From the NCBI GenBank assembly GCA_002633005.1, contig NMRA01000095.1, positions 906,518 through 961,204 on the forward strand: a DNA stretch of 54,687 nucleotides, read 5' to 3'. The stretch is from Phoronis australis (lineage: Eukaryota; Animalia; Phoronida). Each line of letters starts with the position of its first letter. The stretch's first letter is position 1. This document shows positions 1 through 54,687 of this stretch, piece after piece. The notes under the pieces are model-generated. The model was not told the DNA's origin and did not search any database. It saw only the letters and a list, made by a program, of their open reading frames with translations. Made by a program: the position numbers and the translations under genes.

Positions 1-556
1 GCAAAAAGCTCCTCTGATCCTCTTTTTAGGGACTGCAGCCGGCATATCTTGTTTTGTAGTTACTTGACACAGCACTACCCTCAGAGGTATTAACTATGGG
101 AAATCTATATGAACTACATGATCAGATAAAATATCTTGTCTCTGCGACCGCTGACCACGAGTATCAGCCATATTCCTTTTTTCCCACACACACCCGCTAG
201 ACGTCTCTACGGTCCATGGAACAACAATGGCCGCCAGTGGCCGTCCAATAGGAATTCGCTAGGTGAAACGTCTCCCTCTCTACGGTCTCTGCTGTTAATT
301 ATAAACATTTTTAAGTTTAAATATTGCAACTTCAAAGACTATTTATTAGATTCTAACTTGAATATTTGACACGAAAGCTGAATGCAATTTACAAATGTTA
401 AGCTTAAAATAAACCTATTAACAAAAAGTAACTGAATTACTTTACATTGCGCAAGCGTGTTTTATAAAAGTTGCGCCATGTTGTTGAAAGTCTGAGGAAC
501 GTCGAGTTTTTCGGCAAAACAGATCGTTTTTGGGGTTCATGTGAGAAAACTTCGTT

Positions 557-682
557 CACTCGTCTCAGATTTATGACATGGGCACAACCTCTTGGAAATG
601 TCTTCGTAACCTCTCTGCAAGCGTCGGGATTTTGACGAAGTTTTCACGAGGTTTTGTCCATGTCATCAACCTGAGACTAGTG
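557..682. repeat. Imperfect inverted repeat (~50-bp arms), MITE-like
   Basis: CACTCGTCTCAGATTTATGACATGGGCACAACCTC vs reverse complement of GAGGTTTTGTCCATGTCATCAACCTGAGACTAGTG. Confidence 0.7.
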
Positions 683-2413
683 CAGGATTCTCTTCCAACG
701 TGTTCTCGGTAACATTTACTGAAACTGGTTTTGCATGGAGCCAGACGATCACAAATCGTTCTTGGGGAACGTAATTCTTGAACAGCGCTATGTCTGCGAC
801 TCCAAGTGTTCGTAGATTACTAACCTATTCACATCACCTCGCAGTGAGCTTCACTTAATTGTCAGGTAGATTCAAACAGATACGGACATTAACTACCAGG
901 GTTGTTATGCGCTGTTTGTAACAGGATCAGGTGATCTTGTGGCCTTTCCAAAACACACACTTCACGAATAGGGAAAAACTTCACCCGCGTTCTACCCACA
1001 TATGCCCCAAATATTTGATTATTTACCTAATTACTGGTAAACTAAAGAAAGCATTTGCGAGCACTCACACACGAGTAAATTATTTCATTATAGTCTGATT
1101 CATTCTATTGTTTATTATCGGACACCTATTCCGTCGATCGTGAGGTTTCCCTCCCCCACCTTTTACATGATTGCTTTGTTAGTCCTTATAACCATCCAAA
1201 ATTATTCCCTGTCGTTTGTTATCGGCTTAAGACGGAGGACGATCGCTTGTTTATTTTACCAAGTCTAGATTGTAAAGTAAGTGAAATTCACTGACATGTC
1301 TGGAGTATCACATAAGGCAAATGTTCGTACCCTAGGCAACCTCAAGGCTACGATGTTAGAATTTCCTTCTCAGGGTATCAATGCTAGACTCTTCCGTTAA
1401 CACAAAAGGTTGATGCCTCTCAGAAAGTCCTCGTGTGCATCGAAAGCCATATGAAACAACTCAAACTTTACGCGTGAGAACCTGAGTCTTGTTTTGGGAT
1501 TAACAAAGTTACACACTTACTTACTTGGACACACTTTCAGTGTCATCACCTACGAGCATATACTTGTTATGGTGCGGAGCAAGCCATGAACAAGTTTACC
1601 CAAGACTTCAGCGCTTGCTTGTCACAGTTCAAGATTACTACGTTGTGCGTCGGGCATATATTAAACTTTAATTTCAGTAATACATTAACTAATGTTTGCG
1701 TTGGAAGGTAAAACACAAACTGTAAACTTGCAACAAATTTTGTCTGTACAGAGTTTCAAAAATGCGTTTAAACTGTTGAACAAAATCTTTTGAACCGGAA
1801 ATAGTCTTGTACGTGCCCACATTTTGAGAACCAGTTTGATGGCCGTTATATAGTGGGTAAACTGTTTCCCAAAATTTCGGCTTGTTATATCAGAACTTTA
1901 CCTTTGAAACACGCGATGATTTTGGCAAGGCAAGATCCGGGTCTGCTCGAAGTTATCTTTGCAATTTGCCTTTCGGCTTTGAGACGAACTCAAGATAGTT
2001 GACTATTATTCTATGCTGAGAACATTATGGTTTCTGCACACAAAAATACATGTAGGCCTATCTACACTAGTCTAGTTTCGAACTTGATGATTTCAACATT
2101 CGTGTTACAAACTCCATTAAATCTTTAGATTTCGAGTGAAGACTTTAAATTTTAAGTCGAGATTCCACTTAATGGTGGGATCATCAAGTGCAACTTAGTA
2201 TTAGACAGTCATCCATATACATGTACACCATGCTATAATCGAGCACAGAACTATGGATACTTGTCACGAGTTTGCATTACAGAAGGATTGAAAACGGCAA
2301 AAATAAATTCAGGTTGGACTTCGAGTAAAAAGTTAGACCGCTGTCACTGGTAGCAGCTAAGTACGCTCTCGTTATTCCAGTACTGACACTGACAACAATA
2401 CTCATAGCTGCTC

Positions 2414-2563
2414 CTAACTTAGCTGTACGCGCCTGCTGTTCACTTGTTTTTCCAGTTGGTCTGTGAATATGTAGGCTAGATTGCCGCATTGCCCCTGGTT
2501 CGTCTTTTTAAGCTCTTCTTTCAACGTCACGACAAGCTCCTTTAAGTTGTTACCCATTTTGAA
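2414..2563 (-). CDS. GXYLT1: GXYLT-like terminal exon 7 (not in the ORF track)
   Basis: tttcag acceptor, phase 0; FKMGNNLKELVVTLKEELKKTNQGQCGNLAYIFTDQLEKQV...stop resembles the GXYLT C-terminus (LELELQKTVHTYCGKIYKIFIKQL). Confidence 0.85.
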   Translation of the reverse strand, partial: FKMGNNLKELVVTLKEELKKTNQGQCGNLAYIFTDQLEKQVNSRRVQLS

Positions 2564-5500
2564 CTGAAATGTTAGAAACAACAGCTACACGTGGTTAAGA
2601 ATTAGTCATGATGTCTTTGAGATGCTGCCTTCATTTTGACTATTTTGGTTTGTTCGTGCCGTCAAGCAATTTGAAAGTGCAACTTATGTGAGAAAAAGGG
2701 ATACGGTAATTAGCACTCCTCCTCGGTACTCGTAGACAAAAATCTTTTACTTTAATGTCCGCTGATTGAAGCCAACACGTTGATAATGTTACCGTCTATG
2801 TATCAGTTCCTGTGACTTTTCAAATTAAGAATTAATTAGATTTGGGACTTTGTCTTTATTTTCGGGTTGCACGTATAAAGCCGACTGCGCACTAGAAGTT
2901 GGAGCGAGTCCAGTCAGTAGTAGATGACGTACTTGCCGAAAGAAGAACGTGCATCAAACAAGGCGCCACCAGTGAATAATGATGTCGTGGCAGATAATGT
3001 TGCTTGCGCGCAAGAAGACAGATTTGTGAATTAGAATATTAGGCGGTACATTATGTACTTTAATCTATGATGCCATGAAAGATTACGCCTATTTCACAGA
3101 TTGATGTGCTACTCAATGTATTATAATCCCGCACGGCAAATATATAGTTTCACGGGCCGGTACCAGCGAATATTCAACACCAATATTGATGTCGACCGTT
3201 CGTCTGCTTTTTCGACTTGACTTGATATTGCACGGAAAGACTACTTCACGTGTCATTTGAAGTGCGCGCATTTGAGAGTTTAGATATTGTTGTTTTGTAA
3301 ATGAGCCAATTCTCCATACACAGAATAGCAAAAATACGTTCAAAGATGACTGTTGGGGTTAAACAGCGTTTGAACCCAATACGAAAATAACAGTCTGATG
3401 TCTCAAAATGAATATCAACGTCTTTTTATCACAACCATGTACTTCCCATATATTTCTGAAGTACGTCCATGCAATCTGAAAGCCTGCCCTTAAGCCATTT
3501 GTCTCCGTTCTTCCCATCAGAAGTCCAGTCCTGTCCTTCTCATCGACAGGCGGCGCTTCTCATTGAATGGTAAAGCCTGCTGCTGTTAGTATGCCTTCTA
3601 TACGTGGTTTATATATTTCACGCGACAATATCTTGTGACACCATAGATTATAGACAACAGATTTGCAACTCCAACATTTTCTTGCGAAGTATCCCAGGTA
3701 GGCGTCCCCCTCGTAAATTACCAATTTCAGTTTCCGGTTAGTGTATTGTTCGTTGTGGCGTAATTCCGATAGGAGAGAGGTTTCGCGGAGCGACTTGAAC
3801 CTGAATTATCACGCATTTATAATACCGCGCCCTGCATGACATTGTTGGCTCTGACGTAATCCCGATAGTGTTCGAGTATTTTACGCGAATACTGTCCCTT
3901 TAAACACGAAACATATAATCCGTTAAATTAATCTTGGTAAGACATCGAAAAGATTTTTATTTTGATAGGGTTCTTCTTTACTTCAGTATAAAACGAACAC
4001 GAAGCTTTTGTCTGTAAATGTTCTTAAAGATTAGTTGCAAGAAAGCACTTTTCCCGAAATCCTTATTGTGTAGGGGTTCGCTGGATATCATCGAACTAGA
4101 ATGGATTTTAACTGATATATGTTTGAGTTATTAAATTTTTTACATAATTGATTTACTTGCATTTATTTATTTTTAACTCCAAATAAATTTCGAAGAGACG
4201 ACCATTTTTACAGGAGTTCGTAGAAGCAATTTTTTCACATTCAACATATCTTTCTATCTAGAGGATATGTACTGCAATAACTGGACACTCTGAGTTCAGT
4301 TATTCAGTGCACGTTTACTTTCAAGTTCTCGTAAAAATATAGTTGTTGCGAAACCCATTTTTGTTACTGAATCGGCACGCGCAATTACGTTTGCGTCATA
4401 ATTTACATTCACGTCACTTTGCAAAACCCCTCTAACGTTGTCTTCCAGACACGGAAGCTTTGGCCTACTCGAGCTCGAGATTTGCAATGGTGTCTACAAT
4501 TCTAACTAGCACGTAATCTGTTACCTTGTTGAAAACATCATAGGCCTCTTTGAATAATTGCTCTTCGTCTTCATGAAATACCTGCCGACTCCCATGTAAA
4601 ACAGAGGCACCATTACACTGGACGTGTCTACATGGTCTTCGACAGTGATCAGGGCGGAAGTTCCAGTCACATCGAAAGACATACAGCTTTTCTATGATGA
4701 AGAACAAATCATTGATAAGCGGATCAATGTCTACTACCAGGCACCAAGCATTTAATTTATTAATACTATGAAATAACATGAATATACATGTATATCTCTA
4801 AGTCTTGTCGACAACTTAAATTTTGAAGTCATTTACATAGTTGGGTATGTAATCCAAATGCACCCCATGATACCGCGTCAAGCTTGAGCTTGAATCTCAA
4901 AACTCAAATTTGAGTTCAAACTCGGTCTCATAGGTTTCAGTTTGCAATAAACGAGTACTCATCTACGTGAATCACAATGTATCTGAGTACAAAGCTAAAT
5001 ACACTGAAATGCATCTCAAGTTCACACTGAAGGTAGGCCTAGCAACATTCAATGTGATATTAAAGCTATGTAGGATGATGAAATTCCAATTTTGGCCAAG
5101 TTTGGAACACCATGCGACTGTTCATAGTTTGTGTCTGCTCTCATGAAACGAAAATTTTCACCATGACATGAGTTTGTCATTTACATTGAAAGCCCGCTTT
5201 GATCGACTCATTATCCATCAACTCTAGGCAGCTCATTTCCATTATTTGTGCTGTTCATAACACAAGTATAACCAGGTGAAGATAATTGAGCACAGATTGA
5301 AGTCATGGAGCTGAAGCCAGTCTAATTTTTACCTGCGTAAATCTAGTTATAGTCAACTTATTTTTATAATTCAAACACGGATTTCGGTGACTTTTTATGT
5401 TCCACATGCTTTTGTAATAATTAATTCTTGAGAATGTGTTTTTTTCAAAACTCTGTGTTAGGCAGATTTTTGACCTTGCTCACAACGCTCGATTAAATCT

Positions 5501-8500
5501 GTGTGTGCCTAAAAACACAGTTTGAAAGATTATCGCTGACCAAAATAATTCCAGACGGCTCCGGTGTTATGCATAATAACGACTAGGGCATCTGGACCTT
5601 TCCGGAGCATTAACATCTGTAGAAGTAAGAGGTAAATCAGAAACCCTTGTAATGAACGGCTACACTACCTTACAACGAGTCAATGAATTAGATTGATTCA
5701 AGTAAAATAAGCCTAACTCATCAGTGAATCAACTCGCTGAAATGAAGTAATATCACGTGAGAGTCGACAGCACAGCGAAGGTGAAGGTCGAATATGAAAG
5801 CACAAACTTTGCTTAATGGCAATGAACCAGGCTCCATTCACCAAGAAAACCAAATTGTATGTGTAGTTCAGCTGTACCATTAAAAACTGATCCGATAAAA
5901 ATCTATAACAGATGACTATGTTTTATATGTCGTTTACTTGACCCCTTTACACTTATTTAAAAAATTGTGTGGGACTGGATCATCACTGATATCTAAAAAT
6001 AACCGGCAAGATTCAAACGGAACTTCCATATACTCTGGTTAATGCACTATGCTCCAGAACGGTGTGTGGAAATGTTTTCGAATTCTTCCATGGTTACACT
6101 TATGTATCCCAAAGATTTGGAAATATTAGGATGTCGTAAAAAACAACAAAAGTTGTATAAACCAGAAATGACACCTTAAATTAGACATTGTAACAAGGTT
6201 ACTGAGATATCCCCCCAAATATAGTACATGGAAATCAAAAGAAACCTGGTCGTGTTACTGATGCTTTTGTTTTATTAAGATTTTGTCTTTCTTTTTAAAT
6301 TTTACTAAACCGAGACGGTCGCCAGACTCAATGACAAATTGCTAAAAAGTCAAAAATCACAATCTCGAGACTTTCTCATTTCAGAAAATATATACCTCAC
6401 TGAGCTTTAAGCCAAAATTTAGAAATTCTGTAGTTACAAAGACTGACTAAATGCATCGACTTGCCTATAAAGTACCACGTAGCCTTAAATCCGGGTTCCG
6501 GGTCAAACAACAGGCGAATTCTGAGATTAAGTGCAAACGATACATTCATTCCTTTATACCAGGTTCTATAAGTCGACTTGTCGAGTCTAACTCTTTGGAC
6601 GCGGGGAAATGATGTTGCGACTAAAATATTCTACCACTTACCTTTCCAAAATCGGTATTTAATTTTTTCTTACTTTGAACATTGGAAGTGCCTACGGTTC
6701 GATATTGCTTGAGGCGAGGTTCAATAGAGTGGCTTGTATCGGGCATGCTCAAAGACTCGAGCGCCAAATAAGAAACTAGTGTGAGTTCTCCGCATGTCTC
6801 GAAATCACTTCTGATCGGAGCAGTAAAGAATGAGATGGGTCGAGATTGATGACGTCCAGCTGTTTGAACTTTTGGCAGAAAACAGACTCATAGTTTTAAG
6901 TAGTTGGCATCTAGTCACCATGACTCGGAATAATTAGATAGTCACTATGACTCGAAATAATTTGAATGTATTTTCTCTACACAGCAGCTGCAGGATATTC
7001 ATATCAAACGCAATCGTGTTCACGTTTGGATTTTCGAAATCTGTTAGCCCTGACCTATGTGTATTGCATGAACATTTAAAAGTACACGTACCGGGGTTAT
7101 CATGGAAGTATATGTTGATTAAGTCCTGATCGCCATAAAACAACTCGTTTTGGTAGATTCCGTGGTAATCAATGATTTTCTTGACGAAATTTACTTCGCG
7201 TAGTCTGGTTAAATTCATCAGGAAGATCCCCGAGTTTAGACCTGAAAAACAGTTTAAGTGGCAATAAATTCACCTTCTATCACAAAAAAATTGATTTAGA
7301 ACATTTGATCGTAAATTGTTTCTCAGTGTATTTTAATGTTGGTTAATGTTGCAGATGACTTCAGTGCATCGAAAGAACCAACGATTCGTTATTGATTGAG
7401 TCCGGGGGACGTTTTATGAGAAGTGACTTCACACATAAATTTTGTATTAAGCTCCTACTGTACGGTTGCTTAAAGAAAATCTAACCAAGTTATGATGAAA
7501 GCATTACAGTCTAGAAACACATTGTAGAAAAAATTGTGAGTGACTAGCAGTGAAGTGTATATTCTGAGATATTTTGCACTTTTGTTTAAGTGAGATTCGA
7601 TTTGTTTTCAGAAATAGTTGTGTGGAGCGTACGATCAAATTTCAAATGTAAGTGCTGAGTCACTTTTCATGAAACATACCACGTGACCTACATGCTAGCT
7701 TGTCATGGTCAGTCTGTAGCAGTTGGGATAAATATCATGATAGGATAATTAGTACAACTGCACCAGCCTTTATCAAAAAGTTCTACTGATGTTCGTTCTA
7801 CCCCGCCGGTGTGACACTTTGTTACCATGACAACTTTTAACAAAAAAATTCACTAAAACACATTTTACCATGAGAAACTCCATGAATAAATGAAAGGTGC
7901 CAATACTTCATTAACTGCACAAGCACAACTTCACAGGCAATTATCATTATGGCTTTGCATGCCATTGAAATGTTGGAATATTGTAATTAAAAACAATTAG
8001 AAGTGCAAACTAAAGCTCTAAAAATCTGTTAAACATTGATAACAATTTAATTTTTGAACTTTTTGAACTGTTTCGATGAACACAGAGTAACACAATACAA
8101 TATTGTTTTATCAATAATGACTCATTGTACAGAAATTACACGAAAATGTGCAATTTTATGCTTGGGAACTTCTAAATTTGCAAACTGAACCAATGGACGA
8201 AGTGGAAAACATCAGTTTAAGATTTCCAGGTATCAGAACCCACAGCACCTTATTTTAAAGCTCTTACAACAACGAAGCACAACGGAAATACTGTGTAATA
8301 GCGACAAATTCGAGAATTCAACAATGAGATATTATGTCGAATTCACAATCCCTATCCAACTGTTTGTTCCTGGTATGACTATCATCAGTTTTTTGGAGAA
8401 GTCATTTGGCATATTTTCGCTCGATATCAATTCCACCCCGTGGCTCCTCTTATATTTTCCCCGTTTTTTCCCATTGCACACAGCGGTGCCCAAACTATGC

Positions 8501-11500
8501 ATACTATTTGCGGGTACAGTTGCCTAGTACGCCTGCTATTGTAGGCCAGTATATTTTGCATTGTACATCAGTCAACTCGTCACCTAATCCATAATGCGGC
8601 ACCCTAGCGAAGAGGTTGTAAAAACTAGAGCCGGGGTCTTCGTTATCAGGTGCTAGGGCTGCGATTTGTGACGAATTGAAATTCTCAAAGTGCGCCCAAA
8701 CATCGTCGACTGGTCTCATGAACAACACGTCCGTATCAACGTAGAGAAGAGCATGTATGTCCTTCAGTAACAGCTGCAATGGAGAGTGGGTTATTAGAAG
8801 CGCTGTCAACACGCTGCAATAAAAAAAAATATAGTACATGGACCGCCAAATCCGTATACTTTAAATACGTCGTTACGTCTTATTCAATAGCGACACCTGG
8901 CCAAATTATCTAGAATTATTTCCGCCAAGTTCGTCGTCTGCTAGTTATGCTGTTGTATGGTCGGGTGGGAGTAGCATTGCTAAAAGTACTCGCGATACCC
9001 ACAGTTCTTCTAATGGAAGACTTCCAACAGCGTTTCAATGCCGAAATAATTATTTTTTCGTTGTTCTGGACAGTAAAGTAGGCCTAGATGCGAGGATTTC
9101 CCGTCACAATACATTAACCGGAAACTGCAGCAGACAATATTGGATAGTTCACAAGAAATTGTCGGAGTTGCGAATCTTTTGTCTATAATCTATACTGCAA
9201 TAAGACACACGGCAGGGACTGAACAATCCATTGCAAGTTTTTACAGTTGTAACAATATAGGATAGGGCTTGAAGAGTTAACAGTCGATCATTCCAAATAA
9301 ATATTAAACAAGGTTTTGTCACTATTACTAGGCATTTAAGGTTATTCCAGACCCTTGAAAAACGATTAAATTTGACTAACTGCGAAACTCAGAAATGACA
9401 TCAGATTCGTGTGATTGCTTCACACAATGTTTTATGCACTTTTCTCCAATAACGCTATGGAGACTTGTTTTTGAAACATTCCCCTTTTGTGTGAAAGGCC
9501 ATGAAAATCTCAAACGTTTCATTCGAAGAGAACGAAATGATACATTAATAGAACACTTACAGGTACATGAAAGGAAACGTGACAGTGTTACTGATACCTT
9601 TGTTTTGCTATCAATGTGCCTTTCTTTGCTGATGAATTTATTTCAGGGACATGTTCACGTGACTCAACTAATATTAGATTGGTAAAACGTCAAAATGAAA
9701 CTCTTTGGACTCTCTACTTTCAGTAAATGCATACCTTTCCTGAATATAGCTTTGTAGAAATTTAACATGCCGTTTAAGTACTATTGAGTCTGAATTACTC
9801 TAGACAGTTGCTTCATATGAACATAAATTTGAGTTACTTTTGTTATTTTTCTCAGAATTATGATGGCAAACCAATTTTTTCTTTCTACATGCAAACTTGA
9901 ACACTGAATGACATCCTACAATCATCAGGAACATGTTCTGTACTTTCGAGGTGTACCGGAACGATTCAAAATGATAAATTGATCGGATCTAGACGACTAC
10001 CTGGTAGCAAGGAACACGTGGAACTGAAGACTTACCAGGTGTATGAGTATTAATCCTGTCTGGACTACTTACGAAATTACGTTCCTAGAACCTCGAAGGC
10101 ATCGCGCCTCCATGTCCTTCAAATCATAGAACTTTAGTCCTGGAATGCCTACTCGTGGCCTAGGTATTATTAGATTTTGCGACCCCGAGACTAACCCATA
10201 CTTGTCAACCTATGTCCTATTTTATACGGATTTGATTCCATAAACGTAGACTACGAGCGTACAAATAAAGTTATACGGATTTTTAACGTCAATATTTTTC
10301 CGACGTTATAATCAATTCTACTGCAAGGCAAAATGCACACTGGTACTTGCTGCAATCTGAACCCCTCTGGATTAACAACTCCACCTTGAAAATAGCAGCA
10401 TCTGAGTGCTTCCAGGGTCATCCATTCTTGACTATAAACTTAAAAACACTCGCTCACAGCCTAAAAATGAGAGGTTGAATTTTTGAGAATGTTGACCTTA
10501 TACTTAGACTCACGGTGTACGTTCAAAGCTATGGATTTTGCAATCGCTGAATGTTGGTGTTTCCTGACTTTTTAGTGGACTTTTGTCTCGTTTTCTGCTA
10601 TTTTGTTTCTCTGAGGCGGTCCTTTTTGCCCACTTTGCCAAATGGGGGGGGGGGGGCTCGTCCGAGGACCCTGAGTCCTCCTGGGTGAGCGCATGAAACA
10701 TGAATCAACATTTGATGCATGATGAATATGATAACTGTCTTACTCACTAGTTTGTATGAGCATGTCTTTTATTGCATCAAACTATTAAAATGTCACGATC
10801 AAAATAAGTTTGGAGGTCTTATGGATTTGTTTTATTAAAATATGACGTCAATGGAGGATTATACCAGTGGAGTTGACGTGAATGCTAGCCGCGAACATTT
10901 GCACTGAGAATTTCCGACTGCCTCCCTGACTGAATTTTAATAAAGAGTTGTAGTTATCAAATCAATCTTAATTTTAATGATTCATTTTAATTTTCTTAGT
11001 ATTGTATTGACATATTTTCTTATACTTTTGCACTTTTTCACGTATAATAGCCATATTTCCCCACTCAACTAAAAGAAAAACGGGACGTTTTATGTTTTTT
11101 GCGGCACCCGCAATCTCCTATTCAACAAAAAAACCCCGTCGGGCATTTTTCGACAACTAACGCTGTTGGTAAGTCTTTGTGTGTTGCAGAAATCATTTCA
11201 CCATTACGTTTTGTCTTATACTCAAATGTCCCGCTTTTTACCATAGAGACCCGCTTTTTAATATAGTTGTTCCATATTTGCGTACTTGAATATTTCCCGT
11301 GGCAACTATGCAACAGATGTTCAAAATAACCTTGTCTCTTTTTATGGCTCTTGTTGTTTTCCAGAGTTCACGAGCAACATGATCGTGAAAATGTTTTCCA
11401 GGGTCTCTTGTTCACGGTGACACACACTACATGTACCAGGATCACTAACTTTTGCGTTCTGAAGAAAAGAGTTTATTCCTAAACTTTTAATATGTAAAGT

Positions 11501-14500
11501 CTGACACTGCAACCATACTAATGATCTATCCATAGCAGACTTCAAAGTCACGTGATTGGTGTTTGCCCAAGTTTCCTTCATCAGAAAAGCTTTATCTGCA
11601 AATTTCAGGATAGATACTTGAAGTAGTGTATCACATTTTTGTAAATGTCACAGCATTTTAAACGTTAACTGAAGAATGTAATTGTGTCAAACGGCACCAA
11701 AGGTTCAGTTAAATATAATTAAAAAAGATGTATGAATGCCTGACAAAATTATCCACCAAGTGTGACGGATCCTTATTCGAAAAAGTTTGTCTTTATAGAG
11801 TACAAAACTTTCGTGTCATTGAAAATACTTTCCTAATGGCTTAACTAGTCATTTACTTAACCACTGTGATCCACTTCCTTTTTTATCTTGCTATTACACG
11901 TCGCATTTTGGTAATACTTATGGTTTCTAAAATTGAAAAAATGTTTTTATTCTTTTAAGGTATGCGAAATGATGATTACTTATCAATTAAATTATTTTTA
12001 TCTTTTGCTTCTGGTACAGTCATCAAGAACCGACAAAAGACATTCTAATGATGTAGCTCTTAAGCAATTCGGTTGAAAAACAGCGGAGCTTTAATGGCAG
12101 TAAATTCCATAGGAAGTACAAACACACCGGAACAAACGCATGTACGCAACTCTCACGCATGCGCGCCTCAACAACAGCTAATGAAGATTGGCGGGGTCTC
12201 TTTTCTTTTGTCTTGTCTCTTGTCTCACGAGATCTCGTATGATTAGCAGCCTTACGCAAACTCTCCCTTCGAGCAGATGACACTTTGAACCGAGATCCAC
12301 TTCGTTTGAGGCCTCCAAGAGTTTGCGTGATGTTGCTAAGCAGTCGAGATCTCGAGATAAGGCAAGAGACGGCGTTTACCGACAGTCTTCAGTACCATCT
12401 TCCCTTCGAAGGAAGCGTGATGCCTCCGAGGGGCTAAGAACTGTATTTTGTAAGTAGAACAGATTTAATTCGAATGCAATGAATTTTTGCTGGATGGATC
12501 AACAATTGAATTTTACTTACGGGTAAGAACAATCTCTGAGACGCACAGGGCTTAAACAAGTTTCTCCACTTTTCTGAGTTTCTTCCTTTAGGTACAGTTA
12601 TAGGGTAAAGACGAAACACGAACTTGTGTCTAAACTGACTCGGCCACCGTTCAAGCTAAGGAGAAGAGCAAAAACACATAAAAAAGAGCTGTGCCACGTG
12701 ATTTGTGTACACAGAGGTAGATTTTGCGTGCGTCCCATCAACGTGAGAACTTCATACACCTCACGCAGCACTTCGCGAGATATCAACATGTGCTAAGAGT
12801 GATCCCACTAGCTTCCTAAGCGAGGTTCTTGCGTCTACGGAACGCACGACTGTTTTAATTTATGATTTCACTGAATGGTAATGTCATCATTGGTATACAA
12901 TCATTACTTTGTCTTAAAGAAGACACGTTTTCTGCCATTAATTGTATTGAAGGTGTCAAATGCGTACTTCACGATTGTCGAATAAACAGGCATGCCTTAT
13001 AAATTCTCAAACGTGTTACACACTTATGATGTCGACGGTTAGAGAGTAGCATTTTGATGCAACAAACAGTAAGCTCTGTTTAATACTTGTAGCTGGAAAC
13101 AGGAGTAGATTTTCTTTTAATGAATTAAGATTGTACAAAAGCACCACATAGCTTAAGTTTCCTGTACAGTCTGACCAGAAGGCAGACAGGCACGTGATCA
13201 ACAGCCTGGAAAAAAACTGTGAACGTCAATTAGACATCGCATGGGCGGTGCAATACTGAAAAATGTGGGGTTGGGCTAAAACCTGCCAGCACCCCTGTGG
13301 TGCACCGCCCATGGGAAAAGTGCGGGCTATAGCCCCCCAATCCTTTACGGCTCGCCGCACATGCACCTGATCCACTCCCATATTCAACGAAGGAACTGCC
13401 TTCTTACCATGAGAAGACTACACGCAATGATGTAACTCGTGGTTGGGCTTCTTTTCCCGGGGTGATTACAGGTGTATTGCCAAATATTGGCATTTTGTTT
13501 ATTCATGTTATGCTAATTTCTCTTAAGACGATGGGACACATTTATGGATGACTGTTAACCTGCCTTCTAATTAGACCCCGGCGTAATATCTGCTTCCAGA
13601 CAAAAAAATCACATCTGAATGTCATATCAAAGTATTTGCATAACTCGTATAATAATGGGAATCAACGAGAAAGCCATAGTTTGTTCCTGAAAGGTGAATG
13701 CCTCGACAGCCGGATGCGTGGACCATAAAAATATCATTTGAAGTCACCACGCTGGATTTCTCACATTCATAATCAAGAAGTGAAAACGTGAATAGTGGAA
13801 GCTACAAACATTGTACAGTACCAACCTCTTGCTTGAATCGAATTTGAAGACCAGGTCCTGCAAAGATATGGAAGTTCAGTGGTTTAACGGCCTGTAACAC
13901 GGCCGACTTTAACATGACCATGGCTTCCTTAAAACGGTTGCCACAGGCGACAACGGATAGGTGAATATAACCATTCTGGTACTCTTTTGGCCTCGACAGC
14001 CTGGAACAAAAGCATATTTCGTAATTATGGTTGAACAATGGGAAAGTTGCATAGACATGTAAATATCCGTCAATTACCGTAGTAGGACTGGTCTTTTCAA
14101 TTTTATCTACAAATTCAATACAGTTGAGTTTACAACTGCAGTACCCAGTCTAAGACATGCGCCATCACAAAAGACACATATACGTGTCCTTTACAAAATC
14201 GATTACACGCCAAACACCACTGCAAAAAACGAATCTTGCTACTAAATCATGCAAACCATGGTCGTTGATAGCTGACTTGTTTACTGCACTCTTCGTTGAC
14301 TCCGACTTAGTGTAAAAAATCATTTGATCGATTGGCTTAACGTCGAGTACTTCATCCTCGACATTGACAGCAGCAGATTAACAAAGTGGAACAGAACATC
14401 AGTTCAAATGAAAATGGGAAATACAAGCATGAACAGAGGAGTGGGACAATTTCAACTGAACAAAGTTGTTAACGACAGCCTACGGAAAAACCAAGACTTC

Positions 14501-15975
14501 GCTAAGGACATTCCATGAATTTGACCGTTCCATGAAAGTGATCTTAATAGTTGAAAGCTTAACTCTGTTTTATGACTGAAGGTTTGTCTCAAGTTTGACT
14601 AACTTACCGGATGTGTCAAACGCCAAAATGGGACGCAAGTAACATAAATTATTGGCAGGTGGAGCACAATACTTGAATATGTTCAGAATTGGAAATGTAT
14701 CGTCATATCCTTAACAAAACCTATTCGCTAAATGTCACAAATACCGTTCCATTACCTCTGCAGATACATGTACACGGGGACAAAAAATACTAAGGTTGCC
14801 AGTAGGATCACAGTGGTGGTCGAATTGATTTAAAACTAGCAATCGTTTGTTCACATCTGCCAAATTTCACATTGTTCCTGCAAATGGCAAGGAGATAAAA
14901 ACGGGCAGTATGGCCCAGTGGCTTTAATGCCTTCTTCCTGTTCACTAGGTAGTAGGTTTGAATCCCAATGAACCCCATTGCTAGACCTTTAAAGGGCCCA
15001 AACCTTGATTCTACATTCACTTCTGTTGAGCAAGCAAGAATTACTTGCACAGATTGTTTTCAATACAGAATAGAAAATCGCGCTTCCTCAAGGGAAGTGA
15101 ATGCAGAGCTAAGATGCTGGCCCTTTGTTGGACTGCTTACATCGCCCCCTATTGCTAAATTGCTAACAAGTACACATCCGGTAAACAGTAAGTATCTCGG
15201 AAATTGTATTTTTAAGATAACCAAGGATTTGTATTTTTACTAAAGGCACTATCGAAAACAATTGCTTTCCCCATTAATTACAGACATCTGACATACATGT
15301 ACAAAAATACAAAACTTGAGATTTACATGTAGAGCATGTACTAGGGACTTCCGCTTCTAGTTTCAAACTTGAGTGAGGGGCCAAACCGACAAAGACCAAA
15401 ACAAAACATGAATAGTTTCATTCCCAGAGAATGAGCGACTTTGGACATTTTGCGTGAATTTTTGAACTTATATATAGCACAGAACAACACCGATATTTTG
15501 GCGCATGAAGACTAAAAAATTGAATTAATTACAAAACACTGCTGGTAAAACCCATTGTCAAAATCACATGACTGTTAAAGCGTGGATTGTTCCTTTTCCC
15601 TGCATTGAAGCTGTCCTAAACGGGTGCCTCCGTATCGTGAACTTATATGGCAGATGAAAAGCACACCTTTACAAGATAACCATTTCCACACGCGTTCTAC
15701 CTTGAATGTGACAGCACCGTCTCTCTGTTGCCTATATTCGAATCCTCTTTTTCGAACAGCACGTGCTTTTCTGGCAAGTCCACAACAAGTGAGGTGGTGA
15801 TACTGCTAGAATTATTGTCACTTAGAACAATATAGAACAAGACAATCAGGGCAACAGCAACAGCAACCTTAGAATTCCGTGCAATCCGGTATCTCATCAT
15901 CAATATAAGACTGTTGTACAACACGTCTTTCGCAAATGGAAATCTTGATACCCGCCTCATACAATGTAAGCGCAT
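2414..15975 (-). CDS. GXYLT1: Glucoside xylosyltransferase-like (GT8 family), 7 coding exons: 15975-15701, 14000-13826, 12655-12521, 8773-8584, 7241-7092, 4691-4525, 2563-2414
   Basis: The spliced translation has a type II TM anchor, HLSVVACG..EAMVMLKSA, W..LFKPCASQRLFLP, LLYVDTD (DxD), LNSGIFLMNLTR, YGDQDLINIYFH, CDWNFRPDHC, LHG and a C-terminal LKEELKKTNQGQCG...FTDQL, all matching GXYLT1/2/shams. All introns are GT-AG with matching phases. The start could be the Met at 15900. The symbol indicates family, not proven orthology. Confidence 0.92.
4525..4691 (-). CDS. GXYLT1: GXYLT-like exon 6
   Basis: EKLYVFRCDWNFRPDHC...VLHGSRQVFH; donor AAG|GTAACA. Confidence 0.9.
7092..7241 (-). CDS. GXYLT1: GXYLT-like exon 5
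   Basis: GLNSGIFLMNLTRLR...YGDQDLINIYFHDNP; phase 1-1. Confidence 0.92.
7404..7682. mobile_element. Old MITE-like element with degenerate terminal inverted repeats
   Basis: GGGGACGTTTTATGAGAAGTGACT ... AGTCACTTTTCATGAAACATACC. Confidence 0.5.
8584..8773 (-). CDS. GXYLT1: GXYLT-like exon 4 (DxD motif)
   Basis: LLYVDTDVLFMRPVDDVW..F..FNSSQIAALAP. Confidence 0.92.
11340..11900 (-). mobile_element. Degraded L1/Tx1-type LINE ORF2 3' fragment
   Basis: W...D..L.WLQ..LH..L..N..L...CSVC...ETLENIF, the C-terminal zinc-knuckle region of L1-type ORF2; broken frames. Boundaries approximate. Confidence 0.6.
12215..12370. repeat. Imperfect inverted repeat (~50-bp arms), MITE-like
   Basis: CGAGATCTCG..TTAGCAG..ACGCAAACTCT pairs with AGAGTTTGCGT..TGCTAA..CGAGATCTCG. 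Confidence 0.65.
12521..12655 (-). CDS. GXYLT1: GXYLT-like exon 3
   Basis: LERWP...YPITVP...WRNLFKPCASQRLFLP; donor GTAAGT. Confidence 0.92.
13240..13313. repeat. 74-bp mini element with perfect 13-bp terminal inverted repeats
   Basis: CATGGGCGGTGCA ... TGCACCGCCCATG. Confidence 0.7.
13826..14000 (-). CDS. GXYLT1: GXYLT-like exon 2
   Basis: ccag|G acceptor; YIHLSVVACGNRFKEAMVMLKSAV...FHIFA; donor GAG|GT. Confidence 0.9.
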
Positions 15976-16378
15976 ACATGTATGAGCGCCCTCATATATT
16001 CTGTTTGCTCAGAGGGTGAAAACACAATGGAGTTTCAATGTTCGCTTAATGTTTTCATTTTCTATCAATGCAGGTGATTAACTATTAATTTTAATAGTTA
16101 GATTTGCTAGATTGCGGTACATGTGTATGGTTACCGTGACCCTTATGGAAACTTGCAGTCTACGTGTACTCCCTTCCATAAACTTGCTGTCTTACACTAG
16201 GACAGATATCCCCTTAGTCTGAATCTATTACATTGGCCTCGTTTTATAAATTCTGGCTGATTCTAGGAATCATGCCAGATAGGTAGCATCCGCAGATGTG
16301 TTTAGATTTTATCCAAATTTCTGTCGCTAGAGTTGCAGCCCACAGGACAACAGTAAAACGCCTCCAGCATTGGAAGCT
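14380..16378. repeat. ~2 kb direct duplication, copy 1 (contains GXYLT-like exon 1)
   Basis: Collinear with 17058-19023, roughly 95% identical by eye, with small indels. Confidence 0.95.
15701..15975 (-). CDS. GXYLT1: GXYLT-like exon 1 (cytoplasmic tail, TM anchor, stem)
   Basis: MMRYRIARNSKVAVAVALIVLFYIVL signal-anchor; donor AG|GTAGAA, phase 2, matches exon 2. Confidence 0.78.
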
Positions 16379-17057
16379 TTAAAGTGGCTTGGAACGTGAA
16401 AAATTGTATAAAATAAGAAAGTAAATGTTACTCATCTTGCATGAAACCTGTATCATATCGTGGCGTACAAGTTTTTTTGTAGGTTTCGTAAATATAGTGA
16501 GTTTTAGATGAGTTTGGAGTATTTTTCTTTACGTTTGAAAGTTGGCCAAAAAGACACGCCTTCGTGCTCGTCAAGTCCGACATTACAGTCCCAAAATGCA
16601 TTGCGGTGCCTTATTTGGAAATGGCTGATGACCTCAGAGAGGTGAAAGGTCGCCGAAAGCAAAACAGTGTTGGCTGGTTTCGAAAGCACATCGACACCTC
16701 GATTGACTCAAAGAAGTCCCATTTCTGAAGTAAGTTATCGATTTATTTGGTTTCTATGCTCTCCCAAGTACGTTCTAATATACTTTTTGCCCACGATTTC
16801 ATTTATGTGCATTTCAAACGGAAAATGTTCTATTCATGTCTTATCGTTTAATGAATGAAAAGTAGTCTGGCTCACCGATCGGCCTACGGTCAACATCGTA
16901 GACTATGTTGTGTATAATCTATAGTAAACATGAACAATAACATTTCGCTAAAAACATTTCAATGCATCGTGACTGTACATAAGATTTATAACTAAAATGT
17001 ATTTCGGGTGATTGTTAATTGTTACTACGTGATGATTGCGTACAGGCCAAGGGNATG

Positions 17058-19023
17058 AACAAAGTGGAACAGAACATCAGTTCAAATGAAAATGGGAAAT
17101 ACAAGCATGAACAGAGGAGTGGGACAATTTCAACTGAACAAAGTTGTTAACGCCAGCCTACGGAAAAACCAAGACTTCGCTAAAGACATTCCATGAATTT
17201 GACAGTTCCAAGAAAGTGATCTTAATAGTTGTAAGTTTAACTCTGTTTTATGACTGAAGGTTTTGTCTCAAGTTTGACTAACTTACCGGATGTGTCAAAC
17301 GCCAAAATGGGACGCAAGTAATATAAATTATTGGCAGGTGGAGCACAATACTTGAATATGTTCAGAATTGCAAATGTATCGTCATATCCTTAACAGAAAC
17401 CTATTCGCTAAATGTCACAAATACCGTTTCATTACCTCTGCAGATACATGTACACGGGGACAAAAAATACTAAGGTTGCCGGTAGGGTCACAGTGGTGGT
17501 CGAATTGATTTAAAACTAGCAATCGTTTGTTCACATTTGCCAAATTTCACATTTTTCCTGCAAATGGCAAGGAGATAAAAACGGGCAGTATGGCCCAGTG
17601 GCTTTAATGCCTTCTTCCTGTTCACTAGGTTGTAGGTTTGAATCCCAATGGACCCCATTGCTAGACCTTTAATGGGCCCAAACCTTAATTCTACATTCAC
17701 TTCTGTTGAACAAGCAGGAATTACCTGCACAGACTGTTTTCAATACAGAATAGAACATCGCGTTTCCTCAATGGAAGTGAATGCAGAACCAAGACGCTGG
17801 CCCTTTGTTGGACCGTTTACATCAACCCCCTATTGCTCAATGACTAACAAGTACACATCCGGTAAATTATATTTTCCAGATAACCAAGGATTTGTATTTT
17901 TACTAAAGGCAATATTGAAAACAGTTGCTTTCCCCATTAATTACAGACATCCGACATACATGTACAAAAATACAAAACTTGAGATTTAGAGCATGTACTA
18001 GGGACTTCCGCTTCTAGTTCAAAACTTGAGTGAGGGGCCAAACCGACAAAGACTAAGACAAAACATGAATAGTTTCATTCCCAGAGAATGAGCGACGTTG
18101 GACTTTTTGCGTGAATTTTTTGAACTTATATAAAGCACAGAACAACACTGATAATTTGACGCATGACGACTCAAAAACTGAATTAATTACAAAACACTGC
18201 TGGTAAAACCCATTGTCAAAATCACATGACTATAAATGCATGGATTGTTCCTTTTCCCTGCATTGAAGCTGTCCTTATCGTGAACTTATATGACAGGTGA
18301 AAAGCACATCTTTACAAGATACACCATTTCCACACGCGTTCTACCTTGAATTTGACAGCACCGTCTCTCTGTTGCCTTTATTCGAATCCTCTTTTTCGAA
18401 CAGCGCGTGCTTTTCTGGCAAGTCCACAACAAGTGAGGTGGTGATACTGCTAGAATTATTGTCACTTAGAACAATATAGAGCAAGACAATCAGGGCAACA
18501 GCAACAGCAACCTTAGAATTCCGTGCAATCCGGTATCTCATCATCAATATAAGACTGTTGTACAACACGTCTTTCGCAAATGGAAATCTTGATACCCGCC
18601 TCATACAATGTAAGCGCATACATGTATGTGCGCCCTCATATATTCTGTTTGCTCAGAGGGTGAAAACACAATGGAGTTTCAATGTTCGCTTAATGTTTTC
18701 ATTTTCTATCAATGCAGGTGATTAACTATTAATTTTAATAGTTGGATTTGCTAGGTTGCGGTACATGTGTATTGTTATCGTGACCGTTATGGAAACTCGC
18801 AGTCTACGTGTACTCCCTTCCATAAACTTGCTGCCTTACACTAGGTCAGATATCCCCTTAGTCTGAATCTATTACATTGGCCTCGTTTTATAAATTCTGG
18901 CTTATTCTAGGAATCATGCCAGAATATGTAGCATCCGCAGATGTGTTTAGACTTTATCCAAATTTCTGTCGCGAGAGTTGCAGCCCACAGGACAACAGTA
19001 AAACGCCTCCAGCATTGGAAGCT
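17058..19023. repeat. ~2 kb direct duplication, copy 2 (possible allelic/haplotig artefact)
   Basis: Begins 4 nt after the single N at 17054; matches 14380-16378. Confidence 0.95.
18345..18619 (-). CDS. Duplicate copy of GXYLT-like exon 1
   Basis: The 92-aa ORF differs from 15697-15975 at about 4 residues; donor site intact. Confidence 0.55.
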
Positions 19024-19112
19024 CTAATACCGCCGTAAACAGGCGGAAAAATGAAAAAGACAAGGTCCACCAAATAACACGCGGATAAACCCCAAAAGTG
19101 CAAAAACCAGCC

Positions 19113-19253
19113 CGTTCAGTAACGCTAGGACCTCGCTAAAAAGCAAGACTTCGCGAGATTACGTGAGATATTACCGTGCATTTTAAATAAGAGCACGTGA
19201 CTTTGACTACGTTTTAGCTAGGTCCTAGCGTAGGTCCAAGCGTCTACTGAACG
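19113..19253. repeat. MITE-like inverted repeat
   Basis: CGTTCAGTAACGCTAGGACCTCGCTAAAA ... TTTTAGCTAGGTCCTAGCGT...CTACTGAACG. Confidence 0.65.
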
Positions 19254-19719
19254 CACGCCAGATTAGAGAGCTGCTTGATCCATAAGATTCAAGCATTGCT
19301 GTGTAATCTGGGAGCGTCCTACTGCATTTTTACGGGGCAGTCAAATGTGCATAATAAGAACTGACTTTACATCGCTAATTATGGCCAAATTGCTCGCTAT
19401 AGTTTATCAAATAACGGAAATGCATTGAGTGATGGTAGCATATAGCAACATCTGCACTGCAGTTTCAAAGCACGTGATTCAATTTTAGTTGTCTGACAAG
19501 TGCGAGTTTTTGTTGCTTTCGATCAGTATCAATGTGTTGCATTTCTCTAACAGAACTTCATTTGTAAATATACTTTCATTTCCTTGTAATCAAACTCATG
19601 GCCCGTGAGTGACAATCACGCAGACAATTCTTCTTTCCTTAGGGGTACGTTGCCCCAAAAGTTGACTCGCGGTAAGGAGGCTCTGGACAGACTCAAGGTC
19701 TTTGAATGTATCCCTCCTC

Positions 19720-20545
19720 CCTATGACAAGTAGTGTGGAATAACAAAAACATATTGATTAATGGGAGGACTGTATTCTTTACTAGTTTCTTTGAAGCAGG
19801 TATTACTTTTGTAAAGGATATTTTGAATTTTGAAAATAAATTCCTGACATGAGAGGTTTTGAAAAATATATATAAGCTTTCAAAACTTGATTAATTATGC
19901 TGCTTTGAGACGCGGGATTAAGTTGAAAGCGGAGTCTTCGATGTCAAAATGTATACATACTTTCCAGTCAAATAAAATTACTAATGTGTTTTCTGGAAAT
20001 ATTTTACTTTCCAAAAGTGTTTTGCCTCCTGACATAGAATACAGCTTAACTGCTATTTACTCTAGACAACGAGTTAAACAAATTTATGTTCTTCCACACA
20101 AACTTTTGTTACCCCCTTATGTTAAAACCTTTAAATATTCATAGAAAAGTGCTTACAAAACTTAGTTTGAAAAAGATGAACTTAGTAAGTGATGACAATT
20201 GTGCATCTTGTGGAACTGTTGAGACTTTTAACCATATGTTTGTGGAATGTGGTTCTGTGAAAACTTTGTGGTGTGAGACTCAGAAACTTTTAATTTATGT
20301 AACTGCATATTATGATTTAATCTTAGATAAAAATGTTATTTTGAGAGCATTTTTTGATGTAATTTTGAAGATGTTAATACTATATTAATTTAACTATTTG
20401 TCAGTATTTCATTCATAAATGCTCTAGAGACCAGATTATTCCCAGATATTCACAATTTCAATGTTTCATGTATAATTATTGTACAATTAGAAAAAAAACA
20501 ACCCCGTAAAACTGCCTTTTGGGAAACCCTCATATTTGGATTAGG
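19720..20545 (+). mobile_element. Degraded L1/Tx1-type LINE ORF2 3' fragment
   Basis: IHRKVLT...LKKMNLVSDDNCASCGTVETFNHMFVECGSVKTLW (CxxC...H...C); frameshifts and stops. Boundaries approximate. Confidence 0.7.
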
Positions 20546-20583
20546 TCAACCGTGAAGTTGTATTAATTAGACATGTGCGTAAA

Positions 20584-20608
20584 TGTGTGTGTGTGTGTGT
20601 GTGTGTGT
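20584..20608. repeat. (TG)n microsatellite
   Basis: Run of about 12 TG units. Confidence 0.95.
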
Positions 20609-21949
20609 TTCATTTGCATACACTTCATTGTTCTATATCTTACTAGTGTATTTAGATATAAAATGGATATAAAAAGACTTTCGTTGCTAAAGAGCACATC
20701 ACCAAATTTTTCTCCATAGGAAATAAATGCACTGTGCCCTAAAGTTGCTCCTTTGACTCTAGGCGGGCAGTCTTTCCCAACGGTCTATGCTTCAGCAACA
20801 AACGAAATCGCGCTTTTAAATCGTTTAGAAATGCTCAGAAGCAACCGGGTCAAATGATGCGTGAAGCAGATCTTTTCGTGCCAAACTCCGAATGCGTGAT
20901 AACAGCAATTTTGAACAATAGCCATCCGGGTATCCCACGGTAGAAGTTTGCCGCGGGTACCAGAATGTATTGAATAGAACAACATTGGGAACGGGTGTAG
21001 TTCCTTAGTTAAAAAACTGTTTTAATTAAACGAGAATTCTTGGAATGACTTAGTCAAACCTCAGGTAATAAGCTTAACCGCCGACTGCATTTGAGACTAT
21101 TAATTACGTAAAGCCATTGTGCATTTGATAAGAAGAGACAGGTCTAAGGAAAACAGTGTCCATCAATCAACAAATGAACCATGGCAACCAATCAAACAAT
21201 ATTTATTATAATTCCAAATTCAAAATACCATAACAGTTACAATTGCACACAACAGGTGTCGCGCTACATGTAAATCCTCTTAATGAAGTATCGAGCACGC
21301 TATGAAATAAGGCAATATTTGTTGTTTGCCATAGCCTAGTTCTAAGACAGTAAAATAATAATATGTGCTAACATCACAGTAACCATTTCGTAGATAATAA
21401 CATTTTCGTCCAAGTGATATTTACATGCTCTCCAAAATAACACGTTTGAATGCATGTGTGTTCTGCAGCATTGAGAGAAAGAATACAACTGTGTGCTAAA
21501 AATCAACACGTTTGAAATTATTGTTACGTCTGCTCACCTCTGGGTTCAACATTATCACATTCACTGTGTGGGAATGTTAATGCAGGCCTGCATTACACTT
21601 CCTATCAATATTTACAAGTTCAAACACCTAACTTGACCTTTTTGACAGTGTGAATCAATGAGATTTATAGCATTCTGACATAAATCCAATCACTTGGACA
21701 AATACCATTTTCAGCCCTTCATCCTTCATATCCAACTCCTAGTTAGTTCCCACCAAGTCCGATGGTAGCGCTGCTTGTTCTTTCTCTCCGGCTTCATGTT
21801 GGCCCAGCCTCAAGCAACAGTACATTTACTGGTAAGTTTTCCTAATTAGACAATTTTATACCTAGCACGTTCCCTACAATATCTCTTTTAATCACTCCGG
21901 CTGGTCTGCTCACTCAGCTTGTCCGGAACCTGCTTTGCAGGTTGTTATA

Positions 21950-22160
21950 GCCCAGTTGGCTGTTTGGTGTACCCACTTGGTACTTTATATATTTGCCCAT
22001 TTGGCATTTTGTACCCACTTGGTACTTGTTATTGAATTTGCCGCTTTGCTCGACCCAGTTGGTAGGCAATCGGCCAATACCCATTTGTTATTACATACCC
22101 ATTTGGTACTATGCTAACCTGTGCCACTTAGTATCCGATACTCACTTACAAATTGGGTAT
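21950..22160. repeat. Cluster of degenerate CCCA(C/G/T)TTGG motifs
   Basis: At least 6 copies spaced ~20-35 bp apart. Confidence 0.65.
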
Positions 22161-23470
22161 CGCAAATGTGTGTGATATCTCTTGTAATTAAGGAACCCAT
22201 TAGGTTCCTTCTCCGAAATATTTATTTGTAGAACCATGACCCTGAAATTACCAATACAACTTAAAATAGATATTATTCTTGTTGTTTTATTTGTCCCGAA
22301 TAACAGAGGCTGACCACGTGGTACCGGCGACAGTTATCACCTAGCTCCACCAGGTTCTTCTTCCCAACGGGTTTTTGGTGAAAAGCCTCTGTTCGGGAAA
22401 TGAAACTTTTACAGCATATGTCATTTGACGTCATTGGTTTTAAAGTAAGCCAAAATCCCTCATAATCTCCAGGGTCCACTACCCTCAGGTTCCGAAGTCG
22501 ACACCATTCCCCCGAATCCTTGGTATAGGACTAGTCTGCACGGTATTATCATGGCTTACTTTAATTCTACTTACGTTTTCATGGTATCTCAGCATTGAGC
22601 ATGAATTCTTAGAAATTTTCAGGTGCAGTTTTAGGTACGATTTCTATCTCACTTCATAGAGAACATTAAAAGAGTACCAAAAAACTTTCAAGACCTAAAT
22701 TTTACGTAGAAGGCAGAAAGAAAACACCAAGGGAAACGTAAATAAAGCTTTAAATTGACGAAGCACAACAAAATTAGTCCATTTTGATCACATACAATTC
22801 AATTATATCTTACTTTTTGGCAATCCATGTAAATTTCACATTTTAGCCAGAGGTGCATCTGTTTAGGCGACTGTCATGAAAAAAAATCGGTGAAACTCAT
22901 TTTTTTGTAGAACGAAATATATGAATCACTGTTTCATACTAAACGCTGGAATCTGTGTCGCTGGAACACTAAAATTAGTTTGGAAATAGTTTGAATTGTG
23001 TTCAAAACTAATCACTTTTGATGGTCTCAGGTGGACATTTGTGAGATTTTTACATAACATTAATGTTCAAAACATCCATAGACAGGAACTAAATTATTAT
23101 TCGACAAACAAAAAATCAACTTGACTTCAGTTATCTTTCCTCAATGTTATTCCCGTGAAAATAACCGTGCCCCAACGCTTCTTTATAGAGTAATCAATCT
23201 ATCGTCATAAGTGTTCTTTGAATCCATGGTAGTGGACAAAACTTACCCAAAATTCAGAACATTGATCAGTTACAAAAAGGCGATGGAAGTCGAGCAGTAT
23301 TACTAAACTAAATTCATAGAATCATGATCACTAAAATCTAGCTTTTTCTGAATTTAAAGAACTGTGTCAAGGTGAAACAATTATGGTCTCTGCTTTTCTC
23401 TGTTGTGTCGCGAAACAAACATGTTTGAAGACGTAGCTCACCACTCAATACCCCACACGGTGCTGTGAGC

Positions 23471-24240
23471 TTACAGAATTTTCTTAGGATTCCCATGCAC
23501 ACGCAACCATTCCTTGATCTCTCTTCGCAATGCAAAACAAGGCTCGATTTCTTTATTCTCAAACGTTTTCTGGGTTGCTGGGGAGGTTTTATGTGTGCTC
23601 TGCCATTTCAAAATGGCAGAACGTTCATAGGTGTAACCATCACTTGCGCTAACTGGGTTCTTCATGATTTCTTGAGTCAATGCACACCGGAAATACGCAG
23701 GAACTTCGACGTCATGCCAAGCACGCTTAGCAGTGAGTTGGGATGACACGCTCGAATTCGACACGAGACTGGTGGTACTATTTGTTCGCTTTGTATCTTG
23801 TATTGGATCACCATCAGGATAGTCTGAGGAGATGTCGAAATCGTGTCCGCCTGTATTGATATTTTCTTGCTCGAGTCTCAAATTTGAAACTGGTTGTTGC
23901 GCGGGATTCACGAACATTACAGGATTCCTTGACTCCCCTTCGTCTTTTGTACTTATACAATCAAGTGAATCGTACACGTGTGCATCGTCTGCTTGGTGAT
24001 TTGACGATAAATGCCAGTAGGGATCTGAGTCATGCTTTAAATTTTGTCTTGAAAAAATCTTAGGTTGTGCTGAGCTAAGTTGACTGTACTCCTGTCTTGG
24101 ACCATGGTTAAGGTCTGAATCAAGATGCATGTACACGTTATTAGCGTATGATTCTCGCATTCTGGTATCCGGTATCTGCTCGTAGGGCTCCATTTGTTGA
24201 ATGCTGTTCATTATTTCTTTCGCTGGACCAAGAGGGATTT
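23471..24240 (-). CDS. Receptor terminal exon 21: SAM end, Tyr-rich linker, U-box domain
   Basis: VPAYFRCALTQEIMKNPVSASDGYTYERSAILKW...TSPAT...P.FALRREIKEW fits the U-box consensus. Confidence 0.9.
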
Positions 24241-27200
24241 CTGAAAATCGAAGTTTTCGGATGTTCTTACTCAAACAATTTTACTTTAAAGCACGCACGC
24301 AGGCACGCACACACGTGCAAATGCACACCTATACGTAAAAACGAAACGAGCAGAAGTTGTTTCAGTATAACGGAAAATTGAAGCAACGAGTATGCGTGGT
24401 AAGCGGTGTAACACATGGCGCAAAAATGCAATAAAACTTGATGTGAACCTAGGTTCGCGTCCGCCATGTGGCGCACTTGCTTTCTGGTTTGTTCCTGTTC
24501 AGGTACAACTTTATCTAGAATTAATTACGTAAGAATTCAAGTGAAGAAAACTTATGTCACAACATCCGCCGTGTCAAGATATTCCAAAAAGTTGGGGTTC
24601 ATAATGGAAACTCAAGATTTCGAGTTCAAATTCAAATTATAGCGTTAAGGATAGGGTCGTTAAGTGCAATCTAGAATCAAACAGTTATCCACGTGAGTCA
24701 TTATGCACTGGACCATAGAATAATTAACAATCATCTCGAGTTCGCACAAAACTGAGGATAGGTAAAAAATCGAGTTTCATCTCAAGTTAAAAGACTATAC
24801 CAAAGCCCAGAATTTGTTCCCGAGAGACATGCCGCCCTCTTTAGTGTAAAAGAAGACAGTTGTAAGGGAACCTTGCAAGCATCCAATGTTACAAACTTGT
24901 AAACGTTGGTCTGAATGATATCGAATGCGGCTTTAGCTTTTAAAGCTTTTAAAGAGACAGTCCTACTTACCCATTTACTAAAGCGAAAATTGTAAACAAC
25001 TTTGCGACTGCACATACACTCAGTCTTTTTGTGCTATATCCTAGCAGATCATTAAGGGAATTTACAAAGGAAACGAGAGTCCAAAAGTCAGCCGTTTCGA
25101 TTGTGCTGGCCAACCTATACAATAGCGGTGCACTTCATGCACTTGTCACGGTTGTTGCTTTCACGGCAGTTCACTTTGAGACCTTTTGAGAGAGGTGTTT
25201 ACCCATGATTCACGATTGTAATACAACCTTCAAAAGTGCAATACGAAGAGTCCCTACAAAGTCGGCTTAAGTGACAATTTGAATAAGCTGTCGGCGTGGA
25301 CGCAAGCAGACGATTTATGTAGAGTCACACCATACGCACTGTGGGATTTTAGTAAGGTTGTTTTGATAATTATTGCCTTGGTCCACTAAAGGCGGGTAGG
25401 TTAAATATGCATTAACATGTTAATAAAGTTAGTAAAACATAGTTTGGGTTAATATCACCCACATGGAGTTCAAAGTTCTTTTCATGGCCGACTGACTGTA
25501 CAGCTTCAAGCCATAGTGTATAGTGCCTCAGCAGCTTATTTCCAGTTTTAAGTTGGCAACAACTGATTCAGAATACTGTTCAGAGTTTGCAATGCTAAAT
25601 GAAAAAGCTGTGCCCCTAAGCGCAAACTCTATGGGACACTATGGGCTTATGTGACCTCACCTCAAAAGGTCAGATGATGCATGTACTACTAACCACGTTG
25701 AAGACTTACTGAGCTTATCCGTAAGATCGTCCTCCTTCAAAGTTTGCAGCGTATTGCTTGTTATTTCTTCCCGCTCGAAATTGGCAGCGAACCTCTCAAG
25801 ATTCAACCGCTTTAGGAATTCCAACACATCCTTGTCTGTACAAGAAAGAACAAATTAAATGTGCAAGAATTTTGACGGGTTTACCGATTTTTACCAATAA
25901 ATCGAACACTGAAACCGAAGCACACAATGTCTAAGGAGGCAATTAACGGTTCAACGACAGCTCGTATCATATTCACCTTTAACACCACGCTTTTAACTAG
26001 AGACATTGGACCAAAGTGTCATCTTAGTCAAATTTGCCGCATATCTAAATAAGCACACGTTCGGATAACGTTACACTGCTCACCCAATTTATGCGCTGTT
26101 TTCTTCCCAGTTTTTCGTTGGCGTTTTCTGTCAATAGGCTGCATTGCGTAACTATTTTCGTAGCGTCTATCAGTAGAAGCAACCTACAAACGGATGGACA
26201 TATGCATTAAGTCGTGGGTGAGCCATTCCATCCAGCATAATAAGTTAGTTGTTTGGCAGTTTAAAGGTGTGTACATGTACGTTGTCCATTAGTTAGGCGG
26301 GTTCATTAGCTCTGCTTTTGCGATAAACCATGAGACAATTTCAAGAAATGGCTCAGCAATACATTGCATCTGAAACGTAACGTTTTTCCAAAAATACCAA
26401 TGGGCGTACTTCCCGTCTTTAAGTCAACAGCGTTCGTATTTTACAAAATCTTAAGATCGTTCGTAATTTGACGATCATTCCTAGTTCTACAGGCGGGCCT
26501 TATAACTGAATAGTCAGTTTGATACACACTCTCTCTCGATGGTCAAATCACGATTACATAGACGAATGCATAGAAAAATTTACCAAAACGGCAATGCTAT
26601 TATTACAGCACTGATGAAATTTTGAATTAACAAAACTTCATTCGATGTACATATATGTCATGTATTGTGACCTCTTACTGTAACTGTATGCAGAGAAGTC
26701 GTTCTAACCATCCCATAGGTTTAAAGCACGTACCGTTACCCCGCTAAAACCGTCGTGGCTTGGCGTCGTTAAATCTGTATAATCCACAGTTGAATACTCT
26801 TGGCCACTCTGATACTTGCTTTGGTGAAACCTAAATCAAAGCTAGTTAATCTTACACGTGTATCCTATTATATTCTTACCTGCAACACTTGTGGAAAACA
26901 ACAAAACACCTTTTATTAAAATTGTCCAACTTAAGAAGTTACATCACAACCTTTCAAGACATGTTATGTTGCCTTACAAATCGCATGTAAAAGTTATATG
27001 GACCATAATGACCAAGGTTGGCTTTCTTCGGAACATCTTTTCTCATGTCACACGGTTAGGTACTATGCTTTATATACTGTTCTCAAAAATAAACTTAGGA
27101 TCTCTTTGTAAATGTTCCACATTTGCATGAGAGTCGAGTTAAACATAAACCAAATGATACTTTTGAAAACTGCAACGGTGTTTTTGATATCTCACCTTTA

Positions 27201-30200
27201 AAATTGAAATGAAAATTGATCTTGCATTTGAAGCTGTTGTTTTTCTATCAGTGAACCTTTCTTTTTTGCTAAATTTCTCTAAGACATGGTCACGTGACCC
27301 AATTAATGACAGACTGGTAAAAATTTAGAAATCAAATACTACAGGATTTCCCTTTTATTAGGTTTAAACCTTTTTTCTTAATGCATAGACATGCGGATAC
27401 GGTCCTACGTATTTTTAACAGTACGTGATGGTACACGTGGGAATTAAGAGCATCTGAAGAATCACACTCACTCACGTAATTCATATCTGATTTGTCAAGT
27501 TCCATACAGTGTAACTAACGTGAAATGTCAGCGCTACCGATCTCGTGTCTCCAAAATTGCCAAAGCGATACTTTGACGCTTAGGTAGAGTCTAAACTGAC
27601 CTGACCAACAGCTGCCGTCGATAACAGATTCCCAGCATCATCAGTAATAACACGGCTGCAGCAGTTGCACCTACCGCAGTACCTATGACGAGGTCATTTC
27701 CATTATCTGAAACAGAAATAAAGTGTTCATGTTTTAAAAAATTCCTCTTTATTACTTCAGCCCAGTGGTAAGACAAGAAAATAGTAGGCCAAGGATATTC
27801 ATGAATTGACTATTCATTGACTGAATTTCGGCTTGTCAGTGGTAATAAAAGTGGTATCTGGCATTCAGAAGGTGTTCTTTATATTCACCTAGTAATGGTG
27901 TTTGCGAGTGTGAGCAAAATATGGCACTGCGTCTATAAAAGCACGGGCTTGTGATGATAGTCGTAGATTGGACTGAACAAAACGTGGCGAAGGCATCTCT
28001 AAGCAGTCCAAAGTGTATTCAAAAAGAAAATTACTTGATGATAAGAAATCAGATGCCCATAACAAACACGATCACCATCAATCTCTTGACGATCATCATC
28101 AATCTCTTGATGTTCGATGCTCAAATGTGTTGAAATGTAAGCAATTACAGTTTCCATACCTTGCAATGTTACCGAAGTTTTCTGCTGACAACTCAATCGC
28201 TAATCAAATCAGAAGGCGTATTGGAGGAAAATTTTCCGACAATACACCCATGCCATTCATTCGAATAGAAACTTTCCATTTTTGAAATTATACTAGAAAT
28301 TACGTCACGGAATATTACTTCGCAAAAAATCCCGGGAAATTAAGTGACGACTGTAGTAATGACACGCCCGGGTGTATATTAGAGGAAACCAAATATACGG
28401 AGATACACGTCAGGGGTATGTCTTGGATTAAACTTTGATTCCCGAAAATGCCATTTTACATGAAACCATACATGTGCCGACGTTGTCTGCAGTCAACTTG
28501 CCTCTTTCGGTATCCGTACTCGTGTTTTCAAGTGCTGACGTCGTTTGTGCTGCAGTTAAGTCATTCTCAGTCGAAAATGTATCTTGACTAAAGACGGGAG
28601 TTGACAATTCGGTGACGATAGTGGCTTGTGGCGAATGCAGCGTAATGGAAGCAAGGGTCCCGTTTTCTTTTGGAGTGTTGCTATTACCTAGTGTGTGCAG
28701 CAGGTCTACAGCCGGTGTGGGTTGAATAAGCCAACTTGCGGGCGATTTTGTTGCAGAAACTCTACGAGATAAGCTTAGTCTTCGTATAGTTGATGTTAAA
28801 CTGTCCTCCAGTTCAATACTAGTTGGGCGAGACGCGCTAAGCCTTGAAGGATACGTCCATGTTGCTCTTTCGGTATCATCCGAGTTCATTTCAAGGAACG
28901 TACTTGATTCTTGGAAGGTTGTAACAATCATGATGTTAGGTGAGCTAGAAATAATTGAGTACTTTGATGATCCGTGTATATGGGCGGTCGTGCCGGCAGA
29001 TGGGGCTACTGTTTCAACTGATGCAGACGACGCTGCAAATTTCCATGAAGAACTACCCAACGACTTATCCCAGGAATCGTGGCGAATGCTTGTCTGTATG
29101 CCGTTTGTAACTGTCATAGTAGTGCCATCGAGTGAAGTGAGCGTATGTTCTGTTGATTCTACTCCTTTAGGTGACGGTTCGAACTGGTTTGTTGACTCAG
29201 TAACTAGGGTATTAAGCGCCGTTATTGAAGCAGAGTTCAGGGCAACATTGGACATCGTGAAGTCGGAACGCAGATCTCCACTTTTGCCGAGAGAAGAAGA
29301 TGGAAACGAGCTTGCACCAACATGGCTCGTGGGTATTCCTCCTCCCTCAATTGCAGAACTGGGTTGTGTATTTGGTGATAGAGTTGATTGCACGTTGAAA
29401 GTCACGTGGGATTGGTTTTCACGGACTGAGAAACTTGTGGCTGACTGTTGTCCTTCAACTGTGGATCCTTCAAGACTCGTGTGCATTTGTATTTCGATAA
29501 CAGAGGAACTTGTAGAAGTCCCCCGCGACTGGCCGCCGTCAACTGAGAAGCTAAATTTCGTTGTTTCGGCCGATGATGAGCTCCACGTTTGTGAAGATGA
29601 CGGCAAATATTGAAATGACGTCTCAATGCACGCTACGTTACATTTGCTGATAACACCACAGGTATTCAACTGCAAGAAAATAACGAGATCTATATTGACA
29701 TATTCAAGAGATTAAAGACGCCTTAGAAATAAACACTTACATGTAGCTAGAACATCCGGGCTATGGTATCTTGTCACGTGGTTTGATACTAAGTAATGTG
29801 TAACCTAATATTTACTCTTTTCTTCTCAGAAATCAGTCACTGATGGTTCGCAGAATTTAACCAACATTCTCCGTTTGAAAACCATTATGGACATTTTCTG
29901 GAAATGCCCTATAATACATAGGGCCTAAGCCACGAATCATTATACATCAACTTATCTTTTCACAAATTTCTCTTACGTCTGAATCATCTTAGTCTTCAGG
30001 CAGTTATACAGAATCTTACTCAATAGCATATTCGGCAAAGTTTAACTCACCTTCACGGTGCATGGCGGGTGTCTTCCTGTCGTGCAATCCATGCAGGTTG
30101 AGTCAAAGGGCACGACCTGGAGTGGCACACTTTGCGTGCGTCCATCATTACTAACAGAAACATCAAAGCCTAAGATATTACCATCAGCAACGTCTTTCGG

Positions 30201-33200
30201 TAAGATACAAACGACTCTGGCAAATGTTTCGAACACTGCCTCAGACGAAAACGTAGGCAACTGTGATGCATCAACTTCTGATGTCTGAAATTTGGAGAAA
30301 AAGTGGCTCACTTTTTCGCAAATTTACTGATGGGTGTCGACATCTCTCTACTTTCTTCATTTCAAACAACGTGATAAGTGTGTCATACATGTAAATGTAC
30401 GTACCGGCGTTTGCTTCAAACACACGCGGTTTTGCCAGAAACCATCTCAAACGCATAATTTAAAGATTTCATGCCTTGAAGAAACCGACTATGTCTTAAA
30501 GAACACATGAGCAAAACATTTTGTAACCTCCTTTCTACAGTAAGGTGATCTTGTTCGTAAAAGTAATCCACGATCTGTCAAAATGTCCTTCCAATTATGT
30601 CATTCAAGTTCGCACAGAACATTACGGGCCACGACAGGTGAAGGCGCGTAAATGAATGTAATCCCGTGTCGATAATGTGAATACGTCCATGCTAAAAGTA
30701 AATGCCCAGGTCAGTCTGGCGGTAAAAATATTGGGCAACTGGAATATCGGAGGCACAAACGACATTTTTGAAATTGTACAACTTGTTTGGTTTTTCGAGT
30801 CTTCCTCGCGGGGTCTTCAATAGCCTCATGACCCTGCCGAAAATTTCGCAGCTATAACCTCCACTTCCATCGTTTGCGTCTAGGAAGTATTTGGAGACTG
30901 ATCTAAATGTAAACTGGAGGGTCTCTTCACCGCATCCTGTTTTTAGTGAATAGCCAATGCCTGTCCGACAATGCTTTAATTTTACAAAACTTTTGTCGCG
31001 ACTTTGATTCAACATTCGTCTTTTTTCCTCAATCACCCAAGTACTTACCAGTCCAAAAGGTCTAAAATGACATGTGAGAGTTTTTGAATAGACGAAGTCG
31101 TAACCGACCACGAGAACAGCAGCACATGGCTCTTTGGTGACGTCACACAGTCCGCTCTTTGGGATGTAGTATGCACCAGGTGGCGTCATTGTTGATACAG
31201 AGCAGTCACTTCCAATGAAACCGTAATTGCATTGGCATGTTCCTGTAAAAGATAAATAAAACACTAGTGAAAAACTCTGGAGCCTGAACGCTAATATTCT
31301 ACCTATCACAAACGCATTCAAAATATGTTCACGAATTAAAAGCTCCTATTAAAATTCAGCGGGTGGAAATCCGTCACTTGGTTGGAATTAGTTAATGAGG
31401 CAATAGAACGTGTTAGCCAGCAATCTAGTCCGAGCATGTTAGTGCTAAAACTAGACCGCAGAAACGATGTTGTCGAGTCTACATTGTAGACTCGGCGGGT
31501 CAAGAATTCAACCCACTCTCAGAATCTCATGGCCCGTAGGAAATCTGGAATTGTACAAACAACGGAAGTGCCAACAACAAAATATGAAGAGCTACTTACT
31601 AACTAGCTTAGTGCAATTGTGAGTGCCGTCACTACCAGCGGTGCGACAAAGCAAGCTGTATGATTAGTTGACACAACTTTACTACTGACTAAGAAGTGCT
31701 CACGTGTCCGTGATAGTCACAATACTGGGACTAGACATGCTGTATCTGACAATTTTGTGATGCCTCAACACTAGAACTAATATTGTTTCGCAAACATTCT
31801 GTAAGGAACGAAACCTTTTGCTACAGCTAGAACATCAATTAGATTGGGTGTTTCAAAACTTTTATGCTAGTAATCGTCACTCCATTAGCCTCATCTGTAT
31901 ATACTTAATCATTATTTATGTGAATTATAGAAATTATAATTATTGTTAATTTTATTATATTTTGTTATCATTTTTATCATTGTGTTTGGTTGTTTGCTTG
32001 TTTTCAGAGGACCATGTGGTAGGTTGATACTAAACAAGTTTTATCATCTACAAATAAAATCACTTGTCTATCCATCTATACCATTTGGCACGTTTAAAGC
32101 TGTCGTACACTTTCACCGGTGGCTATGATCTGTGTAATGTTTTGAGTGCGAAACGATTGTACACAAACGCTCGTAGTTTGTGCTCACGAGTATTGAAGTA
32201 GAAATATCTCTTACCCTCAACACACTTGCCGTTACGCGTGCAATTGGATGGACACAAAACATCAGTAACGTCTTGAGGCAATGTCTGCCTATATCCACCG
32301 GAAGTTGGGTTAGAAACATTAATCCACGACGAAACATTTCGACGAAGTTCCAGCATACAATGCTGTTTCAAGGAGTCTGCAATAATGCTGGCTTTATTTA
32401 GATCACCTGTCATCTGAAATTAACAACATGTTGATTTCTTAAGTTAGCTAATATAGTACCAGCCTCGGAATACCACACAACAAACCCATGAAACTATATG
32501 AAGCAATAACGTCTGTAACACTAACATCTTACATGGCAGGGAAAGACGCGCTTCTTTTATACTTATCTCGGCATCTCGAAGTCCCGAGACAACTAAGTCG
32601 GGATTTTGCGATCCAGCGATAATTAAAAAGAAACGGTCGGTGTTTTTTCTCCGCCAAACAAAACAACCATGGAAGTGTAAGGCACTTTAACAGCTCCACA
32701 TGTAGGTTCCGACTGTGGTCCTTTATACACGTACGTCATCTCGTATACAGCAAAACACCAAAGGGACTTGTGAGTTGTGACACCTGACCACATGCTCACG
32801 CCTTCTCTGTATAATATTGTCAGAGTCCCAGTCGCAGGTTGTTGCAGATATTCTTTTATGTATCGGAAAACAGCAGTTGTCGTAGCCTCTTCGTCTATAG
32901 CTACACGTTATGTTGCAAGGAGTTACTTTACTAGCATAGAATTGGTATTGGCGTTTTATACAAATGTCAGTAACAATCGGAGACGAACGACTCTCACAGC
33001 ATTACATAGACACACTTAAGAATGTCTCGTGAGATTCCATACTATATTGGTACTGTTTCAGCAGAGTGTTGATAGAGCAACCAATGGTTCACCTCAGATA
33101 CAATAATTAGTAATACGTCATATAACCAATTCACATCATTTTAGAAAGTTTCGCGTCAGAATTAAGAAAACTCAGTACCCAGCAGGTAATTTGCCGGCGA

Positions 33201-36200
33201 TGTCATGTGATTCAAACGTTAGGTCATATTCACTTTTTGATATCTGATAATGGTCCAGTAGCATCAGTCAACACTTTACAACTTGTCCTACGTCACCACC
33301 GTATACTAGACCGAATCTGAACAAGTTTAAAAGAGCAGTCCTTTTATTAAGTATACAATTCCAAACTTGACATTCATTATCACCTTGTGAACCATTAGTG
33401 TAACTTGAGTTTCACAGACTCTTGGCGCATTAGTGCTTCACAGGAAATGACTGAAGTAGATGGTAATGATAGGCAAATTTAGAAATAAGGGTTACTTGAT
33501 AAGAAGCTACATGTATTACGAAGCACGTAACTATGGTTACTACGGTCAAATTCTTATTTCTATTCAACTGACCGATAGGTAGTGTAGACGTCTAGCCAAT
33601 AGCACGCGTACAATACAAACAATGAACAACAACTGAAGGTCACCTTAACAGTCTCTACACAAAACTCCAATTTGTCCGTAACGTCAACAAACTGAACAGC
33701 GGAACATCTCATCCCCAATTCGCTCTTAATAAGTACTTCTTCGCAAGCCCGCCTGGTTTCAGCCTCAGTCAAACCGCTTCTCAAAGGCCAGGAAAGTGTC
33801 TAAAAAACACAGAGGGTTATTGGTATAAATAACTTATGTATAACTCTGGTTCCCACACTATCTGTTGGCTACATCACGTGGCAGCCAGGATTCCTTCTAT
33901 AGCGTGCGATCATGTCTTGTTAATGCACGCGCGACAGAAGCCATGTTTGACGTTTGGTATACGCGAACACGATATTTGACACCTTAATCTTTTGTCTCGG
34001 AGATATAATTGGAACTAACATACCGCGGTACCATGGTGGTCATAGGATATTGGATTTAAAATAAAAAATAATTGCAGGCGGTCTGATACACGTTGTACCA
34101 GACGTGCGCAGGCCTCGCATGTGGGCCCATTGCACTGATCACCTGGAAATATTTTTATGCTTTATTGATATATGGTTAAAATCGAGCTGAGGAGCTAGAA
34201 ACCTGGCTCAAGGGTTTAGCAGTGTGTGGTGGGACTTCAACCCACGACCTCGAGTAAAGAAAGCGGGCATTTATCAACCAGGCCACACTGCCTTCTCTGG
34301 ATAATTGGATTTCCATACATTACTGACCACTCACGGCTTCAAACAAAAATGGTGTCCGGACTATTTACAATGAATGTAATTTTTGCGACTTTAGGGATAA
34401 TGAATCGGTGTATAAATGTTAATTCAACATGTTTTGGAGTCACATTAATCCCAATTGTATACCATGTAATATAACGCACTTAGCAATCAAAACATATAAT
34501 ATATTATTTTTCTTTGGATTTTTTGAAAGATTTCAAGTAGTATAAAATGCGCTAATCCTTTCTTAAGTCTTTTAGTGGTTTCCACAAACAATAAAAGCCC
34601 AATCGTTTTTTTTTAAATTGGTCTAGAAAATTAAATGACACACCTGTGCACGGTAAGATGCATTGTACGTGTAAGTTGAAGGTTGTTGCTCGTCGTCAAT
34701 ATAGGCAATGTTCGATGCGATGCTTCTGCGCATTCTGCAACTTTCGGTGTGGTGCACTGTGATGTCACGCACCGACGAGACTTCTGGTGGGTAGCAACTC
34801 TCCACATGCCCCAGGCGATGACAACTCGGTTTCGTTGGACCATGGCAGTTGCAGTAAAGGTTACCTAGATCAGGTGGTAAATACTTCGTCTTGTCGAATG
34901 TGTAACGGTACAAACTGCGATCGATGGTAACCCTGTCAACAGCAGAAGATAATTATCTGGTTTGTAGGAAAATCACATGCACCCATTCCAACAAAATATT
35001 TTCGAACGAGTCCACTGAAAAGCGTCCACCATGCCTCATTTGAAAACAATGCTAAAAAAGTCCTCTTTCAGAAACCTGGAACATTGTGGAAAATGTGGAC
35101 AAGATGTAAATATTTCATAATTGATGATCTCTAAATGAAGGACAACATACAAAAAGTTGACCGTTTGTCAACAAAGGCGTCGCCAGACATTGCAAAACGC
35201 ATACCTGAAACCCTTTGAAGCTGTGTCTTTTCGAAACACAACCCTAGTTAAGCAAAAGCACAATGCAACATACGATGGTTGATTTTTCTCATTACATGTT
35301 TGGCATGTTAAAAATACCCCCTTGCAGTATAACTTAAAACCCTTATTGTTGAATGAGGGAGCTGTGAGGGGCAGTAATAGTTTCTAAAAAAGCACCACTT
35401 TTTCGGGATAGACCAGTGCACTTGGGGCTGCTTTTGGACGCAAAGTCAATCCGTGAAAATGAACGGTTCCATAGGAGGCTCGTTCGGAAAGCCACGACAA
35501 GGGTTCATGAATCAGGATATTAAGAGGCATATTTCTTACCGTGAGCGTTAACCAACGCGAAATAATAAAGAATCACTTCGCATCACGCACTAATTCACAT
35601 CACGTGATCGCCGTCTACTGCCAATACACGCGTCCACACACGGTTGCGAGTGATGCACGCTTAGCGCGTGCGTAATAAAGTAGTAGAGAACTAAAAACAC
35701 GTAGAGAAATAAAAACATTTTTACTGAGTGCAATCTATGGAGACTCGAAGATAAAAGCACATTTATCCAAATCACGAGTAAATGGCGAAAAAAATGATCC
35801 TGGCTGACAATGACATTAACATCTTACAAAAGGTTCCGAATTCGGCCATGGGTGGTTTTACGGAAGAGAAATTAGTTCGCACCAATCTTGATTATGTTGG
35901 AAACTGAATAATCGTAACCTGTTGACCTTCCAGGAAGCCTTACTCTCCTGCCCACTTTGATGGGGAGCAGAGTCATACGAATAGTTTTTTTATCAAATCA
36001 AATATTCAGGATGGTGGACGTGGAGGAAACCGTGGACTGATGAGTATCAGCCTGCGTATTTACGAGATCGATTTCTAATGTAAGCATCATTGCGGAGTAA
36101 CGCATACCGTTACTGACGTTACAAAGGCGGGAGGTTTTTTAAATTGAATATAATGATTTTTGTTGCTGTCGACTCAGTGCTTGATAAAGTGCAGAAGGAG

Positions 36201-39200
36201 ATGGAGTTGAGATGTTCCTACCACAACGGTGTCCACGTTCATGCAGCAGAAGAGACACTTCGGTGCTAGGAATGGAAATGATATTTTATCGTGTAACAAT
36301 AAACGAATGGAAGTCAAGGGAGCAGGTAATGCTGTTATCGTGCCAATGAGGGCGCTTTTCTTAAAATGAATCGGCTGGAAATTGAAAAGTCACGAAGAAA
36401 TTTATACGCAGAAAATCGAGCCCCACCAAGGCCTACTTGTAAATTTCATACTAATATACTATCATTCTAGAAATACACGACGGACAGAAATGTTTGATTA
36501 CGAACTGAAACGTTGTATTTTAAAGTTGTCTAAGTTCATGATTGCTTTCAGTCGGACTGTTGAAAGATAATAACGACTTCATGTGTTTCACAAGCTTGAG
36601 TGTAATCAAAACGCAAGAACCGAAAATAGTAAGACTCGTAATCTTGAAAGCTTTAAAACGATTAAACTGCACATGAGTTACATTTGCATTGAACGCTCTT
36701 GTGTATTTTGGATGTTCTCAACCGCCGTAACGTATTGGACAACTTACATGTAGCAATGAAACGCAGACTGGTGAAACGGTTCCATGTCGTGCATCTTAAT
36801 TAACAGTTTGGTCCTTTAAACCCCAAGGGCAAGGCGTGTGTCCTTGATAATGGATTTTGATAACCGCATAATAGGGATAATTTTCGGCCCGTTTTCGAAG
36901 TTCAAGAGCGTGTAGGATTCTAGGCATGTGTACCGCGGGTTTGGCTTCTGTGAGTCCTGGTGCGGAATGTAGAGGATGGTAACGGAAATTTAGACTCAGA
37001 ATGGTATGGGATCGTTTCCGCAAACTGAAACTACTTCCATTATACATGACATACTATCAAAGGCTAGACTTTCCACCAAAGCTCTGGGACGGATACGTAC
37101 CACAGACACTGCAAGGCCCCTTGCAGTCAACAATGCATTACGGTTACATGTATGGACCATGCAAGTAGTCTTGAAGTACAACTACAAAAAAGTTTCAACT
37201 ATCTCTACTTGGCTCACTGAAGTAGCGAATTTACACCATTTGCATTACCTGAATGATGTAATGAAATCCTTATATTCCCTTAATGGTGGTCTTTGGGTAT
37301 TCTCAGCCCTGATGCATTCATCTGCCTGACCAACAGAGGTCGTGGAACCCTTAGCACGCAGATCGTCCATGCAGTTCTTGTTAAACAGACCACATAGGCC
37401 TTCTGTTTGTTGCCAATCAAGTGTCGAAGGAAACATGAACACGCTCAGAGAGTCACCCACTGCAAGGACCTCGACATAGCCACCCGTTGGCAAGAATATC
37501 TAAAAAAGGACTTGCATTTTAGTGACAGTGTGAAACATATCTATAAATTGATATGAAATTTTGAAATGCTTTGCTTTATGCACTGTCCGCTATTTCAGAA
37601 ATAATTTTATTAAAATGGTTGACATTTTTGGAAGAGGAGCTATAGATAGAAAATTTAAGGAAAACATGCTCATTTAGAAAACTGTATCTGCGTTTTTGAT
37701 ATTTTTATACCATACATTATTTGCTCATGTTATTGATCATGTTGATTTGCTATGAAAATTCTTTTTTCTACTGAATTTTACTACATGAAGAATGCTCGCG
37801 TGACCAAACTTATGACGGATTCAAGTAAAGTTAAAAATCAAATTCTATGTAATTTCTACCTTTAGAAAATATCACCTTTTATTGAGTAAAATTTTATAGT
37901 TTTGAAGATAAGTTAGCTAATTGTGCAGCCTTATCGACCACGTTCTACATAAGCTTCAGTGTATGTATACATCGCGTTACGCTACGCTCACTATAACCCT
38001 AAATTGCTATTAAGATTTTTAACAGAAGAGACATCACTTCATTAACGCCACCTGGTGAATATCAAAGTTTCTAATTGTGGAACAGGTTTGAGAATGCATT
38101 TCGATCTGTTTAGCTCGCATTAAACAACTTCAGCTCATAAAACCGGCCTCATATGAGGCCTTACCATGGTGGGACTTTAGCTCCGTTACCAATGAGAACG
38201 GTAAAAACCATCATCAGATAGTGTGAGCTTTTTGTTCCGATAACTTATACTTTTACTCGAACACTGATGTTAAAAGAATAAGCAACAATTATCTTTAAAA
38301 TGTGTGTGAGATTTGACTTTAACTGCCACTTTTCCTAATCGAAAGTTGAAAATCTGTATTATTAATTTGAGTGATACTTAGTCGTTTAAGTGCCTTGATA
38401 GTTGATTTTTCAGATAAAGTGACAACTTCGACTTTTGAAAAGGACTAGGGTATGGTTACCGACCATTCACATTATATACAGTTGGTATAGTCTGATAGTA
38501 CCCACATTCTCATAAAAATATGTCAATAACGAGGTTTCAAAGAACTGAGTTGCTGAGCCAGGGTTGCTTACAGCAAGTGCATTGAATTTCAAAGCATCCC
38601 CGAACTCGGGCGCCGGCTCTTTGATCGAGAGTGAAAAACAGACGAGCTGGGTGTATAATTTTGTGGTTATTGTCAAAAGCCAAAGCTCTGATTAATAACA
38701 GATGTCACTTTATCCGAAAAAGCCACTATCAAGGTACTCAAACGAACAAGTATAACTCAAATTAATAAAAGAAAATACAAGTCTATCCGCCATTTTATAC
38801 GTAGAAAATTTTCATTTGCACCGTCTTACGACAATGTCGTAAACACCGATCACGTGGTGCTACAGGTAAAAGTAAAAGTTTATTAGAATCTCACACTCTC
38901 TACTCAAGAAAACGATTTAACTGTTTACGGGGTTGACCACCATGAAAATTAGGATGGGACGAATTTGGTAATGCTTACAATCCCAAAGTTCTTATGTTTA
39001 AAACTCAAAATTGAGGAATTATCAGCGGCGAAATTATCCATTAAAATTTGCATAAAAATGTAAAGTTATTGAATCACATTTGCTCAGTCAAAAGCGGAAA
39101 AAATCTTTTGTACTGTCTACCTCAGTATCGTATTCTTAAGTAGATCCATAACAGTACAAGGACTTTATAGATGACACAAACCCATTCCCGACTTCTACTA

Positions 39201-42200
39201 AGTTCAAGCAACCATGGAAAATATTAAACGCAATTAATGTTCAAGCATGGCCAATATTTCTTAAACTGGCATAATAACGGTTACATATACAGGCTGCAGG
39301 TAATTCTACCTTGGAATAAATACGGCAACTCTTCAATAAACGAGTCCATATTAAAACGTATAAATAGGGGCCTATTCGTCATGGTTTCACTTTTCAAACT
39401 GTGAGTCACCTCATAACCTCTGCCGTCATTCTTCTGCAGGAGTCTCAAACTGCCTTGTATGAAGTCACAACCTGTCTGGATCACCTTCAGTTGAGGCTTC
39501 CGGGAGGGATCGCTGACCGGAAGACACATATCAATCACGATGCCGTCGGTGGCCGACATTATGGCTACGGCGCATGTGCACGTTCTGCTAGAGCCACACT
39601 GGCGTTGAAAAACATTGATCTGAAGTATTTATGTAAAAGTTACAAATTCGTATCGACAAATAATTGGACTCAAAATATAGGCCAACTTTCACGGAACTGA
39701 AGTCATAAAATAAAACAACAGAAAAAACTCATGACTTGAAATTTTATTAAAATCTTATTTGTAGTCGAAAAAAACACAAATACGTGGCAATAAATACAGA
39801 ATTGGCTGAAGAAACCGATAACTGATGAGCACCTGTAATAGTATGATGGCTTATCAATTTGTTCCTAGAAAAACGAATTTCATTAATTAAACTAAGAGGT
39901 GTTGCAGGTGAACCAATAAAGTAAATATTACACCAAGTGCGTGCGTCGGACGGATTGTTACGCGAAGTTGTTGTACGCAGAATGAACAAACTTTATTCGT
40001 CAAAGATTGATGTTATTGAGGTGTGCATAATTTTTTCAATTCAAAATTATTCTATTCAGTTCATATAAAGAATGTTTTTTTAACAGGCTAAACATAGGCA
40101 ATATGCGTCACTTAATTTCCTCGTTCTTTATTCGCCGTGTATTTATTCGCATTATGAGCCCACAACGTCAAGAAACGACAATGTTGATTAAAAATTTCCA
40201 AAACTCGTATGAATAGCGGTAACGCTTAAATCAAAACAAGGAAATAAAATAGCCAAAGTGTCGACAAGAACGCCTGCGCAAATAAAAACCGCTTTAAGAA
40301 TGAACAAAAGCCTAATGCAAACATTCAACCATTGTGTAACAGCTTGAATAATACGGGGTCTGAAGAACTGACCTTTTGAATTTCATTGAAAGTACTTAAG
40401 GAAATAAACGCTCACCTGAAAGGCTCTTTTCTTGTTTCTGTATAGAATGAATTCACCTTCTTCTCGTGCTAAATATATGCTGCAAAAATTTCAAAAGCAC
40501 CAATGAGGAAATACACTAAAACAGATGGGACAGCATTAAAATACTGTTGACATACGTCTTCAGGAACCCAAGGAATCTAATACGACGCCCTTAGGATTGA
40601 AATATAACCAAATATACGTAAACCAAGTATTTTATTATAATGTTCAGATATAATTGTGAGAAAAGTGGAATCCATCAGTTATCTTATAATGAGGATGGTT
40701 TCATGATTGAATTTAGAGTTTTAGATACTACCAGGAAGACATTCGTCGTGGTAATACTTGCAAAGGATTTTAAATCTGCCGTCAAGTTTATAAAATGGAC
40801 ATTTAAGGGTGTTGAGCATAGTGGCCACTGTCACTGAATTTGCTGAAATTTGTATTACACATGTTCCTGGCGTTTTTGAAAAAGAAACAGAAATCCAAAG
40901 AAAGCCAAATTAAAGTCACGTAAATTGCTAAAAAAACGTCTGGGCTTCATGCTTGCTATTCAATGCTGCAAATGGTACAGGGACCAAGTACTCAAATTCA
41001 CATTAAAAATAAAAATTTATACGCAAACAAAGACACTGAGGTTATGACTTTAAATTGGCACAGATTCGTCACTGTTCTCCCTACTCACGCTTAACGGTAA
41101 GATACTGTGACTGGGTGCGCATCAGTCTGATCCAGGTACTAAACTGTCGGCTCTACCATGTTTGTAACCCTTTCGTGACCATAAGACTGGGCAAAAATAT
41201 GTTGTCAGTGTTTTCAGTGTTTTTAATTGGTCCTTGAGCACTCGTGTCTCTGTTGCCATGTTAGTGCGTCGAATATACTGTAGGCGCATGGGATTAGAGA
41301 GGCGCATACTTGTACATATACACTGTAAAGATGAATGTCCTAAGCTCATTATCAATTGTTATCCATGGAACTCTGCATTACAACAATCTGCGTTAAGTTA
41401 CATGTCTACGTATGTACTGAGTTGTGAAGTCAAACTACATTAACCCACATGTAGGTGAGCATGAGTGAGAAATTTTATATTCAAAATGTTTCCTGAGCTA
41501 ACATGATTTACTTACTGTCCATCAAACGTAGTGACAAAGGAGCCCGGTAAGATTTCACATCTACTCGCGCTCATTTCAAGATCTTTATCCACAATTGTTA
41601 CCTGCAGTAAAACGATAAATATACGTAAGACAGACAAAAGCCTACTTCGGTTTCGTGCACATTTTCACGGCGAAGTGCGCGTCTGCTTATTATCTACAGT
41701 AGGAGACATGAGAAACGAATAACTTTGAAACCCTAGTATGCACCTACCGAGCCGTGAGCGCAATGGTACATAACGCAACCTATTAGGTAAATTTTTCAAC
41801 CACAAAATAGACCACGAGTTGTGCTGGGGTGACGGAACTGAGATCGCAATGAATTCTCCCTGACTGCAATTAGGAACACATTTTAGCAAACACAGCAACC
41901 GGACTCATACCATCAGAAATACTTTTTTATGTTCGATGTCGATTCGTAGATCTCACAAAAGGCTAATTTGAATTAACTGAGAAACAGCTACTTGGTATAA
42001 ACATTTGTACGCGCTTAAAAAGCAAGATTCTCAGCTGACTAAGTGTAGGTTTTCCAAAATTTATCTCTTGGAAATGCATTTTACGAGGCCCACTGTCCCC
42101 AACTGTACGCCCTGGCTTGCAGAAAAAATCTAAGAACATTTTGACTCGACAAAAATGTACAGGTCTACGGAAATCACTGACCTGGAACGACTCCTTGTAC

Positions 42201-45200
42201 CCTTTCCACGCGTCATGAATGATTCCCAGTGGATCGGTTGTTATTCTCACGGTAGCTACCTGTTCTTTGTCATATTTTCCATCTACGCTTGCAGCAAGCT
42301 TGAACGTCAACATTGTCTCAATGTTTTCTGCTTTGGGTTTGAACACGATGCCGCAGCTGCCTTCTACGGTCACCTGCGGAATGGAAGTTCCATCAAGGCA
42401 CGTACTAGGGTGTTCGTCCACTTCTACAGTAATTGTAGCGTCACAATCGCCTTCACAGTTTCTTACTGCTATAATCGGCACGGTTGGAGTGAGGTGAATT
42501 GATGTAAAGGAGTTTTCGTCGATTCTGAAATCCCAGGCTCGGACTCTGAGTCCCGCATAATAAGGCTTGCTGTCCATACGCTTTGCTACTGGACCTCCCG
42601 GGTAACTTCCATTAAGACTGCAGAATATCTGAAAGTACAATAGTTTTGTTTATTATTTGTAATCCGGACTGAGTGTATTTTGCATAGTAACTCAATAATA
42701 TCTTCACGAGTACATCACTAGTCAAATATACATGTACAATTTTAACAGTCAATGCCTAATGCATCAGTACTTGAAAAAATGTTGTCACGTCCGCGTGGCT
42801 GGCCATTATTTGGGGAATACCCAATACACCCTATTTAGTTGAAAAGTACCTGGAATCCTAATGTCTGTCCTTTGTCTGCCCAATCAGATTCGTGGAGAAC
42901 CGACTTACGTAGCCCACGGGACAATCTCTCAGACTTTACTTTGACGTCATTGATGAACCAATCAACATCAAAAACAATGTTTGTATCATGGGGATCATAA
43001 CTGTTGTCACAATGAAACTGTATTTCATTGGTTTTACCGTCACGTGGTCGAACTCCTTTCGTAGCTGTCAGTTGTGGTATTGGGGTGAAGACGTCTTCAA
43101 GTAAAATAATAAAATTTGGAAAGTATCAAGATGAGAACAACAGACGAATCCAGGATGTAGCGAGGGTTGAATACTGGCCAAAATTTTTATATAATGAATG
43201 TTCGCTTGACACAAAAGCAGCACACTGTGGCTGATTTATAATGGTAAGCTCCCGTTGCATCACGTCCTAAACCCGTCTTTGAGACCTCTGTGCAGTTTTC
43301 AGAACATTTCCTCCTATCATACAATTTTTGTAAAAACGTATCTTAACTTTCCACTTCAGAGATCAACAAGGGTTTGTAACGGCTTCCTCGGTAACTCTTT
43401 TCTACCATAAAATCCCCAGCTGAGCGTTGCCATACTGTAACTTGTACTTATAAACTTTCACTTTTTTCAAACATGTTAACACTAAATCCTGCACAATAAT
43501 TGTCCTAGGGGTGTAATAAACCGAAATCTGCGACAGACTCAATGAAGTCGCGAAAACGCAAGATCACATTGTACGCTGGAGCTCACGGATATTGCAATTA
43601 ATTCGAAGTGAAACACGTGACCGCTCCATCTTTACTCGCTACACGTAATTCTTTGAGTCCACGCAAAAGGACCTTGGTTTATACACGTTTCCAAATTTTC
43701 AGTGAAGTCAGTGCTTACAAACCCACCGTCGGACAAAGTTTTGCAGTGGGTAATTTACCGCGAATGTCTCGTCGGCCTTTTAAAATATTACATCATTTGA
43801 AAACGTCTCACCTTTACACTGAGGCTTTGTAGCGTTAGGTGGTAGACATTGCTGTGGCAATTCTGCGGGAAATAAATTGAGGGTCATAATTCAAAAGGAG
43901 CAAACAAAATGAATAATTGCATCATCTAAAATGGCGAAAGACGCGGCTCCCGTCACAAAAAAACAGTTTGATTTAAATCACTTCTTGTTATGAAACTGGC
44001 CTGAAATTGCTTAGTAGTGAAATTGGAGGTGATTTCGGGTCACCAAAACAACTGACAGATCGTTATTGGTTGAGACCAGACTCTACAAACTGGCTTGTTG
44101 CAGCGTGTCATTTCATGTGCAGAGCATACAAGGAACAACGAGCTGCCAGTTCAATACAAACGCAACAACCACTTCCCATTTGAATTGAGAATGTTGTGAG
44201 CAATTTCATAGCGGTGAATGTTATTGTCAATACTATTGACAACTTCCAAAGAAAAAATGACAAATAAGTATTGTGTTTGTTTCGATTTATTTGCTTCTGT
44301 AATCATGGTGCTTAGAGTACCGAAGCACTTACTGTCTCCTATACAGTAACCAACAGGGCAGCCAGTGGGTCTCTGAAGCTTGTACACAAAGTAGTCTCCA
44401 CAGTTCTTCACTTTGATGTCGTGTAGTTCCGAACAACACCACGTCTGTCCTCCGGCGCAAAGTGAGCAGTCGAATAATGAGCCGGTAACACAGGCTCGTC
44501 TGTCAACAATGCCCTCCAACGGTGTCGGATTATCACCTAGATTACAAAATAGAGTACAAAAAGCAAATATTACAACCTGAATGAAAAAAGTAAACTGATG
44601 AAAACATGTGTGGTCAGCGGTCATTAGTCCAAGCCTACAGCAAGTACGCCGGCATCGTTTAATGGCGTATCAGTTCGGTTGACTGTTTCTATCGTTGCTC
44701 ATTTCATGTCATCCTTGTATACACCTCGGTCCATCTGTCCTTTTCATGTTTTATTTCTATAAATCAACTTAGTCCATAAGGGCTATTTCTAGTATTTTAA
44801 AAGGACAAAGCTGCAGATTAGCATTTTTGTTTCACATGTTTGTATTTCTCATCCAATCTCTGTAAATAAAGTATGTAATTACTGTTGTTGCGATTATGAT
44901 TGCGATTACGATTACCTTTATCTTTATCATTATCATCATCATTATTATTGCTATACAGGTCTCTACGATGTTTTATAAATTGCACCTGTCGTTAGGTATG
45001 TATATGATCCAAACTGACATTATGGGGGAGAAATATCATTTTCTGAGTTCACCACCGGTGCACACAGTCGGACCTTCTACAATCAAGTCACAGAAAAACA
45101 CTTCTGGAGGAGATAATTCACAGGGCATACTTACATGTAGAAGGTTATTCTAAGGGAAATTAATTCGTAAAGTCTCCCGCCTTGATTTCAGTAAATATTT

Positions 45201-48200
45201 AATAGACAGTGGCGATTTGAAACTCTGAGTAAAACTAAAAGCTTCAACAGACAATCCAACAAAAAAACAGAAATACGTTTTTGGCCCTAAAGGCAACAAA
45301 CAATGTCTCTAATTTAATGGTGAACACGCGTTGCATATTTCAAAAATAATACCTCTCGTACACCGGGAATGTATTTTTAGAAACAAATAATTATTACGAC
45401 CCACCTCCTCATTAGTCGCCTCATAAACGGGTAGCTATTTACCTTTTGCAACCATTCTGCTATTTAGAACACGCAGTCCTAAACGGCTGAAACAACGTAC
45501 CCAAGAGCCATGCAGTATACTTTGTGCCACAGTGGTACGTCTCGACACATCTGTTGACCATAGCCGAGCCCGTACTGGCGTGAAAGTAGTACCAACCATC
45601 GTTTAAATTACGGTCGCACGTCAGAGATCCATGTGGGAAAGACATGTTGGCACTGCGGTAGATGTGACCGTCAAGTTCCACACGATTTCTCCTCTCACAC
45701 GGATCTTCATCTCCACCTTGTGAACATCAAATATTCAGTGATAATTTTTAGAACCAGATCGCCTCCTGAAAACTACATATTTCAAAAACACAGCAAAAAG
45801 AACCATTACACCAAAAAACATAGAGCAAAAAGTCAGGGTAACACGGAGAACAATAATCGACTGCGCGGTGAATGAGTTATCACCACAGCTTTAAAAACAC
45901 TGAATTGATGTTTTGGTTCAGTCACTCTTAGTCGCTGAGTTGCTTTTTAAGTGTTGGGTCTTTGCATCTGTTTGTGTTGTGTTCTTGAACTATGCTGGTT
46001 GCACGATTGTTTACAATACTTTGGCTAAGAACTAGGCGTTACTAAACTGGACACTTTGCTACTAGCCCGTCTGCTATATCACGCCAAATCTAACAACTGT
46101 TTTTAAGTCTCTTGTGCACTACAAAATAGTTGGTGTTTCTGACAACGTGCATGTACTGGTGAAATATTTCGTAACTTTTCCTTCGACTGCTATATTATGG
46201 TCTCAGTCGACTCGTACACGACAACGAACACCATTAATTACGTAAATTTATTATTCATTATAATTATACATAGCAGAATGCAATACAATACAATACAAAC
46301 CAATATAATACAAAAACTATATACCCTGTACGTAGACAGAGGCATCGAGGGCCGAAGGGGGCACAGGTGCAACACCTGGCCCAAAGCTTACATACATATA
46401 TACAAGCTCCCCTGACCCCCTTTAAATGGACACGGTCATCAGTAAAAACAAAATTATTCTGGCTCTTCACTTCTCTTAGAGAGTCAAATAGGACCCACTA
46501 GTCCCACTAGTAATAGCCAACAAATCCACAAATGTGGCTTTGCTTCTTACAGTAGTTATACAGTAGTCAGTATATTTAGCTACACAAGTGTGTCTTGGAT
46601 TTTCTTTCTAGGTCTTTTAGTTCAAGAAATCTGCTGTCAAATGTTAAGACGTTAACAATTCGTGAAAAAAAGGGAAATCTTGATTTTTAACATCCGTGTT
46701 CTCGGGTTAAAAAGGATTGATTTGGAAATGCCAGAAAAAGTCGGTAGGTGACAAAATAAAGAAAAGGTGTTTGCCAGTTTCATGTGAAAAAACGTGTTTA
46801 TGGAAAATTCAATATTCTCTGTGAAAAATGACGTTGAGGAAACACAATGGTACTACTTTTAAGCATATAAGATGACCGTTTGGTCGTAAAAGATATTAAC
46901 AATTAATAGTTGAATGGGTCTACTTTCAACGCTAAGAATGGTATTTAAAAGTTCCTTCACTGCCATCTTAAGCACGCAGGTAGCAGTAAATCCTCACAAA
47001 AATTTCAAAAAACTGGACCAACTTGGTTCAACAATGGCTGTTGAATGTGAAAAATTCAACTAAATGATTTCGAGGCATCCTATTATAAAAATAAAGCTTA
47101 TTTCTGTAAAAAACTTAGATAAGAGAGAGACTTCTAGTTCTGAATCTGTGTCGAGACTTAATACATTTCGGGGTCCTATCATCAACATCTTCAAACTGAA
47201 ACCGGAGGGCTCAAACCCCAGAGGGAATATAACGTTGCCATTTCACAGTTTTTATCTCACATCCAGGATCTCTGAACTAAGAAGGGCCCCGAATAACACT
47301 CTGGACGTAACTGAACGTAAAACGCGCGTTTTTGGCTACTGTTGTTGTTTCAGTGGCGCAGCACTAAACAACGGGAAGGCACGGAGGGTAGAACTGTTCA
47401 CAATGATCAGGACTGACTGTACTTCGGGAGCAAGTTTTCTGTTATACAGAATTTGTTGAATACACGACACTTTTCATTTTTCACGGTCTTTATTCCGTTG
47501 CGTTCATACTTTCTGAACAAAACTCTACTCTCTACTGAACATAGATACAGTAACTGACCTAGCGGCATAATTAAAAAGACACACGATATTTCGAAACATA
47601 CTTGTTTCATTCTCAAGTGAAGATAAAATGACGCAGTAATGCCACCACAGAGTATAAGCTGACGACACACACAGTGAGACACGGAGGTTGTGAAATACTG
47701 CAAAGAATGACTAAAGAATTAGGGTAACAGGAAAGTCACGCAAACAAGTGTAACGTGCGGCGCGACCCTGTTTGCTGCTCAAGAGGGCGTATTCGGTGTC
47801 GTCTAACTGGCTATTGTTCAATCAAGAGGTAGATCGCATAAGACAAACACTGGTGAATAATGGGTATACCAATGCTTTCGTGGACTTCCATATTAAGCGA
47901 TTTATGTCCAGAATTAGCTATGAAGTCCCTGCACGTCGGACTGGTGTCACCAAAAAGATATTTTACAAAAATGTCATGTCTAATAATTACCTCCAGGACG
48001 AACACGCCATTAAGAAAATCATAAGGGACAACGTTAAAGTTTGTAAGCCTGATGATTACCTTGATGTTATTATTTATTATCGGAATAGGAAGTCCTCCAA
48101 CTTGGTCATGAAAAATAACATTTCTAAAGCGAAAGTCCGCCCCGTTGCACAGTGTAGTGTTGTTTATGAATTTGTATGCCCTATGAATGAATGTCTTCGT

Positions 48201-48906
48201 TCAAACGTCAAACAATGTTACATTGGTCAAACGGTTTGCAGTCTTTCCCGTCGGTTATCCATGCATCTTCAAAATGGCGCCATTCAAGATCATTTTCTGC
48301 AATACCACGCACGTAAAATCACCCGTCAAGAAATTGTGGAAAACACGTCAATTCGCTACGTGGAGCAAGATGTGCTGCGTTTGAAAGTATTAGAGTCCCT
48401 TTTAATTGCTTTTGAGAAGCCTATTTTGAATGAGCAGCAAACAGGGTCGCGCCGCACGTTACACTTGTTTGCGTGACTTTCCTGTTACCCTAATTCTTTA
48501 GTCATTCTTTGCAGTATTTCACACCCGCCGTGTCTCACTGTGTGTGTCGTCAGCTTATACTCTGTGGTGGCATTACTGCGTCATTTTATCTTCACTTGAG
48601 AATGAAACAAGTATGTTTCGAAATATCGTGTGTCTTTTTAATTATGTCGCTAGGTCAGTTACTGTATCTATGTTCAGTAGAGAGTAGAGTTTTGTTCAGA
48701 AAGTATGAACGCAACGGAATAAAGACCGTGAAAAATGAAAAGTGTCGTGTATTCAACAAATTCTGTATAATGATCAGGACGTAAAGTATTTGGTTAGGCT
48801 AGTCTTGAAAATGTTTACAAAATGCAAACTTACTTGCCAACATTCTTGTGCTGTCGAACACGTATAGTACCAATACGACGCACGCTAGTCTCGTACTTAA
48901 TGTCAT
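23471..48906 (-). CDS. VWDE-like type I membrane protein with D8C, VWD, EGF, mucin stalk, TM, SAM and U-box domains (21 exons, ~1760 aa)
   Basis: Exons: 48906-48834, 45716-45501, 44536-44333, 43862-43812, 43094-42850, 42628-42182, 41601-41516, 40479-40416, 39619-39410, 37499-37249, 34932-34644, 33799-33644, 32413-32215, 31242-31049, 30284-30051, 29669-28502 (or 28472), 27706-27601, 26830-26740, 26183-26084, 25835-25710, 24240-23471. Every junction is phase-compatible and I saw no internal stops. Confidence 0.82.
25710..25835 (-). CDS. Receptor exon 20, SAM domain (not in the ORF track)
   Basis: DVLEFLKRLNLERFAANFEREEITSNTLQTLKEDDLTDKL; donor A|GTAAGT. The domain is completed by KIPLGPAKEIMNSI in the next exon. 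Confidence 0.85.
26084..26183 (-). CDS. Receptor exon 19, cytoplasmic
   Basis: gtag|VASTDRRYENSYAMQPIDRKRQRKTGKKTAHKL G|GTGAGC; phase 0-1. Confidence 0.65.
26740..26830 (-). CDS. Receptor exon 18, juxtamembrane cytoplasmic
   Basis: ttag|G FHQSKYQSGQEYSTVDYTDLTTPSHDGFSG|GT; phase 2-0. Confidence 0.65.
27601..27706 (-). CDS. Receptor exon 17, transmembrane helix
   Basis: LVIGTAVGATAAAVLLLMMLGICY followed by an RR stop-transfer signal. Confidence 0.87.
28502..29669 (-). CDS. Receptor exon 16, Ser/Thr-rich mucin-like stalk
   Basis: About 390 codons, open and S/T-rich. The donor is either AG|GCAAGT (28502) or T|GTATGG (28472); both are phase 1. Confidence 0.82.
30051..30284 (-). CDS. Receptor exon 15
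   Basis: VVCILP...VSVSNDG..S...FDSTCMDC...CTVK. Confidence 0.9.
31049..31242 (-). CDS. Receptor exon 14, EGF end and VWDE Ig-like segment
   Basis: TCQCNYGFIGSDCS...GLCD...C..V.V.G.DF....LTCHF. Confidence 0.9.
32215..32413 (-). CDS. Receptor exon 13, start of EGF-like domain
   Basis: MTGD...C..ELRRN...LCPSNCTRNGKCVEG. Confidence 0.88.
33644..33799 (-). CDS. Receptor exon 12
   Basis: WPLRSGLTEAETRRAC...C...CVE matches the VWDE WPTxSGxT motif. Confidence 0.88.
34222..34292 (-). mobile_element. Degenerate tRNA-derived sequence (SINE head or tRNA pseudogene)
   Basis: GGCAGTGTGGCCTGGTTGA (A-box-like) ... GAGGTCGTGGGTTGAAGTCCCAC (T-arm/B-box-like). Confidence 0.5.
34644..34932 (-). CDS. Receptor exon 11
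   Basis: SLY...YCNC...C...RMRRS; phase 2-0. Confidence 0.85.
37249..37499 (-). CDS. Receptor exon 10, end of VWD
   Basis: IFLPTGGYVEV...PSTLDWQQTEGLCGLFN...DD...FITSFR. Confidence 0.9.
38359..38768. mobile_element. MITE-like element with ~68-bp imperfect terminal inverted repeats
   Basis: TATTAATTTGAGTGATACT...CCTTGATAGT...GATAAAGTGACA is mirrored at 38701-38768. Confidence 0.75.
39410..39619 (-). CDS. Receptor exon 9, VWD
   Basis: INVFQRQCGSSRTCTCAVAI...IVIDMC...GRGYE. Confidence 0.87.
40416..40479 (-). CDS. Receptor exon 8, VWD
   Basis: GEFILYRNKKRAFQ; phase 2-0. Confidence 0.85.
41516..41601 (-). CDS. Receptor exon 7, start of VWD domain
   Basis: VTIVDKD...RCEILPGSFVTTFDG; donor GTAAGT. 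Confidence 0.85.
42182..42628 (-). CDS. Receptor exon 6
   Basis: IFCS...SKPYYAGLRV...TVPI...DGKYD...WKGY; phase 0-0. Confidence 0.88.
42850..43094 (-). CDS. Receptor exon 5 (not in the ORF track)
   Basis: P.L...IQFHC...FDVDWFIND...LHESDW...LGFQ, a VWDE-type Ig-like segment; phase 1-0. Confidence 0.8.
43812..43862 (-). CDS. Receptor exon 4 (51-nt linker exon)
   Basis: cgcag|..LPQQCLPPNATKPQCK G|GTGAGA, phase 1-1. Confidence 0.6.
44333..44536 (-). CDS. Receptor exon 3, D8C domain, second half
   Basis: GDNPTPLEGIVDRRAC...CC...IKVKNCGDYFVYKL..P.GC..GYC. Confidence 0.9.
45501..45716 (-). CDS. Receptor exon 2, UMOD/GP2/OIT3-type D8C domain, first half
   Basis: DPC...YRS...CDRNLNDGWYYF...MVNRCVETYHCGTKYTAWL. 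Confidence 0.88.
47582..47619 (-). ncRNA. Second copy of the minimal hammerhead motif in the inverted pLTR
   Basis: Exact reverse complement of 48593-48630. Confidence 0.68.
47782..48476 (+). CDS. PLE ORF C-terminal fragment: RT thumb and GIY-YIG endonuclease
   Basis: RAY..SS.W..F..E..RI.Q.L.NNGY; VVYEFVCPMNEC...YIGQT..L.RRL..H...H...H...LESLLI...P.LN. There is no true start codon because the element is truncated. Confidence 0.9.
48593..48630 (+). ncRNA. Minimal type I hammerhead ribozyme motif (U3-A8 variant) in PLE pLTR
   Basis: CAC-UUGAGAA-U-GAAACA(AGUA)UGUUUC-GAAA-UA-UC-GUG. Confidence 0.7.
48834..48906 (-). CDS. Receptor exon 1, signal peptide
   Basis: MTLSTRLACVVLVLYVFDSTRMLA then A|GTAAGT, phase 1. 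Confidence 0.7.
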
Positions 48907-49659
48907 TTTAAGAAGACATTCCCTCTTGCCAAACCTATTGTATCAGTTGCAGCTTTAAACTGTTCCTTGTTGACTCGAGTCCTACTGTGTACCTACACAG
49001 ATGTGAAGCAGGAAATGATCGACCGTGACCTAATTTCCTTAATGGAAAAACAGAACTGCATCATTCACAGGGTTGAAATTAACTACCATCACCTACAAAG
49101 ATTTGGGCGCTCAGGGTAGGAGTTTAGTTTCCATTCAAAGTTAATATTTTTAGATTAGTTTTTAAAAAATTACAAGGAGTGTTAATACACTGAGAGCTCA
49201 AATACGTCCCGGATAATCACTTTTTATTTTCTCCGCAACACTTTTGTGTGATGCGTTCTAAGTTACTACGCTATTCAAAATTAAAGGTGTTTTCATTTTC
49301 GATTGAAACAAATAATGAATTAAAAAATTTTTCTTCCCTTTAGTTTCTTTCCTTGATTATTCACCTGGTTTTCCACGACAACTATTTTTAAACCACCTCT
49401 TGTCATTCGTTCGGTATTCTCACGTGAATGGTGACTTTGCCTTTTGTTGTTACATTTACCTCACACGGGGCCTTGCTGTTCAATAGATTAACTGTTCGTG
49501 TGGGCAACACAAACAATAACTAAGGAACTAAAGTTGAAAGGAGCAATCAACGACGCCAGACGTCGCGCAGAATGAAAAATTCCAAATGAAATACAAAAGT
49601 AAATCAGCCAAGGAACATGTTTCATTTCCTCAACTGCAATTCGTGCATGTACATGTAAA

Positions 49660-49735
49660 ATGATTATACATGTACCAGCATCGACGTCACGCCTGTGGCT
49701 TCACATTACTCTGTTGGTTGTCATCACTACCCAAG
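49660..49735 (+). CDS. Possible signal-peptide first exon of a divergently transcribed gene
   Basis: MIIHVPASTSRLWLHITLLVVITTQ then AAG|GTAAGG, phase-1 donor. No downstream exon identified in the window. Confidence 0.35.
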
Positions 49736-51001
49736 GTAAGGGGAGGATTTTTTCGTGTCTAGTGACTTTTCGACTGTTGATCAATATGGGTGCCATATTT
49801 TTTGACACTTTCTTCATTTACTGCAGTTGGTTCACAAGTGACGTGTAAGTTACAATCATATCAAAAATATCTCAAAACGTAACGCGCACAGCTTGTTATA
49901 CTAGTAGTGCTGTGACCGAAACGATTACTTCTGCTGCAATGAACCTTTGTTTTACTAGAAACAATGCAAACATATACCTTTTACAGGAAAACATTATTTT
50001 AGCAAAAACATTAAACATATATTATGTTTTTGCAATTGTACTTGCCGCGGGACAACAATTTGCTTATTTCGGTGACTGCTAGCATTGCCTTAAACTTTCG
50101 ATCCGTACAAAGCGTCAGTAACGCCAAGCAAATGCGCCAACTGAAAAAACGATGAGTGCGAGTCATCGTTGTGATACAGCACTGGAGAGCTTTTCAATGA
50201 AAATGAATACAGTTACGAATTGACATGTCATAAGAGAACGGTTTCCATTCTCTTTTGTTCGCATTATACGCAGCAGTATTAGAGCAACCCATCTCGAGCA
50301 TTTTTTAGCTTAAGATTTTTTCCAAATTGTCACGTTTTCTTTAAAGAGTGAAGAACTTTTTCTCAAACGGTACGTTGTATTTTTTCTAAACGCCGTCCAC
50401 ACAAGTGCAGCTAAAAGGACGTTTTCTTAAAATATCACCCTAGAGCTCCGGGTAGTGGATGTAGTTATGGAAGGAATGCGTATCCGTAGACAAATTTGAA
50501 ATCGTGTGCCGTACGAGCCAAACCATATCATTCAGCTATTCATAACAACGGGGGTTTTATATTAGACAATGCCAGTTTCAAAACCATTCAAAATGCAATT
50601 AGAATAACACAACATTTGAACATACATGTAAGCTACTGCTGATTAAAAACAAATACAAACCTGTGGCGGATCTGCTATGTCACGGGGGAGCCCAACTACC
50701 ATTTTCTGGGGAAAAACTCCAGAATAACATGCCTACCGAATTTTAAAAGTGTTCGTAGAGGGGAAGGGAATGTGCGACCGCCTAATTCCCTTGTGCAAAC
50801 GACAACGCGCTATTTGAGGCAGCGCGACTACCACAGTTAATTCATTGGGAACTATTTCCCAAACTTGCGCGCGCAGCAGATCATGATGATTTCACGCGCA
50901 CGTAAAATGTTTTATACCACAATATTAGCCTCGAATGGCAGATACAACCGTGTAATAACCCATAAGGTTATCTCACTAGTGAGATAACATTTTGGCGGGA
51001 A

Positions 51002-51073
51002 ACCAAGGCCGGATTCGAACCCGGGCCTCATCAGTTGCGACTCGCCGATTGTACCACTACACCTCTCAGCGGC
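51002..51073 (-). mobile_element. Degenerate tRNA-derived sequence (SINE head or tRNA pseudogene)
   Basis: GGTGTAGTGGTA A-box and CCGGGTTCGAATCCGG T-arm with B-box; anticodon and acceptor stems pair poorly. Confidence 0.55.
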
Positions 51074-51230
51074 TGACGTCATCGAACGTGAAAATAGAAT
51101 ACTTAAATGAGCACGCGCAACAATCGCATGTTCAGCAAAGGGCACTGCACCTACAATTATACGCTATGAAAAATAAGACGCATAATTTCCATAACAACGA
51201 TATTTTAATTCAGTGAAATTTTTCTCTCAT

Positions 51231-54200
51231 TGACCTTTGACCTATTTTTTCTGATCGGATAAGCCTATTGCGAAGTAGAGTATGGTGTTCAATTGGCATG
51301 TTGACTTACCCCAGTGTGCTGAAATTGAAAAGATTGACCCCATGTTTGCCCTAAATGACCTGAAACATTGGATTCCGAATTGAATTACCTGTGCCAATCA
51401 GACCAGCTCCCAATGACCATTGTCTTGTTTCAAATTGCCTTATGACCTCTTCCGGTACAATATGGAATATGATTATATTACAAATCAAAATTTATGAACT
51501 GCCAAAAATCATATGCTGAATTTAAAGACTGTATCTGCACCCAATTTGGAGTTATTAAGCCTAAAATATGGTCGGAATAAGAATAAGAAGAATTAAAAAG
51601 ATTATTGTCACAACGTGACGATAACGGACTCTGCGCGTGCGTATTACTGGAATTATTATGGAAAGTTTCTGACAGCAACCCATTTACCAATATGAAAAGG
51701 AATTCTTTAAAATTGTAGGAAAAATTAATTGACCTCTTCCGGTGCCTTATGAGCCCCGATGAGGGAGTAATTGTTAACTCGATTAAAAGTGTGGTTAATG
51801 CTAAAAATCACAGATGTTGTACTTTAAGGACTTCAGGATACAAGATGAATGAATTGGTCAAACTTTCAGAAGAAAAATGCACCCAATGACCCCATGGGTG
51901 CACGACTGAAGTGACGTGAAAATTTAGAATTCAAACTCAATCGCACTTAGTAAACAGATATGTAATTTTGAAGTCTCTAGCTCAAAATTTTAGTTTGCAC
52001 TCAATGACCTTTGACCTATTTTTCTGATTGGTTAGGCCTATTGCGAAGTAAAGTAGGCTATGTTGACTTACATCAGTGTACTGAACTTTAAAAGAATTCC
52101 TTGAAAAATGTAAGAGATATAACATTTTGAACGTTACATGACCTTTGCACTAATTGACCCTATCCGGTGCATTATAAGCTCCTTGAGGAGAATTATTGCA
52201 AAGCCCATGAACAATGTGTTTAATGCTGAGAATCACAGTTGTCTAGCGGTTGACACATCAGAATACTTGCTGATTGAAAAGGTCAAATTTTCAGAAGAAA
52301 ATGCACTTAATGACCCCATGTTTGAACTAAATGACCTGAAACTTTGGATTCCTAATTGTATTACCTGTGGCAATCAGACATGTCAATTTGAAGTGTCTAA
52401 CTCAAAATTTTAGTTTGCACCTAATGACCTTTGACCTATTTCACCTGATTGGATGACCCGATTACTTAGAAAAGTATTTTTTATATTACCTAATTGACTT
52501 TTATCTGTGTACCGAGTTTGAGAACAATAGCTTTTAAAATAAAGAAGGAGTAGCATTTTGAAAATTACATGACCTTTGCACCAAATAACCTCTTCCGGTG
52601 CATTATGGAATATGATTATATGATGAATCAGAATTTATGTACTGCCAAAAATCATATGCTGAATTTGAAGAACGTTCCTACACGCAATTTGGAGTTATTA
52701 GGTGTCAAATTTGGTCGGAAGAAGAATAAGAATAAGAAGAATAAGAATTAGAAAGATTATTGTCACGGCGTGAGAATAATGGACCCTGCGCGTGCGTATT
52801 AAAGGAATTGTTATGGGAAGTTACTGAAAGCAACCCGTTTACCAATATGAAACGGAATTCTTTAAAATTGTAGGAGAAATTACATGTTAATATCTTGATG
52901 TCCTTTCCACTAACTGACCTCTTCCGGTGCATTATGAAACCCGATGAGGAAATAATTGTAAAACCAATTTAAAGTGTGGTTAATGCTAAGAATCACAGAG
53001 GTTTATCTTTAAGCACTTAAGAATACAATATGAATGAATTGGTCAAATTTTCAGAAGAAAAATGCACCTAATGACCCCATGAGTGCACCAAATGAATGAC
53101 CCAAAAATTTTGAATTCAAACTCAATCGCATTTAGTAAACAGATATGTAATTTTGAAGTTTCTAGCTCAAAGTTTTGATTTTGCACTCAATGACCTTTGA
53201 CCTATTTTTTGATTGGTTAGGTCTATTGCGTAGTTAAGTAGGTTGTTCAATTGGCATGATGACTTACACTAGTGTGCTGAAATTAAAAAGAATTCCTTGA
53301 AAAACGTAAGAGATATAATATTTTGAACGTTAGATGACCTTTGCACTAATTGACCCTACCCGGTGCATTATAAGCGTCTTTAGGAGAATTATTGCAAAGC
53401 CAATAAAAATTGTGTTTAGTGCTGAGAATCACAGTTGTCTAACGGTTGACACATCAGTATGATTGGAGAATGAAAAGGTCAAATTTTCAGAAGAAAAATG
53501 CACCTAGTGACCCCATGTTTGCCCTAAATGATCTGAAACTTTGGATTCCACATTGATTTACCTGTGGCAATCAGACCTGACAATTTGAAGTGTCTAGCTC
53601 AAAATTTTAGTTTGCACCTAATGACCTTTGACCTATTTCACCTGATTGGATGACCCGATTACTTAGGAAAGGAATTTTTTAAACTGTCATGTTGACTTAT
53701 AACTGTGCTCCGAATTTGAAAAAGATAGCTTTAAAACTAAAGGATGAGTAGCATTGTGAAAATTATATGACCTTTGCACTAGACGACCTCTTCCGTTGCA
53801 ATATGGAATATGATTATATAACCAATCAAAATTTATATACTGTCAAAAGTCATATGCTGAATTTAAAGACCTACCTGCACCAAATTTGGAGTTATTAAGC
53901 CTCAAAGTTGGTCGGAAGAAGAATAAGAAGAAAAAGAATAAGAAGAACTAGAAAGATTATTGTCACGACGTGACAATAACGAACTCTGCGCGTGCGCATT
54001 AATGGAATTATTATGGGAAGTTACTGACAGCAACCCGTTTACCAATATGAAAAGGAATTCTTTAAAATTGTAGGAGAAATTACATATTAATTTTTTGATG
54101 ACCTTTCCCCTAATTGACCTCTTCCGGTGCATTATGAGCCCCGATGAGGGAGTAATTGTTAACTCGATTAAAAGTGTGGTTAATGCTAATAATCACAGAT

Positions 54201-54687
54201 GTTTTACTTTAAGCACTTCAGAATACAAGATGAATGAAGTGGTCAAATTTTCAAAAGAAAAATGCACCTAATGACCCCATGTGTTGACCAAATGACCTGA
54301 AAATTTAGAATTGAAACTCAATCGCACTTAGTAAACAGATACGTAATTCTGAAGTCTCTAGCTCAAAATTTTAGTTTGCACTCAATGACCTTTGACCTAT
54401 TTTTCTGATTGATTAGGCCTATTGCAAAGTAAAGTAGGGTATTCAATTGCTATGTTGACTTACATCAGTGTACTGAACTTTAAAAGAATTCCTTGAAAAA
54501 TGTAAGAGATATAACATTTTGAACGTTACATGACCTTTGCACTAATTGACCCTATCCGGTGCATTATAAGCTCCTTGAGGAGAATTATTGCAAAGCCCAT
54601 GAACAATGTGTTTAATGCTGAGAATCACAGTTGTCTAGCGGTTGACACATCAGAATACTTGCTGATTGAAAAGGTCAAATTTTCAGA
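51231..54687. repeat. Complex tandem repeat / satellite array (TGACCTTTGACC-rich; ~1.2 kb unit of three diverged subunits), runs off the window
   Basis: ATTATTGTCAC recurs at 51601, 52756 and 53956; CCGGTGCATTAT-like anchors occur every ~290-440 bp. Confidence 0.93.

Follow-up and report, generated by a model that had tools for sequence, protein, structure and literature searches.

ZNRF3, RNF43 and GRAIL have a PA ectodomain. Receptor-type ligases are presented as RING-based in a recent structural paper (PMC12458338), and a survey of animal U-box ligases counts seven conserved genes, with a transmembrane member nowhere in its text (PMC3087547). Two further proteins are relevant here: WDSUB1, in which a SAM domain is followed by a C-terminal U-box (PMC3087547), and VWDE, a secreted protein with EGF repeats (PMC9117669) that has been aligned with the D10C of GP2/UMOD (PMC8930769). 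The first-pass annotation of the locus described here had implied that animals lack single-pass U-box proteins; such transmembrane (TM) proteins do exist in anthozoans (Neubauer et al., PMC5119243), where a 2016 table lists MAM/SRCR/CUB-TM-UBOX proteins of Acropora (A. digitifera aug_v2a.03894.t2, A. millepora c000424). The accessible text of that paper classes them as scavenger-receptor-like and does not discuss a ligase role, and we found no paper that, in its accessible text, treats them as ligases.

Here we describe a minus-strand gene in a 54,687-nucleotide window of Phoronis australis (the whole stretch of DNA analysed) which, judged from its sequence, probably encodes a receptor-type U-box E3. 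The window has the character of an invertebrate-like animal genome, with a CpG observed/expected ratio of 0.90. From an ATG at 48906 to a stop ending at 23471, 21 exons join into one frame whose sole stop stands at its end, as the first-pass annotation had proposed for a phase-compatible chain of ~1760 aa. With a GT donor at 28472 for exon 16, all 20 introns can be read as GT..AG with matching phases and the frame is 5316 nt (1771 aa); with a GC donor at 28502 it is 1761 aa. The GC donor scores 8.6 versus 0.8 for the GT donor, which was set aside as probably incorrect. The features are as follows.

48834..48906, minus strand: exon 1, start codon with a predicted signal peptide; ranked first among 57 candidates that run from an ATG to a phase-1 donor ahead of exon 2
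47442..48770, strand not given: repeat in intron 1, outside the protein; 340-bp inverted repeats flank a GIY-YIG-like frame
45501..45716, minus strand: exon 2, a hairpin together with the first half of a decoy-type GP2/uromodulin D10C (D8C) module; sequon N48
44333..44536, minus strand: exon 3, second half of the D10C/D8C; PF23283, E 1.2e-4
43812..43862, minus strand: exon 4, short Cys/Pro linker of 17 aa; phase 1/1, strong splice sites
42850..43094, minus strand: exon 5, ectodomain segment; open, phase-compatible, no Pfam match
42182..42628, minus strand: exon 6, ectodomain segment, probably beta-rich; no domain match
41516..41601, minus strand: exon 7, likely VWD start; without a GDPH-type self-cleavage motif, no Pfam match alone
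40416..40479, minus strand: exon 8, likely VWD; phase 2/0 fit, no Pfam match
39410..39619, minus strand: exon 9, likely VWD; phase fit, no Pfam match alone
37249..37499, minus strand: exon 10, C-terminal part of VWD; PF00094, E 3.3e-4, profile positions 116-152; FCGBP, E 2e-4
34644..34932, minus strand: exon 11, Cys-containing, follows VWD; phase fit
33644..33799, minus strand: exon 12, Cys-containing; phase fit; minus-strand depth of its bin 0.65 (X1) and 0.34 (X3)
32215..32413, minus strand: exon 13, ends with the first half of an EGF-like repeat; Cys spacing, minus-strand depth in X1 and X3
31049..31242, minus strand: exon 14, completes the EGF-like repeat and includes a Cys-rich segment; weak EGF_alliinase match, E 0.04
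30051..30284, minus strand: exon 15, membrane-distal segment ahead of the stalk; phase fit, no Pfam match
28472..29669 (probably to 28502, GC donor), minus strand: exon 16, Ser/Thr-rich mucin-like stalk; minus-strand RNA in X1-X3
27601..27706, minus strand: exon 17, TM helix and basic stop-transfer residues; KD19 up to 2.26; TM_ErbB1, E 0.011
26734..26830, minus strand: exon 18, juxtamembrane cytoplasmic, two YxxPhi motifs; 3' end read in spliced RNA
26084..26183, minus strand: exon 19, cytoplasmic, Lys/Arg-rich patch ahead of SAM; 5' end read in spliced RNA
25710..25835, minus strand: exon 20, SAM, profile positions 7-44 of 64; SAM_1, E 7e-7; SAM_2, E 2.4e-6
23471..24240, minus strand: exon 21, last SAM helix, ~160-aa linker with Tyr motifs, U-box (~23500-23710), stop
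22560..23470, minus strand: likely 3' UTR; hexamer at 22565, the sole one in 22300-23470; minus-strand reads across 22600-23527

Exon 1 (donor score 9.5, hydrophobic core 3.16) is the least secure exon, without unique RNA support; an alternative exon 1 at 47610 was dropped as lying inside the intron 1 repeat. The inverted repeats of that element are 99% alike, the match of the frame to GIY_YIG_2 is weak (E 0.0016) and many multi-copy reads fall there. We take the element to be Penelope-like.

The predicted order of the protein is signal peptide, GP2/uromodulin D10C, VWD, EGF, S/T-rich stalk, one TM helix, SAM and U-box. Pfam was scanned one exon at a time over 20 exons (the 17-aa exon 4 was left out). 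SAM_1 scored 30.0 bits, above its cut-off of 23, and D8C_UMOD fell short of its cut-off of 27 with 22.6 bits; VWD reached 21.5 bits versus a cut-off of 22.9 and was scored by exon 10 only, the domain spanning four exons that were scanned singly. Exon 2, with its one N-glycan sequon (N48), matches GP2 (7p6r, E 5e-5) and uromodulin (E 0.01), and the best PDB match of exon 3 is also GP2 (E 0.3), with a minus-strand RNA depth of 1.63 in X2. Exons 7-9 are likely VWD, going by sequence motifs. The single-sequence model of exon 6 (pLDDT 41.6) is unreliable. Of the ectodomain labels first given to the locus, 'Ig-like' (exons 5, 6 and 15) and the VWD of exons 7-9 found no tool support. The stalk is almost Cys-free, with 26-39% S+T per 100 aa. 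One hydrophobic segment is strong (residues ~1376-1402, KD19 up to 2.26), with marginal peaks of 1.64 at residues 7 and 479, and hydropathy and exon order together predict a type I single-pass topology with the ligase domain in the cytoplasm.

Like VWDE, the Phoronis protein has an N-terminal D10C, followed by a likely VWD and EGF. Unlike VWDE, it has a single EGF-like repeat, a mucin stalk, a TM helix and a cytoplasmic tail of ~370 aa, and an identity with VWDE, which is secreted and ends in EGF repeats, was dropped. It shares with WDSUB1 the order of SAM and C-terminal U-box, but it is predicted to be membrane-anchored, a disordered spacer of ~160 aa separates SAM from U-box, and no WD40 match was found ahead of the SAM in the 20 Pfam-scanned exons; this identity was dropped as well. 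Like ZNRF3/RNF43, GRAIL/RNF128 and MEGF8-MOSMO-MGRN1, it would cross the membrane once in type I orientation and bind E2 through a domain in the cytoplasm (PMC12458338). Those systems carry a RING near the membrane, whereas the Phoronis U-box lies ~290 aa from it, a SAM is present and the ectodomain is far larger; the exon-wise Pfam scan found no RING, and with U-box, D8C and VWD in its place an RNF43-type identity was dropped. Finally, as in the plant OsCERK1-OsCIE1 receptor kinase-PUB module, a U-box ligase (putative here) is coupled to a surface receptor; in plants the two are separate, whereas in Phoronis they form one chain with no kinase domain.

The best reading of the gene is a receptor-type U-box ligase, a putative E3. 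We see about an even chance that it works as a single type I membrane protein in which binding at the head leads to clustering through SAM and to tagging for breakdown by the U-box. Ligand binding at the D10C/VWD head, presumably at the cell surface, would cluster the receptors through SAM domains that may self-associate. The clustered U-boxes would then ubiquitinate the receptor and neighbouring surface proteins as candidate substrates, leading to their uptake and breakdown. Such an action would resemble that of ZNRF3/RNF43, with a U-box replacing the RING and a SAM added. Counted against this reading was the disordered spacer, which could keep the U-box at a distance from the membrane that the membrane-proximal RINGs (PMC12458338) do not have.

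The tail itself raises another possibility. Seven of its 12 tyrosines lie in YxxPhi motifs versus 2.5 expected (p ~0.004), motifs that may act as endocytic or phospho-tyrosine signals. Their number along the tail goes beyond the need of sorting alone, and one of them fits the ITIM pattern. The same single protein might be a signalling receptor whose tail phospho-tyrosines dock SH2 proteins and whose U-box acts as a scaffold, assembling non-degradative K63-type chains. TRAF6 and ACT1 are scaffolds of this non-degradative-chain kind below immune receptors. The anthozoan TM-U-box class carries scavenger-receptor domains, and the D10C of GP2/uromodulin offers glycan to bacterial FimH (PMC8930769), both in keeping with such a role. 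However, the N65 sequon of GP2 falls at a different aligned place from the Phoronis sequon, and kinase, adaptor and chain type are all putative. The tyrosine pairs, spaced 15-17 residues apart, also do not fit a canonical ITAM. We regard the signalling receptor as somewhat unlikely.

The U-box scores 64.2 bits versus a Pfam cut-off of 21.4 (E 1.2e-17), and its model (pLDDT 91) matches the U-boxes of OsCIE1, GmPUB13, UBE4B and CHIP at 1.3-2.3 Å (7xed, 7c96, 3l1z, 2c2l), best of all those of OsCIE1 and GmPUB13. A Thr stands at the position equivalent to OsCIE1 Ser237, a phospho-switch controlling E2 binding. The modelled Phoronis U-box has the fold of plant and human U-boxes that are active, and its own E3 activity is putative. 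It retains all five invariant positions of a 47-sequence alignment, and departs from the consensus with Ala for Pro (Pro in 38 of 46 homologues), Leu for Ile (44/46), Gln for Leu/Phe after Trp, and Cys for Asn (Asn in 38/46); a Gln after the SPxT motif occurs in none of the 46 homologues, yet is present in solved plant U-boxes. Two of these four to five departures lie in the first E2-binding loop, as might be expected if the U-box were degenerate and served only dimerisation or partner binding in an adhesion or matrix receptor. Yet the score and the confident modelled fold argue otherwise, the Ala, Leu and Cys variants are each found in two of the 46 homologues, and the E2-facing Trp and Pro are retained, so that a degenerate U-box appears improbable.

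SAM and U-box are joined in one chain, because intron 20 cuts the SAM and its last helix lies in frame at the start of the U-box exon, where it matches the SAM end of a collected protein (P0128; p 0.0002). RNA came from raw-read runs with the same species label (X1-X3, ~18-19% of each run), at a window depth of ~0.1-2x; reads of run X4 cover essentially repeats only. Minus-strand reads lie over ectodomain and tail exons alike, at comparable low depth, and over exon 21 in X1-X3. Junctions were listed from three reads upward, which one of the 20 reached: intron 18 is spliced in three reads of X1, which extend 66 nt or more into either exon. Within X1-X3 at this depth, no junction was listed at three reads for introns 16, 17, 19 and 20. 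Of the tail junctions first drawn, 26734 to 26183 (intron 18) is covered by spliced RNA, and 27601 to 26830, 26084 to 25835 and 25710 to 24240 are not listed at that limit. For one polypeptide running from ectodomain through TM and SAM to U-box, the sequence gives good support and RNA, through intron 18 only, partial support. Scored with a splice matrix built from introns 2-15 only, the donors of introns 17, 18, 19 and 20 fall in the top 0.2%, 0.8%, 2.5% and 5.6% of 1708 GT sites, and the acceptors of the same introns in the top 14.5%, 7.4%, 1.3% and 0.8% of 1425 AG sites; the acceptor of exon 17 is in the top 0.6%. A 96-nt intron stretch is free of stops in 15% of cases, and exon 18, if untranslated, would match frame and phase by chance in about 5%.

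These data bear on the weakest alternative, two transcripts or genes. One would encode a short-tailed VWDE-like membrane protein that ends in intron 17, the other a soluble protein with SAM and U-box, made from exons 18-21 with its Met in exon 19. In favour of this, intron 17, left unspliced, closes the frame a few codons past the TM and holds two polyadenylation hexamers, no read across it is listed, and sponge SAM and U-box sequences without WD40 are reported (PMC3087547). Against it, the TM-exon donor outscores the other five tail and end donors tested, exon 18 has an open frame in matching phase and Tyr motifs of receptor-tail type, and just 770 nt would have to fit both a 3' end and a promoter; we judge it improbable. 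A minor short isoform may accompany the long one.

The layout of VWDE-like ectodomain, SAM and U-box was not found elsewhere, in searches insensitive to animal proteins. A word-based protein search gave four matches among 796 candidates for exon 21, none among 368 for exon 6 and none among two for exon 14; such searches cannot show absence, because ordinary VWDE was also not returned. HMMER against representatives yielded no close relative in the best 150 of 9124 matches (E up to 0.001); Pfam on 83 of those 150 found no VWD, no D8C and no WD40-SAM-U-box protein; P0128 was the sole one of them with a SAM. A BLAST comparison of the model with 154 collected proteins gave no match upstream of residue 1616, none of 71 metagenome loci matched it upstream of the U-box, and an Atlas search returned generic U-box clusters only, with no match for exon 6. 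No orthologue of the fusion was found in the protein, HMMER and metagenome searches.

A close counterpart in overall plan is Actinostola KAK3713138.1 (P0002), of the MAM/LDLa/SRCR/WSC/CUB-TM-U-box type. Like this anthozoan class, the Phoronis protein combines a large ectodomain, one TM, a disordered Tyr-containing tail and a C-terminal U-box in a single chain. Unlike it, its ectodomain is wholly different, with no SRCR, MAM or CUB in the window exons by exon-wise Pfam; KAK3713138.1 has no SAM match. Since anthozoans have a class of proteins with both a TM and a C-terminal U-box, the layout cannot be put down to a gene-model error peculiar to this locus. The two U-boxes share an exact run of 12 residues, the longest among the 154 collected proteins (next 11), and are 43% identical (rank 69 of 146); they pair in 0% of 200 bootstrap trees, in a U-box tree (66 rows, 73 columns) with 31 of 63 forks open. 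They may have a single origin. The receptor U-box idea thus has a precedent in anthozoans, and the variant with VWDE-like ectodomain, SAM and U-box is new as far as these searches, insensitive to animal proteins, reach.

In the receptor-ligase reading, outside binding is likely linked to inside ubiquitin tagging, a layout for which work on animals has so far dealt with RING ligases alone. Tentatively, and with more doubt than confidence, we suggest an unrecognised invertebrate class of single-chain receptor U-box ligases that arose more than once, joining a Tyr-rich tail and U-box to varied recognition ectodomains: SRCR/MAM/CUB heads in corals and anemones, and a D10C/VWD head with a SAM polymer switch in Phoronis. 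If so, a head of glycan-decoy type, on catching microbes or matrix, would trigger ubiquitination directly, as an animal one-chain counterpart of the plant receptor-PUB modules. A single-chain SAM and U-box receptor would extend the lists of both animal U-box ligases and receptor-type ligases, and would offer a compact system for asking whether clustering alone activates a ligase. It points to overlooked invertebrate surface ligases, with possible roles in microbe handling or in wound/matrix signalling.

The minus strand of 22800-50500 was read for exon placement, and 21 phase-compatible exons joined into one frame, as the first-pass annotation had proposed: 5316 nt encoding 1771 aa, with all phases matching and no stop before the terminal one. 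Each of the 20 introns (221-3117 nt) admits a GT..AG reading. For the end of exon 16, which encodes the S/T-rich stalk, the donor score is 8.6 with GC at 28502, a value among those of the training donors (5.2-10.6), and 0.8 with GT at 28472; use of the GC donor gives 1761 aa, the ~1760-aa length originally predicted. Exon 1, the top of 57 signal-peptide exon candidates, adjoins a repeat and has no unique RNA reads. Features of the window are listed below; X1-X3 are raw-read RNA runs mapped to it.

~4400-16000, minus strand: glycosyltransferase family 8 (GT8) gene (PF01501), downstream of the gene under study on the same strand, presumably a glucoside xylosyltransferase
11345-11647 and 20050-20385: zf-RVT matches, fragments representing non-LTR retroelement ends
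14377-16382 and 17055-19027: two direct copies of a 2-kb segment, 94% identical, that takes in the likely GT8 first exon; the window's sole N (17054) falls at the join, and the pair could be two haplotypes placed end to end by the assembly
23471-48906, minus strand: candidate receptor-type U-box gene
27240-27320 (intron 17) and 34060-34300 (intron 11): short multi-copy repeats with many reads, the latter tRNA-derived and SINE-like as judged by eye
35592-37800 and 39202-40135, plus strand: RNA antisense to the gene, covering exons 9 and 10 together with adjoining intron sequence of these exons, at depths to ~10x in X1 and X2 (exceeding the sense gene) and absent from X3; the longest plus-strand frame tested had no Pfam match
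47442-48770 (intron 1): GIY-YIG-like frame flanked by 340-bp inverted repeats (99% identical), multi-copy, with RNA reads from both strands
51200-54687: tandem array of ~1.15-1.2 kb units (85-88% identity) with internal sub-repeats, continuing past the window end

Pfam was scanned exon by exon, which weakens domains that cross introns, and in this single-exon scan D8C (exon 3) and VWD (exon 10) scored slightly under cut-off. Exon 2 resembles GP2 and uromodulin, the top match of exon 3 is GP2, and exon 10 is similar to FCGBP and weakly to MUC5B. The 'Ig-like' label first given to part of the ectodomain found no confirmation from Pfam, protein searches or a fold model of exon 6. The sequence of this likely VWD has no GDPH-type cleavage motif. 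The available text of PMC8930769 redefines D8C as D10C, aligns VWDE with it and demonstrates its display of a high-mannose glycan to FimH; the sequon of the window protein, N48, aligns at a different place from GP2 N65. An S/T-rich stretch (residues ~1000-1370) precedes the sole strong hydrophobic segment (~1376-1402).

The tail from TM to U-box is 289 aa long, with a Lys/Arg patch just before the SAM domain. YxxPhi motifs hold 7 of its 12 tyrosines, against 2.5 expected (20000 shuffles, p 0.004, the motif having been picked after inspection). Such motifs serve in endocytic sorting or SH2 docking. The leading reading, to which we give about an even chance, is a receptor-type E3 that drives uptake: the stalk would raise the D10C/VWD head, binding at the head would cluster chains via SAM, and the U-boxes would ubiquitinate the receptor and its neighbours, leading to uptake. 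A receptor signalling through phospho-tyrosine and K63, for which the same tyrosines could dock SH2 domains, is possible if rather doubtful.

Both proposed tail domains were recovered over the Pfam cut-off, the U-box in exon 21 (64.2 bits) and SAM in exon 20 (30.0 bits). The U-box model (pLDDT 91, built from 47 sequences) resembles the folds of OsCIE1, GmPUB13, AtPUB14, UBE4B and CHIP, and all five invariant positions are kept. Departures from 46 homologues that bear on a dead U-box are Ala for Pro, Leu for Ile, Gln for Leu/Phe and Cys for Asn; a further one, Gln following SPxT, is also present in solved plant U-boxes. A Thr aligns with Ser237 of OsCIE1; according to the part of PMC13261658 consulted, phosphorylation of that serine prevents E2 from binding. 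On sequence and model, the U-box is likely to be active, and a dead one is unlikely.

Whether ectodomain and tail form one gene turns on three links: SAM to U-box, exon 18 to exon 19, and TM exon to exon 18. SAM in exon 20 covers Pfam positions 7-44 of 64. The remainder of the domain, its final helix, begins exon 21 in the reading frame of the U-box and can be aligned to the end of the SAM of P0128, one of the collected proteins (1 of 5000 shuffles equally good). That SAM and U-box belong to one chain is close to certain. Minus-strand RNA in the three runs lies at ~0.1-2x on several ectodomain exons, the stalk, tail exons and 3' UTR; intron-only bins are mostly without reads (34664-35591 in X3 excepted), as are several exon bins, and the TM-exon bin also contains a repeat that confounds its depth. 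Along the predicted path 27601 to 26830, 26183, 25835 and 24240, the exon 18-19 junction stood, with three X1 reads skipping 550 nt exactly at 26734/26183 (at least 66 nt either side); for the others, including TM exon to exon 18, no junction read is listed in X1-X3, making 1 of 20 junctions listed from RNA. With a splice matrix trained on introns 2-15 alone, the intron 17 donor, at the TM exon, ranks in the top 0.2% of 1708 GT sites, while its acceptor has an average rank (top 14.5%). Exon 18 has no stop in the required frame and also fits in phase, as would ~5% of untranslated exons (0.153 x 1/3, partly inference). Counted against one gene are the stop that the frame meets a few codons into unspliced intron 17 and two polyadenylation hexamers within that intron. 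Two genes are quite unlikely on this evidence, and a single long transcript is highly probable.

A literature search, mostly outside subscription journals, returned no VWD-SAM-U-box protein and no animal single-pass U-box ligases as such. In the text available to us, PMC3087547 counts seven animal U-box genes and describes WDSUB1 as WD40-SAM-U-box; it also reports sponge fragments that combine SAM and U-box, and Nv_UBOXa as specific to the Nematostella lineage; PMC12458338 describes receptor-type ligases as RING-domain type I membrane proteins, and PMC9117669 describes VWDE as secreted. The window protein was placed outside VWDE, WDSUB1 and the RNF43 group, although its proposed working is most like that of the RNF43 group. 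Word-based protein, HMMER-representative, BLAST (154 proteins), metagenome and Atlas searches found neither the same layout nor an orthologue backing its conservation; because they also missed ordinary VWDE and WDSUB1 proteins, absence of the layout elsewhere is not established.

P0002 (Actinostola KAK3713138.1, a single-member cluster), returned by the word-based protein search, carries MAM, SRCR, LDLa, WSC and CUB domains and ends in a U-box, with a TM at ~1546. Of the 17 SRCR+CUB entries displayed in PMC5119243, two from Acropora have its plan, one of them under a transcriptome-style identifier, so anthozoan single-pass U-box proteins are already on record, as domain lists. The U-boxes of P0002 and the window protein are 43% identical and share an exact run of 12, the longest among 154 proteins (next, 11); the U-box tree is poorly resolved and never groups them. 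In two unnamed collected proteins, P0030 and P0011, a long N-terminal region and a single TM come before a pair of U-boxes at the C terminus; they are further examples of membrane-anchored U-boxes. In the portion of PMC5119243 supplement file 2 consulted, VWD-EGF is attached to SRCR-FN3-CUB in two Aiptasia proteins, showing that VWD-EGF blocks get shuffled onto scavenger-type ectodomains in anemones.
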